Of a DNA stretch of 64,000 bases, positions 1-64,000 are shown in pieces. Each line of letters opens with the position of its first letter. Position 1 is the first letter of the stretch. The notes beneath the pieces are model-generated. The model was not told where the DNA came from, searched no databases, and was given only the letters and a program-made list of their open reading frames with translations. Location: positions 147,795 to 211,794 of the forward strand of contig CAWCLR010000005.1 of assembly GCA_963796415.1 (NCBI GenBank), read 5' to 3'. The stretch comes from an uncultured Acidimicrobiales bacterium. Lineage in GTDB: Bacteria; Actinomycetota; Acidimicrobiia; Acidimicrobiales; VFJN01. A program made the position numbers and the translations under genes.

Positions 1-1
1 G

Positions 2-436
2 GTCACGCTGGAGGGCGACGCCCCCCGCTCGGCGCTGGCCGGGCTGGCGGTGTTCTTCACGACGCTGGTCGGCACGATCGTCGGGCTGCGGGCCTGCGAC
101 CGGGCGAGCGTCGACCTCATCCGAGCCCTCGGCGGCGGGCGCACCGCGGTGCTGCGCCGGGTACGGGTACGGGCGGCGCTGCCCGACTACTTCGCCGCCC
201 TCAAGATCTCGGCCCCGGCCGCCGTGCTCGGCGCCATCATCGGCGAGTTCATCGGCGGGTCCGAGAACGGCCTCGGCGTCGCGCTGGTCGCGGCCCGGGC
301 CAACGCCGACTCCGCCCGGGTGTGGGGCGTGGCCTTGGTGGCCACGGCCGTCGCCGGGCTCGGGTACGCGCTGATCGCCCTGGTCGGGCGCCTGCTCACC
401 CCATGGGCGCCGTCGGCCCGACGGAGCGGGACATGA
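2..436 (+). CDS. ABC transporter permease, NitT/TauT (SsuC-like) family, 5' end outside window
   Basis: Hydrophobic ORF open from the window edge; EAA-like region LIRALGGGR..VRVRAALP and GAIIGEFIGG..GLG typical of SsuC/TauC permeases. Confidence 0.85.
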   Translation, partial: VTLEGDAPRSALAGLAVFFTTLVGTIVGLRACDRASVDLIRALGGGRTAVLRRVRVRAALPDYFAALKISAPAAVLGAIIGEFIGGSENGLGVALVAARANADSARVWGVALVATAVAGLGYALIALVGRLLTPWAPSARRSGT

Positions 437-1326
437 CCGCGCTCGTCGACCTCACGCAGCCAGACCCGGCACCCGCGGCGCCGACCACCGCCCCCGGCGA
501 CGCCGGCGGCCGGTCGGGCCGGGCCATCGCCCGGCGGGTGGCGTGGGGCGTCGTCCGGTCGCTCGGCACGTTCGTGCTGGTGACGGCGCTGCTGCTGGGC
601 CTGTGGATCGGGTTCCTCGAGGTCTTCGACGTCAACAGCTACGTGGGCAAGACGCCGACCCAGGTGTGGGACTGGGTCACCGATCCCGTCGCCGGGGCCG
701 AGCGGCGAGACGAGCTGTGGGAGGCGACGAAGGAGACGCTGGTCGAGTCCGGACTCGGCTTCGTCACCGGGCTGACGGCCGCCGTCGTCGCGGCGGTGGT
801 GTTCGTGCTGTCCCGGCCGCTGGAGCGGGCGGTCATGCCGATCGCCCTGGCGCTGCGCTCGGTGCCGATCGTGGCCATGGTCCCGTTGCTGGCCTACATC
901 TTCGGGCGCGAGCTGGTCGGCAGCCTCGTGATCGTGTCGATCATCGTGTGGTTCCCCGCCCTCGTGCTCGTGGCCAACGGCCTGCGGTCGGTGCGGCCCG
1001 AGGCGCTCGACCTGCTGCGGGCCTACGACGCCGGCCCGTTCGCCCAGCTCGTGAAAGTGCGTCTGCCGTCGGCCATCCCCAGCCTGGCGGCGTCAGCCAA
1101 GGTGTGCGCACCGCTGGCGATCCTCGGGTCGCTGCTCAACGGATGGCTGTCGACGGGGACCGGGCTCGGGGCCCTGATGTCGCTGTCCACCATCACGGCC
1201 GAGTTCGCCAAGCTGTGGGCGGCGGTCGTGATCGTCACCGTGGTGTCGGTGCTGTTCGCCGCGGTCGTGAGCGCCCTCGAGCAGGTGACGCTGGCCCGCT
1301 GGGCGCCCGAGCGCCTGGCTCGGTGA
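433..1326 (+). CDS. ABC transporter permease, NitT/TauT family
   Basis: ATG overlaps upstream stop (ATGA at 433-436); multiple TM segments; RSVPIVA, VKVRLPSAIP, GTGLG motifs. Confidence 0.85.
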   Translation: MTALVDLTQPDPAPAAPTTAPGDAGGRSGRAIARRVAWGVVRSLGTFVLVTALLLGLWIGFLEVFDVNSYVGKTPTQVWDWVTDPVAGAERRDELWEATKETLVESGLGFVTGLTAAVVAAVVFVLSRPLERAVMPIALALRSVPIVAMVPLLAYIFGRELVGSLVIVSIIVWFPALVLVANGLRSVRPEALDLLRAYDAGPFAQLVKVRLPSAIPSLAASAKVCAPLAILGSLLNGWLSTGTGLGALMSLSTITAEFAKLWAAVVIVTVVSVLFAAVVSALEQVTLARWAPERLAR

Positions 1327-1335
1327 CCACCCGCG

Positions 1336-2394
1336 GTGCCTGAGCCGGCCACCGCGCCCCCGGCGCTCGACAACACCGCGCCCCTGGCCCTCGACAACAC
1401 CTCGCCCTGCCTGGCGGCGGCGTGGCACCCGGTGGCGGCGTCCGCCGAGGTCGGCGACCAGCCGGTCGGGGTGCTGTTGCTCGACCGCCCGTGGGTGCTG
1501 GTCCGCCTCGACGGCGAGGTGCGGGCGTTCGAGGACCGGTGCCCGCACCGACTGGCGCCGCTGTCCGCCGGGTCGGTCGCCGGCGGCCGGCTCGTGTGCC
1601 GCTACCACGGCTGGGCGTTCGAGGCCGGCGGCGCCTGCACGCGCATCCCGGCCAACGGCGAGGACGGCCCGATCCCGGCGCGGGCGTCCCTGGCGCGGCC
1701 CGCTGGGGTGGTGGAGCGCTACGGCCTGGTGTGGCTGGCGCCCGAGCCGCCCGTGTGCGACCTGCACGAGTTCCCCGAGTGGGACGACCCCGGCTTCGTG
1801 CGGGCGGCGACGCCGCCGCGGCGCACGCCTGCCGGCGCGCTGCAGCTCGCCGACAACTTCCTCGACGCCGCCCACTTCCCGACCGTGCACACGCAGACGT
1901 TCGGCACGCCCGAGGCGGCGTACGTCAGCCCGCACGAGGTCGAGCGGGCGGGGTGGGAGGTGCGCACGACCTACCACGCCCCCTACCGCAACCACGACGA
2001 CCCGCTGGTGGCGTCGGGGGAGCACCCGCTGATCCAGGACCACGTGCTCACCAAGGTCGGCCGCCCCGCGGCGGCGGTGCGCCTGACGCTCGACTTCCCC
2101 GTGACGGGCGAGCGGCTGGCGATCCTGTTCGCCTGCCAGCCCGAGACGGCGACGTCGACCCGGGTCTACAAGCAGATGGCGCGCAGCGGGTACGGCGTCG
2201 CGGCCGAGGCGTCCGAGCGGATCGCCGAGCTGGTCGCCTACGAGGACCTCGTCCTCGACGAGGACCTCGCCATCCTCGAGCGCTACCGCGACCGCAGCCT
2301 GGCGCTCGACCTCAAGGTCGAGGTCCACTCGCGCGCGGACCGCCTGAGCGTGGCCTATCGCCGCGTCCTCGCCGACCTCGCGTCCCGCGCCTGA
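1336..2394 (+). CDS. Rieske non-heme iron oxygenase (VanA/demethylase-like alpha subunit)
   Basis: Rieske motif CPH...CRYHGW; mononuclear iron motif DNFLDAAHFPTVH; C-terminal EDLAILE. Confidence 0.9.
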   Translation: MPEPATAPPALDNTAPLALDNTSPCLAAAWHPVAASAEVGDQPVGVLLLDRPWVLVRLDGEVRAFEDRCPHRLAPLSAGSVAGGRLVCRYHGWAFEAGGACTRIPANGEDGPIPARASLARPAGVVERYGLVWLAPEPPVCDLHEFPEWDDPGFVRAATPPRRTPAGALQLADNFLDAAHFPTVHTQTFGTPEAAYVSPHEVERAGWEVRTTYHAPYRNHDDPLVASGEHPLIQDHVLTKVGRPAAAVRLTLDFPVTGERLAILFACQPETATSTRVYKQMARSGYGVAAEASERIAELVAYEDLVLDEDLAILERYRDRSLALDLKVEVHSRADRLSVAYRRVLADLASRA

Positions 2395-2450
2395 CCGTCC
2401 CACGCCCGGCGAGGCTCCGCAGTACGACCGACCGGGCCGGGCCGCCCGCG

Positions 2451-4817
2451 TCAGACGAAGTCGTGGCGGCTGAGCCAGCGGAGGGAGAACCACCCCCACA
2501 CCGGGGGTAGGTAGTACGTCACCATCCGGTGCGTCAGCGTGGCCGCCAGGGCGGCGGACTCGTCGACGCCCACCGCCACCAGCCCGGCGATGAGGCCCGC
2601 CTCGGTCACGCCGATGCCTCCGGGCACCGGCACGAGGCCGCCGAGCAGCGACACGCCGGTGTTGATCAGCAGCAACTCGGGCAGCGTGGCGTCCGCCCCG
2701 TAGGCGTGCACGGAGGCCCCCAGGGCGAGCGCGTACAGGATCTGTGACCCGACGTTGGCGGCCAGCAGGCGCACGAGCCGCCCGGGCGACGACGCCAGGG
2801 CGCGCACGTTGGTGACGGCGGCGGCGACGGTCGGCCACACTCGTGCCCGCAGCGAGGGCACGGCGACCATCACGACGGCGGCCACCGCCGCCACCGCCAG
2901 GACCGCGATGCCCGCCCACACCAGGGGCCCGACGTCGGCGTCCTCCAGGTCGACGTCGATGTCGACGAGCGGCACGACCACGATCAGCACCAGGGCCTGG
3001 ACGACGAACCCGGCCAGCCCGTCGATCGACCCCGACGTCAGCGCCACCGCCCGGGTCACGCCCTGGCGCTCGAGGAACCGCATGGTCAGCGCGATCTTTC
3101 CGGCCGTGCTGGGCACCGTCAGGTTGATGAACTTGATGGCCGACTGGAGCACCGTGGTCGGCCCGCGCGGCAGCGGCATCCCGACGGCCGCGACGGTGGC
3201 GGCGGCGTCGCACACCAGCGGCACCTGGGCCAGCACCAGGGCCACGATCACCCACCCCCAGCTCGCGTCCGCGAGCTCGTCGACGAGGGTCGAGATCCCG
3301 ATGTCGGCGAGCTGCCCCAGCAGCAGGTAGACCGCCATCACGGTGAGGCCCGTCAACAGGACGTCGCGGAGCGAGACCCGCCGGACCTCGGCGATGTCGG
3401 GCATCTCGCCACCGGTGTCGGCGACGACGCGCTCGCGCAGCCGGTCGACGTCGAGGGACGCCCGGCGGGCGGCGTCGCGCAGCGCCGGCGTGAGGGCCGC
3501 CCGTTGCAGGAACGGGATGGCGTCCTGCAGGGCGGCGTTGCCGAGGGCGGTGCGGGCGGCGGCCAGCGCCCGGTCCTCTCCGACGATGAGCGAGGACGAG
3601 ACGAGCAGCTCGGCGGCGTCGGTCGCCAGCACGGCGTCCGAGGCGTGCGGGCGGGCGGCGGACATGTCGGTGACCAGCACGCCTGCGGGGGTCACGATCA
3701 GCGACGCCGCGTTGAGGCGGCCGTGCCCGAGGCGGGCGGCCCGCAGCCCGGCCGCGGCTGCCCACGCCTCGTCGATCAGCTCGTCGGCCGCGCCGTCGAC
3801 CTCGTCGAGGGGCGGGGCCTCGGGCAGGTCGGTGACCAGCAGCGCGTCGCTCGTCTCGATCGTGCCGACAGCGACGACCCGCGGGACCGGGACCCGGGCC
3901 GCCGCTGCGGTGTACAGCATCAGGGCCTCGTGCTCGACCTGCCCGCGCCGCGTCAGCGACGCCGCCGGGCCGGGGTCGCGGTACCAGAGCCCCCGCCAGG
4001 CCCGCGCCAGGAGCTGGGTGTCCCGGGCGTCGCGACCGTAGACGGCGACGCCGAGCGGACAGCCGGTCGCGTCGAGGCCGTGGTAGCGGGCGACGCCGCC
4101 GCGCTGGCGGTCCGCTCGCCACAGGTCGGCGGCCGTCACCCCGAGCTGGGCCAGCTCGGCGGTCACCCGCCGCTCCGACGGGAACCCGACCGACGAGCCT
4201 GAAGCCAGGCGCACCGCCGCGGCCACGGTCACGCCGAAGGCGAGCCCACCGATCACGTGCGCCGGGTAGGCGCTGCCGATCACGACGGCCGCCACCGCGG
4301 TGAGCCCCACGACGACCCGCCCGGCGTAGCGGACTGGTCGCGCGATGTCGGGCGCGGCCACCACGACCACCGCCGTGACGAGGGCGACCCGCAGCGACGG
4401 GTACGACGGCTCCGCCCGCGACCAGATGACGCCGGTCAACGACGGCCACCGCCCGTCCGTCGCCTCGGTGATGGCCCCGCCGACGACCACGGTCAGCGCC
4501 GCGGCCAGGACGAGGTCGCGGGTCAGCGCCCACCGCCGGGCGGCGATGGCGCCGACGACCAGCACGACCACGAGGACCGCGGCCGCCCCGTAGGCGGCCG
4601 ACCACACCGGCTCGAGCCAGCCGAGCAGGCGGTCGAACGCCTCGGTCGCCTCCGCGGCGCCGGTGGACGACCCGCGGCTGGCGAGCGCGGCCACGAGGAC
4701 GACCACTGCGGCGGCGCCGAGCATGACCGCATCGTCGACGCGCCGACGCCGGGGCTCGTCCCCGGCGGACGCGAACAGCGAATGCGGCACCGCCACGGCA
4801 CCCACGCCGTCGCTCAC
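2451..4817 (-). CDS. Membrane protein with kinase-like middle region and lysylphosphatidylglycerol-synthase (UPF0104/flippase-like) TM domain
   Basis: N-terminal TMs, VEHEALM kinase-like region, C-terminal PVPGGIGVTEAGL..HR motif. Start placed at GTG 4817, 7 nt after a TACATT -10 (ORF track start 4856). Confidence 0.8.
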   Translation of the reverse strand: MSDGVGAVAVPHSLFASAGDEPRRRRVDDAVMLGAAAVVVLVAALASRGSSTGAAEATEAFDRLLGWLEPVWSAAYGAAAVLVVVLVVGAIAARRWALTRDLVLAAALTVVVGGAITEATDGRWPSLTGVIWSRAEPSYPSLRVALVTAVVVVAAPDIARPVRYAGRVVVGLTAVAAVVIGSAYPAHVIGGLAFGVTVAAAVRLASGSSVGFPSERRVTAELAQLGVTAADLWRADRQRGGVARYHGLDATGCPLGVAVYGRDARDTQLLARAWRGLWYRDPGPAASLTRRGQVEHEALMLYTAAAARVPVPRVVAVGTIETSDALLVTDLPEAPPLDEVDGAADELIDEAWAAAAGLRAARLGHGRLNAASLIVTPAGVLVTDMSAARPHASDAVLATDAAELLVSSSLIVGEDRALAAARTALGNAALQDAIPFLQRAALTPALRDAARRASLDVDRLRERVVADTGGEMPDIAEVRRVSLRDVLLTGLTVMAVYLLLGQLADIGISTLVDELADASWGWVIVALVLAQVPLVCDAAATVAAVGMPLPRGPTTVLQSAIKFINLTVPSTAGKIALTMRFLERQGVTRAVALTSGSIDGLAGFVVQALVLIVVVPLVDIDVDLEDADVGPLVWAGIAVLAVAAVAAVVMVAVPSLRARVWPTVAAAVTNVRALASSPGRLVRLLAANVGSQILYALALGASVHAYGADATLPELLLINTGVSLLGGLVPVPGGIGVTEAGLIAGLVAVGVDESAALAATLTHRMVTYYLPPVWGWFSLRWLSRHDFV

Positions 4818-4852
4818 GCGCCGGAATGTACGGCGCCTGCGGGCCCGGGCGC

Positions 4853-4869
4853 TCACCCGGACCGGGTGA
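4853..4869. promoter_or_regulatory. TCACCC-N5-GGGTGA palindrome, site 1 (between divergent genes)
   Basis: TCACCCggaccGGGTGA; TACATT 22 nt away on the - strand, CAGGCT 23 nt away on the + strand. Confidence 0.7.
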
Positions 4870-4906
4870 CTGCACGTCCGCGGAGTGCCTGGCAGGCTGG
4901 TCGCGC

Positions 4907-5891
4907 GTGACGGACACCGACACCCCCGACGCCGACGGCACCGACGCGGCCCCGCCCGACGGACCGCCCCCTACCCCGGGCGTGGTGTGGGTTCCGGGCG
5001 GCACGTTCCGGATGGGGTCCGACGACCACTATCCCGAGGAGGCCCCGGCGCACCTCGTGACCGTCCGTGGATTCTGGATGGACCGCTGCGCGGTGACCAA
5101 CGACGAGTTCGCCCGCTTCGTGCAGGAGACCGGGCACGTCACGATGGCCGAGCAGGTGCCCGAAGCCGCCGACTACCCGGGGGCGCTCCCCGAGATGCTG
5201 GTGGCGGCCTCGTCGGTGTTCCGCAAACCGGGCCGGCCGGTGTCGCTCGACGACCCCTACACGTGGTGGACGTGGGTGCCGGGCGCCGACTGGCGGCACC
5301 CACGCGGGCCGCAGAGCTCGATCCGCCGCCTCGGAGATCACCCGGTGGTGCATGTGGCCTGGGCCGACGTCGAGGCGTACGCCGCCTGGGCCGGCAAGGA
5401 TCTGCCGACCGAGGCCGAGTGGGAACGGGCGGCCCGGGGCGGCCTGGAGGCCGCCGAGTTCGTGTGGGGCGAGGAGCTCACGCCCGGCGGCCGCCACATG
5501 GCCAATGTGTGGCAGGGCGACTTCCCCAACCACAACACCAAGGCCGACGGGTGGGAGTACACGGCGCCGGCCAAGTCGTTCCCGCCCAACGGCTACGGGC
5601 TGTTCCAGATGACCGGCAACGTGTGGGAGTGGACGACCGACTGGTACCAGGACCACGCGGCCGCCGCCCCCCAGCCCACCTGCTGCGCGGTCGAGAACTC
5701 CGCGGGGCGGCACGCGGGAGTCGAGCACCGAGCCGGGCGACCCGGCGGCGGTCCCCCGCCGGGTCATGAAGGGCGGATCGCACCTGTGCGCCCCCAGCTA
5801 CTGCCGTCGCTACCGCCCGGCGGCCCGCATGGCCCAGGCGATCGACACCTCGACCTCGCACCTCGGATTCCGCTGCATCGTCCGCCCGTAG
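4907..5891 (+). CDS. Formylglycine-generating enzyme (SUMF1/FGE-sulfatase) family protein; one extra base at ~5699
   Basis: [32 protein letters not shown]. Removing T5699 restores ENPRGG...[24 protein letters not shown]...HLGFRC to TAG 5891. Confidence 0.85.
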
Positions 5892-5903
5892 CCCCGGCCG
5901 ACC

Positions 5904-6347
5904 TCACCCGGGCGGGAAGCGGGCGACCCACCGGCGCTGCCACGGGGTCTCGACGGCTCGGGGGTGGTGGTGGGCGCGGGTCCACGCGACGGCCTCGTCG
6001 GCCGGCAGGCCGGACAGCACGCAGAGGCAGGCGATCACCGTGCCGGTGCGGCCCACCCCGCCGCCGCACGCGACCTCGACCCGCTCGCCCGCGGCGGCCC
6101 GCGCGCCCAGGGCCTGGATGCGGTCGATCGCCAGGTCCCGGTCGCGGGGCAGCAGGAAGTCGGGCCAGTCGACCCAGTCGTGGGGCCACGTCAGCGCACC
6201 GTCGTGGCGCCGCCGCATCCGCCGACCGCCGAGGTAGAGGCCGTAGTCGGGGGGCGGGCCCGCGGGGCGCGGCGCACGCAGCCCGCGTCCTCGCACCGAC
6301 TCGCCGGAGGGCAGCTCGATCGCTCCTTCCAGTTGCGCGGTGGTCAT
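5904..6347 (-). CDS. Protein-tyrosine/dual-specificity phosphatase family protein
   Basis: CX5R loop ACGGGVGRTG, WPDF loop, AVETPWQ. Confidence 0.85.
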   Translation of the reverse strand: MTTAQLEGAIELPSGESVRGRGLRAPRPAGPPPDYGLYLGGRRMRRRHDGALTWPHDWVDWPDFLLPRDRDLAIDRIQALGARAAAGERVEVACGGGVGRTGTVIACLCVLSGLPADEAVAWTRAHHHPRAVETPWQRRWVARFPPG

Positions 6348-6392
6348 GCCGCATCGTGCCGGTTCCGCCCGCGCCGGGCCAACCGGCTGGCG

Positions 6393-8924
6393 TCAGATCA
6401 GCTCGAGCTCGCGGCCGCGGAGCACGGCGTCGCGGCGGCCCTCGACGCCGAGCTTGCGGTACACGGCCTTGAGGTGGGACTTCACCGTGTTGATCGACAG
6501 GTGCAGGCCTGCGGCGATCTCCGCGTTGGACATGAGCGTCGGCAGGTACTGCAGCACCGCGGTCTCCCGGTCGGTCAGCACCTCGACCGGGCTCGTCGCC
6601 CGGCCGCCGCCCTGCTGCAGGTGGTCGCGCAGCTCGAGAACCAGGCCGCGGTGATTGGCGATGTCGGTGCGGTCGAGCACGGCCGACACCGCGGCGGCGT
6701 GGTCGAGCAGCGGGGCCCGGACGCCGTGGTCGGCGACGAGGTCGAGCGCGGCCTCGAGGTGCGCACCCGCCCCGAGCACGTCGTGGCCGGCGTCGCAGGC
6801 CATGGCGCACAGCACCCACGCCTCGATCAGCGTGCGGACGTGCACCGACGGGTGGTCGCGCCGCAGCGCCCGATCGAGGCCGCGGCGCGCCGCCTCGGGT
6901 GCGCCCCGACCGAGGTCCTGTCGGGCCCGGACGACGGCCCGCTCGGCGGGGCCGCCCACGGCGACGACGCGCCGGTCGGGGTCCACGACCTCGAGGACGC
7001 CGCACGCGATCAGTGCCTGCGCCGCCAGCGGGTGCCGGGCCGTGGCCGAGTCCAGCCAGGCGGAGCTCGCCCCCGCCGGCCCGAGGGCGGCGCGGGCGGC
7101 GTTGGTGACGGCCTGCAGCACGTGGGACGCGGGGGCGACGGCCGCGGCGGACTCGTCGAGGTGGACGAGCGCGGTGCGGCGCTCGCCCCGTTGGGCGCAC
7201 GCCAGCGCGGCGGCGAGGTGCGCGGCGCGCCGGGCCGTCGGGTGAGCCTCGATGATCTCGCCTGCGCCCAGCACCGCGGCGGCGCGGCGCGCCGCGTCCG
7301 CCGGGCCGCCGACGGCGGCCGTGACGAGGGCGGCGACGGCCGCGGCCTCGGCCGCCATCCAGTCCTCGTCGCGCCCGCCGGCGAGTCGGTCGAGGGTGGC
7401 GACGGCGGTGTCGAAGCGCCCCAGGTCGGCCGCCTGCTCGCCCGTTCGCAGGCGGGCGAGGCGCCGGACCGCGGACGTCGCCGTGTCGATCTCGTCCGCG
7501 ACGGCGAGGGCGCCGGCGGCGGCGCGGGCGCGTGCGTCGGTGCCGAACGCCCAGGCGTGTCCCAGGTCGAGCAGGTGGCGGTACAGGCCGCCGGAGGCGC
7601 GGGTCGCCCGCTCCGGCACCGGGCCGAGGAGGGTGTCGAGGTGGTCGCGGTGCAGGTCCGCGGCGTCGCGGTCGCCCGAGCGGCAGGCGGCGCCCGCCGC
7701 GACCAGCGCCAGCGCCGGCGTCTCCTGGAGGGCGCCGGCCGGCACCCGGGACGCGGCGTCGGGAACCGGGTCCGCGTCGTCGAGTGCGGCCGCCAGCCAG
7801 CGGTCGATCGCCAGCCGGCCGACGAGGGGCCAGTCTCCGGCGAGGCGGGCGTGGCGCTCGGCGTCCGCGGGACGGCCGTTTGCCATGAGCCATCCGGCGG
7901 CGCGCTCGTGCATCTCGCGGACGAGCTCGGGGTGCCGGCGGCGCAGCGTGGCCCGCAGCAGGTCGGCGAACAGGGCGTGGTAGCGGTACCACCCGTCGTC
8001 GGTGGTGTCCATGAGGAACACGCCCGACCGCTCGAGGTCGTCGAGCCGCTCGCCCGCCCGGTGGTCGGCGGTCAGGAGCGCCGCAAGGTCGGGGGTGAGG
8101 CGCTCGGCCACGCTGGTGCGGAGGAGGAAGTCCTGGACGGCCGCGTCCTGACGATCGAGTACCTCCTCCAGTAGGTAGTCCGCCAGCGCGGCTTCGGTGG
8201 CCGTGGTGCTGACGATCAGCTCGTGGGGGTCGCTGGATGCGGCCAGTGCGCCGGCCGCCAACCGCAGCCCGGCCGCCCACCCCTGCGTGCGCGACCACAG
8301 CGCGCGCACGTCGTCGCTCCGCAGGTCCACGCCCTGGGCCGCGAGCAGCTCGGTCGCCTCGTCGAGCGTGAATTCGAGGTCGGCGTTGCGGATCTCGCCG
8401 AGCCGCCCGTCGAGCCGCATGCGTCCGAGCGCGACCGGCGGGTCGGCCCGCGTGCAGAGCACGAGGGCCAGGCGGGGAGGAACGCGCTCGAGGAGGAGGC
8501 GCAGCGCCCCGAGTGCGGCAGGAGAGCGCAAGTGGTGGACGTCGTCGAGCACGAGGACCCACGGGCCTGGCGCCAGCGTGTCGACGGCCTGGTCGACCAG
8601 GGCCGCGTCGGCGCGCCGGCGGCGGGGCGGGTCGGGCACGGCGCCGGCGCCGGCCAGCGCCTTCACGACGCTGCGGGCGAGGCGGCCGGGCTCGTCGTGC
8701 CGCTCGTCGAGGGAGACCCAGGCGGCGGGGCGGTCGTCGACGCGCAGCCACGACGCGATGAGGGTGGTCTTGCCGGCGCCGGGCAGCCCGGACACGAGGG
8801 TCACGGGGCGGCGGTGGTCGTCGCCCAGCCGGGCCTCCAGCCGGTCGCGGCGGACGAGCCGGTCGGGCGCGGTGGTGATGGCGGTCGGTCGGCGGGCGAT
8901 GGCGGCGACGGGCGATGGCGGCAC
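6393..8924 (-). CDS. MalT-like STAND ATPase with C-terminal LuxR HTH (transcriptional regulator)
   Basis: Walker A GLPGAGKT, LVLDDVH, TQGWAAGLRL, YRYHALFAD, C-terminal LTDRE..VL..SNAEIA..LSINTVKSHLKAVYRKLGV. Confidence 0.9.
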   Translation of the reverse strand: MPPSPVAAIARRPTAITTAPDRLVRRDRLEARLGDDHRRPVTLVSGLPGAGKTTLIASWLRVDDRPAAWVSLDERHDEPGRLARSVVKALAGAGAVPDPPRRRRADAALVDQAVDTLAPGPWVLVLDDVHHLRSPAALGALRLLLERVPPRLALVLCTRADPPVALGRMRLDGRLGEIRNADLEFTLDEATELLAAQGVDLRSDDVRALWSRTQGWAAGLRLAAGALAASSDPHELIVSTTATEAALADYLLEEVLDRQDAAVQDFLLRTSVAERLTPDLAALLTADHRAGERLDDLERSGVFLMDTTDDGWYRYHALFADLLRATLRRRHPELVREMHERAAGWLMANGRPADAERHARLAGDWPLVGRLAIDRWLAAALDDADPVPDAASRVPAGALQETPALALVAAGAACRSGDRDAADLHRDHLDTLLGPVPERATRASGGLYRHLLDLGHAWAFGTDARARAAAGALAVADEIDTATSAVRRLARLRTGEQAADLGRFDTAVATLDRLAGGRDEDWMAAEAAAVAALVTAAVGGPADAARRAAAVLGAGEIIEAHPTARRAAHLAAALACAQRGERRTALVHLDESAAAVAPASHVLQAVTNAARAALGPAGASSAWLDSATARHPLAAQALIACGVLEVVDPDRRVVAVGGPAERAVVRARQDLGRGAPEAARRGLDRALRRDHPSVHVRTLIEAWVLCAMACDAGHDVLGAGAHLEAALDLVADHGVRAPLLDHAAAVSAVLDRTDIANHRGLVLELRDHLQQGGGRATSPVEVLTDRETAVLQYLPTLMSNAEIAAGLHLSINTVKSHLKAVYRKLGVEGRRDAVLRGRELELI

Positions 8925-9008
8925 CTGACCGTCTCCTCGGTGAGGGCGACCTCAGGGGAGTGACGTCACTGTCACCAAGGATGATGCCGTGCGCGGGTGA
9001 GACGCGCT

Positions 9009-9025
9009 TCACCCTGTGCGGGTGA
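9009..9025. promoter_or_regulatory. TCACCC-N5-GGGTGA palindrome, site 2 (upstream of the LuxR/MalT regulator)
   Basis: TCACCCtgtgcGGGTGA; CATCAT exactly 22 nt downstream on the - strand; extra GGGTGA half-sites at 8995-9000 and 9035-9040. Confidence 0.7.
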
Positions 9026-9092
9026 TACCGCACGGGGTGAGTTCTGGGGGCCGGCGTCGTTCAGGTGCTTGTCAGGTAGTCGCAGTCGCGCG

Positions 9093-9578
9093 TCAGTCTG
9101 CGAACACCTCCCGCAGCTTGCCCTCCTGCTCGCCCGAGAGGCTCGACTCGATCAGCTCGGGGCCTTGTCCCGCGAAGGCGTCGTGGACCCGGTCCAGCAC
9201 GGCGTCGCTCGACAACACGAACAGCGCCGACGTGCCGGGGGTGACCTTCGCCTTGACCGAGTCGATGAAGTCGTCGTCGATGCCGACGTCCGTGAGCGAT
9301 CCGCCGAGCGCGCCCGCGGCGGCGCCGACCGCCATGCCGAGCAGCGGGACGAAGAACAGCAACCCGAACAGCAGCCCCCAGAACGACCCGCTGAGGGCGC
9401 CCGCGCCTGCGAGGCTCTCGATCTGGCGCGTCCTCGGGCGCTTCTTGTCGGGCGGCCAGCTCACGGTGGCAGCGTCATGGATCGTGATGAGGTTCTGCTT
9501 GGACAGCGACACGAGCGTCTGCTCGGCGTGGTCCGCCCCGACCGGATCGTCGAACTTCCACACCGTGAGGGTCGCCAT
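9093..9578 (-). CDS. DUF1269-type membrane protein
   Basis: MATLTVWKFD, GALSGSFWGLLFGLLFFVP, LTDVGIDDDFI, PGTSALF; GAGGAG RBS. Confidence 0.85.
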   Translation of the reverse strand: MATLTVWKFDDPVGADHAEQTLVSLSKQNLITIHDAATVSWPPDKKRPRTRQIESLAGAGALSGSFWGLLFGLLFFVPLLGMAVGAAAGALGGSLTDVGIDDDFIDSVKAKVTPGTSALFVLSSDAVLDRVHDAFAGQGPELIESSLSGEQEGKLREVFAD

Positions 9579-9638
9579 CGCTGCTCCTCGGTCGCCGAAG
9601 CACCACGAGGAGCGTCACGCCGTCTGGCCCGTCCGCCA

Positions 9639-9655
9639 TCACCCCTCGGGGGTGA
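9639..9655. promoter_or_regulatory. TCACCC-N5-GGGTGA palindrome, site 3 (upstream of DUF1269 gene)
   Basis: TCACCCctcggGGGTGA; GACGCT exactly 22 nt downstream on the - strand. Confidence 0.7.
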
Positions 9656-10946
9656 CGGCGCGGCGCCGCCGGACGCGCCGGCCGGTCGGTGCGGCATGGC
9701 GGGCGGGACCGTCCCCGTCGTTCTCGCCGGTGCCCATTTCGGGCGCGTCGATGCCCGCGCCCCACCCCTGGTCGAGACCCCCGTCGCCGTGGTCGTGGCC
9801 GCGTAGGTCGTCCCCCGAGCCCAGGACGGCGGCGGCCAGCGCCGTCGTGATCGGCACCGACGCCACCAGGCCGATCGACCCGACCAGCATGCGCACGACC
9901 TCGACCGCGATCAGCTCGCTGGTCAGGAGGCGCCCGGCGGGCTGGTCGCCCTGCACGAAGAACAGCAGCAAGGGCAGCGACGCCCCGGCGTAGGCCAGCA
10001 CGAGCGTGTTGACCGTGGAGGCCACGTGATCGCGGCCGACCTTCGTCGCCTCGCGGTAGAGGAAGCGGCGCGACAGCCCGGGGTTGGCCCGCCGCAGGGC
10101 CGACACGATGGACACCTGGCTCACGGTCACGTCGTCGAGCACGCCGAGGGCACCGACGACGATGCCGGCGACGAGCAGGCCCCGCAGGTCGAGAGCCTCC
10201 GCGGTGACCCGCAGGGTCTGGGCCCGCCCGTCGGCGAGGCCGGACAGGTTGGTCGCCGCGGCCACGCCGAACGCCAGCGCGCTCGTGATCGCCAGGGCGG
10301 CGAGGGTGCCGGCCAGCGCCACGGTCGTCCCGGTGTTCACGCCGTGGGCCAGGTACAGCGCGATGAAGGCGATCAGAACCGTGGCCGCCAGGGCCACCGC
10401 CACGGCCGGCTCGTCGCGGAGCAGCGCGGGCACCAGGAACGCGAGCAGCACCGCCCCGCTGGCGGCCAGGCCGATCAGCGCCCGCACGCCCTGCCACCGG
10501 CCGAAGGCGATCACGACCACGACGAACAGCCCCAGCAACCACAGCATCGGGGTCTCGCGCTGGAAGTCGGCGAACGAGTAGCGGTAGCGCGGCGGGCTGG
10601 TGGCCACGTCGAGCAGCACGATGCCGTCGCCGCGGGCCAGCTCGGGGACGTCGAACTGGGTCGACCGCACCTCGAAGGTGATGTCGTCGCCCGCGTCGTC
10701 GCCCGAGGTCAGCTCGGCGCTCACCAGCTGGCAGGGCCCGGGTGCGTCGATCTCTGGGTCCTGGCACGAGTCGGTGTCGATGCCGGTCACGGTGGCGTCG
10801 ACGTAGGTGTTGGGCTGGGTCCCGAGGTCGGGCGCATCGCCACGCGGCCAGAAGGCGATCGTCCCCAGCACAGCCAGCGCTCCGGCGATCACGACCACCA
10901 GCGTGAGCACCCGGGCCGACCGGCGGGTCGGGCCGTCCTGGGGCAT
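9639..10946 (-). CDS. YibE/F family membrane protein
   Basis: FADFQRE, GALGVLDDVTVSQ, GRDHVASTVNTLVLAYAG motifs; ATG 10946 preceded by GGAGG. Confidence 0.85.
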   Translation of the reverse strand: MPQDGPTRRSARVLTLVVVIAGALAVLGTIAFWPRGDAPDLGTQPNTYVDATVTGIDTDSCQDPEIDAPGPCQLVSAELTSGDDAGDDITFEVRSTQFDVPELARGDGIVLLDVATSPPRYRYSFADFQRETPMLWLLGLFVVVVIAFGRWQGVRALIGLAASGAVLLAFLVPALLRDEPAVAVALAATVLIAFIALYLAHGVNTGTTVALAGTLAALAITSALAFGVAAATNLSGLADGRAQTLRVTAEALDLRGLLVAGIVVGALGVLDDVTVSQVSIVSALRRANPGLSRRFLYREATKVGRDHVASTVNTLVLAYAGASLPLLLFFVQGDQPAGRLLTSELIAVEVVRMLVGSIGLVASVPITTALAAAVLGSGDDLRGHDHGDGGLDQGWGAGIDAPEMGTGENDGDGPARHAAPTGRRVRRRRAVTPEG

Positions 10947-11029
10947 GGGCCGTCCTCCGGGGCCGTCGGGGTGGTCGAGGCGGACCCTAGCGGTCGCCGG
11001 GGGGGCGATCGGGGACCCGGGCGCGCGCA

Positions 11030-11046
11030 TCACTCCCGTCGGGTGA
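11030..11046. promoter_or_regulatory. TCACCC-N5-GGGTGA palindrome, site 4 (one mismatch; upstream of aqpZ)
   Basis: TCACTCccgtcGGGTGA; imperfect -10 TAGCTG 23 nt downstream. Confidence 0.6.
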
Positions 11047-11106
11047 GGACACCGGACCGCCACCGCACGTAGCTGGGTCACCACCGACCAACCACGGAGG
11101 GCCTCC

Positions 11107-11865
11107 ATGGACCTGCAACGCAAGGCGATCGCCGAGGTGCTCGGCACGTTGTGGCTGGTGCTGGGTGGCACCGGCAGCGCCGTGCTCGCCGCCATCTTCC
11201 TGTCCGACTTCCAGGACGGCGTCGTCAGCACCGGCATCGGCTTCCTCGGCGTCTCGCTGGCGTTCGGCCTGACCGTCGTGACCGCGGCCTACGCCCTCGG
11301 CCACATCTCCGGGGGGCACTTCAACCCGGCCATCACGCTCGGGGTGCTGGTCGCCAAGCGCATCGAGGCGCGCGCGGCCGTCGTGTACATCGTCGCCCAG
11401 GTGGTGGGCGCCATCCTCGGCTCGGGGATCGTGTTCGCCATCGCCAACGGGGTCGACGGGTTCTCGGTCGGCACCGGTGCGGGCGAGAACACGCTGGCGG
11501 CGAACGGGTTCGCCGACCACTCGCCCGGCGGCTACGACTGGGTCGCAGCACTGATCGCCGAGGTGGTGCTCACCTTCTTCTTCCTGCTGGTGGTCCTCGG
11601 CGTGACCGGCCGCGGCGCGCCGGCGGGCTTCGCCCCGCTGGCGATCGGCCTGGCGCTCACGCTGATCCACCTCATCAGCATCCCGGTGACCAACACGTCG
11701 GTGAACCCGGCGCGGTCGACCGGTCCCGCCGTGTTCGTCGGGGGCTGGACGCTCGAGCAGCTCTGGATGTTCTGGCTGGCGCCCATCCTGGGCGCGGTGC
11801 TGGCCGGGCTGGTGCACTACTTCGTGATCGAGGAGCGCCCCGAGACCGCCGAGGGCTACGCCTGA
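11107..11865 (+). CDS. aqpZ: Aquaporin Z
   Basis: Two NPA boxes ([24 protein letters not shown]), GGAGG RBS. Confidence 0.95.
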
Positions 11866-11902
11866 TCGTCGGCCGGCGGTGCTCGTCCGTGGGGGGCGGT
11901 GG

Positions 11903-11996
11903 CGAGGCAATGGGTTCCGCGGCAGCGAGCCTGAGGCGTGGGTTCCGTATGCGGAACCCATTGCCTCGTCCTCTCCTGGGCGGAACCCAATGCCTC
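11903..11996. repeat. Four-copy inverted-repeat element between convergent genes (REP-like or bidirectional terminator)
   Basis: Perfect 18-bp IR CGAGGCAATGGGTTCCGC (11903-11920) with 11951-11968, plus degenerate copies at 11933-11947 and 11981-11996. Confidence 0.65.
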
Positions 11997-12040
11997 GGGA
12001 CCAGGCGAGCAGCCCGACTCACGGATCCAGTGGGGAGCCG

Positions 12041-13753
12041 CTACTGCCTCGCCGAGGTCCACGCCGCGACACGGGCGCGGAGGACGCGCAGGCTGATCGT
12101 GGCGCCGCCGAGCACGGCGTCGTGGAAGCCCGCGATGTCGAAGGCCGGGCCGAGCGTGGCCCGGGCGTCGGCTCGTAGGCGCAGGATCTCGCGCTGGCCG
12201 ACCTTGTAGGCCAGCGCCTGGCCGGGCATGCCGATGTAGCGGTCGACCTCGACGACGATCTCGTCGCGGTTCACGGGGGCGTGGGCCACCATGAAGTCGA
12301 TCGCCTGCTGGCGGGTCCACCCGAGGGCGTGCAGGCCGGTGTCCACCACCAGCCGGCAGGCCCGCCACGCGTCGCTGGCCAGCATCCCGAGCCGGTCGAG
12401 GTCGCTGTCGTACAGGCCCATCTCGTCCGCCAGCCGCTCGGTGTACAGCGCCCAGCCCTCGACGAAGGCCGTGTGGCCCCACGACAGGCGGCGGAACGCG
12501 GGCAGGTCGGTGCGCTCGGAGGCGATGGCGAGCTGCAGGTGGTGGCCCGGGATGGCCTCGTGGAACGCGATCGACGCGGTCTCGGCCCGCCCCCGCCCGG
12601 TGGGGTCGTGCAGGTTGACGTGGTACTCGCCCGGGCGGCTGCCGTCGGGCGCCGGCGGCGTGTAGTAGGCGGCCGGGGCGTCGGCGGCCAGGTAGTCGGG
12701 CACCGGGGTGAGCACGCAGGGCGCCTCGGGCAGGATGCCGAACCAGTCGCCCATGGCGGCGGTGGCGGCGTCGAGGCAGGCGGTGGCGTGGGCGATGATC
12801 TCGTCGCCGTCGCGGTAGCGGAGGTCGGCGTCGTCGAGCAGCCGCCCGAAGACGGTCGGCAGGTCGTCGGTGCCGAACTGCCGCCCGCCGACCTCGGCGA
12901 ACTCTGCGGGCAGCGACCCCGTGACCTCCTCCATGCCGATGGCGTGCAGCTCGTCGGCGGTGAGCGGCAGGCCGGTGTGCATCTCGATCAGCGCCCGGTA
13001 CATCTCGGGGCCGTCGTCGAGGTGGACGAGGCCGGCGCGGTCGTCGGGCCGGGCGACGGGCAGCAGCTCGTCGCGCAGCATGTCGCGGTAGTCGGCGAAG
13101 GCGGGGCGGACGACGTCGCGCACGATGTCGGTGAGCTGTGCCCGCCAGGCGGCGAGCCCGTCCCAGCCCTCGGGGCCCGGCAGCGTGGCGAACGGGTCCG
13201 CGTCGAGCGGCGACTCGAGGTAGCCCTCGACCTGGTTGATCGAGCGCTCGACGTTGATGCGGGCGGGCGTACGGCCGGCGGCGAGGCCCTCGCGGAACCG
13301 GGCGGCCGCCTGGGCCAGCATCGTGGCGTAGGCCCGGGTGCGTTCGACGGCCATCGCCGCGTGCTCGGGTTCGGGGGCGCTGAGCTGCCCGGCGGTGATG
13401 AGCAGGTCGGCGTGGACGCCCTCCATCTGGTCGGACGCCATCTCGGCCAACCGCAGGTCGATGCCCCGCACGGCGTCGTCGAGCTCGTGAACCAGAAGGT
13501 CGCGGGTCACGGCGTCGGCGTCGTCGAGCGACGCGTCGAGTGCGGCGGCCCGCTCGCGCAGGCCGACCCACGTCGCCCGCAGCCGCTGCTCGGCCTCGGC
13601 GGACAGGTCGTCGACGCGGTCGTCGTAGCGGTGGTCGCCGAGGAACGTGGCGAACAGGGGGCTGGCCTCGAGGCGCGCCTCCCAGTACCCGTCGGCGAGG
13701 GCGCGCAGCGTGGCGGAGGCATCGTCGGTGTCGTGGATGTCGGCTGCAGTCAC
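12041..13753 (-). CDS. DUF885 family protein
   Basis: FHEAIPGHHLQ, AFVEGWALYTE, RACRLVVDTGLH, EVDRY..PGQALAYKVG. Confidence 0.9.
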   Translation of the reverse strand: MTAADIHDTDDASATLRALADGYWEARLEASPLFATFLGDHRYDDRVDDLSAEAEQRLRATWVGLRERAAALDASLDDADAVTRDLLVHELDDAVRGIDLRLAEMASDQMEGVHADLLITAGQLSAPEPEHAAMAVERTRAYATMLAQAAARFREGLAAGRTPARINVERSINQVEGYLESPLDADPFATLPGPEGWDGLAAWRAQLTDIVRDVVRPAFADYRDMLRDELLPVARPDDRAGLVHLDDGPEMYRALIEMHTGLPLTADELHAIGMEEVTGSLPAEFAEVGGRQFGTDDLPTVFGRLLDDADLRYRDGDEIIAHATACLDAATAAMGDWFGILPEAPCVLTPVPDYLAADAPAAYYTPPAPDGSRPGEYHVNLHDPTGRGRAETASIAFHEAIPGHHLQLAIASERTDLPAFRRLSWGHTAFVEGWALYTERLADEMGLYDSDLDRLGMLASDAWRACRLVVDTGLHALGWTRQQAIDFMVAHAPVNRDEIVVEVDRYIGMPGQALAYKVGQREILRLRADARATLGPAFDIAGFHDAVLGGATISLRVLRARVAAWTSARQ

Positions 13754-13857
13754 GGGCCCACTCTGCCCGAACCGTCACTCGCTGGTGAACGCCGTTACCG
13801 TCGATGCCGCCGACGAGCAGAACATGAACGATGGCGTCAGGCGTTCATCAAAGCCGG

Positions 13858-14256
13858 TCAGCTCGGGCTCGCCGTCTCGACGCCGAGCGCTCGCGCGGCG
13901 TCGGCCATCCGCCCGTCGTAGGTGACGAGGGCACGAAGGTCGCCGCCGAGCATCCGGGCTGACGCAACGTGGATCGCCTCGAGGCTTCGCAGCAGCGACT
14001 CGGGTGCGAGCGTCGCGGCCACGTCGAGCAGATCGCGGCTCAGGCTCACCTGGTGGACGCGGGCCAGTTGCCGACGTGCCTTGCCGAGCGCGTCTGCTCC
14101 ACCCGGCAGAACGGCCCGCACGACCTCGACGCGAGCGAGCTCACTGGTCACCTTGTCGTCGGCCCGGTGGCGGCGGAGGTAGCGCCGAAGAGCCGAGGAC
14201 TCGCTCTCGGCCTGGACGAGCTTCACGATGGCCGAGGAGTCGAGGTACAGCCTCAC
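13858..14256 (-). CDS. vapC: VapC PIN-domain toxin
   Basis: GTG overlaps antitoxin stop; YLDSSAIVK, ELARVEV, LRSLEAIHVASA, VTYD. Confidence 0.85.
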   Translation of the reverse strand: MRLYLDSSAIVKLVQAESESSALRRYLRRHRADDKVTSELARVEVVRAVLPGGADALGKARRQLARVHQVSLSRDLLDVAATLAPESLLRSLEAIHVASARMLGGDLRALVTYDGRMADAARALGVETASPS

Positions 14257-14519
14257 CGCTCCTCGGCCCTCATCGCCGCCAGGCGGACGGACGCGGGCAC
14301 CCCGTAGTCCGACGGCGCCTCGTCGACGATGTCGCCATCGAGCTCGGGGGGTGTGACGGCGCCGCGCGAGAGCAGGCGCTGCCACGGGTCGGCATCGATC
14401 GGGATGAGCCGGGCGACCGGGCGCCCGCGATCGGTCACTTCGACGGTCTCGCCGTTGGCCACGAGCGCCAGGTAGCGGCTGGCGTGCTGTCGCAGCTCTC
14501 GAACCCCGATCCTCTCCAT
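14253..14519 (-). CDS. vapB: Phd/YefM-family antitoxin
   Basis: IGVRELRQHASRYL..V..GE.VEVTDRGRPVARL. Confidence 0.9.
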   Translation of the reverse strand: MERIGVRELRQHASRYLALVANGETVEVTDRGRPVARLIPIDADPWQRLLSRGAVTPPELDGDIVDEAPSDYGVPASVRLAAMRAEER

Positions 14520-14536
14520 GTGCTACAGGGTAGCAC
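14520..14536. promoter_or_regulatory. vapBC operator palindrome overlapping the -10 element
   Basis: GTGCTAC-agg-GTAGCAC directly upstream of the ATG; TACCCT on the - strand 7 nt before the start. Confidence 0.7.
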
Positions 14537-14568
14537 CCGGCGCGCGCCCGGCGGTGCGGCCGGCCGGC

Positions 14569-15438
14569 TCAGCCCTGCCGGTGCCCCCACTCGGTCCGGC
14601 CGGGGGCGTGCGCGGGTTCGGGGATCGAGCGGAGGACGTCGTCGGTCCGCTCGTGCGCCGGGTCGAGCGCCCGCCGGGGGTGGCGGCCGTCGACGTAGCC
14701 GAGGAACGGCGGGTAGACGTTGTAGCCGATCAGCTCCTGCAGGCGTTCGGGCAGCTCACGGGCCACGTCGGGCGGCACGGCCACGAGCTGGGTCTCCTGC
14801 GGCCGTAGCCACGACACCACGTACTCGAGCAGCAGCCCGGGCCGCGGCCGGTCAGTGGTGTTGGCGCCGCCACCGTGCCACAGCCCGCCGAGGTAGATCA
14901 GCACCGACCCGGCGGGCATGGCGATCGACACCGCCTCGGCCTCCTCGGGGCGCCGGTCCTCGGGCCAGCGGTGGCTGCCGGGGATGAGGCGGGTGGCGCC
15001 GTTGTCGGCCGTGAAGTCGCACAGCGCCCACATGCTGTTGACCACCACGGGTGCGTGCGGGCGGGGGAGCGGGTAGATGTCCTCGTCGCGGTGCAGGATC
15101 TGCGCCTTCTCGCCCGGCCCGATCTGCAGTGCGACCGGCGCCGAGAACTGGTAGTGCTCGCCGAGGGCGTGGTCGAGGGCGGCCAGCAGCACCGGGTGGA
15201 CGGCCAGGTCGTCGAACGCCCGGGTCTTGGCGTACACCGCGTAGATCCGCTGGGTGTGGAAGCCCTCGAAGAAGTTGCGGCCGGTGGGCGTGGCCGCGAA
15301 CAGGTCGTGCAGGGCGTCGAGGCGGCGGGCGACGTCGGCGGGGTCGAGCACGCCCTCGACGAGCGCGTACCCGTGCTCGTCGAGCGAGGCGGTCACGTCG
15401 TCGACCGCGGCGTCGGGCCCGAGCCGCACGAGCGTCAT
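14569..15438 (-). CDS. Phytanoyl-CoA dioxygenase (PhyH) family Fe/2OG oxygenase
   Basis: HRD, NGATRLIPGSH, LWHGGGAN motifs. Confidence 0.9.
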   Translation of the reverse strand: MTLVRLGPDAAVDDVTASLDEHGYALVEGVLDPADVARRLDALHDLFAATPTGRNFFEGFHTQRIYAVYAKTRAFDDLAVHPVLLAALDHALGEHYQFSAPVALQIGPGEKAQILHRDEDIYPLPRPHAPVVVNSMWALCDFTADNGATRLIPGSHRWPEDRRPEEAEAVSIAMPAGSVLIYLGGLWHGGGANTTDRPRPGLLLEYVVSWLRPQETQLVAVPPDVARELPERLQELIGYNVYPPFLGYVDGRHPRRALDPAHERTDDVLRSIPEPAHAPGRTEWGHRQG

Positions 15439-15544
15439 CACACAGCAAGGTAGCCCCGGGGCAGCTCCTTGGCGCCTGCGGTTCACGTCCCGCTCCGCGG
15501 CAGGACACGCGGACGCAACACCTCCGCCGTACTCTTGTCCCCGG

Positions 15545-17035
15545 ATGGTCCGGCGACGACGCATCGATCCGAGCGATCCCAGCGACATCAGCACCGGCCT
15601 GATGGAGCCGCTGGCGCCACACGTCATCGTGCTCTTCGGCGCCACCGGTGACCTGGCCCAGCGCAAGCTCTTGCCCGGCCTGCTGCACCTGTCGGCGGCC
15701 GGGATGATGCCCGAGTGCCGCATCGTCGGCACCGCACTCGACGACCTCGACGACGAGGCGTTCCGCGACCTGGCCCGCCGCGCCGTCGAGAAGTTCTCGA
15801 GCCGCGAGATCAGCGACGAGCAGTGGGCTCGCTACGCCAACCGCCTCACGTTCGTGCCCCAGCAGTCCGGGCCCGACGCGCTGGCCCGCGCCGTCACCGA
15901 GGCCGAAAAGGCCCTCGGCTCCCCTGACGACGTCCGCCGACTCCACTACCTCAGCGTCCCGCCGGCCGCCGCGGTCGACGTGGTGCGCATGCTCGACGAG
16001 GCCGGCCTGGTCGAGCGGTCCCGCATCATCATGGAGAAGCCGTTCGGCACCGACCTCGAGTCCGCTGTCGAGCTGAACGAGGGCCTGCACGAGGTGTTCG
16101 ACGAGCGGCGGATCTTCCGCATCGACCACTTCCTCGGCAAGGAGGCGGCGCTCAACATCCTCGCCTTCCGCTTCGCCAACGGCCTGTTCGAGCCGATCTG
16201 GAACCGGATCCACATCGACCATGTGCAGATCGACGTGCCCGAGACGCTGGCCATCGGCACCCGCATCGGCTTCTACGAGCAGACCGGCGCCTACCGCGAC
16301 ATGGTCGTGACCCACCTGTTCCAGGTCATGGCGTTCATGGCCATGGAGCCGCCGACCGAGCTGACCCCGCTTGCCATCACCGAGGAGAAGAACAAGGTCT
16401 TCCGGTCGATGCTGCCGATCGACCCCAGTCACGTGGTGCGGGGCCAGTACCAGGGCTACCGCGACGAGGTCGGGGTCGAGCCGCACTCCGAGACCGAGAC
16501 GTTCGTGGCGCTGAAGGCAGAGATCGACAACTGGCGGTGGGCGGGCGTCCCGTTCTACCTCCGCACCGGCAAGCGCATGGCCGAGAGCGCCCGCATCATC
16601 TCGATCGCCTTCCGTGAGCCGCCGAAGAGCATGTTCCCCGCGGGGTCGGGCGTGGGGGGCCAGGGGCCCGACCACCTGACGTTCGACCTGGCCGACGCGT
16701 CGAAGCTGTCACTGTCGTTCTACGGCAAGCGGCCCGGCCCGGGGATGAAGCTCGACAAGCTCAGCCTGCAGTTCGCCCTGCACGAGACCGGGCGGGCGAA
16801 CGACGTGCTCGAGGCGTACGAGCGGCTGATCTACGACGCCATGAGCGGCGACCACACGCTGTTCACCACGGCCGAGGGCATCGAGCGGTTGTGGGAGATC
16901 TCGACGCCGCTGCTCGAGAACCCGCCCCCGGTGCGGCTGTACCCGCCGGGCTCGTGGGGGCCGAACGCCATCCACCAGCTCGTCGCGCCCAACGCCTGGC
17001 GCCTCCCCTTCGAGCGGGCCTGGCGCGAGGGCTGA
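15545..17035 (+). CDS. zwf: Glucose-6-phosphate 1-dehydrogenase
   Basis: FGATGDLAQRKL, EKPFG, RIDHFLGKE, WRWAGVPFYLRTGK; start could be 15545 or 15602. Confidence 0.95.
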   Translation: MVRRRRIDPSDPSDISTGLMEPLAPHVIVLFGATGDLAQRKLLPGLLHLSAAGMMPECRIVGTALDDLDDEAFRDLARRAVEKFSSREISDEQWARYANRLTFVPQQSGPDALARAVTEAEKALGSPDDVRRLHYLSVPPAAAVDVVRMLDEAGLVERSRIIMEKPFGTDLESAVELNEGLHEVFDERRIFRIDHFLGKEAALNILAFRFANGLFEPIWNRIHIDHVQIDVPETLAIGTRIGFYEQTGAYRDMVVTHLFQVMAFMAMEPPTELTPLAITEEKNKVFRSMLPIDPSHVVRGQYQGYRDEVGVEPHSETETFVALKAEIDNWRWAGVPFYLRTGKRMAESARIISIAFREPPKSMFPAGSGVGGQGPDHLTFDLADASKLSLSFYGKRPGPGMKLDKLSLQFALHETGRANDVLEAYERLIYDAMSGDHTLFTTAEGIERLWEISTPLLENPPPVRLYPPGSWGPNAIHQLVAPNAWRLPFERAWREG

Positions 17036-17060
17036 CCGCCCGCGTACAGGCCGGGCGACC

Positions 17061-17579
17061 TCAGCTCCCGGCCTCGCCAGGTTCCGCCAGTTCAGCCAGC
17101 GCGGCGGAGAGGTCGTCGTCGCCACCGGGTGGGCGGGTGAGGCGCTCGGCCTCGGCCATGCCGAACGGCCACTGGCCGTGGCGGCTGCTCGTGCCGCGGG
17201 CGGCGGTGTGCTGCAGCACGGTCACGTCGTCGCCGGTGTCGCACATCCGCATGGCCAGCAGCATGAGCGCCGCGGGCGTGGGCGACAGGGCGAACACCGT
17301 GCGGCGGAAGCCCCGCTGGGGGCCCGCGAAGCGCAGCTCGGTGGCCACCACCTCGTGGGCCGAGTAGGCGCTCCGGAGCAGATCGTGGACCTCGCTGGCG
17401 GCCCGGGTCAGCGCCTGCCGCCCGGCGCTGCCGACCTCGGCGGGTGCGGCGTCGTCGCCGGCGAGGAAGCGGCCGATGTCCTCGACCAGCCACCGGACCG
17501 GGCAGTCGCCCGCGAACGGATCGCCCTGCCCGTCGCCGCCGTCGTGCCCGGCGACCGTGTGCTCGTGCTCGTCCCTCAC
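17061..17579 (-). CDS. Hypothetical protein
   Basis: 172-aa ORF with host-like codon bias filling the gap; no recognised motif. Confidence 0.6.
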   Translation of the reverse strand: MRDEHEHTVAGHDGGDGQGDPFAGDCPVRWLVEDIGRFLAGDDAAPAEVGSAGRQALTRAASEVHDLLRSAYSAHEVVATELRFAGPQRGFRRTVFALSPTPAALMLLAMRMCDTGDDVTVLQHTAARGTSSRHGQWPFGMAEAERLTRPPGGDDDLSAALAELAEPGEAGS

Positions 17580-17582
17580 AGA

Positions 17583-17604
17583 TAGTTAGGTAAGCCTAAC
17601 TAGT
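17583..17604. promoter_or_regulatory. IdeR/DtxR-type iron box
   Basis: AT-rich IR TAGTTAGG-taag-CCTAACTA; TTAGGTAAGCCTAAC matches the first 15 positions of the DtxR/IdeR consensus TWAGGTWAGSCTWACCTWA. Confidence 0.7.
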
Positions 17605-17682
17605 ACAGGGGTGTCAACCTGACGATGGTCCGGGGCAATCCGGGCGGCGCCGGAGCGAGGGCTCCGTAGGCTCACCGGAACC

Positions 17683-19503
17683 ATGCCCCGCCACGCCGAC
17701 CCCGCCACCGCCACCCCCCTCGTCCGCCTGTGGGAGTACGCCGGGGGGCACCGCCGCACGGTCGTCGCCGCCGTCACGGCCAGCGTGGTCAACAAGCTGG
17801 CCGACGTCATGCCCGAGCTGCTCATCGGCGCCGCCGTGGACGTCGTCGTGCGGGGGAACGACTCGATCGTCGCCCAGGCCTTCGGCGTCGAGGACCGCTT
17901 CCAGCAGCTCCTCGTGCTCGCCGCCATCAACGTCGGCGTGTGGATCGTCGAGTCGCTCACCGACTACATCGCCCAGATCCTGTGGCGGAACCTGGCGCAG
18001 ACCATCGAGCACGAGGCCCGCATGGACGCCTACCGCCACGTCCAACGGCTCGAGCTCGCCTGGTTCGAGGACCAGTCGACCGGGGGGCTGCTGTCGATCC
18101 TCAACGACGACGTCAACCAGCTCGAGCGGTTCCTCGACATCGGCGCCAACGAGCTGGTGCGCACGCTGGTCAACGTCGTGTTCGTCGGCGTCGTGTTCTT
18201 CGTGGCCGAGCCGGTGCTCGGGGTCGTCGCGTTCGCCCCCATCCCGCTGATCGTGTGGGCCTCGGTCCGCTACCAGCACCGGCTCGAGCCCCGCTACACC
18301 GAGGTCCGCCAGGCGGCCGGCAACCTCGGCGCGCTCCTGGCCAACAACGTGTCGGGCATCGCCACGATCCGCTCGTTCACCGCCGAGGAGCGCGAGTCCG
18401 AGCGGGTGGCGACCGCCAGCACCGCCTACCGCGAGGCCAACCGGCGGGCGATCAAGCTGTCCTCGGCGTTCATCCCGCTCATCCGCATGGCGATCCTGGC
18501 CGCGTTCACGGTGACGCTGATCGTCGGGGGCCAGGCGGCGCTGGACGGCTCGCTGGCGGTGGGCACGTTCTCGGTGCTCGTGTACATGACCCAGCGGCTG
18601 CTCTGGCCGCTGACCCGGCTGGGCGAGACGTTCGACCTCTACCAGCGGGCCATGGCGTCGACCCGGCGCATCCTCGACCTGCTGGCGGTCGACCCCACGA
18701 TCGTGGGCGGGCCCGGCGCGCTCCCGTCGCCGCTGCGGGGCGAGGTGCGCTTCGCCGGCGTGGGGTTCCGCTACGGCGCCGGACGACCGGTGCTCGACGG
18801 GTTCGACCTGACCGTGCCGCCGGGGGAGACGCACGCCATCGTGGGGTCCACCGGCGCGGGCAAGTCGACCGTCGTGAAGCTGCTGCTGCGGTTCTACGAC
18901 CCGCAGGACGGGCGGATCACGCTCGACGGCGTGCCCGTCGACGACGTGTCGCTGGTCGCGCTCCGGCGGGAGGTCGGCTACGTGGGCCAGGACGTGTTCC
19001 TGTTCCAGGGGACCGTCCGCGACAACCTTGCCTACGGGCGGCCCGACGCCGCCGATGTCACCGACGCGGAGCTCGAGCGGGCGGCGCGGCTGGCCGAGGC
19101 GCACGACTTCATCGTCGAGCTGCCCGACGGCTACGACACGGTCGTCGGCGAGCGGGGCCAGAAGCTGTCGGGCGGCCAGCGCCAGCGGCTGTCGATCGCC
19201 CGGGCCATCCTCAAGGACCCGCCGTTGCTCGTGCTCGACGAGGCGACGTCCGCGGTCGACAACGAGACCGAGGCCGCCATCCAGCGGTCGCTCGAGCTGG
19301 TGGGCCGAGGGCGAACGGTGATCGTGATCGCCCACCGCCTGTCGACGGTCCGCCACGCCGATCGCATCCACGTCCTCGAGGAGGGCCGGGTCGTCGAGGC
19401 GGGGACGCACGACACCCTGGTGGCCCAGCGCGGCCTCTACGCCGCGCTGTGGCGCATCCAGACCGGCGAGATCCACGCCCTCCCCGACGTCGACTCGGCC
19501 TGA
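17683..19503 (+). CDS. ABC exporter, fused permease/ATP-binding protein
   Basis: TM domain plus GSTGAGKS, LSGGQRQR, LVLDEATS, IAHRL. Confidence 0.95.
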   Translation: MPRHADPATATPLVRLWEYAGGHRRTVVAAVTASVVNKLADVMPELLIGAAVDVVVRGNDSIVAQAFGVEDRFQQLLVLAAINVGVWIVESLTDYIAQILWRNLAQTIEHEARMDAYRHVQRLELAWFEDQSTGGLLSILNDDVNQLERFLDIGANELVRTLVNVVFVGVVFFVAEPVLGVVAFAPIPLIVWASVRYQHRLEPRYTEVRQAAGNLGALLANNVSGIATIRSFTAEERESERVATASTAYREANRRAIKLSSAFIPLIRMAILAAFTVTLIVGGQAALDGSLAVGTFSVLVYMTQRLLWPLTRLGETFDLYQRAMASTRRILDLLAVDPTIVGGPGALPSPLRGEVRFAGVGFRYGAGRPVLDGFDLTVPPGETHAIVGSTGAGKSTVVKLLLRFYDPQDGRITLDGVPVDDVSLVALRREVGYVGQDVFLFQGTVRDNLAYGRPDAADVTDAELERAARLAEAHDFIVELPDGYDTVVGERGQKLSGGQRQRLSIARAILKDPPLLVLDEATSAVDNETEAAIQRSLELVGRGRTVIVIAHRLSTVRHADRIHVLEEGRVVEAGTHDTLVAQRGLYAALWRIQTGEIHALPDVDSA

Positions 19504-19537
19504 CGCATCTCCACAGGGTTCCCCAGCTGCTTCCGGG

Positions 19538-20047
19538 TCAGCCCGGGAAGTCGCCGGCGTCGATGCGGACCTTGCGCAGCAGGCCGGTGACCTGGTCCAG
19601 CTCGCGTTCGGACAGGGCGGCCATGCCGAAGCTCGTGGCGCTGACCGCCTCGGTGGCCTTGTCGACGGTGCGACGACCGTCGTCGGTGATCTCCGCGAGC
19701 GTCGTGCGGCGGTCGGTGGGGTGGGCCGAGCGGCGCACGAGGCCCTGGCTCTCGAGGCGGTCGACGATGTTGGTGATGCTGGTCGGGTGGACCATCAGCC
19801 GCGTCCCCATCTTGCCGAGCGGAAGGGCCCCCTCACGGCTGAACGCCAGCAGCACCAGCGCCTCGTAGCGGGCGAAGGTGAGGTCGAACGGGCGGAGGAC
19901 GTCCTCGACGCAGGCGAGGATGAGCTGCTGTGCCCGCATGATCGACGTGGTGGCCGTCATGGCGGCGGGCGCCGCCCAGCCTCGGGCCTCCCATTGCCGC
20001 CGGGCTTCGGCGAGGACGTCGAAGTCCATCGACCTCTGGTAGGGCAC
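19538..20047 (-). CDS. MarR family regulator
   Basis: LTFARYEAL, VHPTSITNIVDRLE..GLVRR..HPTDRR; TAAGAT 6 nt before GTG. Confidence 0.9.
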   Translation of the reverse strand: MPYQRSMDFDVLAEARRQWEARGWAAPAAMTATTSIMRAQQLILACVEDVLRPFDLTFARYEALVLLAFSREGALPLGKMGTRLMVHPTSITNIVDRLESQGLVRRSAHPTDRRTTLAEITDDGRRTVDKATEAVSATSFGMAALSERELDQVTGLLRKVRIDAGDFPG

Positions 20048-20161
20048 GGCGGCATCTTACGTCGGATGTCCAGCAATCGGGGATCCGGTGGTCGGATGGC
20101 AGGTGATCGGAAGAGTTACTCTCGGTAGACAGATCGTCGGATCCCCAACTATCGTGCGTCG

Positions 20162-20255
20162 CGTCCCGGTGGGCGTCGCCACCGCCGCCCGGATATTCAG
20201 GGGTCGGGTCCGGCTCCCCCCGGACCCGGCCGGAGGCGTCCCGCCCACCGGTCGT
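20162..20255 (+). ncRNA. Candidate small RNA with a C-rich loop
   Basis: TAGACA-N18-TATCGT promoter (20126-20155); outer stem 20166-75/20242-51; inner hairpin 20202-20231 carrying UCCCCCC. Confidence 0.35.
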
Positions 20256-20279
20256 GGGGCGTCGGTCACGCCACGTGGC

Positions 20280-21032
20280 TCAGCGGGGCTCGAAGACGAC
20301 GACATCGAAGCGGCCGGCGCGGTCGCGCCGCCGGTCGGGCTCGGGCAGGGCGCGGAGCGCGGCGATCGTCGGGACGACGACCTCGTCCCAGACATCGTCG
20401 GGCAGGTCCCACAGCATCGACCACGAGCGGGCCGCGATCTGGTCCGCCTGCTCGCCGGGGGAGATGCTCCAGACGCCGTCGCCCGTGGTCGCCCGCTCGA
20501 CGACCCGCAGGTCCGCCCCCTCGGCCAGGGCGGCGAGCTGGTCGGGGCCGTCGCGCTGCGGGCGCAGCACCTCGGCCATCGGCCCGACGACCCGATCGAT
20601 CTCGTCGCGGTCGGTCTGGATGCCCGCCGGCACGATCACCAGCCGCCCTCGGGGCGCCACGACCTCGCCGACCGAGGCGAGGAACGCGCCGACGTCGGGG
20701 ACCAGCTGGGTCACCCACACGGTCAGCGCGTTCGGCACCGACCTCGGGCGCAGCGGGAGGCGGTAGCCGTCACCGACCGCGATGCAGGACCCGAGGCGCA
20801 CGTGGGCGCGGGTCAGCATCGGCAGGGACAGGTCGACGCCGACGACCCCGTGGCCTCGGTCGACCAGCTCGCGGGCGATGACACCGGTGCCCACCCCGAC
20901 CTCGACCACCGGGCCCGGCCGCAGCCAGTCCACCACGCCCGCGGCGATGCGCTGCCCGCGCTCGAGCCCACCCCGAGTGGCGTCGTAGTCCGCCGCGATG
21001 CGGTCGAAGGCCACCGATTCCCCCCGGGTCAT
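20280..21032 (-). CDS. SAM-dependent methyltransferase
   Basis: AFDRIAADYD, VEVGVGTG, GVDLS; TAGCCT 7 nt before ATG. Confidence 0.85.
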   Translation of the reverse strand: MTRGESVAFDRIAADYDATRGGLERGQRIAAGVVDWLRPGPVVEVGVGTGVIARELVDRGHGVVGVDLSLPMLTRAHVRLGSCIAVGDGYRLPLRPRSVPNALTVWVTQLVPDVGAFLASVGEVVAPRGRLVIVPAGIQTDRDEIDRVVGPMAEVLRPQRDGPDQLAALAEGADLRVVERATTGDGVWSISPGEQADQIAARSWSMLWDLPDDVWDEVVVPTIAALRALPEPDRRRDRAGRFDVVVFEPR

Positions 21033-21141
21033 GGGGCGGAGGCTAGGACGGGCGGCGCCCGTGCCAGCCGCGCGATTTCCGCCGGCCGCGATGTCCGTTC
21101 CGTCCAAGACGGCGGACCGGCCCCGGGCCTACGGTCGCCGC

Positions 21142-22038
21142 ATGGACCACGTAGACGCCGCCGCCCTGGACGCCGCCGAGCGGTTCGTGCTCGGCGACTC
21201 CCGCCTCATCGACCGCCACCGCTTCGCCCACCAGTTCCGCGGCGGGCCCGGCGCCGCGGTCGTCGCCGCGCTCGGACCCTACGCCAACCCCGACGGCGGG
21301 TTCGGGAACGCCCTCGAGCCCGACCTGCGCGGCGCGCCCAGCCAGCCCGAGCCGGTCGAGGTGGCGTTCCGCATCCTCGACGAGACCGACGGCGGCGCCG
21401 CCTTCGCCGGCCCGCTGGTCGACGCCGCCTGCGACTGGCTGGCGGCCAACAGCGCCCCTGACGGCGGGGTGCCCTCGGTGCTCCCGTCGGTGGTCGACGC
21501 CCCGCGGGCGCCGTGGTGGCAGCCGGTCGAGGGGACGCCCGGAGACCTCGTGCCCACCGCGCCGATCGCCGGGCTGCTCCACGCCCACGGCCACGACCAT
21601 CCGTGGCTCGACGGCGCGACCCGGTTCTGCCGCGAGCGGATCGACGCGGTCGCCGCCGACGGCGCCGACCTCGGTCCCTACACCGCGGTCGCCGTCCTCG
21701 ACTTCCTCGACCACGTGCCCGACCGCGACTGGGCCGAGAAGGCGTTCGCCGGTGTGCGCGACGCCGTGCTCGCCACCGTCACGTTCGATCCGGACGCCCC
21801 GGGGCACGTGCACCTGCCGATCGAGTTCGCCCCGCGGCCCGACGGGTTCGGGCCGCGGCTGTTCGACGACGGCGTGCTGGAGCGCCACCTCGACCTTCTG
21901 GTGGCGGCCCAGGCCGACGACGGCGGGTGGGGCATCAACTGGGAGGCATGGGCGCCGGTGACCGTCGCCGAGTGGCGCGGGTACGCCACGGTCGAACGCC
22001 TGAAGCTCCTCCGGGCCCACGGCCGCTGGAGCGTGTGA
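21142..22038 (+). CDS. Conserved hypothetical protein, prenyltransferase/squalene-oxidase repeat-like
   Basis: YANPDGGFGNALEPDLR, AQADDGGW repeats; TACGGT 6 nt before ATG. Confidence 0.75.
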   Translation: MDHVDAAALDAAERFVLGDSRLIDRHRFAHQFRGGPGAAVVAALGPYANPDGGFGNALEPDLRGAPSQPEPVEVAFRILDETDGGAAFAGPLVDAACDWLAANSAPDGGVPSVLPSVVDAPRAPWWQPVEGTPGDLVPTAPIAGLLHAHGHDHPWLDGATRFCRERIDAVAADGADLGPYTAVAVLDFLDHVPDRDWAEKAFAGVRDAVLATVTFDPDAPGHVHLPIEFAPRPDGFGPRLFDDGVLERHLDLLVAAQADDGGWGINWEAWAPVTVAEWRGYATVERLKLLRAHGRWSV

Positions 22039-22076
22039 TCGAGGGCCGTCGGGCTCGGGACCCGAGGTCAGTCGGA

Positions 22077-22832
22077 TCAGCCGGCGAGGAGGGTGGTCAT
22101 GGTGATCCCGGACAGGGCGGACACGTCCCGGGCCATGTGCGCCTGGTCCGCGTAGCCGCACTCGTGGGCCACCCGCGCCAGGTCGTCGCCGGCGCGTGCC
22201 CGGCGCAGCGCGTTCTGGAACCGCAGCACCCGATGCAGCGTCTTGGGTCCGTACCCGAAGGCGGCCAGGGAGCGCCGGTGCAGCTGCCGCTCGGACAGGC
22301 CCATGGCGTCGGCGAGACCGCGCACCGGCGCCGGCTCGCGTGCGTCGCGCAGCGCGTCGGCGACGTGGCGCACCACCGGGTCCACCGACGCCACTCCCCG
22401 GCCGCTCGCCGTGAGCCGGTCTGCGACCGCCTCGGCCAGTGCGTGCTCGGGCCGGTCGGCGGCGGCGAGTGCATCGGCCAGCGCCTCGGTCGCCGGACGG
22501 CCCCACAGCTCGGCCAGGTCGGGGCGCTCGTCGCGCAGTGCGTCGAGCGGCACGCCGAGCACGTCGGCCGCCGCCCCCGGGCGGAACCGGACCGCGGCGA
22601 TGGTGGTGTCGGAGCCCATCCCGGCCGAGTGGGCGTGCGTGTCGGGACCGGCGACGACGAGGCGTGCCCGGCCGTCGTCGGTGATCCACATGAGGTCGGT
22701 GCACCCGTCGGGCACGACGGGGGCCGTGTCGGTGGCCGCCGCCCGACGCACCCACACGCAGGCCAGGTGCCCGGCGAGGGGCGCCGGTGGCGCCGTCTCC
22801 TGGTACCGGGGTGTCAGGGTGGTAGGCGGCAT
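22077..22832 (-). CDS. AraC family regulator
   Basis: VVPDGCTDL, LSERQLHR..FGYGPK, GYADQAHM. Confidence 0.9.
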   Translation of the reverse strand: MPPTTLTPRYQETAPPAPLAGHLACVWVRRAAATDTAPVVPDGCTDLMWITDDGRARLVVAGPDTHAHSAGMGSDTTIAAVRFRPGAAADVLGVPLDALRDERPDLAELWGRPATEALADALAAADRPEHALAEAVADRLTASGRGVASVDPVVRHVADALRDAREPAPVRGLADAMGLSERQLHRRSLAAFGYGPKTLHRVLRFQNALRRARAGDDLARVAHECGYADQAHMARDVSALSGITMTTLLAG

Positions 22833-22970
22833 CGTGACCGTTTCGAACGTGCGGGTGGTCTGTCAGGGTAGGGGAGCGGGCACGGATCCCGCGTCGTGGG
22901 GCCGTCGGGCCAGCCGCTGCGTGAACGGTGTGTCACATCGCGTCGGATCGCCGACAGTCGCTATACAGAT

Positions 22971-23640
22971 GTGAGACGATCGATCCGGGACGCTCGACTG
23001 ATCGTCCAGAAGCAGTTCGTCCACAAGATCGTGCAGAAGTTCGTCGAGGAGATCGCCCAGGAGGTCGCCCGTGGGGTCCAGGCCGCGCAAGCCGTCCGCC
23101 ACCCGCGACCGTTCCGCCCGGCCGCCCGGCCGCCCCGCCGCGCCGATCGCCCCCGCGGGCGCCTCGGTGGGGTCGGGTCGGTCCCACGGGAGCCGGCCCC
23201 GACCCGCGGCCATCGACCTGACGGGCCCGTCGAGCGCGGCGGTCGTGACCCTGGCCGACTGGGCCCCGGCCGCGGCGCGCGTGGCGCCGGCGGGCAAGGG
23301 CAAGGCGAAGGCCGCGGCGAAGGCAGCGAAGAAGGCAGCGAAGAAGGCCGCCAAGGCCGCGGCGAAGGCAGCGAAGAAGGCCGCGAAGTCGCAGCGGAGC
23401 AAGAAGGCGAAGGCCGCGAGGAAGGCCGAGGCGAAGGCCGCCAAGTCGGGCAAGAAGGGCAAGAGGGGCAAGGCCGGGGCGGAGCGGGGCAAGAAGGCGC
23501 GGCGGCCAGGAGCGGCCAACTCGGCCGTCGTTGCGCTGGCGGACGGGAACGACGGCGGGACGAAGAAGGCCAGAAAGGCCAAGGCCGAGCAGGCCGCGGG
23601 CGGCGGGGTGGCAAAGCCGACGAAGGGCGAGGTCCGACAG
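22971..23640 (+). CDS. Lys/Ala-rich (histone-H1-like) coding segment upstream of and in frame with E1; probable frameshift at ~23100-23205
   Basis: Coding-like GC3 in frame VRRSIRDARLIVQKQFVHKIVQKFVEEIAQE switches to frame AAIDLTG...KAAKKAAKK; no stop before ATG 23641. Confidence 0.4.
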
Positions 23641-25815
23641 ATGGACACGAAGAACCCCAACCTCGACGATCCGGCGTCGATCCCCGTTGCCGCGTCGGCG
23701 ACGGCGGTGGATGCCGTCCCGGCCTCCGCCGACCGTCCCGACGACATCGGCGCCTACCCGGCCGACGAGCTGCGGCGTGACCTGCTCCTCGCCCGCGTCT
23801 CCCGAGCCATCGACGACCGCGAGATCGCCCTGCAGAAGCAGAGCCGGGTGTTCTTCCAGATCTCGGGCGCCGGCCACGAGGCCCTGCTGCTCGGACTCGC
23901 CCACGAGCTGCGGCCGGGCCACGACTGGTTCTTCCCGTACTACCGCGACCTCGCCCTCATGCTGGGGCTCGGCATCTCCGCCGAGCAGATCCTGCTGCAG
24001 GCGGTCGGCTCGGCCGAGGATCCGGCGTCGGGCGGCCGCCAGATGCCGGCGCACTGGGGCGACCGCGACCGCAACGTCGTGACGCAGTCGAGCCCGACGG
24101 GCAGCCAGTGCATTCCGGCCGTCGGCTGCGCCGAGGCCGGCCGCTACATCGTCCGCCGGCCCCAGCTCGGCCTGCCCGCCCACGGCGACGAGGTCACCTA
24201 CGTGAGCCTGGGCGAGGGCGCCACGTCCGAGGGTGAGTTCTGGGAGAGCCTCAACACCGCCTGCACCGAGCACCTGCCGGTGCTGTTCCTGGTGGCCGAC
24301 AACGGCTACGCCATCTCGGTTCCGTCGGCCGAGCAGTCGCCGGCGCCGATCAGCGAGCTGGTGAAGGGGTTCGCCGGCCTGCAGACCTGGACGGTCGACG
24401 GCACCGACTACTTCGATGTGCGCCGGACCGCCAAGGCGGTGGTGAGCCACGTGCGGGCGGGCGTCGGGCCGGCGCTGATCCACGCCACGGTGACACGTCC
24501 GTACTCCCACTCGGCGGCCGACACGCAGAGCAAGTACCGCCTGCCCCACGAGCTCGAGTGGGAGGCCCGGAACGACCCCATCGAGCGCCTCGAGGCCGCC
24601 CTCGTGGCGGGCGGGGTGCTCACCGCGGACGAAGCGGCGGAGCTGCGGGAGGAGGCCCGCCGCACCGTGGCCGAGGCCGCCAAGGCCGCCCTCGCCCGAG
24701 CCCGCCCCGACACGGCCTCCGTGCTCGATCACGTGGTGGCACTGCCCGACATCCCCGACCCGGGCGAGGCCGCCACCGGCCCCGACGGCGAGGACGTGGT
24801 GGCGCTCGGCGAGGCGATCCGCCGGACCCTGCACGAGGCCATGGAGGCCGACGAGCGCATCCGCGTGTTCGGCGAGGACGTGGCCGACGCCCGCGAGGCG
24901 ATCCTCGCTGACGTCGAGGGCAAGGGCGGCGTGTTCGGCACCACCCACGGCCTGCAGCGCGACTTCGGCCGAGCCCGGTGCTACAACACGCCGCTCGCCG
25001 AGGCCAACATCATCGGCCGGGCGGTGGGCCAGGCGATCCGCGGGCTGCGGCCGGCGCCCGAGATCCAGTTCTTCGACTACATCTGGCCTGCGATGCAGCA
25101 GATCCGCAGCGAGGCGGCGACGATCCGCTGGCGGTCGAACGGGGCGTTCACGTGCCCGACGGTCATGCGGGTCCCCATCGGCGGCTACCTGCAGGGCGGA
25201 TCGATCTGGCACAGCCAGTCGGGCGAGTCGATCTTCGCCCACATCCCCGGCCTGCTCATCGCCTATCCGTCGCGGGCCAGCGACGCCGCCGGCCTGCTGC
25301 GGGCGGCGTTCCGGTGCGAGGACCCGGTGCTGTTCCTCGAGCACAAGCACCTGCTCCGCCAGCCGTACACCCGCGACCCGTTCCCGGGGGCGGACTTCGT
25401 CCTGCCCTTCGGCCGGGGCCGGTATGTCACCCGAGGGACCGACCTGACGATCGTGACCTGGGGGGCGACCGTCGAGCGGTCCCGCAAGGCGGCCGCGCAG
25501 CTCGCCGAGACCGACGGCGCCTCGATCGAGGTGATCGACCTGCGGACGCTCGTGCCCTGGGACCAGGAGATGGTGGCCGAGTCGGTGGCGAAGACGTCGC
25601 GGCTGCTCGTGGTGCACGAGGACGTCGTGCGGGCCGGGTTCGGCGGCGAGATCGCGGCGTGGGTGGCAGACCAGGCGTTCTGGCAGCTCGACGCCCCGAT
25701 CGGCCGGGTCGGCGCCCAGGAGTGCCACGTGGCCTACGCCCCCGAGCTCGAGGACGCGATCCTCCCCCAGGTCGACGACATCGCCACGGCCGCCCACCGC
25801 CTGCTCTGCGAGTGA
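23641..25815 (+). CDS. 2-oxoacid (probably branched-chain) dehydrogenase E1, fused alpha/beta subunits
   Basis: GAGHEA, PYYRD, GEGATSEG...DNGYAIS TPP motif, FGEDV, NTPLAE, EIQFFDY, EVIDLR; GAGG before ATG 23641. Confidence 0.9.
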   Translation: MDTKNPNLDDPASIPVAASATAVDAVPASADRPDDIGAYPADELRRDLLLARVSRAIDDREIALQKQSRVFFQISGAGHEALLLGLAHELRPGHDWFFPYYRDLALMLGLGISAEQILLQAVGSAEDPASGGRQMPAHWGDRDRNVVTQSSPTGSQCIPAVGCAEAGRYIVRRPQLGLPAHGDEVTYVSLGEGATSEGEFWESLNTACTEHLPVLFLVADNGYAISVPSAEQSPAPISELVKGFAGLQTWTVDGTDYFDVRRTAKAVVSHVRAGVGPALIHATVTRPYSHSAADTQSKYRLPHELEWEARNDPIERLEAALVAGGVLTADEAAELREEARRTVAEAAKAALARARPDTASVLDHVVALPDIPDPGEAATGPDGEDVVALGEAIRRTLHEAMEADERIRVFGEDVADAREAILADVEGKGGVFGTTHGLQRDFGRARCYNTPLAEANIIGRAVGQAIRGLRPAPEIQFFDYIWPAMQQIRSEAATIRWRSNGAFTCPTVMRVPIGGYLQGGSIWHSQSGESIFAHIPGLLIAYPSRASDAAGLLRAAFRCEDPVLFLEHKHLLRQPYTRDPFPGADFVLPFGRGRYVTRGTDLTIVTWGATVERSRKAAAQLAETDGASIEVIDLRTLVPWDQEMVAESVAKTSRLLVVHEDVVRAGFGGEIAAWVADQAFWQLDAPIGRVGAQECHVAYAPELEDAILPQVDDIATAAHRLLCE

Positions 25816-25841
25816 CGGGCGCGGGCCTGCCAGGCAGCACA

Positions 25842-25873
25842 ACGCCCCGCCGCCTGACGGGGCAGCGGGGCGT
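25842..25873. terminator. Hairpin between convergent genes
   Basis: ACGCCCCGC..GCC/GGC..GCGGGGCGT stem. Confidence 0.55.
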
Positions 25874-25915
25874 CGGCTAGAACTCTGTGGAACGATCAGC
25901 GCGTGGGGAGGCTGA

Positions 25916-26029
25916 TCACCCTTCGATGTGCGACTGCACGTCGTCGTGGTCGACCAACAGGCCGAGCAAACCGGCCATCACGATCACCACCGCGATCGCT
26001 ACCAGTCCGAGGATCAGGATCTCGTTCAT
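25916..26029 (-). CDS. 37-aa single-TM small protein (not in ORF track)
   Basis: MNEILILGLVAIAVVIVMAGLLGLLVDHDDVQSHIEG*; GAGG just upstream, hairpin downstream. Confidence 0.55.
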   Translation of the reverse strand: MNEILILGLVAIAVVIVMAGLLGLLVDHDDVQSHIEG

Positions 26030-26265
26030 TGCCTCGCCACCTTCTGTCGGGCCCGCCACGGGCGATCGAGACCCGGCGCTGCTCGCCGTGCCCCCCCGGC
26101 CACCGGGGAGGGTGGAGCCGAGTGCTGCGATCTTTACCCAGGCCGGTGCGATTTGTCTCTGACAGTTCGATGACGATGTGCGCCACGCCTACCACGGTGC
26201 GCGGTTAGGTTCTCGAACGTTGCCGGCCCGTCGCCCGTCGCCCGCCGCGCTGCTCGTCGCGCTCG

Positions 26266-26961
26266 GTGCTGGCGCTCCTGGCTCCGGTCGGCGTCGTCAT
26301 GGCCACCGGCCTGGCGCACGGGGGTGCCGGGGAGGACGGCGAGGTCGAGACGGCCGACGGCCGCGACCCTGACGGGCGCGTCACCGACCCGGACGCGCCG
26401 ATCACGGTCGGCGTAGGCCCGAGCATGACTGGCACGGCCCCGTCCGCGACCGTGCCCCCCTCGACCGAGCCAGCCACCACCGTCCCGCCGGCACCCGCCA
26501 CCACCGCTCAGCCCACCACGACCGCCGCCCCGCCGCCTCCGACCACCGCCGCCCCGCCGCCGCCGACGACGGCGCCGCCGCCCCCGCCGCCCGCAGGCGC
26601 GGCCGACCAGGTGGTCGCGCTGGCGAACGAGGCACGGGCCCAGGCGGGATGCGGGCCCCTGCGGGTCGACGCCCGCATCACGGCCGCCGCCCAGGCCCAC
26701 AGCGACGACATGGCCGCCAACGGCTACTTCTCGCACGACTCGCTCGACGGGCGCTCGTTCGCCGACCGGCTCCGGGCCGCCGGCTACCCGAGCCCGGGCG
26801 GCGAGAACATCGCCCAGGGCCAACGCAACGCCCAGTCGGTGCACCAGGCCTGGATGAACTCGTCGGGCCACCGGGCCAACATCCTCAACTGCGGCTTCAC
26901 GACGATCGGCGTCGGCGTGAACCAGACCGCGTGGACCTGGACGCAGGACTTCGGCTACTGA
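26266..26961 (+). CDS. CAP (SCP-like) domain secreted protein with Pro/Thr linker
   Basis: AAQAHSDDMA..YFSH, GENIA, WMNSSGHRANIL. True start may be TTG 26220 through an indel near 26265. Confidence 0.85.
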   Translation: MLALLAPVGVVMATGLAHGGAGEDGEVETADGRDPDGRVTDPDAPITVGVGPSMTGTAPSATVPPSTEPATTVPPAPATTAQPTTTAAPPPPTTAAPPPPTTAPPPPPPAGAADQVVALANEARAQAGCGPLRVDARITAAAQAHSDDMAANGYFSHDSLDGRSFADRLRAAGYPSPGGENIAQGQRNAQSVHQAWMNSSGHRANILNCGFTTIGVGVNQTAWTWTQDFGY

Positions 26962-26986
26962 TCCACCGGTGCGCGGTCGGGCCCCG

Positions 26987-27003
26987 TCACCCGACCGGGG
27001 TGA
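26987..27003. promoter_or_regulatory. TCACCC-N5-GGGTGA palindrome, site 5 (upstream of GAP/Sap gene)
   Basis: TCACCCgaccgGGGTGA; CACGAT exactly 22 nt downstream. Confidence 0.7.
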
Positions 27004-27062
27004 GGCGGGCGGCCCGCGGCCGCAACACGATCCGGCCGTCCGGCGGATGACGGAGGCCCGCA

Positions 27063-27737
27063 ATGCTCGGTGAGGCGATCGGTGACCTGCTGCCGGCGGC
27101 CGTCGGGGTGGCGCTCAGCCCGGTGCCGATCGTGGCGGTGATCCTCATGCTGGGCACGCCCCGGGCCCGCACGAATGGGCCGGCCTTCGCCGCCGGGTGG
27201 GTGGCGGGGCTGGTGACGGTGGGCGTGATCGTGCTGCTGGTCGCCGGCAACGCCGATTCGAGCGGCGACACGAGCACCGCGGTCGACGTGGTGGTGCTGC
27301 TGTTCGGCGTGCTGCTGCTGGCGGTCGCCGTCAAGCAGTGGCGGGGCCGGCCGAGGCCGGGCGAGACGCCCGAGATGCCGAAGTGGATGGCGGCCATCGA
27401 CGAGTTCACCGCCGGGCGCTCGTTCGGGCTCGGGGTGCTGCTCTCGGGCGTCAACCCGAAGAACCTGGCCCTCACGCTGGCGGCCGCGGCATCGCTGGCC
27501 CAGGCGGGGCTGTCGGCGGGAGGCGACGCGGTCGGGCTGGCGGTGTTCGTCGTGATCGGCTCGGTCACGGTGGCCGGGCCCGTCCTCGCCTACCTGTTCA
27601 TGGGAGAGCGGGCCGAGCGGGCGCTGGGCGAGGTCAAGCAGTTCATGTCCGACCACAACGCAGTGATCATGGCGGTGGTCTGCCTCGTCCTCGCGGCCAA
27701 GCTCATCGGCAACGGCATCGGCGGCCTCGCCGACTGA
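27063..27737 (+). CDS. GAP/Sap family (glycolipid-addressing-like) membrane protein
   Basis: AVGVALSPVPIVAVIL, PKWM..ID, NPKNL; GGAGG RBS. Confidence 0.85.
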   Translation: MLGEAIGDLLPAAVGVALSPVPIVAVILMLGTPRARTNGPAFAAGWVAGLVTVGVIVLLVAGNADSSGDTSTAVDVVVLLFGVLLLAVAVKQWRGRPRPGETPEMPKWMAAIDEFTAGRSFGLGVLLSGVNPKNLALTLAAAASLAQAGLSAGGDAVGLAVFVVIGSVTVAGPVLAYLFMGERAERALGEVKQFMSDHNAVIMAVVCLVLAAKLIGNGIGGLAD

Positions 27738-27823
27738 GCACCTGTCTGGACGGATTTCCGGCCGCGGTCGGTGGTGTGCCCAGTGCCGTTCCCGCGGCCA
27801 GATTTCCGGCGACGAAGTTCCGA

Positions 27824-27840
27824 TCACCCCCTGCGGGTGA
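27824..27840. promoter_or_regulatory. TCACCC-N5-GGGTGA palindrome, site 6 (upstream of DUF6325-SHOCT genes)
   Basis: TCACCCcctgcGGGTGA; GAGGCT exactly 22 nt downstream. Confidence 0.7.
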
Positions 27841-27987
27841 CAACTCGACCGCCGCGCACCGCGAGGCTGGATCGCGACTGATGTCCAGTCCAACCCTCAT
27901 GTCCACCGACACCCGAGTACCGTTCGGCCACATCGACTCGGCCCCGCGCCCCGTCGCGGTGGCCGCAGCGTGAGAGAGGCGGCCCGC

Positions 27988-28416
27988 ATGTCCATCGGCC
28001 CCATCGAAGTCGTCGTCCTCGGGTTCCCCGAGAACCGCTTCACCGGCGAGATCCTCCCCGAGCTCGAACGCCTCGTGCAGTCCGACACGATCTCGATCGT
28101 CGACGGCGTGTTCGCGAGCAAGGACGGCGACGGCACCACCACGTTCGTCGAGTTCGACAGCCTCGAAGACGACGAGTTCGCGGCCCTGGCCGGCGTGCTC
28201 GAGCGGGTGGAGGGCCTCGTGTCCGACGAGGACGTCGACGATCTCACCGCGTCGCTGCCCCCCAACAGCTCGGCCGCCGTGCTCGTGTTCGAGCACACCT
28301 GGGCCATCCCGTTGCGCGACGCCCTCGTGCGGGGCGGCGGCGAGCTCGTGGCCAACCTGCGCATCCCCAGCAGCGTGGTCGACGAGATCCTCGCCACCGC
28401 GCCGCAAGCGGACTGA
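27988..28416 (+). CDS. DUF6325-type protein (DUF1269-related)
   Basis: GPIEVVVLGFP.N.FTGEI, NSSAAVLVFEHTWA, GGELV..RIP. Confidence 0.8.
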   Translation: MSIGPIEVVVLGFPENRFTGEILPELERLVQSDTISIVDGVFASKDGDGTTTFVEFDSLEDDEFAALAGVLERVEGLVSDEDVDDLTASLPPNSSAAVLVFEHTWAIPLRDALVRGGGELVANLRIPSSVVDEILATAPQAD

Positions 28417-28446
28417 CCGCACACCGAACGAGACGAGGAGACCGAC

Positions 28447-28761
28447 ATGCTACGACGTAGGGGACGCCCCGGGTTGGTCGGGACCATGGCCCGCACGGCC
28501 GTGGTCGCCGGCACCGCCACAGCCGTGGCCGGAGGGGTGCAGCGGCGGCAGGCCGGCCGAGCAGACGCGGCCGCCCAGGAGCAGAACGACGACCTGCAGG
28601 CGCAGCAGGCGCAGGCGGCACCGCCCCCGCCGGCCGCGGCCCCCGCCGCACCCGCGGGGGGCGACATGATGGCGGACCTCGAGAAGCTCGGCCAGATGCG
28701 GACCGCGGGCCTGCTCGACGACGCCGAGTTCGCAGCCGCCAAGGCCAAGCTGCTCGGCTGA
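28447..28761 (+). CDS. SHOCT domain protein
   Basis: PGLVGTMARTAVVAGTATAV N-terminus; LEKLGQMR.AGLLDDAEFAAAKAKLL C-terminus; GAGGAG RBS. Confidence 0.85.
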   Translation: MLRRRGRPGLVGTMARTAVVAGTATAVAGGVQRRQAGRADAAAQEQNDDLQAQQAQAAPPPPAAAPAAPAGGDMMADLEKLGQMRTAGLLDDAEFAAAKAKLLG

Positions 28762-28780
28762 CCGCCCCGGCCGGGGTCGG

Positions 28781-29245
28781 TCAGGGCAGCGCGATCTGGC
28801 GGCGCTGCTCGTCGAGCACGAACACCGTCTGCGTCGACCGGACGTGGGTGGCGCCGTGCAGGTGGTCGAGCACGACGTCGCGCAGGGCCTCGATGGTCGG
28901 CACCCGCACGAGGGCGACCATGTCGAACCCGCCGCTGGTGAAGGCGAGGTACTCGACCCCCGGCAGGTCGAGCAGCTCGTCGCGGGCGGACCGCCACTCG
29001 TTCTGCTCGACGTTGACGAGGATGAGGGCGGCGATGCCGTGGCCCACCTTGGCCGGGTCGACGGTGGCGGTGAACCCGGTGATCACCCCCTCGCTGCGCA
29101 GCCGGTCGAGCCGGGAATAGGCGGTCGCCCGGCTGACGCCCACCTCGCTGGCCAGGCCGTTCACCGACAGCCGGCCGTCGGCCACGAGGGCGGCGACGAT
29201 GCGGCGGTCGATGTCGTCGAGCGGGTGATCGAGCGATGGGGACAT
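28781..29245 (-). CDS. Lrp/AsnC family regulator
   Basis: LDDIDRRI..L..DGR.S...LA..VGVS..T...RL.RL..EGVI. Confidence 0.9.
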   Translation of the reverse strand: MSPSLDHPLDDIDRRIVAALVADGRLSVNGLASEVGVSRATAYSRLDRLRSEGVITGFTATVDPAKVGHGIAALILVNVEQNEWRSARDELLDLPGVEYLAFTSGGFDMVALVRVPTIEALRDVVLDHLHGATHVRSTQTVFVLDEQRRQIALP

Positions 29246-29365
29246 GCTGGCGCTCCTGGCCTCGTGCGCTGCGAATCGTCCGGGAAGTTACGCCATTCGG
29301 TGATGATCCGTCTGGAATTTTGCGTGTGCGTTGAACGACCCGCGGCCAGCGGGAACGCTCTGGTC

Positions 29366-30210
29366 ATGGTTCGTACTGACGTCGAGCCGGCGTCGTTCGA
29401 GCTGCCGGCCGATCACCCTGGCGTGTCCGACCCCGACTACCGCGCTCGGCGGGCGGCGATCGCCGAGGTGGGCCGCAGCTACCGGCGCGGTGCCCCGATC
29501 CCCGACGTGGTCTACACCCCCGAGGAGGACGAGGTGTGGCGGCTCGTCTCCTCCGAGCTCGCCCGCAAGCACGAGGCGTACGCCTGCCGCGCCTACCGGA
29601 TCGGCGCGGAGGCCGTCACGCTACCGGCCGACCGGGTCCCGCAGCTGCGCGAGGTCGACGCCCGCGTGCGCGAGCTGACGGGCTTCCGCATCGAGCCCGT
29701 GCCCGGGCTGGTGCCGACCCGCGAGTTCTACGGCTCGCTCGCCGATCGGGTGTTCCGTTCGACGCAGTACGTGCGCCACCACTCGGTGCCCTTCTACACA
29801 CCCGAGCCCGACATCATCCACGAGATCATCGGGCACGCCAACATGCTCGGGAACCCCGTGTTCGCCGACCTCTACCAGCTCGCGGGCAGGCCTCGCAGCG
29901 GGCCGAGACCGACGCCGCCCTCGACTTCTTCTCGAAGGTGTTCTGGTTCACGCTGGAGTTCGGCGTCGTGTGGGAGGAGGGCGAGCTGCGGGCCTACGGC
30001 GCGGGCCTGCTGTCGTCGTACGGCGAGATCGAGGAGTTCCGCCGGGCCGAGGTCCGCCCGTGGGACCTGGCGCAGATGGGCACGCTCGCGTACGACATCA
30101 CCCGCTACCAGCCCGTGCTGTTCGCCGCCGAGTCGTTCGACCACATGGTCGACGACCTGAGCGCCTTCTTCGCGGGCTACGACGACGAGGACCACGCCCG
30201 CCGCACGTGA
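29366..30210 (+). CDS. phhA: Phenylalanine 4-hydroxylase; one missing base at ~29887
   Basis: STQYVRH..PFYTPEPDIIHEIIGH, then after the shift VFWFTLEFG..AYGAGLLSSYGE, YDITRYQP. Confidence 0.9.
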
Positions 30211-30281
30211 CGACGGTCGGCCTCGGGGCACGTGGCATGTGCCACCTTGCGGCCGAGCGCACGGGCCGTCAGGGTGCACCA

Positions 30282-30815
30282 GTGACCGAGCCGAGCATCA
30301 CCCACCCGGCGACGACCATCGACCAGCTGTTCGCGGCCAACGCCCGCTACGCGGACACGTTCGCGGCGCGGGCGGCGGGCGCCGACATCTCGTCCCCCCG
30401 GCCGACCCGGCACACGGCGGTCGTCTGCTGCATGGACGCCCGCATCGACCTGTTCCCGCTGCTCGGCCTGCGGCTCGGCGAGTCGCACATCATCCGCAAC
30501 GCGGGCGGCATCGCCACCGACGACGTGCTGCGCTCGCTGGCGCTGTCGCAGCGCAAGCTCGGCACGCGCGAGGTGATGGTCGTGCACCACACCGACTGCG
30601 GGCTCTACGGGCTCGACGAGGCGGCGCTGCTCGCCGACATCGAGGCCGACGTGGGGGAGCGGCCGCCGTTCGCCTTCGGCGCCTTCGCCGACCTCGACGC
30701 CTCGGTGCGCGACTCGGTGGCGCGGGTGCGGTCGGCCACCTTCCTGCCCCACCGGGACGCGGTCCGCGGCTTCGTGGTCGACGTGGCCACCGGCCGCCTG
30801 CGCGAGGTGGTGTGA
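30282..30815 (+). CDS. Beta-class carbonic anhydrase
   Basis: CMDARI, IRNAGG, HHTDCG zinc ligands. Confidence 0.9.
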   Translation: MTEPSITHPATTIDQLFAANARYADTFAARAAGADISSPRPTRHTAVVCCMDARIDLFPLLGLRLGESHIIRNAGGIATDDVLRSLALSQRKLGTREVMVVHHTDCGLYGLDEAALLADIEADVGERPPFAFGAFADLDASVRDSVARVRSATFLPHRDAVRGFVVDVATGRLREVV

Positions 30816-30837
30816 CCGACCGCGCTCGGCTCGGCCG

Positions 30838-32061
30838 TCACGGGGTCTCGTCGACCTCGGGCTCGAGGGCGCGGGCGACGATCGTGCAGGGGTGGACGAC
30901 GTTCGCACCGGCGGCCGCCAGGTGCAGGGCGCACCCCGGGTTGGCGCTCGCCACCAGCGGTGCCCCCGACCGGGCGATGGCCGCCAGCTTCCGGTCACGG
31001 ATCGCCCCGGCCAGCTCGGGTTGGGCGACGGCGTAGGCGCCGCCGGCCCCGCAGCACAACCCCTCGTCGTCCAGCTCGACGAGGGTGGCGAACGGCGACA
31101 GCACCGTCCGCACGGCCAGGTGGGCGCGCTGCACGTGGCGTAGGTGGCAGGGATCCTGGACCGCCACCACCGGACGCTCGCCGGGGCGCGCCGGCGCCCG
31201 ACGGCCGGCGGCGCGGAGGGCGTCGACGCGGCCGGCGAGCCACTCGTGGACGTCGAGGACGCGGGCGCTGAAGGCCCGGGCCTCCTCGGTGCCGAGCACG
31301 TGCCCGTAGTCGCGGAGCATCGCCCCGCAGCCCGCGGCGTCCACGAGGATCGGAGCGTCGCCGGGGAAGGCCGCCATCGTGCGGCGTGCTCGGGCCCGGG
31401 CGTCCGACGCCAGCCCGGCGTGCAGGGCCAGCGCCCCGCAGCAGGCGCCGCCCGGCCCGGGCAGTGCCACGCCGGCTCCCGTCGCCTCGATGACGCGTTG
31501 CACGTCGGCGTGGACGTCGCGCATCCAGGCGTCCATCACGCACCCGGTGAACAACCACACGTCGGTGCCCGACGGTCGGAGGCGGGGGCGCCGCACGGGC
31601 AGGCGGGCGGGCAGTCCGAGGCGGCGCGACAGGCGGGGCGGGACCAGCCGGAGTCGCTGCGCGACGGCCAGGGCCGTCGACCCCGCGAGCAGGAGCCGGT
31701 GCCGGCCGAGAGCCCGCAGGCCGAGGCGCAGCGACCGGGGCGCCTGCCTGCGTGGCCCGGACGACGGGGTCGACGGCGAGCCCTCGGCGAGCGTGGCGCG
31801 CGTCGGTTCGATCAGGCGGCCGAAGGGCACGCCCGACGGGCACGCCGTCTCGCACCCCCGGCACTGGACACACGTCTCGATCGAGTGGACGAACGAGTCG
31901 TCGGCGGCGAGGCCCGCCCACTGCACCTGGCGCATGGCGGCCACCCGGCCGCGAGGTGACAGGGCCTCCTCGCCCGTCACCCGGTACGTGGGGCAGTGGG
32001 GGAGGCACAACCCGCAGGCGACGCAGGTGGCCAGGTCGTCGTCGGCGATGCCGAGGTCCAT
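30838..32061 (-). CDS. glcF: Glycolate oxidase Fe-S subunit
   Basis: CVACGLCLPHCP and CVQCRGCETACP 4Fe-4S motifs, CCG domains, ANPGC. Confidence 0.85.
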   Translation of the reverse strand: MDLGIADDDLATCVACGLCLPHCPTYRVTGEEALSPRGRVAAMRQVQWAGLAADDSFVHSIETCVQCRGCETACPSGVPFGRLIEPTRATLAEGSPSTPSSGPRRQAPRSLRLGLRALGRHRLLLAGSTALAVAQRLRLVPPRLSRRLGLPARLPVRRPRLRPSGTDVWLFTGCVMDAWMRDVHADVQRVIEATGAGVALPGPGGACCGALALHAGLASDARARARRTMAAFPGDAPILVDAAGCGAMLRDYGHVLGTEEARAFSARVLDVHEWLAGRVDALRAAGRRAPARPGERPVVAVQDPCHLRHVQRAHLAVRTVLSPFATLVELDDEGLCCGAGGAYAVAQPELAGAIRDRKLAAIARSGAPLVASANPGCALHLAAAGANVVHPCTIVARALEPEVDETP

Positions 32062-33008
32062 CAGCCGGCTCCTCCCGCCGGGAGCGGGTCGCGACCGGGC
32101 GCCAGGCGCCCGGTGGGGTCGAACAGGTCCTTGATCCGCCGGTGGAGCTCGACCACCGGGGCGGCCACCGGGCGGGGCGGCTGCGGTGCCGAGGCGTGGG
32201 CGACGCCCACGCCCACCTGGGCCACGAACCGGTCCGGGCCACCCCCGGCGGCGAGCCACCGCAGGTCCGCGGGACGCAGCGACCACCGGTGGGCCGGGAG
32301 CTCGGGCGGGCCGGCGGGCGCGTCGGCGAGGCCTGCCGCCAGAGCCTGGGCGCCGACGTCGTCGGGATGGCCGTCGAGCAGCACCCAGGTGGTGGTGCCG
32401 TCCCACAGGACGGACGCGGGGCGGTAGACCGTGCTGGCCAGGGCGAACGGGTCGGCCGCGCCGGACAGCCAGCGCTCGGCGGCGGGGAGCGGCCGGGTGC
32501 GCAGCACGACCTCGGCGATCAGGCCTAGCGTGCCCAGCGACCCGACGAGCAGGCGGCACAGGTCGAAGCCCGACACGTTCTTGACCGTCGGCCCGCCCGC
32601 CTTCACGACCGCACCCTCCGCGGAGACGTAGCGCACCTCGAGCACGGTGTCGCGCACCGGCCCCCAGCCGAGGCGGCGGATCCCGCTGTGGCCGACGGCC
32701 AGCACGCCGCCCACGGTGGCGCCGGGCCACGGCGGGAGCGCCACGGTCTGGCCGACCTCGGCGAGGGCGTCGTCGAGGTCGGCGACCGTGGTCCCGGCCC
32801 GCACGCGCACCGTCATGTCGGCGGCCTCGACGGCGACGATCCCGGCCGGTGGCCGCACCTCTCGCACCGTCGCGCCGTTCCGGGCCCGGACCGCGCCGCC
32901 GACGTCCCACTGCGTGCGGCCCCCGACCGCGACCACGGGCCCCGCCTCGGCCGGCCCGACCTCCGCAGCGAAGGCGGCTACCGGGTCGGTCACGGGCTCC
33001 CCGGACAT
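32061..33008 (-). CDS. glcE: Glycolate oxidase FAD-binding subunit
   Basis: VKAGGPTVKNVSGFDL..L.VGSLGTLG; TGATG coupling to both neighbours. Confidence 0.85.
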   Translation of the reverse strand: MSGEPVTDPVAAFAAEVGPAEAGPVVAVGGRTQWDVGGAVRARNGATVREVRPPAGIVAVEAADMTVRVRAGTTVADLDDALAEVGQTVALPPWPGATVGGVLAVGHSGIRRLGWGPVRDTVLEVRYVSAEGAVVKAGGPTVKNVSGFDLCRLLVGSLGTLGLIAEVVLRTRPLPAAERWLSGAADPFALASTVYRPASVLWDGTTTWVLLDGHPDDVGAQALAAGLADAPAGPPELPAHRWSLRPADLRWLAAGGGPDRFVAQVGVGVAHASAPQPPRPVAAPVVELHRRIKDLFDPTGRLAPGRDPLPAGGAG

Positions 33009-34447
33009 CACACCCACACGCCCTCGGGCACCGCCTGCAGGTCGCCGCACCGGCTGCCCGCCGGCAGGACCTTGGTCGGATTGGCCACGCCGTCGGGATC
33101 GAACGCCTCGCGCAGGCGGGCCTGGGCGTCGAGGTCGTCGGGGCCGAACAGCAGCGGCATCAGGTCCCGCTTCTCGAGACCGATGCCGTGCTCGCCCGAC
33201 AGCACCCCACCCGCGGCCAGCGACACGCGCACGATCTCGTCGCCGGCCGCATGCACTCGGTCCATGACCCCGGGCTCGCGGGCGTCGAACAGCAGCAGCG
33301 GGTGGAGGTTGCCGTCGCCCGCGTGGAAGACGTTCATCACGTCGAGGTCGTGGCGTTCGGCGATGGCGTAGACCTCGGTCAGGACCTCGACCAGGCGGGT
33401 CCGGGGCACCACCGTGTCGTGCAGGTAGTAGTTGGGTGCCACCCGGGCGACCGCCCCGAACGCCGACTTGCGGCCCTTCCACAACAGGGCCCGCTCGGCG
33501 TCGTCGGCCGCCACCCGTACCGCCCGGGCGCCGTGGGCGCGGCCGATGTCACCGATGCGGGCCACGGCGTCGGCGACCCCGGCCGGCAGGCCGTCGACCT
33601 CGGCCAGGAGCACGGCGGCCGCGTCGGTGGGGTAGCCGGCGTGGGCGAACTCCTCGGCCGCCTGCGTGATGCGGCGGTCCATCATCTCGAGGGCGGCGGG
33701 CAGGATGCCGGCGGCGATGATCCCGCTGACCGTCTCGGCCGCGGCGTCGACGGAACCGAAGTCCAGCAGCAGGGTGGCCACTTCGGGCGGGTCCGGCGTC
33801 AGCCGCACGGCGATGCGGGTGGCGATGCCCAGCGTGCCCTCGCTGCCGACGAACGCCCCCCGCAGGTCGAGCCCCGCCGGCTCGGGGTCGAGCCCGCCGA
33901 GCACGGTCACGTCCCCGTCGGGCAGCACCACCTCGACCGCCAGCACGTGGGCGCTGGTCACCCCGTACGCCAGGCAGTGCGGGCCGCCCGAGTTGTTGGC
34001 CACGTTCCCGCCGATCGTGCAGGCCTGCTGGCTCGACGGGTCGGGGGCGAAGTGCAGGCCGTGCGCAGCGAGGGCCCGGGTCAGGTCGAGGTTGACGACG
34101 CCGGGCTCGACCCAGGCGACGCGGTCGTCGGGGTCGACCGACAGGATGCGATCCATCTTCGTGGTCACGATCACCACCGGGTCCCCCACCGGCACCGCGC
34201 CGCCGGCCAGCCCCGTGCCCGAGCCACGGGCGACGAACGGTCGCCCGTGCCGCCGGGCGATGCGGACGGCCGCGGCGACCTCGGCGGTCGACGTGGGGAA
34301 GCAGGCCACTGCGGCCTCGCCCGCCAGCACCGAGGCGTCGCGGCCGTACAGCCCCAGCTCGACGCCCCCGGTCCGCACCCGGTCGGGGGCCAGCGCCGCG
34401 GCCAGGTCGGCGGCGAGCGCCGTGTGCGCGGCGTTGTCCGAGCTCAC
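33008..34447 (-). CDS. glcD: Glycolate oxidase / FAD-linked oxidase subunit
   Basis: RGSGTGLAGG, PDPSSQ.ACTIGGN, FHAGDGNLHP, GEHGIG.EK. Confidence 0.9.
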   Translation of the reverse strand: MSSDNAAHTALAADLAAALAPDRVRTGGVELGLYGRDASVLAGEAAVACFPTSTAEVAAAVRIARRHGRPFVARGSGTGLAGGAVPVGDPVVIVTTKMDRILSVDPDDRVAWVEPGVVNLDLTRALAAHGLHFAPDPSSQQACTIGGNVANNSGGPHCLAYGVTSAHVLAVEVVLPDGDVTVLGGLDPEPAGLDLRGAFVGSEGTLGIATRIAVRLTPDPPEVATLLLDFGSVDAAAETVSGIIAAGILPAALEMMDRRITQAAEEFAHAGYPTDAAAVLLAEVDGLPAGVADAVARIGDIGRAHGARAVRVAADDAERALLWKGRKSAFGAVARVAPNYYLHDTVVPRTRLVEVLTEVYAIAERHDLDVMNVFHAGDGNLHPLLLFDAREPGVMDRVHAAGDEIVRVSLAAGGVLSGEHGIGLEKRDLMPLLFGPDDLDAQARLREAFDPDGVANPTKVLPAGSRCGDLQAVPEGVWV

Positions 34448-34539
34448 CCCCGCAGTCTGCCGCTGCTGCCCCGCCTCGGGATATTCGCTGGGCGGGTCCG
34501 CCTGGTGAGCGGTATTCAGGCCTTGTGGTAACCACCGGC

Positions 34540-35571
34540 GTGATCGAGGTCGTCGAGGTGCGGAGCGGCGACGGTCCGGAGATGAACGGCCTGCTGGCCG
34601 TGTGGCGGGCGGTCGACGAGGTGCTCGAGCCCGACGATCCGCCCATGCCCCTCCAGGAGCTGCGCGGCGACCTGTTCGGCATCCCCGCCCACAAGCGCCG
34701 GCGCGTGTGGCTGGCCACCATCGACGGCGAGCCCGCCGGCCTGGCCCACACCGACCAGGACCTCGACGGCGTCAACGAGGCCACCATCGAGGTCTACGCC
34801 ATCGTCCACCCCGAGCGGCGGCGGCGCGGCCTCGGCCGGGCCCTCCTCCGGGCTGCGCTTCCCCGCGTCGTGGCGGACGGCGGCACGTCGCTGCTCGGCT
34901 GGACGCTCGACGACGCCGGCGTGGCCCTGTGCCGCCGGCTGGGCCTGACCCACCGGTCCGACGACCGGTGCAGCCGCGTGCGCGTCGTGGACGTCGACCC
35001 CGACCAGCAGCGGCGCTGGATCGACGACGCCCCCGGCCGGGCCGCCGGCTACCGCCTCGTCGGGTGGGTGGGGGTGTGCCCCGACGAGTGGGCCGAGGGC
35101 CTGGCCGCCGCCCTGGCCGCCATGATCGACGCTCCGCTCGACGACATCGACTGGGATCCGCAGGTGCTCCCGCCCTCCCAGCTCCAGGCCCGCGAGCGCG
35201 GGTGGGACGGCGAGGGGTTCGACATCGTGACCACCCTGGCGCTGGCGCCCGACGGCTCGGCGGCCGGCGCCAGCCAGCTCCTGGCCTCGCGCCTGCGGCC
35301 GTACGTCGGCCGCCAGGCAGACACCGGGGTCGTGGCGTCCCACCGCGGCCATGGCCTGGGGCGCTGGATGAAGGCCGAGAACCTGCGCCGGGCGCTCGCC
35401 CACCAGCCCGGCATCGCCGTGATCGAGACCTACAACGCCGAGTCGAACCCGCACATGCTGGCGATCAACGTCGAGATGGGCTTCCGGCCGCACCGCGCCT
35501 TCAGCACGTGGCAGGGCCCGGTCGACGGCGCCGCGAGGGCATTGGGCCTCGACCTCGTCAGGTATGGCTGA
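34540..35571 (+). CDS. Tandem GNAT acetyltransferase
   Basis: VHPERRRRGLG and TGV..SHRGHGLG motifs, T.NAESN.HMLAIN..MGF. Confidence 0.85.
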   Translation: MIEVVEVRSGDGPEMNGLLAVWRAVDEVLEPDDPPMPLQELRGDLFGIPAHKRRRVWLATIDGEPAGLAHTDQDLDGVNEATIEVYAIVHPERRRRGLGRALLRAALPRVVADGGTSLLGWTLDDAGVALCRRLGLTHRSDDRCSRVRVVDVDPDQQRRWIDDAPGRAAGYRLVGWVGVCPDEWAEGLAAALAAMIDAPLDDIDWDPQVLPPSQLQARERGWDGEGFDIVTTLALAPDGSAAGASQLLASRLRPYVGRQADTGVVASHRGHGLGRWMKAENLRRALAHQPGIAVIETYNAESNPHMLAINVEMGFRPHRAFSTWQGPVDGAARALGLDLVRYG

Positions 35572-35691
35572 TCTGCCTGGACGAGGACGGCTGATCCGCG
35601 GCGAAGGCACTGGCCATCCAGGGTTTTCCTGGTAGCCCCTCACTCTGCGCAGTTATAGTGACACGCAGTCGCGCGGAAGGCGGGACGGGCG

Positions 35692-36936
35692 GTGGACGAG
35701 TGGGCGACACGCGGGGCGCTGGGGGCGACCCGGCAACCGCTTCGCGGGCGCCCGGCGCCCCCGCAGCCGCGGATCCTGCTCGTCACCGGCAAGGGTGGGA
35801 CCGGCAAGACGACGATGGCCGCGGCCACCGCGCTGCTGACCGCCGACCGCGGTGCACGAACCCTGGTGGTGTCCACGGACGCTGCGCACTCCCTCGGCGA
35901 TGCGCTCGGGTGCGCGGTCGGGGGCGATCCGACACCGGTCACGCCGACGCTCAGCGCCCAGGAGATCGATGCGCAGCAGCTGTTCGACCGCTCCTGGTCG
36001 ACGGTGCGGACCTACCTGCAGGACCTGCTCGAATGGGCGGGCGCCGACAGCGTCCGCGCCGAGGAACTGGCGGTGGTCCCTGGCCTCGACGAGCTGCTCG
36101 CGCTGCGCACCATCGCCGAGCACGCGCTGGGCGAGTGGGATGCGGTGATCGTCGACTGCGCCCCGACCGCCGAGACCGTTCGTCTCCTGGCCCTCCCCTC
36201 GACGCTGCGGACATACCTCGACCGTGTGCTCCCCGCTCATCGGCGCCTCGCCCGCTCGGTGGCGCCCGTCCTGCGTCGGGCCACGTCGATGCCCCCGGCG
36301 CCCGCGGGCGTCCTCGACAGCGTGCTCGAGCTGACCGACGAGCTCGGGCGACTCCACGACACGCTCGCGGACCCGCGGGTCGCCTCGATCCGGCTCGTGA
36401 CCACGCCCGAGTCGATGGTGGTGTCGGAGACCCGGCGGGTCTGGTCCTACCTGGGGCTCTTCGGTTTCAACGTCGATTCGGTCCTGGTGAACCGCGTCGT
36501 GCCGGACGGCACGACCGACCCCTGGCTCGGCCGCCTCCACCAGGCGCAGCAGCCCCATCTCGCCGCCATCGAGCAGCTCTTCGTCGACCTCGGCCGGGCT
36601 CGGGCGCCGATCCGTCCCGGCGAGGTGACGGGCATCGAAGAGCTGCGCTCGTTCGGCGCCGAGATCTACGGCGTGCACGATCCCCTGGACTGGCCGGCCC
36701 CCGCGCCGGCAACCGACTCCCGGGCCGACGGCGCGCTCGCCGGGCACGTCCTCACCCTCCCGCTCCCCGGTGCCGAAGGCGGCGAGGTGCGTCTCGCTCG
36801 CTCGGGGGCGGTGATGTTCATCACCGTCGGGCCGTACCGCCGGTCCCTCCCGTTGCCGCCGCATCTGCGCGGGCGGGTGGCCACGGACGCTCGGGTGGCG
36901 AACGGCCAGCTCGAGGTGGAGTTCGCCGGGTCATGA
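35692..36936 (+). CDS. ArsA/Get3 family ATPase with C-terminal HSP20-like domain (Get3d-like)
   Basis: GKGGTGKTT, STDAAHSL, PGLDE, DCAPTAET; C-terminal LTLPLP..VGPYRRSLPLP..LEVEF; TATAGT -10 at 35654. Confidence 0.85.
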   Translation: MDEWATRGALGATRQPLRGRPAPPQPRILLVTGKGGTGKTTMAAATALLTADRGARTLVVSTDAAHSLGDALGCAVGGDPTPVTPTLSAQEIDAQQLFDRSWSTVRTYLQDLLEWAGADSVRAEELAVVPGLDELLALRTIAEHALGEWDAVIVDCAPTAETVRLLALPSTLRTYLDRVLPAHRRLARSVAPVLRRATSMPPAPAGVLDSVLELTDELGRLHDTLADPRVASIRLVTTPESMVVSETRRVWSYLGLFGFNVDSVLVNRVVPDGTTDPWLGRLHQAQQPHLAAIEQLFVDLGRARAPIRPGEVTGIEELRSFGAEIYGVHDPLDWPAPAPATDSRADGALAGHVLTLPLPGAEGGEVRLARSGAVMFITVGPYRRSLPLPPHLRGRVATDARVANGQLEVEFAGS

Positions 36937-37220
36937 GAGACCCACGGCGTCCGCCCGGTCACCCCATGGTCGAGATGGCCTACGACCTTCGGGTCGCGGT
37001 CGACCGGGCGCTGTCGGACGACGCCGAGCTGACGGTGCCCCGCGCGGAGGTCTATCGCCGGTTGCACGAGACGCTGCGTTCGGCGCGCCGGCTCGTCGAC
37101 GCGCTCGACGAGCTCGTGGACGGGCTCGAGAGGCAGTCGAGGGAGGAGCCGGGGGAACGAACACCCGAGGACGGGAGGCAAGATGACGACTTCCAGATCA
37201 TCCGGATCAGCAGTCCCTGA
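36933..37220 (+). CDS. Small helical hypothetical protein coupled to the ArsA gene
   Basis: ATGA overlap at 36933-36936; 95 aa, amphipathic helix, acidic linker, C-terminal FQIIRIS. Confidence 0.65.
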   Translation: MRDPRRPPGHPMVEMAYDLRVAVDRALSDDAELTVPRAEVYRRLHETLRSARRLVDALDELVDGLERQSREEPGERTPEDGRQDDDFQIIRISSP

Positions 37221-38577
37221 CACGGTCGGCACGGCCGTCGGACTGCCGTCGTACGAGGGCGTCCTCGCCGACGTGCCGGGCATCGACCGGATCCAGGACA
37301 CCGTCGACCTCGCCGCCGTGGACCCCCAAGACGCGAACTTCGAGATCCTCGCGGGGTACTTCTACCTCTCTCAGGCGCTGGGCCGGCTGCTTCACTCGGA
37401 CATCGGGGTCCCCGAGAACGCCACGTTCCTGACCTTCGCCGCCTGGGCGACCGAGAGCCTGCGGCCGGACATCGTGCGGTCGGTCGACGGCACCGTCCCA
37501 CGAATCTCGCCCTCCGGTGCCGGCCTCCGACCCGCCCGCAGGGCGTACAGGTGGTTGGCAAGAGAAGCCCTCGGCAGCGACGACGCGGTGGTCCGCAACA
37601 TCGTTCACGGCGAAGGAACGGTGTACGAGGAGATCGCCACCACGACCCATCACCTTCTGAGACACTCGCTGGAGGCGATCGAGGCTTTCGGGCCGGGGCC
37701 GCTGTCCGACGACGAGCTGTCGGACACGTGGACGGCGTACTCCACGAGACTCGAGGACGCGGCCACGACCATCAACGGTCGTCGCACGAACGACCAGCTC
37801 GACGAGACGGACGTGTTTCTCCTTCAGCGTGCCGTGCAGCCGTACTTCGAGGTCATCGCCAAGGGACTGTCCTGGCCGGATCTGGGCGAGGAGGACAGGC
37901 GGCGCCGGGCGCAGCTCATCCTGCTGGCGAACGTCCGCCTCCTGGCGTACGAGCAGAAGCGGGTCCAGCCCGTCCTGCAGCGAAACCTCGCCTACCTGCC
38001 CGAAACCGTCCGGTCCTGGCTCGGCGGCGAGCTGATGGGGAGGAACACGCTCCTCGACCGCATGCTGCGCCTCGCCTACAAGCGCGCCGGCACGGCCGAG
38101 AGCAGCCTGCGGGAGATGTTCCAGATTGCTGCCACCCGAGGCATCTACTCGATGGTCCTCGGCACCGAGGAACTGCGGTTCGGTCGCGACCTTCCCATGC
38201 CGCCGCCGGCCAACCCTGTGCTGCGAGCTCGCCAGCCGGAGCAGGACAGGAAGCGGTACGGCTCGGGAGCGTTCTTCCCGTACCACCTCGAGAACCTGCA
38301 ATGGCGGCCGGTGTGGGCCGAGGTTCAGCGTCACGACCGGTCCAGCGGCGAGGGTGCCCGCACCGCTGTCGACAACTGGCTTCGGTACGGAGAGCGCCTC
38401 AACTTCCTGGTCAACCTGTTTCGGTCACGCCAGCAGGTCAGCACGTTGTACAACGCGCCCCGGTCGGCCCCGACGCTCCCCGTCGCGCTCGAGCCGGTGC
38501 AGCTCCTCCCGGGCCTGCCCCCTGTGCCACCGCTGGCACAACAGGCGCTGCCGCACTTCGATGGAGGGAACCCATGA
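37183..38577 (+). CDS. Uncharacterised 464-aa protein
   Basis: Long protein-like ORF within the operon; stop overlaps next ATG; start uncertain. Confidence 0.75.
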   Translation: MTTSRSSGSAVPDTVGTAVGLPSYEGVLADVPGIDRIQDTVDLAAVDPQDANFEILAGYFYLSQALGRLLHSDIGVPENATFLTFAAWATESLRPDIVRSVDGTVPRISPSGAGLRPARRAYRWLAREALGSDDAVVRNIVHGEGTVYEEIATTTHHLLRHSLEAIEAFGPGPLSDDELSDTWTAYSTRLEDAATTINGRRTNDQLDETDVFLLQRAVQPYFEVIAKGLSWPDLGEEDRRRRAQLILLANVRLLAYEQKRVQPVLQRNLAYLPETVRSWLGGELMGRNTLLDRMLRLAYKRAGTAESSLREMFQIAATRGIYSMVLGTEELRFGRDLPMPPPANPVLRARQPEQDRKRYGSGAFFPYHLENLQWRPVWAEVQRHDRSSGEGARTAVDNWLRYGERLNFLVNLFRSRQQVSTLYNAPRSAPTLPVALEPVQLLPGLPPVPPLAQQALPHFDGGNP

Positions 38578-39923
38578 GCGCCCCACTCCTGGACGACGAC
38601 ATCCTGCGCCAACTGGCCCGTGCGGCCGACCCGGACGCCGACCAGGTCGTCGCCGACATCGTGACCTCGCTTCGCCCTCGGCCAGGGCGATCCCAACTGG
38701 GAGGCGCGCCGCGTGCCGCCTACCCCAAGCTCATGGGCGCAGATCGGGAGTGACGACGAGGCCGCGCCGGTCGCGCCCTTCCTCCGGCAAGGAAAGGACA
38801 TCGACGACCTGATCCAGCCCGAGCTCGTGCATCGCGCACAGGAGTTCTTCGAGGAGCACGGCGTTGCGGTCATCACCAGCCTCTTCCTCGCGTCACTGCC
38901 CCAGGCCTACCTCGGGCGCCGCGGGGTGCAGACGCTCGACATGACCGGCGAGCTGGTCGCCAACTGGAGCCGGCGCATCCAGGAGACGGGCCAGTTCCTG
39001 GTCAACGTCCTGACCCGGGATCCGACGATGGCCGAGACGGACAGGACCACCCTCCACCACGGTGAGATCGGGGCCCGCGTGGTGCGTCGGGTGCGCCTCA
39101 CCCACGCCGCAGTCAGATGGCTGCTGAAGGCCCGGTACGACCCGAAGCTCCGGAGCCTGGCCTGCGAGAACCTCCCGGAGCCGAAGACGCTGTGGCATCT
39201 CCGGATGACGCAGATCTGCGAGCCGGGCGGGGCCGATCTGAGCGAGCCGTTGAACCAGGAGGATCTGCTCGCAACGCTCGGGACCTTCACGACGGTCGTC
39301 TTCCGGGCACTCGACAAGCTGGCGGTGCCCTTCGACGAGGAGCACCGGAAGGCCTACCACCACCTGTGGAACATCGTGGGATGGCACCTCGGCATCGGCG
39401 ACGACGCCGCCCTCGCCGCGGTCCCCACCGGCCTCAGCGATCGCTGGCCGAACAACAGAATCCTCCCCCTGGAGGTCAACGAGATGGACACCCTGTTCGA
39501 GCGGCTCCAGAGTCTCCTCGAGGGGGAGACCGAGCAGGGCCGGCGCCTCGCCAAGACGCTCGTGCAGGACTTCTCGTACCCGTTGCCTCGACCGATGCAG
39601 GGGGCACCCGCGTTCATCGTTCGCTATCTCATCGGCGACGATGCGGCCGACAAGTTGGACATCACCGGTGGCGGATACGTCGGGCTGGTGGCGCGACGCA
39701 CCGGGGCGCTCGAACGGCTCGCTCAGCAGACCCGGATGAGCGTCTTCGGCGAATACGTGCTGTCCGCCGTGGCGCAGATGCTGACCCGCTACGCGCTGCG
39801 CAACTTCGTCCGCGGTCGCGGGAGAGCACCCGCGGGTTCACGATCGATCCGCACACCGCAAGCAGGTGGGGAGTCGAGACCGGCCCGGAGCTGCTGATCC
39901 AGGAGTCGCGTGCCCGACTGTGA
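38574..39923 (+). CDS. MpaB/Lcp (DUF2236)-type oxygenase; frameshifts at ~38670-38740 and ~39812
   Basis: ADPDADQVV N-terminus, SLPQAY, RRIQETGQF, VRLTHAAVR (heme His), PLNQEDLLATL..F, HLWNIVGWHLGI; C-terminal FTIDP..RWG in the shifted frame. Confidence 0.8.
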
Positions 39924-39953
39924 GCGCCACAGTCCGGGTCACCTCTCCGGCGT

Positions 39954-42900
39954 TCACGCCGGGGCGGGCGATGCCGCGTGCATGTCGGCGAGTGACCGGG
40001 CGGCGAGCACCACCGCCTCGGGCCGGGTGAGCCGCGCTCCGGCTTCGCTGGCTGCAGCGAACGCGTGTGCACCGAGCCGCTCACTGAGGACCACGCCGAG
40101 ATCGCTCGCATGGGCACGGTCGATCGGAAGCGACGGCATCACCAGTTGGGCCTGCTCTGCCCTGGCCAGCAGGCGAACCGCGGTCTCGTCGTCGCCGAGA
40201 AGGCCGAGACACATCGCCGATTCACGGATCGTGTGCCACAGCTGCGGCCTGTCGCCCAGCCGGTCCCAGTGGACGAGCAGGTCGAGCAAGAGCGGGACGG
40301 CCTCCTGGGGACGGTCGAGTCGTCGCCGGAGCGTGGCCAGCCGTGACATCGAGAGACCGAGCACGAGCGGGCTGTCGGCGCCCCGGGCGGCGTCGACGCT
40401 CGCTGCGAGCGCGACCTCGGCACGCGTGGGGTCCGGCTGCTCGGTCGCGGTCGCCACCGCGAACAAGGCGTGCGCGACTGCCGTCGGGGATCCCGACTGG
40501 GAGGCCATGTCGAGGGCGCGGTTCGCCAGCGACATCGCTCGCTCGTGTCCGCCGCTGATGACCATGCCGAGCGAACCGGTGGCCAGGCTGAAAACGAGCC
40601 AGTAGGGATCGCCCAACTCCTTGCTCCACGCGACGATCTCGAGGAAGCGATCGGGGGCCTGCGCCTCCATCGGCCCGAGCGCCGGGTCGCCGATGCGCGG
40701 CGCGTACGCGGTCGCGAAGATGATCGCCATGCGGGCGGGGAGTCTCACGCCGGTGCCCAGTCGTTGCTCCGCGTCGAACGCGGCCTGGCAGGCCGTCAGG
40801 CACTGGCCGAGGTCGCCCCGGAGCCATGCGCCGAGCGCGGCGATGCCGTGGAGGTCGGGCAGCAAGGGACAATCCTCGAACGACAGCCGGTCGAACGCCT
40901 CGTCGACCCAGCGGAAGTACTCGGCCGACAGCCGCTGAAGGCCGAAGTTCCACAACGCCATGAGCAGCTGCGCGTCGAGGTCGACGTCGGCGTTGTCGAC
41001 CGCCCACAGATGGGCGGCGCGCAGGTTGCCGAAGTCGGCGGCGATCCGTCGCGCCCACGTGGCCTCGTCAGCCGTTCGCAGACCGGCTTCGGCCCTCTCG
41101 GCGAGGTCGCGGTAGAGGACCGCGTGTCGCGACCGCACCTTGGCCGTCCCTTCAGCGCCGGCCAATCGGTCGGCTGCGAAGTCACGCAGGGTCGAGAGCA
41201 TCCGGTAGCGGGTCTCGCCGGCGCCGAGATCGGCGACGATCATCGACCGGTCGGCGAGATCGGCGAGCAGCGACAGCACGTCCTCGGCACTGTGGTCGTC
41301 ACCGCAGATGGCGCACGCCGCCCCGACCGTCCACCCACCCGAGAACACTGACAACCGGTCGAAGAGTGAACGCGTCTCGGCGGGAAGCAGGTCGTAGGAC
41401 CACTGCACCGTGCTCAGCAGGGTGCGATGCCGTGGATGATCCGGCACCTGCGTGGCCAGGAGAGGTGACGTCGTGTGCATGTGCGCCAGCAGGTCCCGCA
41501 GGCCGATCGATCGCGCCCTCCCGGCGGCGAGCTCGAGTGCGAGGGGTATGCCGTCCAGCCGCCGGCAGATCTCGGCGACGACGTCGACTTCCGCCGGCTC
41601 GGCCTGCCGGCCGCCCCGCGCGGCTGCTGCTCGATCGGCGAACAGACGGACCGCCGGCGACGCCCCGAGCGCGTCGCCGTCGCCGGTCGGCAGGCCGAGC
41701 GGCTCGACGCGGAAGATCACCTCGCCCGGGAAGCCGAGCGTCTGCCGACTCGTGGAGACGACCGTCAGCTGTGGGCTTGCCTCGAGTGCCTCGCGGACCA
41801 GGTGACCCACCGGCTCCACGACGTGCTCGCAATTGTCCATGACGAGCAGGAGGTGCTTGTTTCCGAGCCAGTCGACCACACTGGCACGGAACGACCGCTC
41901 CCCGCGGCGCACCAATCCCAGACCCTCTGCGACGGCCGCGGGGACGGCGTCGCCATGGATCGGCGCCAGGTCGATGACCCGGGCCCCGTCTCGGAAGCGG
42001 TGGGCCGTCTCGGCGACGAGCTCGACAGCGAGCCTGGTCTTCCCGACCCCGCCCGGCCCGACGAGGGTCACAGCCCCGGGCCGAGCCACCAGCTCGCTCA
42101 GGCGGGTGAGCTCGTCCTCCCGTCCGTGGAAGCTGGTCGCGGGCACGGTCACCGCCGAGGCGGCGTCGAGCGTGCGGAGCGGGGGGAAGCGCTCCTGCAG
42201 ACCGGCGTGCCGCACCTGGTGGACGCGGTGGTCGCCGGGGATCCCCCGCAGCCGGTGGACGCCCGCGAGGACGAGCGAGATGTCCTCGGGCAGCTCGGGG
42301 ATGGCTTGGACCGCTGCGTCCGACACCAGTGTCTGCCCTCCGTGACCTGCGTCTCGCAGCCGGGCGGTCATGTTGGGGGCCATGCCGTAGTAGTCGCCGT
42401 CGCGCTCGATGGCCGACCCGAAGTGGATCCCCATCCTCGCCCGCACCGGCAGTGGCGTCGGCCACGCCGTGCCGGCGAGCGCGAGTTGGGCGGCCACGGC
42501 CGCGTGCAGCGCACCGACAGCCTCGGGGAACGCGGCGGTCACGCCGTCGCCCGTCCGCTTCAAGACGGTGCCACCGTGCCGGGCGACCGCATCGTCGAGG
42601 ATCGCGTCGTGCGCCTCCAGGGCACCTGCCATGGTTTCGGGGAAGTCCGCCCACAGGCGGGTGCTCTCCTCGATGTCGGTGAAGAGGAAGGTGAGTTCGG
42701 GGTCCCGCTCCAGGGTCACCTCGCCTCGCTCGGCCCGGAACACGAGCGTCGGGTCGTGGTCGAGGATCCGGCGCTCGAGGTCGGCGAGCTCACGCCCGGG
42801 CTCGATGCCCACGTCCTGCGCGAGGTTGCTGCGGGCCCGTTGGTAGGCCCGCAGGGCGTCGCTCTGCCGGCCGCTCCGGTACAACGCCAGCATGAGCTGC

Positions 42901-43472
42901 GCCCACAACCCCTCGTCGAGGGGATGAAGGTCAACCAGAGGTTCCAATGCAGAGACCGCGTCGGCGGCACGACCCAGAGCCAGGAGCGCGTCGTGGCGAC
43001 GTTTCAGCGCATCCAAGCGGATGGCGTCGAGTCGCCTGGCCTCTCGGTCCGCCCACCCGACGCCCGCGAACTCGGCCAGCGGTGGTCCGCGCCACCAAGC
43101 GAGCGCCACATCGAGCCCGGCCAGCCGACGTGCGGGCTCGGGGATCCGACTGGCCACGGACACGGCGCGCTCGAATCGCTGGGCATCGACGTCTGTGGGA
43201 GCGATCTCGAGCGCGTAGCCGCCAGGACGAGTCTCGAGGCGAGCGCCATCCTCGAGGAGCTTGCGAAGCTGGGACACGTAGGTCTGGACCGTGCGGTTCG
43301 CGCCGTCCGGGGCCTGCTCACCCCACAGCTCGTGCACCAGGAGGTCGGTGCTCAGCGCGTGGCCCGCGTGGACGACCAAGCAGGCCAGGAGCCCGCGCCG
43401 CTTTGGTCCACGAACGGAGAGCTGTCCACCCGTTCCGACGACTTCGAACGTACCGAGGATCCGGAACTCCAT
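39954..43472 (-). CDS. AfsR/SARP-type regulator: wHTH + BTAD + class III nucleotide cyclase + NB-ARC-like NTPase + TPR
   Basis: MEFRILG, VQTYVSQLRK, HPLDE..LMLALYRSGRQ, FLFTDIEEST, KRTGDG, GPGGVGKT, DNCEH, LDGIPLALELAA. Confidence 0.9.
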   Translation of the reverse strand: MEFRILGTFEVVGTGGQLSVRGPKRRGLLACLVVHAGHALSTDLLVHELWGEQAPDGANRTVQTYVSQLRKLLEDGARLETRPGGYALEIAPTDVDAQRFERAVSVASRIPEPARRLAGLDVALAWWRGPPLAEFAGVGWADREARRLDAIRLDALKRRHDALLALGRAADAVSALEPLVDLHPLDEGLWAQLMLALYRSGRQSDALRAYQRARSNLAQDVGIEPGRELADLERRILDHDPTLVFRAERGEVTLERDPELTFLFTDIEESTRLWADFPETMAGALEAHDAILDDAVARHGGTVLKRTGDGVTAAFPEAVGALHAAVAAQLALAGTAWPTPLPVRARMGIHFGSAIERDGDYYGMAPNMTARLRDAGHGGQTLVSDAAVQAIPELPEDISLVLAGVHRLRGIPGDHRVHQVRHAGLQERFPPLRTLDAASAVTVPATSFHGREDELTRLSELVARPGAVTLVGPGGVGKTRLAVELVAETAHRFRDGARVIDLAPIHGDAVPAAVAEGLGLVRRGERSFRASVVDWLGNKHLLLVMDNCEHVVEPVGHLVREALEASPQLTVVSTSRQTLGFPGEVIFRVEPLGLPTGDGDALGASPAVRLFADRAAAARGGRQAEPAEVDVVAEICRRLDGIPLALELAAGRARSIGLRDLLAHMHTTSPLLATQVPDHPRHRTLLSTVQWSYDLLPAETRSLFDRLSVFSGGWTVGAACAICGDDHSAEDVLSLLADLADRSMIVADLGAGETRYRMLSTLRDFAADRLAGAEGTAKVRSRHAVLYRDLAERAEAGLRTADEATWARRIAADFGNLRAAHLWAVDNADVDLDAQLLMALWNFGLQRLSAEYFRWVDEAFDRLSFEDCPLLPDLHGIAALGAWLRGDLGQCLTACQAAFDAEQRLGTGVRLPARMAIIFATAYAPRIGDPALGPMEAQAPDRFLEIVAWSKELGDPYWLVFSLATGSLGMVISGGHERAMSLANRALDMASQSGSPTAVAHALFAVATATEQPDPTRAEVALAASVDAARGADSPLVLGLSMSRLATLRRRLDRPQEAVPLLLDLLVHWDRLGDRPQLWHTIRESAMCLGLLGDDETAVRLLARAEQAQLVMPSLPIDRAHASDLGVVLSERLGAHAFAAASEAGARLTRPEAVVLAARSLADMHAASPAPA

Positions 43473-43631
43473 ACCCACCCGTCCCGTGGGCCCGGTGCGT
43501 GAGCAGGGGGCCCGCCGACGCGGATCGTACCGTGTCACCACCGGTGTGGTCGCCTGAGTTACGGGGGCGCGCGGCGTCTCCCGCGCCGCATGGTGCGGCA
43601 CGGGAGGCGCCTTCGAGCTCGCCGCCCGGTG

Positions 43632-46142
<2,511 letters not shown>

Positions 46143-46239
46143 TTCGGCCCCCTTCAGCACGGACGGGATCGAAAGTCTTTGTCGGAGGAAACAACCCTAG
46201 GGGAGCCCTTCACATTCCCCACCCATAAACCCTGAGCGC

Positions 46240-47367
46240 GTGACGCTCAACACGGCGTCACTAGTGTCGCTTCCCGTGGTCCCGGCCCAAGCGCCCGATC
46301 CGACGGACATCCAACAGGCCTGCGGCGACGATCCCTCCTTCGTGTGCCGCCGGGTCCTCGAGTGGACCGACAGCACGGGCTGGGCCGAGGCCGCGGACAA
46401 GCTGGTCGCCACGCCGCTCACGATCCTGCTGATCGTCCTCCTCGCCTACGTGGCGCACCTGATCGTGCGGCGGGCGATCAGGCGGCTGACCGACAAGATC
46501 GCCGACCCCGACGCCCAGCAGCGGATGCAGAAGCTCAAGAAGCGCGCCCCCACGGCGATCGTCGATACGGGCACGGTGTCGCTGCGGTCGGCCGCTCGCG
46601 CCCAGACGCTGGCGCTGGTGCTGCGATCGATCGCGTCCGTGCTCATTTGGACCATCGCCGTCACGATGATCCTCGGCGAGCTGGGGGTGAACCTGGGGCC
46701 GCTGATCGCGGGCGCCGGCATCGCGGGCGTGGCCCTCGGCTTCGGCGCCCAGAGCCTGGTGAAGGACTTCCTGTCTGGGATCTTCATGCTCGTCGAGGAC
46801 CAGTACGGCGTGGGCGACATCGTCGACGTCGGCGAGGCCACCGGCACGGTGGAGGCGGTGACGCTGCGCACGACCCGCATCCGGTCGGTCGAGGGCACCG
46901 TGTGGCACGTCCCCAACGGCACGATCGACCGGGTCGGCAACATGTCGCAGCAGTGGGCTCGGGCGCTGCTCGACGTCGAGGTGGCCTACGGGACCGACAT
47001 CGACGAGGCGCAACAGGTCATCAAGGCCGTGGCCGACGGCGTGGCCGAGGATCCCGCGTGGCGAGGCCGCATCCTCGAGCCGCCCGAGGTGTGGGGCATC
47101 GAGAGCATGGGCCCCGACGCCATGTCGATCCGCCTCGTGGTCAAGACCCGCCCCGGCGATCAGTTCCCGGTGATGCGTGAGCTACGTCGGCGCCTGTCCG
47201 AGGCGTTCCTGCGGGAAGGCATCGAGATGCCGTTCCCCCAGCGCTCTGTGTGGGTGCGCCGCGACGCGGGTTCGTCCCACGAGGTCGATGGTGAGGAGGA
47301 GCTGCTCGCCCCGCCCGACGACGACACCCCCCTCACCTCGGGCGACGACCCCCCGCCCGCCCGCTGA
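46240..47367 (+). CDS. MscS family mechanosensitive channel
   Basis: GVALGFGAQSLVKDFLSG, VGD.V, GTVE.VTLRTT, VPNG. Confidence 0.9.
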   Translation: MTLNTASLVSLPVVPAQAPDPTDIQQACGDDPSFVCRRVLEWTDSTGWAEAADKLVATPLTILLIVLLAYVAHLIVRRAIRRLTDKIADPDAQQRMQKLKKRAPTAIVDTGTVSLRSAARAQTLALVLRSIASVLIWTIAVTMILGELGVNLGPLIAGAGIAGVALGFGAQSLVKDFLSGIFMLVEDQYGVGDIVDVGEATGTVEAVTLRTTRIRSVEGTVWHVPNGTIDRVGNMSQQWARALLDVEVAYGTDIDEAQQVIKAVADGVAEDPAWRGRILEPPEVWGIESMGPDAMSIRLVVKTRPGDQFPVMRELRRRLSEAFLREGIEMPFPQRSVWVRRDAGSSHEVDGEEELLAPPDDDTPLTSGDDPPPAR

Positions 47368-47373
47368 CGCGTC

Positions 47374-49966
47374 TCAACCCTCGGGGGCGAGCTCGACGGC
47401 GACCGAGAACGGCTCGCCCGGGACCATGGTGAGCGTGCCGATGCGCCCGGCCGAGCGGACGTCGTCCTCGGCCAGCGCCAGCAGCGCCAGCCGCTCGGGC
47501 GTGTCGGTGACGACGACCGAGGTGACCTCGGTGCGCATCGACCGCTTGGCCTGGCTCTTGGCCCCGCGGACCTCGCCGAGCACGGCGGCGGCGACGCCCA
47601 GGACCGCCGGGTCGGGCTCGTCGCCGGGCGAGGCCGCGTCGTCGGCGCCGGCGGCCTCGCGCAGTGCGTCGGCCGAGGGCCACGACGACCGGTGGACCGA
47701 GCCCTCCTGCCACCACGACCACACCTCCTCGGTGACGAACGGGAGGAAGGGGGCGAACAGCCCGAGCAGCGTGCGCAGCGCCAGGCCGAGCGCGGTGCGG
47801 GCCGACGCGGCCCCCGCGTCGCCGTCGGCGCCGTACGCCCGGTTCTTCACCAGCTCGACGTAGTCGTCGCAGAACGACCAGAAGAAGCCCTCGGTGCGCT
47901 CGATGGCCCGGGCGTAGTCGAAGCGGTCGAAGGCGGCCGTCGCCTCGGCGACGAGGTCGGCCAGCGCGGCCAGCATCGACCGGTCGAGCGGCTCGGTGAC
48001 TTCTCCGGCCGTCGTGGAGGCGAGGCCCAGCGCGAACTTGGACGACGTTGAGCAGCTTGATGGCGAGCTTGCGGCCGATCTTGAGCTGGCCCTCGTCGAA
48101 CACGACGTCCATGCCCGGGCGGCCGTTGGCGGCCCAGTAGCGCACGCCGTCGGCGCCGTAGCGTGCGATCAGCTCGGCGGGGTCGTCGGGCGCGTTGGCC
48201 GCCGACTTCGAAAGCTTCTTGCGGTCGGGGTCGACGATGAAGCCCGAGATGGCGGCGTTGGTCCACGGGATGGCGTCGTGCTCGTAGTGCGAGCGGACGA
48301 CCGTGTAGAAGAGCCAGGTGCGGATGATGTCGTGCGCCTGGGGCCGCAGGTCCATGGGGAACGTGCGGGCGAACAGGTCGGGGTCGTCGACCCACCCGGT
48401 GGCGATCTGCGGCGACAGCGACGACGTGGCCCAGGTGTCCATCACGTCGGGGTCGGCCGTGAACCCGCCCGGCTTGTCGCGCTGGTCGTCGTCGTAGCCG
48501 GGCGCCGGGTCGGTGGTGGGGTCGACGGGGAGGCTGTCCTCGCTGGCCAGGATCGGCGAGAGGTAGTCGACGACGCCGTCCTCGTCGATGGGGTACCAGG
48601 CGGGGAACGGGACGCCGAAGAACCGCTGCCGCGTGACGTTCCAGTCGCCCTGCAGGCCGTTGACCCAGTTCTCGTAGCGGACCCGCATGAACTCGGGCCA
48701 CCACGCGATCTCCTGGCCCCGGGCCAGCATGGCGTCCTTGTCGGGGTAGCGGATCATCCACTGGTTCGACGTGACGATCTCGAGCGGCCGGGTGCCGTTC
48801 TCCCAGAACTTCACCGGGTGGGTGATGGGGCGGGGCTCGCCCTCCGTCAGCCCGGCCTCGCCGAGGAGCTCGACGATGCGGGCCTGGGCCTGCTTGACCG
48901 TGCGGCCGGCCAGCTGGTCGTAGGCGGCCTGGGCGGCGGCGGGGTCGGCCGACTCCCACCCCGGCTCGCCCCAGGTGACCGGGCGGAGGCGCCCGTCGCG
49001 CTGCACGACGGCTCGCAGGGCCAGCCGGAGCTCGCGCCACCACGTGACGTCGGTGGTGTCGCCGAACGTGCAGATCATGGCGATGCCGGTGCCCTTGTCG
49101 GGCGCGGCCAGCTCGTGGGCGACGATGGGCACGTCGACGCCGAACAGCGGGGTGCGGGCGGTCTTCCCGAACAGGGGCTGGTAGCGCTCGTCGTCGGGGT
49201 GGGCGACGAGGGCGACGCAGGCGGGCAGCAGCTCGGGGCGGGTGGTCTCGATCCAGATCGGCTGCCCGTCGGGCCCGTCGAAGCGGATCTTGTGGTAGGC
49301 GCCGGGGATCTCGCGGTCCTGCAGCTCGGCCTGGGCGACCGCGGAGCGGAAGTCGACGTCCCACAGCGTGGGCGCCTCCGACCGGTAGGCGAGGTCGCGC
49401 TCGACCAGCCGGATGAAGCCGCGCTGGCTGGCCTTGGTCGCCTCGGGGCCGATGGTGCGGTAGGTCTGGGTCCAGTCGACCGACAGGCCGAGGTCCGACC
49501 ACAGGTCGAAGTAGCTCTGCTCGAGCTGCTCGACGACCTTGCCGCACAGCTCGACGAAGTTGGGCCGGCTGACCGGGATCGGCTTGTCCTTCTTCGACAC
49601 CTTCTCGGGCGGCCGGAAGTCGGGGTCGTAGGGCAGCGACGGGTCGCAGCGCGTGCCGGTCAGGATCTGGACCCGGCGCTCGACGTTGAGGCCGTTGTCG
49701 TCCCACCCCATCGGGTAGAAGACCTCGCGCCCGCGCATGCGCTGGTAGCGGGCGATGGTGTCGGTGTGGGTGTACGAGCACACGTGCCCCGGGTGCAGCG
49801 TGCCCGACACCGTGGGCGGCGGCGTGTCGATGGAGAAGATCTCGTCACGCGTCTTGGTGCGATCGAACCGGAACGTGCCCTCGTCCGCCCAGACCGCGCG
49901 CCACTTGGCCTCGAGCCCGTCGAGGCTGGGCTTGTCGGGGACGGTTCGCTCGCTGCGCTCGCTCAC
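47374..49966 (-). CDS. valS: Valine--tRNA ligase; one extra base at ~48043
   Basis: IDTPPPTVSGTLHPGH, TTRPE, DWNVTRQR, MDTWATS, KLSKS; C-terminal FCDDYVELVK in the shifted frame. Confidence 0.95.
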
Positions 49967-50144
49967 GCAATCAGGTTACTGAGGAGCCGCAACGGCCCCG
50001 AAAGCGGTTGGCGCCGCCGCCGCAGGTCAGGACACGGTCGCGCCGCGGCCCGTCGCTGGGTGTGGCGGGCGGCACTGTCTCCACGGCGCGCTCATGGGGA
50101 AGACTGCACCCGTCGGCACGACACCCATCGCCGGAGGTCAGACG

Positions 50145-50252
50145 ATGAGCGAGCGTCCGTCCGCAGCGAGGCCCTGCCGAGCGAGGCCCGGCCACCGGAG
50201 CGAGCGTGGCCCGAGCGGCCCGCTGCGTAGCAGCAAGAGCGGGGAGCAATGA
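50145..50252 (+). repeat. MIRU-like element: 35-codon mini-ORF inserted at a start codon
   Basis: GGAGG then ATGAGCG...CAATGA overlapping next ATG, which also begins ATGAGCG; internal repeats GAGCGAGCGT and GCGAGGCCC. Confidence 0.45.
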
Positions 50253-51191
50253 GCGGTCGCCCCACCCGTCCCGGTCCGCCGCCTCGCTCGGTCGCCGACG
50301 TCGAGGACCGCCTCGCGTGGATCTTCGGCTCGTCGCGCAGCGGCAGCACCTGGCTGCTGCGGATGCTCGCCTCGCTGGACTCCGTCGTGCCGATCGACGA
50401 CCCGCACCTCGGCCACCACCTCGGCGTGTGGCGCCCCATCTCGCTGGCGTGGGCCACAGCCGAGCACCCGCCCGACCTGACCACGCTCGACCGGGTGAAG
50501 CACGACAAGGACAGCTACTTCTTCGCCGATCGCTACCGGGACGCGTGGGCGCCGGCACTGCGCCGGCTGATCGTCGACCGGTTCGACGCACAGGTCGCCG
50601 ACACCGCCCGGGTCCCCGATCCGCTGGTGGTGGTGAAGGAGCCGGGGTCGCACGTGGCCGACCAGCTCGTGTCGCTGTTCCCCGACTCCCGCCTCGTCTT
50701 CCTGCTGCGCGACGGGCGCGACGTCGTGGACTCGTGGCTCGCCGCCTACCGCGCCGGGTCGTGGGCGCTCGACGAGGGCGCGTTCCCGGTGACGGACGCG
50801 GGGCCGCGAGGCGCTCGTGCGCTGGCAGTCGGCGGTGTGGGCGTTCCGCACCGAGGTCGTGCGGCGCGCCTACGACGCCCACCCGCCCGATCGCCGCGTG
50901 ATGATCCGCTACGAGGACCTCGTGGCCGACCCCTGCGCCGAGCTGACCCGCCTGTGCGTGGTCCTCCCGCTCGACGCGCCGACCGATCGGCTGGCGGCGG
51001 TGGCCGACGAGCACGCCTACGAGGCCGTGCCCCCGTCCGACAAGGGCGAGCGCAAGGAGATCCGGTCGGCGTCGCCGGGCGGGTGGCGCGACAACCTGAC
51101 GTCGGCCGAGCACGACGTCATGCACGAGGTCATGGGCGTGCAGCTGGCCGAGCACGGGTACCTCGACCCGCAGCCCGCGCCCACCGCGTGA
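50249..51191 (+). CDS. Sulfotransferase family protein; one extra base at ~50803
   Basis: 5'-PSB GSSRSGSTW, VKEP, LRDGRDVVDS, IRYEDLVADP. Confidence 0.85.
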
Positions 51192-51201
51192 CCGATCGCG
51201 C

Positions 51202-51249
51202 TTTCCACAGCTGTTTCGGGGGTCCCAGCCCCCGAAACAGCTGTGGAAA
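51202..51249. terminator. Perfect 21-bp hairpin between convergent genes
   Basis: TTTCCACAGCTGTTTCGGGGG-tcccag-CCCCCGAAACAGCTGTGGAAA. Confidence 0.75.
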
Positions 51250-51263
51250 TCCTCGAGACTCGG

Positions 51264-52796
51264 TCAGTGGTCGTGGCCGGGCATCCCGTCCATGCCCGAC
51301 AGGTCGGGCTCGTCGCCCCGCTCGACCACGACGAACTGGCCCATCATCCCCTGGTCCTCGTGGCGCAGCACGTGGCAGTGGAACATGTACGGCGTCGTCG
51401 GGTCGGCGTGGTCCTCGAAGCGGGCGATGATCCGCATGGTCGTGTTCGGCGGCACGTACACCGTGTCCTTCCACCCGGCGAGCTCGGGCGGGGGCGGCTC
51501 ACCATCGACGTCCAGCACCGCGAAGTGCACGAGGTGCGGGTGGAAGCTGTGCGGGTTGCCGTCGGTGTTGCGGATCTCCCAGATCTCGGTCGTGTCGACG
51601 GTGACGACCTGGTCGACGCGGTCCAGGTCCATCCGGTCGCCGTTGATGGCGCTGTCGCCCAGCCGGAACTCGCGGGTGCGCACCGCGTCGTCGGGGTCGG
51701 GGCGGTCGATCGTGGCCAGGGTGTCGGGCACCGCCGGCGCCGGCGCCAGCGTGTCGGCTGCCCGCAGCTCGAGGACGTCGAAGCTGTCGTCGCCCCCGGC
51801 GAACCGCTCGAACAGGGGGACACCGAGGTCGGGGGCGAAGCTGCGCAGCACCGTCCGCTCGCCGGGGTCGACGTCCACCACGATCTCGGCCCGCTCGCCG
51901 GGCGAGAGCTGCACGCGGTCGGTCTCGTGCGGCCGCTCGAGCAGGCCGGCGTCGCTGGCGACCTGCTGGAACGTGCGGTCGTCGGCGAAGCCGAAGTCGT
52001 AGACCCGTGCGTTCGAGGCGTTGAGCAGACGGAACCGCACCCGCTCGGTGGTGACGTCCAGGTGGGGGTTCACGGTGCCGTTCACGACGATGGTGTCGCC
52101 CAGGAAGCCGACGGTGTTGAACAGCGGCTCGCTGCTGTCGAGCTCGCCGTCGCCGTCGAACGACTTGTCCTGCACGATCAGCGGCACGTCGTCGACCCCG
52201 TAGGTGGCGGGCAGGTCGGGGGCCGCTGCGGGGTCGTCGACGAGGAACAGGCCCGCCGCGCCCCGGTAGACCTGGGCCGCGGTCTCGCCGTGCAGGTGCG
52301 GGTGGTACCAGAGGGTGGCGGCGGGCTGGTCGACGGTCCACGACGGCGACCAGGTGGCGCCGGGGTCGACCATCTGGTGCGGGCCGCCGTCCATGGCCGC
52401 CGGCAGGTGCATGCCGTGCCAGTGCAGCGTGGTGGGCTCGTCGACGCCGTTGGTCACGTTCACCCGCACGTCGTCGCCCGCATTCGCCCGGAGGGTCGGG
52501 CCGAGGTAGGTACCGTTCAGCCCCCACGTCTCGCTCGGCCCGTCGTCGACGATGTCGGTCTGACCGGCCGTGAACCGCAGGTCGAAGACCTTCGTGCCGT
52601 CCGGCGCGATCGTAGGCTCGGCCAGCGGCGGGATCTGCAGGGCGTTGGCGAAGTCGAGGTCGCCGACCGTCGACGTCTTCGCCCGCGACCACACCCACGC
52701 GCCGGCCCCGGCGGCCAGGGCCACCAGCAGCACGGCCACTCCGGCCCCGCCAGCGAGCAGCTTCTTCCACGGCAGACGGCGCAGTCGTTCCCGCAT
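51264..52796 (-). CDS. Multicopper oxidase (CueO/laccase-like), N-terminal membrane anchor
   Basis: HWHG, WYHPH, HSFHPH, MFHCHVLRHEDQGMM; TACGGT 6 nt before ATG. Confidence 0.92.
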   Translation of the reverse strand: MRERLRRLPWKKLLAGGAGVAVLLVALAAGAGAWVWSRAKTSTVGDLDFANALQIPPLAEPTIAPDGTKVFDLRFTAGQTDIVDDGPSETWGLNGTYLGPTLRANAGDDVRVNVTNGVDEPTTLHWHGMHLPAAMDGGPHQMVDPGATWSPSWTVDQPAATLWYHPHLHGETAAQVYRGAAGLFLVDDPAAAPDLPATYGVDDVPLIVQDKSFDGDGELDSSEPLFNTVGFLGDTIVVNGTVNPHLDVTTERVRFRLLNASNARVYDFGFADDRTFQQVASDAGLLERPHETDRVQLSPGERAEIVVDVDPGERTVLRSFAPDLGVPLFERFAGGDDSFDVLELRAADTLAPAPAVPDTLATIDRPDPDDAVRTREFRLGDSAINGDRMDLDRVDQVVTVDTTEIWEIRNTDGNPHSFHPHLVHFAVLDVDGEPPPPELAGWKDTVYVPPNTTMRIIARFEDHADPTTPYMFHCHVLRHEDQGMMGQFVVVERGDEPDLSGMDGMPGHDH

Positions 52797-52872
52797 GGAT
52801 CGACCGTACGAACGCCCCGCGGCGTCGCCCATCCGGCGCCCTGGCGTCTCGCGGGTGGGGCTGACCCCACCG

Positions 52873-52912
52873 CCCACCCGCGGGAACACGTGCAGGGCCG
52901 GGGAGGGGGCGG
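52873..52912 (+). repeat. 40-bp direct repeat, copy 1
   Basis: CCCACCCGCGGGAACACGTGCAGGGCCGGGGAGGGGGCGG identical to 53375-53414. Confidence 0.9.
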
Positions 52913-53059
52913 CGGCATCGGCCGGCGAGGCAATGGCGCTCGTTCCGGGACTCTGGAGGCAATGATGTTCGGCCCCCGCACGCAGTTGCCTCGAGAGCGT
53001 CGCAGCGGCAGCCATCGCCTCGACGGGCGGGGCAGCCGCCGTCAGGGCATTCTGTACCG

Positions 53060-53293
53060 GTGGTCAGGTGGAAGGTCGTTCAGCGATCGTTCGTCGTCGC
53101 CACCTTGCTCATCGTCTGGACGTTCCTCGGCGTCACCTGCGCTGGGATCGTTGCCATGTCCGGCGCACAGAGCCGTTCCGGCGAGTGGCCGGTCGGCGCA
53201 ACCGTCGCCATGATCATCGTCGGTCTAGTTTGGGCAATTGCGCCCGCCATCCTGTGGCGGCGTCACCACGGCGGCCAGCGGAAGAGCGCCTAG
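53060..53293 (+). CDS. Small two-TM membrane protein
   Basis: 77 aa, two hydrophobic helices, basic tail; more AT-rich codons; lies between the direct repeats. Confidence 0.6.
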   Translation: MVRWKVVQRSFVVATLLIVWTFLGVTCAGIVAMSGAQSRSGEWPVGATVAMIIVGLVWAIAPAILWRRHHGGQRKSA

Positions 53294-53374
53294 CTGCGGT
53301 TCTGCGGTCCCACAACAGCGCCTGCCGACCGGCGACGACGGGAACAACCGACGGCATGTGACTCGGGTCCACTA

Positions 53375-53414
53375 CCCACCCGCGGGAACACGTGCAGGGC
53401 CGGGGAGGGGGCGG
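53375..53414 (+). repeat. 40-bp direct repeat, copy 2
   Basis: Identical to 52873-52912; abuts the cysS -10 TACCCT. Confidence 0.9.
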
Positions 53415-53431
53415 AAGTACCCTGACCACCC

Positions 53432-54796
53432 ATGCTGCAGCTGTTCGACACCGCGAAGGGGGCCGTGGCCCCCGTCCAGCTCCGCGAGCCGGGCAAGGTG
53501 TCGATGTACGTCTGCGGGCCCACCGTCTACGGCCCGCCCCACCTGGGGCACGGCCGGTTCTCCCTGGTCTTCGACGTCCTGCGCCGCTACCTGGCCTGGA
53601 CCGGCCTCGACGTCACGTACGTGTCGAACATCACCGACATCGACGACAAGATCATCCAGCGGGCCCAGGACGAGGACCGCGACTGGCGCGACATCACCCA
53701 ACGCTGCGAGACCGTCTGGTACCGGGCCATGGACGCGCTGAACGTGCGCCGGCCCGACCAGGATCCCCACGCCACCGCCTACGTCGAGCACATGGTCGCC
53801 CTCATCGGCCGACTGGTCGACCGCGCCGCGGCCTACGAGACGTCCGACGGCGTCTACTTCCTGTCCGAGACGGTCGACGACTACGGGCTGCTGGCCCGCC
53901 AGCCGCTCGACTCGTTGAAGGCGGGGGCGCGGGTCGAGGGCAGCGACGAGAAGCGGTCGCCGGTCGACTTCGCGCTGTGGAAGAAGGCCAAGCCCGGCGA
54001 GCCCAGCTGGCCGTCGCCGTGGGGCGAGGGCCGCCCCGGCTGGCACACCGAGTGCGTGGTGATGGCGCTCGACCTGCTCGGCGAGGACTTCGACCTGCAC
54101 GGCGGCGGGCAGGACCTGGCCTTTCCGCATCACGAGAACGAGCGGGCCCAGGCGGTGGCCGACGGTCGCCGGTTCGCCCGGACCTGGGTCCACAACGGGT
54201 TCGTCGAGGTCGAGGGCACGAAGATGTCCAAGTCGCTAGGCAACGTGTCGAACCTGCTCGACCTGGTCAAACAGTACGACCCCCGCGCCTACCGGTTGCT
54301 GGTGCTGCGGTCGCACTACCGGTCGCCCATCGACGTCACCGACGACACGCTGCGCGACGCCGAGGCGGCGCTCGCCCGGCTCGACGCCTTCGCCCGCCGG
54401 GTGGCCGCGGCCGCCGACCTGGGCGCTGCGGCCCCCGACCCCGAGGCCCTCGCCCGGTTCCGGGCGGCGATGGACGACGACCTGCAGACGCCCGCCGCCA
54501 CTGGGCTGCTCTTCGACCTGGTGCGCCGGGCCAACGTGGCGCTGGACGCCGGCGACGCCGCCGCGGCCGCGCCCCTGGCCGCGGCGGCGACCGAGATCGC
54601 CGGCGCCCTCGGCCTCGACCTACACGCCGAGGCTGCGGGTGAGGTCCCCGCCGACGTGCTCGGCTGGGCCGCCGAGCGCGACGCCGCTCGCGCCGCCAAG
54701 GACTGGTCGCGGGCCGACGCCCTGCGCGACCAGATCGTGGGGGCCGGCTATGTCGTCGAGGACACGCCCGCCGGCGCGGTGGTCCGCCCCGCCTGA
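53432..54796 (+). CDS. cysS: Cysteine--tRNA ligase
   Basis: MYVCGPTVY..HLGH, DFALWK, PGWHTEC, FPHHENE, KMSKS. Confidence 0.97.
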   Translation: MLQLFDTAKGAVAPVQLREPGKVSMYVCGPTVYGPPHLGHGRFSLVFDVLRRYLAWTGLDVTYVSNITDIDDKIIQRAQDEDRDWRDITQRCETVWYRAMDALNVRRPDQDPHATAYVEHMVALIGRLVDRAAAYETSDGVYFLSETVDDYGLLARQPLDSLKAGARVEGSDEKRSPVDFALWKKAKPGEPSWPSPWGEGRPGWHTECVVMALDLLGEDFDLHGGGQDLAFPHHENERAQAVADGRRFARTWVHNGFVEVEGTKMSKSLGNVSNLLDLVKQYDPRAYRLLVLRSHYRSPIDVTDDTLRDAEAALARLDAFARRVAAAADLGAAAPDPEALARFRAAMDDDLQTPAATGLLFDLVRRANVALDAGDAAAAAPLAAAATEIAGALGLDLHAEAAGEVPADVLGWAAERDAARAAKDWSRADALRDQIVGAGYVVEDTPAGAVVRPA

Positions 54797-54820
54797 GGCC
54801 TGCCGGCTGCGGAGGCCGCC

Positions 54821-55426
54821 CTACGGCAGGACGACCGGGTGGCCGGCGTATCGGGCCTTGACGACGTACGTCCCGGCGGCCATGTCGCCGATGCGCCGGT
54901 GGCCGCGGGAGAACATGGCGACCCACAGGCCGAGGGGCAGGATCAGCGAGATGGTGTCGATGATGAGGAGCAGGGTCCGTCCCAGCGCCTTGCCGATGCC
55001 GGGCCGGCCGCCGTCGGGTCGCACGACGCGGGCCCCGGTGACGAACTTGCCGACGGTGGCGCCGGTGGTTCCCTGCAGCAGCACGTCGTTGGCGACGACC
55101 CAGGCGAGCCAGGCGCCGGCGGCGATCAGGACGGCGCTCGTGTCGATCAGGAGGATCTGCTCGTCATCGTCGTCGCCCGTGCCCGACGTGAGGTCGATGC
55201 AGACGCGGTCGTCGGGTACCTGGTCGGGACAGCGCCGGGCGTCCGGCGTGTCGACGTCGCCGAGCGCACCGGCCACCGCCAGCGCGATCAGCGTGCCGAT
55301 GGCCGCGTCGATGACGTAGGCGAAGATGCGCCGCCACAGGGCCTTCGTCGGGTCGACACCGGCCGGCACAGCGGCGGCATACCCGGCCGGGGCTGCGTAC
55401 TCGCCGCCGGGGAAGGGGGAGGTCAC
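54821..55426 (-). CDS. RDD family membrane protein
   Basis: RRIFAYVID, GATVGK, RRIGDMAAGTYVV. Confidence 0.85.
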   Translation of the reverse strand: MTSPFPGGEYAAPAGYAAAVPAGVDPTKALWRRIFAYVIDAAIGTLIALAVAGALGDVDTPDARRCPDQVPDDRVCIDLTSGTGDDDDEQILLIDTSAVLIAAGAWLAWVVANDVLLQGTTGATVGKFVTGARVVRPDGGRPGIGKALGRTLLLIIDTISLILPLGLWVAMFSRGHRRIGDMAAGTYVVKARYAGHPVVLP

Positions 55427-55528
55427 GAGCGAACGGTACGGCGCGCCGATCGCCGTGTCACGACCGTCGGTGGGCGAGGAATCACGCGGCGTCGGAGAGG
55501 CAGGTCGCCCCGGCGCCGGGATGGTCCG

Positions 55529-56506
55529 TCAGGGCTCGGGGACGTGGCAGTCGGCGACCTCGCCGGCTCGTACGTCGTGGTGTTCGGGCGAGCGCCCGTC
55601 GGCGCCGGTGCCGGCGCCGACCGCGACGGGCGCCGGCTCGGGCTCTGGCACCGGGGCGCGGTCGCGCGACGTCGCCAGCACGGAACCGACCAGGATCAGG
55701 GCGAAGCCGAGGCCGGTCGTGGCCGTGATCTCCTCGTCGAGGACGATCGCCCCCAGCGCCAGGGCGACGGCCGGGTTCACGTAGGTGATGACGGTCGAGC
55801 GGGCAGGGCCCACCTCGGCGATGAGCTCGAAGAAGACGACGAAGGCGATGGCCGTGCAGATCACGGCCAGCCCCACGATGGCGAGCCACGTGTCGCTGTC
55901 GGGGGCCTGGTCGGGCCACGAGGCCAGGCCGAAGGGCGTGTAGAACACGGCCGTGATGGCGAGGGAGCCGGCGACCACCCCGAGGCCCGGGAGGTCGGCC
56001 AGCGTCCGGGCCAGGATCATCGGCCCGATGGCGTAGCAGATCGCCACGCCGCCGACGGCGGCCACGGCGCCCGCGTTCGACGCCCCGATATCGAAGCCCA
56101 CCAGCGCGGCGACGCCGGCGAAGCCGACGAGCAGCCCGGCCACCCGCTTGCCGCCCAGGGTGTCGTCCCCGGTGGCGGTGACGAGCACGGCCCCGACCAG
56201 CGGGACGGCAGCCACCAGCAGGCCGGTCAGCGAGCTCGACAGCTTCTGTTCTGCCTGGCCGAGCAGCACCCAGGGGATGCAGATCTCGACGAACGTGTAG
56301 ATGAGCAGCGGCCGCCAGGCCGGAACCAGGGGCCGGAGCGCCCCTCGGGCGGCGGCCAGCGGTACGAGCAGGACGGTGGCCAGCGCGGCCCGGGCGAACA
56401 CGAGGCTGGCGGGGGAGAGGTCCTCGATCGCCACCTTGATGAGTAGGTAGGGGATGCCCCAGATCACGCCCATCGCCGCGAACAGCACCCAACCACGCCG
56501 TGACAT
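55529..56506 (-). CDS. EamA/DMT family transporter
   Basis: IWGIPYLLIKVA, multiple TMs, ITYVNPAVA..LG..VLDE. Confidence 0.9.
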   Translation of the reverse strand: MSRRGWVLFAAMGVIWGIPYLLIKVAIEDLSPASLVFARAALATVLLVPLAAARGALRPLVPAWRPLLIYTFVEICIPWVLLGQAEQKLSSSLTGLLVAAVPLVGAVLVTATGDDTLGGKRVAGLLVGFAGVAALVGFDIGASNAGAVAAVGGVAICYAIGPMILARTLADLPGLGVVAGSLAITAVFYTPFGLASWPDQAPDSDTWLAIVGLAVICTAIAFVVFFELIAEVGPARSTVITYVNPAVALALGAIVLDEEITATTGLGFALILVGSVLATSRDRAPVPEPEPAPVAVGAGTGADGRSPEHHDVRAGEVADCHVPEP

Positions 56507-56668
56507 CGACTCTCCCTCGTGTTCGCGAAACGGCCGGCCGTGTGCCCGCCGGGGCGGCCGCCCGCATGGTGGCAGGGGACGGCGCCGCGGTCATCTCCGT
56601 TTTCCGAACGCGGACACGACCGTGGGCGAGCAGAGTCTGGCCGGGACCGCTACGCTACCGGTAGTCTT

Positions 56669-56684
56669 GTTACCGACCGGTAAC
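56669..56684. promoter_or_regulatory. GTTAC-N6-GTAAC operator upstream of acyl-CoA dehydrogenase
   Basis: GTTACcgaccgGTAAC; same motif at 62431 upstream of the TetR gene. Confidence 0.6.
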
Positions 56685-56769
56685 CACCCCTGCTCGCGGC
56701 GTGGTCACCCATCGTGTGGTGACCCGGACGAGGGAACCAACGCCAGAGAGTCGACCGAGGGACAATCCC

Positions 56770-57987
56770 ATGAGCGAGTTCTCACTCTCACTGAACGAAG
56801 ACCAGCAACAGATCCAGAAGTGGGTCCACGACTTCGCGGAGACCGTGGTGCGCCCGGCCGCCGAGGAGTGGGACGAGCGCGAGGAGTTTCCGTGGCCCAT
56901 CGTCGAGGAGGCGGCCAAGATCGGCCTCTACTCCTTCGACTTCTTCGCCCAGGCCTCGCTCGGCGACCAGAGCGGCCTCACGCTGCCGGTGGCCCTCGAG
57001 GAGCTGTTCTGGGGTGACGCCGGCATCGGGCTGTCGATCTTCGGGTCGGGCCTGGCCGCCGCCGGCATCGCCGGCACCGGCACCCCCGAGCAGGTCATGG
57101 AGTGGGTGCCCGCATGCTTCGGCACCCCCGACGAGATCCAGCTCGGCGCGTTCTGCGTGTCCGAGCCCGACGCCGGCTCCGACGTCAGCTCGCTCAAGAC
57201 CAAGGCCGTCTACGACGAGGCCAGCGACGAGTGGGTGCTCAACGGCACCAAGGCGTGGATCACCAACGGCGGCATCGCCGACGTCCACGTCGTCGTGGCG
57301 ACGGTCGACCCCGCGCTCAAGGGCCGGGGCCAGGCCAGCTTCGTCATCCCGCCGGGCACGTCGGGCCTGTCGCAGGGCCAGAAGTACCGCAAGCACGGCA
57401 TCAAGGCGTCGCACACGGCCGAGGTCGTGCTCGACGACGTCCGCATCCCCGGGCGCCTGCTGCTCGGCGGCAAGGACAAGCTCGACGAGAAGCTGGCCCG
57501 CGCCCGCGAGCAGGAGAGGACGGGCGCCAAGCAGCCGGCCATGGCCACCTTCGAGGCCACCCGCCCGGCCGTGGGCGCCATGGCCGTCGGCATCGCCCGC
57601 GCCGCCTACGAGTACGCCCTCGGCTACGCCAAGGATCGCGTGGCGTTCGGCAAGCCGATCATCATGAACCAGGCGATCGCGTTCATGCTCGCCGACATGG
57701 CGACCGAGATCGACGCGGCCCGGCTGCTGGTCCACCGGGCCGCGTGGCTCGCCCGCAACGGCGGCTACACCAACGCCGAAGGCTCGATGTCCAAGCTCAA
57801 GGCCGGCCGCACCGCCGTGTGGGTCACCGAGCGGGCCATCCAGATCCTGGGCGGCTACGGCTACACGCGGGAGTACCCGGTCGAGCGGTTCCACCGCGAC
57901 GCCAAGATCTACGACATCTTCGAGGGCACCGAGCAGATCCAGCAGCTCGTGATCTCGCGGGCGATCAGCGGCCTCCGGGTCGAGTAG
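56770..57987 (+). CDS. Acyl-CoA dehydrogenase
   Basis: FCVSEPDAGSD, LNGTKAWITNG, QILGGYGY, IYDIFEGTEQIQ. Confidence 0.95.
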   Translation: MSEFSLSLNEDQQQIQKWVHDFAETVVRPAAEEWDEREEFPWPIVEEAAKIGLYSFDFFAQASLGDQSGLTLPVALEELFWGDAGIGLSIFGSGLAAAGIAGTGTPEQVMEWVPACFGTPDEIQLGAFCVSEPDAGSDVSSLKTKAVYDEASDEWVLNGTKAWITNGGIADVHVVVATVDPALKGRGQASFVIPPGTSGLSQGQKYRKHGIKASHTAEVVLDDVRIPGRLLLGGKDKLDEKLARAREQERTGAKQPAMATFEATRPAVGAMAVGIARAAYEYALGYAKDRVAFGKPIIMNQAIAFMLADMATEIDAARLLVHRAAWLARNGGYTNAEGSMSKLKAGRTAVWVTERAIQILGGYGYTREYPVERFHRDAKIYDIFEGTEQIQQLVISRAISGLRVE

Positions 57988-58312
57988 GTCGCGACGCCGC
58001 GCCGGAGGCGCCAAGAAGCACCGCGTCGTTTGACCTTCGGCGGCGGAGCCGCCGAATTCGCAACGGTGCTCGTGTCCGAGCACCCAGCAGCCGGGAAGGG
58101 CGTCGATCGGCCCCCTCCGCCCGCGGGCGGCGGGGGCCGCCGACGTGTCGAGGATCGCCGCGGGCGATCTCGGGACTTCGCGTCGAGGAGGCCTGCCTCC
58201 CGCAAGGCACCGGTTTCATTGCGTTCCCGCGCGGAGCGTGGTAGCCCCTTCACCACATAGCGCGTCACATGCGGGCAGCCGCGCCACTCTGGGCGCGGAG
58301 GAGGATGGTCTG

Positions 58313-59661
58313 ATGCGGCGGTTCACGGATCGTTCCGGGTTGACTTCTCGGTCTCGACGCGAGGTCGTCCACCGTCGGAGACGCGGGATGGCGGCCGCTC
58401 TGGTGGTCGCCGCACTGGTAGCCACGAGCGTCAGCAGCGTCGGCAGTGTCGGGGCGGCGGCTTCCCCGCCCCGAGGCGCCGCCGATCCGCAGGTCATCAG
58501 CGACTGGAACGCGGTTGCGTACGACACGATCATCGTCGACGCCGGAAAGCAGAACGCGGAAGCGTTCATGTGGTTCGCGTTCGAGCAGGCGGCCGTCTAC
58601 AACGCCGTCGTCGGCATCACCCGGCAGTACGAGCTCTACAACTGGAACCGTCGTGGTCCGCGGGGGGCGTCGCCTCAGGCGGCCGCCGCAGTCGCCGCGC
58701 ACGACGTGCTCCTCGAGTACTTCCCGGCGTCGGAGATCAAGCTGGACTCCGCGCTGGCGGCGTCCCTCGCCGAGGTTCCCGACGGTCCTCCAAAGGACCA
58801 GGGCATCCGCTACGGCGAGCGCGCGGCCGACCGGCTCATCGACCTCCGCGAGGACGACGGCCGCAACGCGCCGATCACGTTCGACGTCCCGCCCGCGCCC
58901 GGCGTCTGGCGCCCGACCCCACCCGCGTTCATGGCGTTCTTCGACCCGTGGATGGCACAGGTGGAGCCGCTGCTGCTCGATTCGCCCAGCCAGTTCCGGC
59001 CGGGTCCGCCTCCCGCGTTGACCTCCGCCACCTACACCGAGGATTTCAACGAGGTGAAGGACGTGGGCTCGTCGACCAGCACGGTGCGGACACCGGAACA
59101 GACCGCGACCGCGCGGTTCATGGCGCTAGCCAGCTTCCAGCTGGTCAGCTCCTCGATGCAAGACCTGGCTGCCCGATACCAGCTGGACATCAGCGACAGC
59201 GCACGCTTGTTCGCGGCAGTCGACATGAGCGCGGCCGATGGCCTGATCGCCTCCTGGGACGCCAAGTTGGAGTTCGGCTTCTGGCGGCCGATCACGGCGA
59301 TCCAGCTGGCCGACACCGATGGCAACCCGGAGACGGACCCGGATCCCAACTGGGCTTCCCTGCTGCGCGACTCCTCCCTATCCCGACTACACCAGCGGGC
59401 TCACCACGATCATGGGCGCGGCCACCCGCGCCCTGACCGGAGTCCACGACCTCGGGGGGGATCGCATCGACCTGAACATCACGGTGGCGGGTGTCACCCG
59501 CCACTACGAGACCGCGTCTCAGCTCCAGCAGGACGGCCATCGATGCCCGGGTGTGGTCGGGCATCCACTTCCGAACCGCAGACGTGGTCGGCAACCAAGC
59601 GGGCACGCAGGTCGGCGACTGGGCGCTCGACAACTACTTCCAGCCAACCCACAAGCGATAG
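58313..59661 (+). CDS. Secreted vanadium-haloperoxidase/PAP2-like protein; frameshifts at ~59367 and ~59535
   Basis: Signal peptide, WDAKLEFGFWRP, TPPYPDYTSGL, ARVWSGIHFR across three frames, TAG 59661. Confidence 0.8.
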
Positions 59662-59759
59662 ACGCGGCTCCTCCCGCCCGGGATCCTGGGTCGTTCGGCT
59701 CGACGGGCGGGAGGGGGCGTAGCCTTGGCGCACCACGCCGGACGATCCGAGGGGGAACG

Positions 59760-61487
59760 GTGCGCGAGGGGCGATCATCCGAGACGGCGGACCACGATCT
59801 GCTCATCCGCGGTGGGCTCGTCGTCGACGGCACCGGCGGACCGCCGCGCCCCGCCGACGTCGCGGTCTCCGGCGGGCGCATCCGCGAGGTGACCGAGCCG
59901 GGGCGCACCCGCGGGGCGGGCGCGGTGCTCGACGCGGACGGCCTGCTCGTCACGCCGGGCTTCGTGGACATCCACACGCACTACGACGGCCAGGTCACGT
60001 GGGACACCAGCCTCGCTCCTTCGTCGTGGCACGGCGTGACCACGGTGGTCATGGGCAACTGCGGCGTGGGCTTCGCGCCGGTGCGCCCCAGCGACCACGC
60101 CACGCTGATCGAGCTGATGGAGGGCGTCGAGGACATCCCCGGTTCGGCGCTCCACGAGGGGGTCCCGTTCGACTGGGAGACGTTCCCCGAGTACCTGACG
60201 GCCATCGAGCGGCTCGACCACGACATCGACGTGGCGGCCCAGGTCCCGCACGGCGCGCTGCGCCTCTACGTCATGGGCGAGCGGGGCGCCCGGCGCGAGC
60301 CCGCCACCGCCCTGGAGATCGGCGAGATGGGACGCCTCGTCGCCGAGGCCGTGCGCGCCGGCGCGCTCGGTTTCACGACCTCCCGCACGCTCAACCACCG
60401 CACGAGCACGGGCGACTCCACCCCGACGCTGACCGCGGCCGAGGAGGAGCTCGTGGGCATCGCCGAGGCCATGGGCGAGACGGGCGCGGGCGTGATGGAG
60501 CTCATCTCCGACTTCCCCGACGGCCTGGCCGAGTTCCAGCGCCTGCGCCACATGGTCGAGCGGTCCGGACGGCCGCTCACGATCTCGCTGGCCCAGCAGG
60601 GCAGCAGCGACGCCTACCGGGGCATGCTCTGGCTGCTCGATGCCGTCGCCAGTGAAGGGCTGCCGATGAAGGCCCAGGTGGCGGCCCGGCCGATCGGCGC
60701 GCTGTTCGGGCTGCAGGCGACGTTCAGCCCCTTCGCGAGCAACCCGGCCTACGCCGAGGTGGCGGACCTGCCGTTCGACGAGCGCCTGGCCGCGCTGGCA
60801 GACCCCGCAGTCCGGGCCCGCATCCTGGCCGCCGAGAGCCCCGACGACGCCGGCCGGTTCGACGACCTGTACCTGCTCGGCGAGCCGCCCGACTACGAGC
60901 AGCCACCCGAGCGGTCCGTCGGGGGCCGGGCCAGGACCGAGGGTCGGCCCCCGGCCGAGCTGGCCTACGACGCGATGGTCGCCGACGGCGGCACCGGCTT
61001 CCTCTACTTCCCGTTCGCCAACTACGTCGACGGCGACTTCGAGGCGATCCGCGAGATGCTGCTGCACCCGCAGACCCTGGTCGGGCTGGGCGACGGCGGC
61101 GCCCACGTCGGCACGATCTGCGACGGCAGCAACGTGACCACCATGCTCACCCACTGGACGCGGGACCGCACCAGGGGCGAGCGGCTCGAGCTGCCCTGGG
61201 TCGTCCACGCCCTGACCCGGCGCAACGCCGAGGCCGTCGGGCTGCTCGACCGGGGGGTCGTGGCGCCGGGCTACAAGGCCGACCTGAACGTGATCGACCT
61301 CGACAACCTCACGCTGCACGCGCCCGAGATGCGCTTCGACCTGCCGGCGGGGGGCAAGCGGCTGTTGCAGCGCGTCGACGGCTACGTGGCCACGATCGTG
61401 TCGGGCCGGGTCATCGCTCGGGACGGCACGCCCACCGGCGCGCTCCCGGGCCGCCTCGTCCGCGGGGCACAGCCGGCGCCCATGTGA
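59760..61487 (+). CDS. N-acyl-D-amino-acid deacylase-like amidohydrolase
   Basis: PGFVDIHTHYD, GVTTVVMGNCG, DGGAH, RG..APG.KADL. Confidence 0.9.
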   Translation: MREGRSSETADHDLLIRGGLVVDGTGGPPRPADVAVSGGRIREVTEPGRTRGAGAVLDADGLLVTPGFVDIHTHYDGQVTWDTSLAPSSWHGVTTVVMGNCGVGFAPVRPSDHATLIELMEGVEDIPGSALHEGVPFDWETFPEYLTAIERLDHDIDVAAQVPHGALRLYVMGERGARREPATALEIGEMGRLVAEAVRAGALGFTTSRTLNHRTSTGDSTPTLTAAEEELVGIAEAMGETGAGVMELISDFPDGLAEFQRLRHMVERSGRPLTISLAQQGSSDAYRGMLWLLDAVASEGLPMKAQVAARPIGALFGLQATFSPFASNPAYAEVADLPFDERLAALADPAVRARILAAESPDDAGRFDDLYLLGEPPDYEQPPERSVGGRARTEGRPPAELAYDAMVADGGTGFLYFPFANYVDGDFEAIREMLLHPQTLVGLGDGGAHVGTICDGSNVTTMLTHWTRDRTRGERLELPWVVHALTRRNAEAVGLLDRGVVAPGYKADLNVIDLDNLTLHAPEMRFDLPAGGKRLLQRVDGYVATIVSGRVIARDGTPTGALPGRLVRGAQPAPM

Positions 61488-61616
61488 CAACAGACACTTC
61501 AGAATGACGGTTGCTGACGCGTGGATGGCCGTACACTGTCTTTCGACGCTTCCGGGTGGGGTTCCCACTCGGGGGCTCAGGGTCTTTCACAAACTGGGTC
61601 TTTCACAACTCAAGGC

Positions 61617-61712
61617 CTGCGGATCGAGTACGAGTACTCCCCCCTCCACTCGTCGCTCTCTGCAGAAATGACAGTGCCGTCTGCATCCCCCCTGCAGGCG
61701 GCATTGTCGCGT
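61617..61712 (+). ncRNA. 6C-like RNA (two hairpins each with a six-C loop)
   Basis: Hairpin 61626-61658 with CCCCCC at 61639-44; hairpin 61670-61708 with CCCCCC at 61687-92; TACACT -10 at 61532. Confidence 0.65.
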
Positions 61713-61752
61713 CCAGGACCTGCTCAGCCGGTGACGCGACGCCTCTGCCGTG

Positions 61753-62355
61753 TCAGGGCTGCACGCCGCGCAGGCCCCGCCATGCCAGGTCGGCGAGCTG
61801 GTGGGCCAGGCGATCGGGGTCGGCGTCGCTGTTCGACTTGAGCCAGTGGATGCTGGCCCCCTCGATCATCCCGACGATGCCGTGGCCCATCACCCGGCGC
61901 TGCTCGGGGCTGAGACCCTCGACCTCGATGAGCGTGGCGACGAGCGCCGCCACCGCGGTCTCGGTCTGGTTCACGACCTCGGCGAACTCCTCGTCGCGGG
62001 CCATGGAGCCGCCGTAGAACAGGCGGAAGGCGTCGCGGTGCCGGTCGACGTAGGAGAAGTAGGCCGAGAACCCGAGCTCGACCATCTCGCGCGGCCCCTC
62101 GGCCGCCGTGACGGCCTTGGTGATCGTGTCCTGCAGATCACGCCCGACGTCGCTCAGCAGCTCGGCGAACAGCTCGCGCTTCGACGCGAAGTGCTGGTAG
62201 AGGACGGGCTTCGTGACGCCGGCCGCGATCGCGATGTCGTTCATCGACGCGTCGTGGAAGCCCCGCTCGGCGAACACCTGCATCGCCACGTCGAGGAGCT
62301 GTCGACGCCGGCGAGCGGCGGGGAGTCGGGTGGACACGCGGATGTCGTCCTTCAT
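61753..62355 (-). CDS. TetR family regulator
   Basis: RRRQLLDVA..VF.ERGF...SMNDIA..AGVTKPVLYQHF.SK; start 62355 or 62337. Confidence 0.92.
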   Translation of the reverse strand: MKDDIRVSTRLPAARRRRQLLDVAMQVFAERGFHDASMNDIAIAAGVTKPVLYQHFASKRELFAELLSDVGRDLQDTITKAVTAAEGPREMVELGFSAYFSYVDRHRDAFRLFYGGSMARDEEFAEVVNQTETAVAALVATLIEVEGLSPEQRRVMGHGIVGMIEGASIHWLKSNSDADPDRLAHQLADLAWRGLRGVQP

Positions 62356-62430
62356 GGGAGGCCAGCGAGGCGTCGGGCCCGCGCCCACGTCGGGCGACGG
62401 TTCTCCAGGGGTGTGACGCCGTTCATATCA

Positions 62431-62446
62431 GTTACTTCACGGTAAC
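62431..62446. promoter_or_regulatory. GTTAC-N6-GTAAC operator upstream of TetR
   Basis: GTTACttcacgGTAAC. Confidence 0.6.
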
Positions 62447-62484
62447 AGTCCGGCGCCGCGCGTGCGGGGGACCCTGCCCGCGGC

Positions 62485-62754
62485 TCAGCGGGTGGCGCCG
62501 CGCTCGCGGTCCTCGCGGTCGGCCGCCTTGACGGCGTAGCCGATCACGATGGCGGGCGCGAGCAACGCCGACCCGACGCCGAGCGCGACCAGGATGGCGG
62601 TGACGACGGCCCCGGTGAACCCGCCGACGAACCCGACCACGAACAGCACGACCGCCGCCCCGAACAGCCCGTAGCCGACCCGCTGTGCCAGCTCGGCGCC
62701 GCGGGCGAGCTGCCGGCGGCGCGCCAGGACGGGATCGGCGGGGGAGGGGTCCAC
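62485..62754 (-). CDS. Small two-TM membrane protein
   Basis: DPVLARR..GYGLFGAAVVLF..LAPAIVIGYAVKAADRED; CACGAT 6 nt before GTG. Confidence 0.7.
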   Translation of the reverse strand: MDPSPADPVLARRRQLARGAELAQRVGYGLFGAAVVLFVVGFVGGFTGAVVTAILVALGVGSALLAPAIVIGYAVKAADREDRERGATR

Positions 62755-62839
62755 CCCCGCATCGTGCCAACCCCGTCGGCCCGCGGGCCAGACGGCGCGC
62801 CGCATGTCGGCGCGTTCGCTCGCCGTCGGGCCGCTGACG

Positions 62840-63668
62840 TCAGCCCTCGCCGCCGGTGGGGAGGTCGGTGATGCCGCAGTCGGTGACCGCGTCGAGGATC
62901 GACGACATGTCCTCGGGCGTGAGCGACGACATGTCCCCGCCGGACTCGCCGATCTCGGCCAGCCGGTCGGGCCCGAGCCCGTCGAGCATCGCGTTCGGTG
63001 AAGCACTCGGCCTGCTCGCGCGTGAAGCCCGAGCTCTCGAGCTGGTCGGCGACGACGTCGACGATGGCCGCGCGCACCTCGGGGTCGTCGAAGTCGATGT
63101 CGCCGCTGCTGAGGTCGATCGAGGTGTCGGTGGTGTCGTCCGCGACCGTCGTGTCGGGCGTGTCGGTGTCGGGCTCGGTCGTCACGGACCCCGTCGGGTC
63201 GGAGGTCGAGGTCTCGTCGCCGTCGCCGTCGTCACCCGTGAGCACGACCACGATGGCGACGATCAGGGCGAGGGCCAGCGCGCCGAGGCCGACGAGCAGC
63301 CCCGTCGACGGGCCCGACCGCGGCGGCTTGGCCGGCGGGACCGGGCCGCTGCCGTACGCCGGGTACCCGGTCGTGGGGCCGTACCCGCCGGGCCCGGCAC
63401 CGGCATCGGCGGGTGGGTAGCCGGCGGGACCGCCCGGCGGCGTGGGCGTGCCGTAGGCGGCGGTCGGGGCGAAGCCCTGCGTGGGGTCCATGACCGAGGT
63501 GGGCTCGCCGGACGGCGCCGGGCCGCCGGGCGCCGGGAGGCCGGGGGCGGGGTCGACCGACGTGTCGCCGGCGTCGGAGACGTCGTCGGTCCACGTGCCG
63601 CCGTCCCAGTACCGGTACTCGTGCCGGCCGGAGGGGTCGGGCTGCCACCCGGGCGCGCTTGCGTTCAT
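62840..63668 (-). CDS. DUF2510 domain membrane protein; one extra base at ~62994
   Basis: PGWQPDPSGRHEYRYWDG..WT, Pro-rich linker, TM; C-terminal EQAEC..AMLD..DC in the shifted frame. Confidence 0.8.
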
Positions 63669-63791
63669 GCGATGGTCCTTGCGTTCGTGGCGCCCGCCCC
63701 CGCGAGCGCGTCCGCCGGGTCCGCATCGTAGGACCTGGTGGGGTTGGCGCGACATCGGGCCCTACGAGCCACCCCACTAGCGTCCTCGGCC

Positions 63792-64000
63792 GTGATCCAC
63801 TCCGAGCCCCGCGGCCACGTCGTCGTCCTCACGATCGACCGCCCCGAGCGGCGCAACGCGGTCGACCACGCCGCCCTCGAGTCCCTGGCGGCGGCGCTGG
63901 ACGGCTGCGGCGACGACGTCCGCACGGTCGTGCTCACCGGCGCCGGCGGGCACTTCTGCGCGGGGGCCGACCTCGCCGGGGTCAAGGACGCGGGCTTCCC
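63792..64000 (+). CDS. Enoyl-CoA hydratase/isomerase, truncated by window end
   Basis: LTIDRPERRNAV, VVLTGAGGHFCAGADL. Confidence 0.85.
   Translation, partial: MIHSEPRGHVVVLTIDRPERRNAVDHAALESLAAALDGCGDDVRTVVLTGAGGHFCAGADLAGVKDAGF

Follow-up and report, generated by a model that had tools for sequence, protein, structure and literature searches.

An inverted repeat at fixed promoter positions is the probable operator of a MalT-type regulator in uncultured soil Acidimicrobiales

Results

Genes and palindromic boxes at the locus

The window, a stretch of 64,000 nucleotides that was analyzed whole, comes from the 5.97-Mb genome of an uncultured soil actinobacterium (Acidimicrobiales) and contains the palindrome TCACCC-N5-GGGTGA in five exact copies and one copy with a single mismatch. 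By chance, 0.01 exact copies and 0.36 copies with at most one mismatch would be expected, and none of 100 shuffles matched the observed box counts. All boxes are intergenic and are given here without strand. Five or six of them lie within 23 kb of the regulator gene described below.

Box 1 (TCACCCGGACCGGGTGA, 4853-4869) is common to two divergent promoters and has a -10-like hexamer on either side. On the minus strand, TACATT (4825-4830) lies 22 nt from the box, with a GTG start (4817) 7 nt further on, as in a leaderless transcript. The gene (2451-4817) encodes a 788-aa membrane protein with a C-terminal LPG_synthase_TM domain (MprF-like; PF03706, 2e-29), box-linked homologues of which are found in the genomes G002 and G017. 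On the plus strand, CAGGCT (4893-4898) lies 23 nt from the box and 8 nt before the GTG at 4907 of an FGE-sulfatase-like gene (4907-5891; PF03781, 3.4e-70), which spans two frames with a switch near 5700-5707, the tblastn match with its orthologues being split between frames +1 and +2. The minus-strand gene at 6393-8924 encodes an 843-aa MalT-type LAL regulator consisting of a P-loop NOD, a helical middle region and a GerE helix-turn-helix (HTH). Box 2 (TCACCCTGTGCGGGTGA, 9009-9025) lies 5′ of this gene, 22 nt from its -10-like CATCAT (8981-8986, minus strand), and is accompanied by two additional half-sites (likewise strandless): GGGTGA at 8995-9000, between box 2 and the -10, and a second at 9035-9040, TCACCC in the orientation of the gene, 9 nt upstream of the box.

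Upstream of the regulator gene, a DUF1269 membrane protein gene (9093-9578, minus strand; PF06897, 4.1e-38), box-linked in G023 and G051 as well, is preceded by GACGCT (9611-9616, minus strand) at 22 nt from box 3 (TCACCCCTCGGGGGTGA, 9639-9655). The 436-aa ORF upstream (9639-10947, minus strand), which occupies the interval between boxes 3 and 4, has its stop codon in the first three bases of box 3; the box touches nothing else of that ORF. Box 4 (TCACTCCCGTCGGGTGA, 11030-11046), the copy with one mismatch, lies between this ORF and an aquaporin (MIP) gene (11107-11865, plus strand; PF00230, 1.2e-52), whose -10 at 22-23 nt is imperfect only (GTAGCT/TAGCTG); the TCACTC variant of box 4 was found at the matching site in the loci L085 and L086. 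The exact boxes 5 (TCACCCGACCGGGGTGA, 26987-27003) and 6 (TCACCCCCTGCGGGTGA, 27824-27840) each have a plus-strand -10-like hexamer at 22 nt, CACGAT (27026-27031) and GAGGCT (27863-27868), respectively. The former precedes an SfLAP/GAP-family membrane protein gene (27063-27737, plus strand; PF11139, 1.3e-49), also box-linked in G023, G053 and G054, and the latter a DUF6325 gene (27988-28416, plus strand; PF19850, 1.4e-13), also box-linked in G015, G017, G023 and G054, and a SHOCT-domain gene (28474-28761, plus strand; PF09851, 4.4e-7).

The first-pass annotation of this DNA had listed the same six box positions (4853, 9009, 9639, 11030 with one mismatch, 26987 and 27824), all of which were re-found. 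The five hexamers that it had placed at 22 nt were re-read both from the sequence and by script, and its CAGGCT at 23 nt before the FGE-like gene and imperfect hexamer on the aqpZ side were seen again. Its gene names agree with Pfam, which gives LPG_synthase_TM, FGE-sulfatase, AAA_16 plus GerE, DUF1269, MIP, SfLAP (its 'GAP'), DUF6325 and SHOCT.

The box is genome-wide, intergenic and fixed in spacing

The whole genome holds 11 exact boxes and about 14 intergenic sites with one mismatch, amounting to some 25 candidate promoters. A regulon spread over at least two loci had been proposed; it is indeed multi-locus, but its extent is genome-wide. When the genome was scanned with the arms TCACCC and GGGTGA at every spacer from N0 to N12, N5 yielded the 11 copies, N4 none and the remaining spacers 0-4, and the reversed-pattern control gave 0-1 copies per genome. 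By crude gene calls, nine of the 11 boxes are clear of genes and two touch a stop codon only; for four relatives taken together, 43 of the 44 boxes are clear of called genes. Over 84 exact boxes from eight genomes the N5 loop is free, and no conserved positions were found beyond the two arms.

The distance from the boxes to '.A...T' hexamers is far from random, bearing out the promoter positions and fixed spacing read from the window. Among the 110 flanks of 55 exact boxes in five genomes, 31 carry such a hexamer at 22 nt and 17 at 23 nt (48/110), and the remaining offsets between 10 and 39 yield 0-5 each. Extended to eight genomes in three genera, the 84 exact boxes gave 75 promoter-oriented flanks with xAnnnT 22 or 23 nt away. 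At least one hexamer at 22-23 nt accompanies 45 of 56 boxes (on both sides for three of them) and none is present at that distance for the other 11. An ATG or GTG follows 4-10 nt past the hexamer in 24 of the 48 hexamer-bearing flanks, and a leaderless mRNA is predicted wherever this codon is the called start. [quoted passage not shown] The box, ending 22-23 nt before a weak -10, would thus span about -51 to -35 and stand in place of the -35 element. This geometry agrees with that of the experimentally mapped Actinoplanes MalT promoters (PMC7567727).

The 843-aa protein is a MalT relative

Residues 21-409 of the regulator align with residues 14-415 of the E. coli MalT structure 8bob (E 2.7e-42). 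Its P-loop NOD matches AAA_16 (7.2e-9) and AAA_22 (2.5e-9), and the Walker A and B residues G49, G51, K52, T54, D127 and D128 are invariant in 17 orthologues. The C-terminal GerE HTH (PF00196, 2.9e-14, residues 782-834) finds ChrA, VraR, ComA, GerE and DosR among PDB structures. Pfam TPR_MalT gave no match to the regulator at E<=0.01; two paralogues do match it (3e-14 and 2.7e-15). Judged by these alignments, the regulator is genuinely related to MalT. Within the genus, the HTH (residues 776-843) is 87-97% identical and the middle region 49-55%; from genus to genus the figures are 68-79% and 37%, respectively. This constraint on the HTH fits the invariant box arms. Of the 56 GerE-domain ORFs in the genome, only the regulator and one paralogue, a LAL on contig C9, contain the helix NTVKSHLK. 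The C9 paralogue is flanked by near-identical boxes (TCACCC-N5-GGGTGT) and, its recognition helix being nearly the same, could also bind the boxes attributed here to the regulator.

The regulator's own promoter is conserved. At 17 of 19 orthologue loci an exact box occupies the same place 5′ of the regulator gene; of the two exceptions, one has a box with two mismatches at that place and one is truncated where its contig stops. The -10s of these loci, at the position of the regulator's -10, read CATCAT, CATCCT, CATGCT or CATGAT, and 12 of the 19 promoters carry a further exact TCACCC 8-9 nt before the box. No box was found directly 5′ of the regulator gene in the genus g19, where the closest box serves the preceding DUF1269 gene, so that the regulator may control its own gene directly in one genus only. 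A search of the genome contigs for related loci returned two close loci and one distant LAL locus, L087, which lacks a homologue of the 77-aa protein described below and cannot hold a box because it has a single half-site only (one TCACCC, zero GGGTGA).

Boxes co-occur with the regulator

A regulator orthologue (E<=1e-75) is present in 39 of 80 family genomes, and these 39 have 2-14 exact boxes each, with a median of 8. Of the 41 genomes without an orthologue, 35 have 0-1 boxes, and these include five of the same genus, two of them 98% complete. The exceptions are G021 (87% complete, 630 contigs), with seven boxes and no orthologue found, and G075, G082, G089, G059 and G091, with 4, 3, 3, 2 and 2 boxes. 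The association of box and regulator is positive over the 80 genomes, its support being overstated by the non-independence of related genomes.

The targets are mostly membrane proteins

About a dozen membrane-protein genes are preceded by a box in the host and its relatives, and targets recur in three genera. Boxes stand before DUF1269, DUF6325, SHOCT, SfLAP/GAP and FGE genes and, with one mismatch, before three sulfatase genes. Small membrane proteins predominate (DUF1269, DUF6325, DUF7144, SHOCT/PLDc_N, YccF, DUF308 and SfLAP), next to channels and transporters (aquaporin, K+ channel, SulP and a ZIP-like protein), the MprF-like lipid-modifying protein, the FGE-like enzyme with the sulfatases, and a soluble 77-aa ACT-like protein. 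From their Pfam names, most of which are DUFs, we read the programme as one of membrane or ion homeostasis (envelope stress).

The 77-aa ACT-like protein, unnamed, accompanies the regulator, is always a target, and is the new element of the system. Its structural model (mean pLDDT 79.7) had no PDB fold match at E<=0.001; the best matches were ACT domains, acylphosphatases and S6 permutants at TM 0.5-0.7. The predicted fold is a generic beta-alpha-beta-beta-alpha-beta arrangement, which assigns no function. Complex prediction of the full regulator with the 77-aa protein scored 0.00 in two runs made without controls, a value that speaks neither for nor against an interaction.

Discussion

A MalT-type activator reading the palindrome

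We propose, with a probability of about 0.75, that the 843-aa MalT-type regulator uses the palindrome as its operator and acts as a class II activator at a genome-wide membrane regulon. The box is very probably the docking site of the regulator, given its conservation and its association with the orthologue. After ATP- and ligand-driven oligomerization, probable by analogy with MalT, a dimer of the C-terminal GerE HTH would read the TCACCC and GGGTGA arms across the free 5-bp spacer, and the regulator, seated at the -35 position, would recruit RNA polymerase in class II fashion, like MalT. A single box could serve the two divergent promoters of the MprF-like and FGE-like genes, the box and additional half-site at the regulator's own promoter may provide positive feedback, and the programme would be spread over the genome. 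The first-pass annotation had taken the regulator to activate its own gene together with an envelope or stress programme. That reading is supported, and the in-silico checks suggested along with it all gave positive results; binding, activation and autoactivation are what we infer from the arrangement.

It is unlikely that the boxes are real operators bound by another LuxR/GerE protein, be it a BldM-like NarL/FixJ response regulator or the C9 LAL, with the 843-aa regulator merely a target. The footprint of the Streptomyces response regulator BldM covers TCACcCgnncGgGTGA, whose half-sites are the same (PMC4125116), so that a LAL cannot be recognized from its half-site alone; the genome offers 56 GerE-domain ORFs, and the C9 paralogue shares the NTVKSHLK helix. 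Two box-less genomes, G093 and G094, would narrow the choice little: with just 15 and 6 GerE ORFs there, absence from both would leave more than 40 candidate binders. Against another binder, the N4 spacing of BldM is absent from the genome whereas N5, the spacing of the Actinoplanes MalT motif (PMC7567727), occurs 11 times; exact-box counts track the orthologue of the window's regulator; and the regulator is the sole DNA-binding protein among the conserved box-linked targets.

If the 843-aa regulator does bind the boxes, it has a smaller chance still of acting mainly as a repressor or dual regulator. The S. coelicolor LAL SCO6993 is a repressor that works via short palindromes and also occupies its own promoter (PMC9628970), and the half-site at 8995-9000 sits between box and -10 of the regulator promoter. 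A box in place of the -35 element at a fixed distance from weak -10s (T first in just 11 of 48) is, however, the signature of an activator-dependent promoter, and the homologous Actinoplanes arrangement activates (PMC7567727). That the palindromes work at the RNA level, as hairpins of terminator, REP-like or attenuator type, instead of as DNA operators is very improbable, for although every box can form a 6-bp stem, longer around 9639 (z = -3.9, at an ORF end), the arms are invariant without co-variation around a free loop, no U-tract follows the boxes, in three of the five folds the score does not improve on that of shuffled sequence (z -0.7 to -1.5), the fixed -10 distance puts the boxes upstream of the transcripts, and an Rfam scan of the window found no family.

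The regulon under the proposed MalT-type activator would be the first sharply defined one for uncultured soil Acidimicrobiales, with an operator, a promoter geometry, a putative regulator and about 25 candidate promoters. It groups DUF1269, DUF6325, DUF7144, SHOCT, YccF, DUF308 and SfLAP proteins in one putative co-regulated programme and thereby provides an entry point to their roles. The small conserved 77-aa protein may work alongside MalT-type regulators. More tentatively, it could be an obligate partner (co-sensor or feedback antagonist) of this MalT-type subfamily, forming with regulator and box an undescribed three-part switch that is widespread in soil Actinomycetota and governs a DUF-built membrane homeostasis, an idea we regard as doubtful. 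In E. coli, MalK, MalY and Aes act on MalT; were the idea true, the 77-aa protein would take their role.

Comparison with known systems

Literature searches by half-site plus LuxR and by LAL/MalT found no published TCACCC-N5-GGGTGA or Acidimicrobiales LAL regulon, although supplementary tables S4 and S6 of PMC7567727 and S2 of PMC4125116, outside the reach of these searches, may hold more sites.

Streptomyces LALs (SCO6993, PikD, RapH) share the plan of P-loop and LuxR HTH (PMC9628970). They are mostly pathway-specific for antibiotic clusters, in contrast to the membrane-protein regulon proposed here. SCO6993 binds its own promoter, as is predicted for the present regulator, but no consensus site was derivable for it (PMC9628970), whereas the consensus here is sharp. 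The BldM operator of Streptomyces has identical half-sites and is read by a LuxR/GerE-type HTH dimer (PMC4125116), as predicted for the present box. It differs in being 16 bp long with an N4 spacer, and BldM itself, an atypical response regulator of small size, governs development (PMC4125116).

E. coli MalT has a NOD homologous to that of the present regulator and a GerE HTH, and activates from sites at -35, as predicted here, with several half-sites at some promoters. Its boxes, GGA(T/G)GA (PMC7567727), are asymmetric and arranged as direct and inverted repeats with CRP, unlike the one symmetric 17-bp palindrome of the present system, and its sensor binds maltotriose, whereas nothing ties the present regulon to maltose.

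The closest likeness is to MalT (ACSP50_3915) of Actinoplanes sp. SE50/110, which activates 40 of the 51 genes of one region via TCATCC-5nt-GGATGA, a motif placed over the -35 at a distance of 34.4 +/- 1.0 nt from mapped TSSs (PMC7567727). In both cases a large LuxR/MalT-like activator (here predicted) is encoded within its own regulon; a hexamer-N5-hexamer palindrome lies over the -35, some 34 nt before the TSS (here deduced); and many promoters drive many poorly annotated, membrane or transport genes, with maltose genes absent. The half-sites differ by one base each (TCATCC/GGATGA there, TCACCC/GGGTGA here), and the sites are confined to one 51-gene region in Actinoplanes as against genome-wide here. 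The lineages differ too, Micromonosporaceae there and uncultured Acidimicrobiales here, the comparison being one of motif and architecture, not of protein sequence; the one-base change in the half-site accompanies this lineage difference. The present regulon would extend the Actinoplanes finding in that actinobacterial MalT homologues control non-maltose genes via 6-5-6 palindromes at -35. The claim of an undescribed regulon holds for the present lineage and half-site only, as the kind is known from Actinoplanes: the type of switch is an established one, and its lineage and its half-site are new.

The palindrome in the window and the source genome

Five exact copies of the 17-bp palindrome TCACCC-N5-GGGTGA (the box) were re-found in the window at 4853, 9009, 9639, 26987 and 27824, together with a one-mismatch copy at 11030 (TCACTCCCGTCGGGTGA), all six being the positions claimed in the first-pass annotation. 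Shuffling of the window put the chance level at 0.01 for exact copies and at 0.36 for copies with at most one mismatch, and the observed counts were reached in none of 100 shuffles. The mismatch in the box at 11030 (TCACTC) is conserved: L085 and L086, which are the two closest loci, have the identical variant. The source genome, a 5.97-Mb draft of 73% G+C in 20 contigs, holds 11 exact boxes, five of them inside the window, which spans 147795-211794 of contig C5. With genes called crudely by third-position G+C (5460 calls, 77.6% of the genome), nine of the 11 exact boxes fell outside called genes and the other two reached no further into the preceding gene than its stop codon, this gene being a 436-aa ORF for the box at 9639 and a LysR gene for the box at 52893 of contig C5. 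One-mismatch sites were intergenic in 15 of 26 cases and two-mismatch sites in 83 of 289 (29%), the latter near background. The spacing of the palindrome is specific: a spacer scan of the genome returned 11 copies for N5, none for N4 and 0-4 for each remaining spacer in the N0-N12 range.

Promoter geometry

The -10-like hexamers described in the first-pass annotation were all in place when the window was re-read, and their spacing was scored over the 110 flanks of 55 boxes, 11 in the source genome plus 44 in four relatives with good assemblies (G002, G015, G017 and G023). The pattern.A...T was counted 31 times for an offset of 22 and 17 times for one of 23, compared to 0-5 times at each other offset from 10 to 39. 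Upon inclusion of the box at 11030 (56 boxes), a hexamer was present on at least one side of 45 boxes, on both sides of three and on neither side of 11. An ATG or GTG lay 4-10 nt past the hexamer in 24 of the 48 hexamer-bearing flanks; where this codon is the called start (e.g. of the MprF-like and FGE-like genes), the mRNA is predicted to be leaderless, which provides an independent placing of the putative transcription start. Widening the set by three genomes from two other genera (G051, G053 and G054) brought it to 84 exact boxes from eight genomes, with 75 oriented flanks (49 at offset 22, 26 at offset 23) and no conserved bases beyond the two arms across these boxes. Hexamer spacing and start codons together would place the box at about -51 to -35, and the centre near -43 proposed earlier is supported by the offsets of the 75 oriented flanks. 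Only 11 of the 48 hexamers begin with T. Lack of a -35 element combined with a weak -10 is expected of activator-dependent promoters; the box promoters have such traits, from which we infer activation as the sign of regulation.

Genes around the boxes

Pfam bore out the gene names assigned at first pass. The minus strand carries the LPG_synthase_TM (MprF-like) gene (2451-4817), the gene for the 843-aa regulator (6393-8924; AAA_16/AAA_22 and GerE, the LuxR-type HTH) and a DUF1269 gene (9093-9578); the plus strand carries the FGE-sulfatase-like gene (4907-5891) and genes for a MIP aquaporin (11107-11865), an SfLAP protein of the 'GAP' family (27063-27737), a DUF6325 protein (27988-28416) and a SHOCT protein (28474-28761). 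A 147-aa dual-specificity/tyrosine phosphatase-like gene (5904-6347, minus strand; PTP-SAK 2.7e-8, Y_phosphatase 7.6e-6) begins 46 nt past the regulator stop on the same strand, and the two may be co-transcribed. The FGE-sulfatase-like gene shifts frame near 5700-5707, its orthologues matching at 76-85% in frame +1 to about residue 278 and then at 83-89% in frame +2; this could reflect either an indel introduced by assembly or a genuine pseudogene. Its frame +1 ORF extends to 6472, over the opposite-strand phosphatase gene. The 436-aa ORF (9639-10947, minus strand) has high third-position G+C and a GGAGGA ribosome site, and yielded no match in a Pfam search; on its side of the box at 11030, a TAGGGT hexamer stands 39 nt away, which would put that box near -60 for this ORF. 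A 31-codon ORF (27881-27973, plus strand) starts 12 nt past the GAGGCT hexamer, between the box at 27824 and the DUF6325 start at 27988.

The MalT-type regulator as candidate box binder

The earlier interpretation of the boxes as a regulon driven by the regulator is supported by six lines of evidence pointing to this protein as the candidate box binder, with binding and sign of regulation both read from sequence. Its orthologues in the genus share 60-84% identity, and an exact box lies ~85-130 nt upstream of the regulator gene in 17 of 19 loci (L002-L020); of the other two, L014 has a two-mismatch box in the same place and L017 ends within the regulator gene. A third exact half-site, TCACCC, precedes the box by 8-9 nt in 12 of the 19 regulator promoters, which would fit a binder larger than a dimer.

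Co-occurrence was surveyed in 80 genomes of the family, the source genome included, with an orthologue cut-off of E<=1e-75. An orthologue was found in 39 genomes (22/28 in genus g1, 11/11 in g19, 4/4 in g20 and 2/4 in g21), which hold 2-14 exact boxes each (median 8), while 35 of the 41 genomes without one hold 0-1. Five same-genus genomes are among these 35 (G001, G010, G020, G093 and G094, with 0, 0, 0, 1 and 0 boxes), two of the five being 98% complete. The exceptions were G021 (7 boxes; 87% complete, 630 contigs), G075 (4), G082 and G089 (3 each), and G059 and G091 (2 each). The reversed pattern, used as a control, occurred 0-1 times per genome. Two orthologue-bearing genomes, G050 and G057, are unpublished; minus these, the comparison is 37 versus 41, and none of the conclusions depends on them. 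The check proposed at first pass, co-occurrence of box and MalT-LuxR gene, was thus positive across the 80 genomes (39 versus 41) and lends the regulator strong support, read as such and not as a statistic because related genomes are not independent.

The source genome has 56 ORFs with a GerE domain, and only two carry the helix NTVKSHLK, namely the regulator and a paralogue (contig C9, 706810-709347); the regulator is the sole DNA-binding protein among the conserved box-linked genes. In g19, no box immediately precedes the regulator gene; autoregulation may there run via the promoter of the preceding DUF1269 gene, or may be genus-specific. The g19 gap between these two genes contains TCACCC-N17-GGGTGA in L093 (~2072-2100) and a lone GGGTGA in L095 (~1276), the canonical box being absent. 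A TGACAG-N-ACGTCA-like element at ~8955-8975, in the regulator 5' leader just past the -10, is kept in L002, L006, L012, L015 and L018; a second operator is one possible role for it, a leader element another.

Residues 21-409 of the regulator could be aligned to 8bob, a structure of E. coli MalT (E 2.7e-42), and on this alignment the regulator is a true relative of MalT. Pfam TPR_MalT did not match it at E<=0.01; two paralogues do match. Within the genus, identity is 87-97% in the HTH region (776-843) and 49-55% in the middle region; between genera, the values are 68-79% and 37%, a constraint on the HTH that matches the invariant box arms. The C9 paralogue (locus L078; 38% identity, TPR_MalT and GerE) has a TCACCC-N5-GGGTGT box on either side, gene and boxes together covering 706754-709427, and CATCAT lies 23 nt from the downstream box; this box variant also follows the paralogue in L030. 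The downstream box precedes a 72-aa gene with a predicted leaderless-type promoter, for whose product a Pfam search gave no match.

Candidate regulon

Box-adjacent genes were grouped by blastp over the eight genomes and those of the source genome named by Pfam; the gene calls in the relatives being crude, family counts are lower bounds. The most conserved target was an unnamed 77-aa protein, which stands behind an exact box in seven of the eight genomes and behind a box with one mismatch in the remaining one. Exact boxes accompanied the FGE-like protein in at least seven genomes (the window's copy counted), a PLDc_N-SHOCT membrane protein in at least six, DUF6325, DUF7144 and a ZIP-like membrane protein (genus g1 only) in at least five each, SfLAP in at least four, and DUF1269, the MprF-like protein, a luciferase-like monooxygenase, a YGGT-like protein and a 395-aa membrane protein without Pfam match in at least three each. 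One-mismatch intergenic boxes in the source genome precede three sulfatases, a SulP permease, a K+ channel, DUF308, YccF, a kinase-like MprF paralogue and two LAL paralogues. Judged by these gene names, the programme would be one of membrane, ion or envelope homeostasis, in keeping with the membrane/envelope target set of the first-pass annotation.

The 77-aa protein (P0002; contig C9, 365881-366111; L070, 2200-2433, minus strand) is soluble and had no match in a Pfam search; its homologues number at least 586, and every one of the 120 matches listed is unnamed or 'hypothetical'. At E<=1e-20, a strong match was present in 36 of the 80 family genomes, 35 of them with the regulator, which leaves four of the 39 regulator-bearing genomes without such a match; these four are 67-73% complete. 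Of the 41 regulator-less genomes, G021 alone has a strong match. In g19 and g20, the 77-aa gene stands tail-to-tail with the regulator gene, ~10-140 nt apart, in 10 published genomes by coordinates, and the same pair is seen in L093, L095 and L107. The structural model predicts a beta-alpha-beta-beta-alpha-beta fold (mean pLDDT 79.7), which in the PDB is best, though weakly, matched by ACT-like structures. Linkage within the family makes the protein a possible partner of the regulator.

Comparison with published systems

In Actinoplanes sp. SE50/110, a MalT-like LuxR regulator is reported to activate 40 of the 51 genes of one region through a motif, 5'-TCATCC-5nt-GGATGA-3', that overlaps the -35 at a distance of 34.4 +/- 1.0 nt from mapped transcription starts (PMC7567727). 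The corresponding distance here is alike: a spacing of 22-23 nt, a hexamer of 6 nt and a further ~7 nt sum to 35-36 nt to the predicted start. Among the published descriptions retrieved, the only other half-site match was the 16-bp site of BldM, a response regulator of Streptomyces (TCACcCgnncGgGTGA; PMC4125116), whose N4 spacing, unlike N5, occurs zero times in the source genome. By its sequence features, the box system belongs to a known type, the MalT-type activators of actinobacteria that use a 6-5-6 palindrome at -35; new here are the half-site, the lineage and the target set, plus a possible small partner protein.

Follow-up and report, generated by a model that had tools for sequence, protein, structure and literature searches.

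A rare actinobacterial gene cluster combining an Lcp/MpaB-type protein, an all-helical partner, a cyclase-STAND regulator and an optional Get3-type ATPase

Gene layout of the locus

The stretch of DNA analysed (the window; 64,000 nucleotides) carries at 35692–39923 four overlapping genes read in the same direction, g1 to g4, and a regulator gene that is convergent with g4:

35630..35659, forward strand: putative promoter-like site (TGGTAG at 35630–35635, an 18-nt spacer, TATAGT at 35654–35659)
35692..36936, forward strand: g1, Get3/ArsA ATPase with a C-terminal alpha-crystallin (HSP20-like) domain, 414 aa (assigned from Pfam, NCBIfam, motifs and tree)
36933..37220, forward strand: g2, 95-aa acidic protein, predicted helical, always the next gene after g1 and joined to it by ATGA
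37183..38577, forward strand: g3, 464-aa all-helical protein, partner of g4, from a family without a Pfam or NCBIfam model
38574..39923, forward strand: g4, Lcp/MpaB-type (DUF2236) putative haem-b protein, ~450 aa once its frames are joined (assigned from Pfam, profile and orthologues)
39954..43601, reverse strand: regulator with OmpR-type wHTH, BTAD (SARP), class III adenylate cyclase, STAND ATPase and TPR domains

The g1 stop codon (TGA, 36934–36936) and the g2 ATG at 36933 form an ATGA junction, g2 and g3 overlap by 38 nt (g3 start 37183, g2 end 37220), and the g3 TGA at 38575–38577 is overlapped by the g4 ATG at 38574 in a second ATGA; the coordinates, junctions and overlap of the initial annotation were all reproduced. 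The start of g1 is uncertain; the coordinate used here takes the earliest GTG in the frame, which GGAAGG precedes by 10 nt. The regulator is likely to start at the ATG at 43472 rather than at the GTG at 43601. A coding pattern of GC by codon position is present in every cluster gene (.82/.48/.87 in g2), and the gene set was seen again in further genomes and metagenome contigs. From 27 to 53 kb of the window the genes called were FAD oxidases and a multicopper oxidase, a GNAT, Lon, MscS, a tRNA synthetase and the regulator; none is arsB/ACR3, arsC or arsR, in agreement with the initial annotation.

The evidence for a promoter is weaker than that for the gene layout. The hexamer TATAGT, previously read as a –10 element, stands 5′ of g1 at the equal aligned position in four of seven loci (the window, L012, L013 and L018), and in the window, L012 and L013 it is preceded at 17–18 nt by TGGT(A/C)(G/A). 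The consensus scan, judged by its own rule, returned 0 promoters and listed none at 35630..35659.

The g3–g4 pair and the adjoining regulator

As judged by the Pfam match of its middle frame to MPAB_Lcp_cat (3.1e-13; 50.7 bits against a cut-off of 23) and a profile match to Lcp (5O1M/5O1L, 4.7e-7), g4 is an Lcp/MpaB-type protein, as the initial annotation had it. The profile aligns a g4 histidine (CAC, 39103–39105), kept in 18/18 relatives, to His198 of Lcp, which the available excerpt of PMC5522427 describes as 100% conserved and as the proximal haem ligand. On the strength of this residue, g4 would bind haem b. The arginine and threonine of an upstream R-x-x-E-T motif (within 38971–38997) are likewise kept in all 18, and the position corresponding to the distal Lys167 of Lcp is Glu in 16/18 g4-type sequences, where the motif was equated with Lcp R164-K167-T168 by spacing and not by a printed alignment. 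In a structural model of a natural fusion that joins both proteins, the C-domain superposes on Lcp with Z 25.9 (330 residues, rmsd 3.9) and on t-anethole oxygenase (8S1J) with Z 16.9 (255 residues).

Compared with the rubber oxygenase LcpK30 (5O1L/5O1M), g4 has a homologue of the same fold, the proximal haem histidine and R-x-x-x-T upstream of it, but sequence identity is only ~19%, Lys167 appears to be replaced by Glu, and the protein, which has no secretion signal, is predicted to reside in the cytoplasm. It also comes with an extra partner domain of 400 aa, g3, which Lcp does without, and is encoded with a cyclase-STAND regulator, not with genes for rubber catabolism. The second group that shares the DUF2236 fold is the bacterial MpaB-family alkene-cleaving haem oxygenases, namely 8S1J, Gordonia Nro1 and the class reported by Purwani et al. 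2024 (cited in PMC12724181); PMC12724181 describes such enzymes as proteins with b-type haem that attack C=C bonds. They are single proteins of ~300–320 aa, whereas g4 has ~450 aa with an Lcp-like N-terminal extension, and the g4 Pfam score compares with 224 bits for a canonical copy in the same genome.

The g3 protein matches no Pfam or NCBIfam model. Its relatives form 46 clusters among 5.8 billion proteins, and a profile search returned 675 representatives at E ≤ 0.001. No Foldseek match was found for its fold, VIA reached at best Z 6.3 with g3 by itself and Z 4.1 with the N-terminal domain in the modelled fusion, and no histidine or cysteine is invariant, so that a catalytic role of g3 is a guess. 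Nor is a relationship to g4 detectable (hhalign probability 0.4), and the earlier description of an enzyme pair is unproven. The two genes stay together: g3 and g4 are adjacent in 18/18 assessable orthologous loci and lie within one open frame in L016. Of 44 profile hits tested, 8 are natural proteins of 774–876 aa in which a g3-like domain precedes MPAB_Lcp_cat, L043 has a further fusion of this kind, and distant paralogues retain the pair in reversed order, g4′ then g3′. The model of fusion P0047 reached pLDDT 82.0 and pTM 0.75, with 80–96 in the conserved C-half of the g3 domain against 29–48 for the same residues when g3 was modelled by itself, a gain that may be due to the different target and a deeper alignment (42 rows versus 31). 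Other g3-like domains are joined to two cNMP-binding domains (P0175, P0176) or to TPR domains.

The most constant neighbour is the cyclase-STAND regulator, which the initial annotation overlooked. Its domains were assigned by Pfam (BTAD 1.3e-38, Trans_reg_C 1e-10, Guanylate_cyc 9.1e-9, TPR_12 and AAA), and the catalytic motifs of the cyclase are kept. A homologue adjoins g3–g4 in 17/17 assessable loci; homologues also adjoin the distant paralogues and a fused form, and of 12 places in the genus with a weak g3-like match, nine have a paralogous regulator beside them. At many of the loci the cyclase-STAND gene is on the strand of g4 or g3 and either overlaps that gene or immediately adjoins it: in L019, L021 and L064 the regulator frame opens ahead of the end of the g4 frame or immediately after it, and in L065 and L066 the regulator lies directly 5′ of g4′. 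A cNMP-binding protein is encoded next door in L016. The architecture resembles that of AfsR/SARP and cyclase-ATPase-TPR regulators (winged helix and BTAD, class III cyclase, STAND ATPase, TPR), with partial NCBIfam hits to AfsR and the LipJ cyclase, but the score on the AfsR equivalog is 157 bits against a cut-off of 1430. In the literature searched we did not find a regulator, a DUF2236 protein and a g3-like protein described as a fixed set.

The cluster is conserved but rare, and actinobacterial: it is present in three of 28 genomes of the genus and in two of 401 genomes of a class-wide draw. The combination recurs in other genomes, and our literature searches turned up no paper describing it, consistent with the initial annotation of an undescribed system. 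Its invariant core is g3–g4 with the regulator and not the ATPase, as g1 and g2 are present in 13 of 17 loci.

The Get3-type ATPase and its small partner

The g1 protein matches Pfam ArsA_ATPase (3.6e-69) and ArsA_HSP20 (3e-15), and scores 212.6 bits on TIGR00345 (cut-off 135). Its nucleotide-binding motifs are complete: GKGGTGKT (35788–35811), STDAAHS (35872–35892), DCAPTAET (36154–36177) and an A-loop-like RPGEVTG (36613–36633). It contains two cysteines and no CXXC, and residues 90–230, the client-binding region, are Arg-rich with a single Met. In the tree, g1 belongs to a clade (100/99 support) apart from the genus-wide Get3-type ATPase, of which it is by sequence a cluster-specific paralogue: copies 45–47% identical to g1 occur in 20/28 genus genomes, whereas cluster-type g1 (75–80% identity) is present in three of 28, and these three also have g2 and g3. 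As genomes of one genus are kin, this pattern amounts to few independent events.

With a single ATPase domain followed by alpha-crystallin, a deviant Walker A and no CXXC, g1 resembles Get3d of plants and cyanobacteria and bacterial Get3 homologues (Farkas et al. 2019); according to a review, homologues with an alpha-crystallin domain occur in Actinobacteria and have few Met. The Get3d type assigned previously holds for this domain architecture. It does not extend to sequence, in that the score on the NosAFP (Get3d) equivalog is 137 (cut-off 325), and the closest solved sequence is archaeal Get3 3ZQ6 (4.5e-40), followed by NosGet3d (5.5e-26) and AtGet3d (1e-11). Further differences are that switch II reads DCAPTAET, not DTAPTGHT, and that g1 falls in a separate paralogue clade tied to g2, g3 and g4 rather than with the genus-wide copy. 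BagA/BagB of Mycobacterium tuberculosis (Rv3679/Rv3680, 6BS3), also found by NCBIfam and PDB hits, are actinobacterial Get3-like ATPases without an arsenic link, but are distant from g1 (E 6e-10 and 2.4e-7; 48 bits against cut-offs of 400–521). BagA and BagB, each encoded as an ATPase, pair as a heterodimer and have no alpha-crystallin tail.

No match to g2 was found in Pfam, NCBIfam or PADLOC, and its homologues form 15 clusters, none of them named. Residues M1, R6, P7, H10, P11, R20, L58, L65 and I90 are invariant, g2 is restricted to places with cluster-type g1, and the ATGA coupling of the two genes is kept in 5/5 loci checked.

Proposed function and alternatives

We propose, at about even confidence, that the cluster is an accessory module of Acidimicrobiia-type actinobacteria consisting of a two-subunit cytoplasmic haem dioxygenase, a cAMP regulator and an optional Get3-type chaperone. 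In this proposal g3 and g4 would work as one cytoplasmic unit, always encoded beside the SARP-adenylate cyclase-STAND-TPR protein, and would form a haem-dependent dioxygenase of two subunits that cleaves a C=C bond of a hydrophobic cell metabolite, for example an isoprenoid or an alkenyl-aromatic compound. Its expression or activity may be tied to the adjacent cAMP-producing regulator, and g1 with g2 would be an add-on, most likely a chaperone or holdase for the g3–g4 complex or its hydrophobic ligand.

A different role for the haem protein is possible, though rather unlikely in our estimate: g4 may be a globin-like gas or redox sensor that acts via g3 on the adjacent cyclase-STAND-SARP protein, and not an enzyme. 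The output would be cAMP, with the SARP domain switching on a response of which the Get3-type chaperone and g2, as part of a stress output, would be components. H-NOX proteins, which control adjacent cyclases or kinases, offer an analogy, and BagA/BagB, the Mycobacterium tuberculosis relatives of the ATPase, have a protective role. The constancy of the regulator, its co-duplication with the pair, its position abutting g4 or preceding g4′, its intact cyclase residues and the fusions of g3-like domains to cNMP-binding and TPR domains all fit such a sensor, as do the 3/3 globin fold of Lcp, described in the excerpt of PMC5522427 as resembling globin-coupled sensors, and the holdase function of yeast Get3 (excerpt of PMC3613179). 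However, the characterized members of the fold are all oxygenases (Lcp, MpaB, Nro1 and t-anethole oxygenase), and the catalytic R164 and T168 of Lcp are seemingly kept as R and T in 18/18 sequences, although these could equally serve ligand binding. The overlapping or abutting position of the cyclase-STAND gene suits a sensor paired with an effector no less than an enzyme paired with a regulator.

In a strict form of the delivery model of the initial annotation, g1 would spend ATP on bringing a hydrophobic small molecule or a client protein to the g3–g4 oxygenase and g2 would be the adaptor; we consider this unlikely. The complete nucleotide-binding motifs are compatible with such delivery, the dedicated g1 paralogue and g2 match the phyletic pattern of g3 exactly, and density in Get3d crystals is consistent with a phospholipid in the hydrophobic chamber (excerpt of PMC10248533). 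However, four genomes that carry g3–g4 and the regulator contain neither an ArsA homologue (E ≤ 1e-40) nor g2 anywhere, so delivery cannot be obligatory. An equivalent set (ArsA-HSP20, small ORF, g3′, g4′ and regulator) recurs in the deeply divergent paralogous cluster L064, 27–41% identical, but its small ORF shows no homology to g2 (hhalign probability 0.08). None of the four cluster proteins has a TM or tail-anchor segment (maximum 19-residue hydropathy 1.56) or a hydrophobic segment fit for a Get3 client. The Arg-rich, Met-poor client-binding region of g1 also argues against delivery; the review of Get3 homologues notes few or no Met in the actinobacterial ones and favours a general chaperone role for them.

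In the window, g4 is broken by four small indels, near 38671, 38713–38714, 38739–38741 and 39810. The reading runs in frame c from 38574 to ~38670, briefly in frame a, in c to ~38738, in a to ~39810 and in c to the stop at 39923, which shows that the end coordinate of the initial annotation was right. A truly frameshifted g4, in a relic cluster redundant with a second copy on contig 8, is very improbable. It would fit the concentration of four indels in 1.35 kb of g4, where g1, g2, g3 and the regulator each align to orthologues in a single piece without frame breaks, and the several frame pieces of ArsA and g4 in L011, the second copy in the same genome. In four public runs (X1, X2, X4 and X7), however, the short-read contigs have frame-restoring lengths at all four places (one letter fewer at 38671, two fewer at 38713/4, one fewer at 38739–41 and an extra G behind 39810). 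This holds for every bridging contig, including one of 131 nt that is otherwise identical to the window; as these contigs stem from other samples (88–100% identity), they show an intact allele but do not place it in this strain. Each of the three frame pieces has its counterpart in intact orthologues, and the orthologues, in 82 clusters, are mostly intact at ~450 aa. GC3 is.84–.91 in all three pieces, stops occur only where the shifts cause them, and the length changes sum to a multiple of three. Similar single breaks in the related long-contig assemblies L013, L021 and L022 suggest a general assembly problem. Based on the frame-restoring lengths, the breaks are most likely assembly errors and not the mark of a dead gene, contrary to the concern that the oxygenase might be truly frameshifted, though all four fall within g4.

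Finally, arsenic or antimony resistance with g1 as an arsenite pump ATPase, which the Pfam family name ArsA_ATPase might suggest, is effectively refuted, in line with the initial annotation: g1 has one ATPase domain in 414 aa and only the two cysteines, it scores 96 bits on the NCBIfam ArsA equivalog TIGR04291 (cut-off 650), ars genes are absent among its neighbours, and its constant partners are g2, g3 and g4.

Organization of the cluster and integrity of g4

The window, part of contig 5 of a 5.97 Mb assembly in 20 contigs, consists of high-GC DNA (GC 0.69–0.79 in 2-kb bins). The four genes of the cluster, here called g1 to g4, and the convergent regulator gene are arranged as follows.

Features of the cluster (window coordinates)
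35654–35659, plus strand: TATAGT promoter-like hexamer
35692–36936, plus strand: g1, Get3/ArsA-type ATPase with an HSP20-like tail
36933–37220, plus strand: g2, 95-aa protein; ATGA junction with g1
37183–38577, plus strand: g3, 464-aa protein; 38-nt overlap with g2
38574–39923, plus strand: g4, MpaB/Lcp-type protein; second ATGA junction, with g3
39954–43601, minus strand: regulator, SARP-adenylate cyclase-STAND-TPR gene

The junctions and the hexamer lie where the initial annotation had placed them, and from the overlaps we infer that the four genes are co-transcribed. The ATGA coupling of g1 and g2 is kept in 5/5 loci checked, and the g2 frame has a coding pattern, with GC of.82/.48/.87 by codon position. 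TATAGT recurs at the same aligned place in four of seven upstream regions, three of which also carry a TGGT-type hexamer 17–18 nt 5′ of it. A consensus promoter scan returned 0 promoters, and a terminator scan returned 2 terminator-like sites vs 1.1 expected, both within coding sequence. The direct repeat GGCTGATC occurs at 35566–35573 and 35589–35596 (23 nt start to start), at the end of a GNAT gene and about 60–90 nt upstream of TATAGT.

The combination recurs in other genomes, if rarely: we collected 19 distinct orthologous loci, of which 11 are genomic (the window, L011, L012, L013, L014, L016, L018, L019, L020, L021 and L022) and 8 lie on metagenome contigs (L027–L034, where L027–L029 look like near-copies of one another). 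The genes g3 and g4 are adjacent in 18/18 assessable loci (L034 ends inside g3), and a regulator homologue is adjacent in 17/17 (the L031 and L034 sequences stop short of this position); 13/17 have g1 and/or g2 upstream (L030 and L033 are not judgeable). Our literature searches found no published description of the cluster.

In the window, g4 switches frame near 38671, 38713, 38740 and 39810. Three frame pieces of the window align with intact orthologues, and this alignment supports the initially proposed end at 39923.

Intact g4 orthologues (locus coordinates)
L012, 7289–8704: 471 aa
L014, 1474–2823: 449 aa

We compared the region 38400–40000 with contigs from four public sequencing runs, each belonging to a different study. 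All contigs bridging the four places differ from the window in a frame-restoring manner: one letter fewer at 38671, two fewer at 38713/38714, one fewer at 38739–38741, and an extra G behind 39810, a net length change of three letters. A 131-nt contig (38695–38828) equals the window sequence except for the frame-restoring gaps. Of the 82 g4 orthologue clusters in a protein collection, most hold an intact protein of about 450 aa, and similar single breaks occur in several related long-contig assemblies. Based on these observations, the breaks are very probably consensus errors, and the concern that the oxygenase might be truly frameshifted was not borne out, as the bridging contigs restore the frame at all four places. 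All four indels fall in g4; g1, g2, g3 and the regulator each align to their orthologues in a single piece.

A second whole-module copy (L011; contig 8 of the same genome, 139000–151000) lies at about 3898–8110 of its locus, with its regulator at 577–3875. Its ArsA, g2, g3, g4 and regulator are 42–84% identical to the window proteins, and its ArsA and g4 likewise align in several frame pieces.

The predicted haem protein g4 and its partner g3

The assignment of g4 as an Lcp/MpaB-type protein is upheld by a profile match above cut-off, a conserved proximal histidine and an Lcp-type globin-core fold in a modelled homologue. The long middle frame of g4 scores 50.7 bits against MPAB_Lcp_cat (PF09995; cut-off 23) and the intact L012 orthologue 55 bits, and a profile of seven intact orthologues matches the Lcp structures 5O1M and 5O1L at 4.7e-7 and 6e-7, respectively. 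The g4 segment RLTHAAVRW aligns to RMVHAAVRH of Lcp, which contains His198; the corresponding His (codon 39103–39105) is kept in 18/18 sequences, a set of orthologues, distant paralogues and fusions that also includes the middle piece from the window. An R-x-x-E-T motif lies 39–43 residues before this His, with R and T in 18/18 and E in 16/18, and by spacing only seems equivalent to Lcp R164-K167-T168. Ilcu et al. 2017 (PMC5522427) describe His198 as the proximal haem ligand, 100% conserved in 495 Lcps, Arg164 and Thr168 as required for activity, and Lys167 as the distal ligand, only 59% conserved. Structurally, residues 452–853 in the model of P0047, a natural fusion of a g3-like domain with MPAB_Lcp_cat and a homologue rather than a window protein, superpose on Lcp 5O1M with Z 25.9 and rmsd 3.9 over 330 residues, and the C-domain matches t-anethole oxygenase 8S1J with Z 16.9.

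Membrane or signal segments were found in none of the four proteins, and g4 is for that reason predicted to be cytoplasmic, a full-length protein with the Lcp fold that belongs to a divergent branch. The highest 19-residue hydropathy of the g4 orthologues, 1.3–1.6, is internal. A secreted Lcp rubber oxygenase proper, with extracellular polyisoprene as its substrate, was rejected, since the orthologues have no hydrophobic N-terminus and their N-terminal sequences are acidic. The same genome holds a canonical MPAB_Lcp_cat copy, scoring 224 bits. Cleavage of C=C bonds with haem b is described for Lcp, for MpaB of fungi, for Nro1 of Gordonia and for the class of Purwani et al. 2024, as cited in PMC12724181; a preprint on cytochrome P422 contains a single mention of DUF2236, of no relevance here.

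For g3, Pfam gave no match, and its 46 close clusters among 5.8 billion proteins are all unnamed. A profile of 31 g3 orthologues retrieved 675 representatives (E ≤ 0.001) among 1.84 billion, and we scanned 44 of these against Pfam. In eight, of 774–876 aa, the N-terminal half is g3-like and the C-terminal half is MPAB_Lcp_cat, two carry two cNMP-binding domains N-terminal to the g3-like part, one has TPRs, one has DUF7507, and 32 have no Pfam domain. Two of the fusions are named ‘oxygenase MpaB family protein’ by NCBI. In L016, g3 and g4 share one open frame, L043 is a remote g3–g4 fusion, and other genus members contain a pair of distant paralogues, 26–31% identical, in the order g4′ then g3′. 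As judged from these sequences, g3 and g4 probably form one unit. Among remote standalone g3-like genes (23 loci, 66 neighbour proteins scanned), no recurrent partner was seen except in L043.

No kinship between the two proteins was detectable (g3 family vs g4 family, hhalign probability 0.4), and relaxed Pfam scans of the 31 g3 orthologues gave no MPAB match; in a language-model atlas MPAB clusters are nearest to g3 at 0.82–0.83, under the atlas's own 0.9 line and a lead only. Membership of g3 in DUF2515 (PF10720) was dismissed with 0/31 orthologues matching; weak matches occur in 4/22 diverse g3-like proteins (best E 0.0026, below the 24.3-bit cut-off).

Modelled alone, g3 is all-helical with pLDDT 65, confident at residues 20–270 and poor in its highly conserved C-half (block means 29–48). 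This model has no Foldseek match at E ≤ 0.001, a PDB sequence-profile search returned nothing, and the best hits of a wide VIA search (Z 6.3) were designed or generic helix bundles and were not accepted as a fold assignment. In the P0047 fusion model (42-row alignment; pLDDT 82.0, pTM 0.75), the stretch matching the g3 C-half scores 80–96, the sole disordered part is the linker 415–445, and the best structural match of the g3-like N-domain has Z 4.1. The gain in score points to packing of the conserved g3 C-half against g4, although a deeper alignment and a different target sequence may share in it. The g4 branch would have an obligatory partner domain in g3, a domain that matches no known fold and whose family, with at least 675 representatives, lacks a model in Pfam and NCBIfam. 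The DUF2236 haem oxygenases attract interest as catalysts of a biological ozonolysis.

The cyclase-STAND regulator

The regulator joins a winged-helix domain and BTAD to a class III cyclase domain, a STAND ATPase and TPRs. Both Trans_reg_C (41.9 bits) and BTAD (133.1 bits) exceed their cut-offs and the AfsR equivalog score does not (156.9 vs 1430), so the protein is predicted to be SARP-type and not AfsR itself. Its cyclase domain scores 35.6 bits vs 21.9 against PF00211 and contains the motifs FTDIEEST, KRTGDG, DYYG and NMTAR, which we take to be the metal-binding Asp pair, the Lys-Asp specificity pair and the Asn-Arg transition-state pair. A defence role was discarded: PADLOC reported nothing for g1 to g4 and only a 17-bit PycC match for the cyclase.

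The regulator family is much expanded in the genus: 26/28 genomes match (E ≤ 1e-60), with up to seven per genome, and paralogues of 33–37% identity lie beside 9/12 weak g3-like places. In several loci the regulator gene shares the strand of its neighbour, either overlapping g4 or coming right behind it, or else lying immediately ahead of g4′, and a gene for a cNMP-binding protein adjoins L016. Together, the cyclase motifs, the regulator adjacency, the cNMP-binding fusions and the L016 neighbour would tie the g3–g4 pair to cAMP signalling. The cNMP-binding and TPR fusions also hint that the g3-like domain may be an output regulated by cAMP. In the two cNMP-binding fusions (P0175 and P0176; 671 and 684 aa) and the TPR fusion (P0165; 985 aa), the g3-like domain is C-terminal.

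We lean, with doubt and confidence evenly balanced, towards a cytoplasmic haem oxygenase of two subunits that is coupled to a STAND regulator producing cAMP and has an optional, dedicated Get3-type chaperone pair. Its main rival is a haem-sensor reading of the same haem protein beside the same cyclase, which we consider rather unlikely. The strict regulator pairing and the fusions of cNMP-binding and g3-like domains suggest an unstudied link in actinobacteria between haem/alkene chemistry and cAMP signalling. Three poorly understood families meet here in one conserved module, which is known from genomes alone and is valuable as a clearly delimited object for work by expression, spectroscopy and pull-down.

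The Get3-type ATPase and the distribution of the module

The chaperone pair of the oxygenase reading is formed by g1 and g2. The former matches ArsA_ATPase (PF02374) at 3.6e-69 (233.8 bits vs a cut-off of 24.3), exceeds the cut-off of the TRC40/GET3/ArsA subfamily (TIGR00345, 212.6 vs 135), and ends in an alpha-crystallin domain (ArsA_HSP20, PF17886, 3e-15, 56 bits vs 22.5). Using the motif definitions of PMC10248533, the deviant, intradimeric Walker A (GKGGTGKT), switch I Asp (STDAAHS) and A-loop-like (RPGEVTG) motifs are kept in 6/6 aligned sequences, and switch II is the variant DCAPTAET. As the initial annotation held, g1 is not an arsenite-pump subunit: (i) it has one domain in 414 aa and not two tandem halves, (ii) it falls below the ArsA equivalog cut-offs (TIGR04291, 96.4 bits vs 650; NF041417, 118 vs 800), and (iii) no ars operon gene (arsB/ACR3, arsC, arsR, arsD) is present among the gene calls of the 27–53 kb interval. 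Its proposed placement in the Get3d type holds for the domain architecture (an alpha-crystallin tail, and two Cys with no CXXC zinc motif); against the NosAFP equivalog (NF050088) g1 scores 137 bits vs a cut-off of 325. The protein is below the BagA/B equivalog cut-offs too, and in the PDB ranking archaeal Get3 3ZQ6 (4.5e-40) precedes NosGet3d (3IGF, 5.5e-26) and AtGet3d (8ELF, 1.1e-11). The alpha-crystallin tail is described as a mark of the photosynthesis-linked Get3d clade (PMC10248533). The review by Farkas et al. (PMC6593721) places alpha-crystallin Get3 homologues in many bacterial phyla including Actinobacteria, notes their low methionine and prefers to see them as chaperones of a general kind. 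This description suits g1, which has 1 Met in residues 90–230.

The partner g2 has no family match and no usable match in a protein language-model atlas; its PDB matches, designed helical proteins, were set aside as chance level only.

Three of 28 genus genomes, the same ones for each gene, contain cluster-type g1 (75–80% identity), g2 and g3. An ArsA-HSP20 paralogue of 45–47% identity is present in 20/28, and in the tree it and cluster-type g1 form separate clades, each with 100/99 support. In the window's genome this paralogue (46% identical to g1; contig 9, L023 6226–7554, minus strand) is flanked by an SRPBCC/polyketide-cyclase-like gene (7675–8202) and a baeRF_family10 gene (4643–5869). 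The g1–g2 pair is absent within 7 kb in L016, L019, L020 and L021. The four genomes lacking it at the locus, whose completeness is not given, hold no ArsA homologue (E ≤ 1e-40) and no g2 (E ≤ 0.01) anywhere, and the same search detected both in a control genome. In an even draw of the class, 2/401 genomes have a g3 orthologue (E ≤ 1e-20). Given these genus and class counts and the four ArsA-less genomes, the module is rare, patchy and probably mobile, and the ATPase pair is predicted to be dedicated to it but dispensable.

The GC of the cluster, 0.69–0.71 (36001–40000) vs 0.75–0.77 over the preceding 6 kb, is consistent with acquisition of the module; as for signs of mobility (tRNA or integrase), there is one tRNA call, far from the cluster. 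ARAGORN called a tRNA-Val (gac) at 24875–24955, within a long high-GC3 open frame (23002–25812), and either this call is false or the open frame is miscalled.

A divergent module in another genus member (L064; contig 110, 43500–55000; 3652–10696) encodes on one strand ArsA_ATPase+ArsA_HSP20, a 103-aa ORF, g3′, g4′ (MPAB_Lcp_cat) and a cyclase-STAND-TPR protein, with 27–41% identity, and thereby adds weight to an association of the ATPase with the g3–g4 pair. Its ATPase sits on a long branch (1.74) in the tree, and its 103-aa ORF was rejected as a g2 homologue (hhalign probability 0.08). Two further loci, L065 and L066, lack an ATPase and are arranged as regulator, g4′, g3′.

The initial annotation had proposed that the ATPase delivers a hydrophobic substrate or client to a lipid/isoprenoid-cleaving enzyme pair. 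Delivery by the ATPase cannot be obligatory, and we regard this model as improbable. Slightly less probable still is that the cytoplasmic Lcp-fold haem protein, bound to g3 as a novel helical partner, makes an aldehyde or ketone signal from lipid, or else responds to O2 or the redox state, and gates the regulator directly, while g1 and a g2 adaptor load the hydrophobic ligand. If true, a Get3-family ATPase would for the first time have a non-protein client, the bacterial alpha-crystallin Get3 homologues would gain their first defined partner system, and the whole would be a new kind of signalling and enzyme module. We know of no client or partner of these alpha-crystallin-tailed homologues. 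A dedicated g1 paralogue genetically tied to specific proteins offers a tractable route to the role of such ATPases.

In two of the ATPase-less loci, an MFS transporter gene (L019 5296–6510, L021 5204–6421) and an unnamed 147-aa frame (L019 6446–6889) lie directly upstream of g3.
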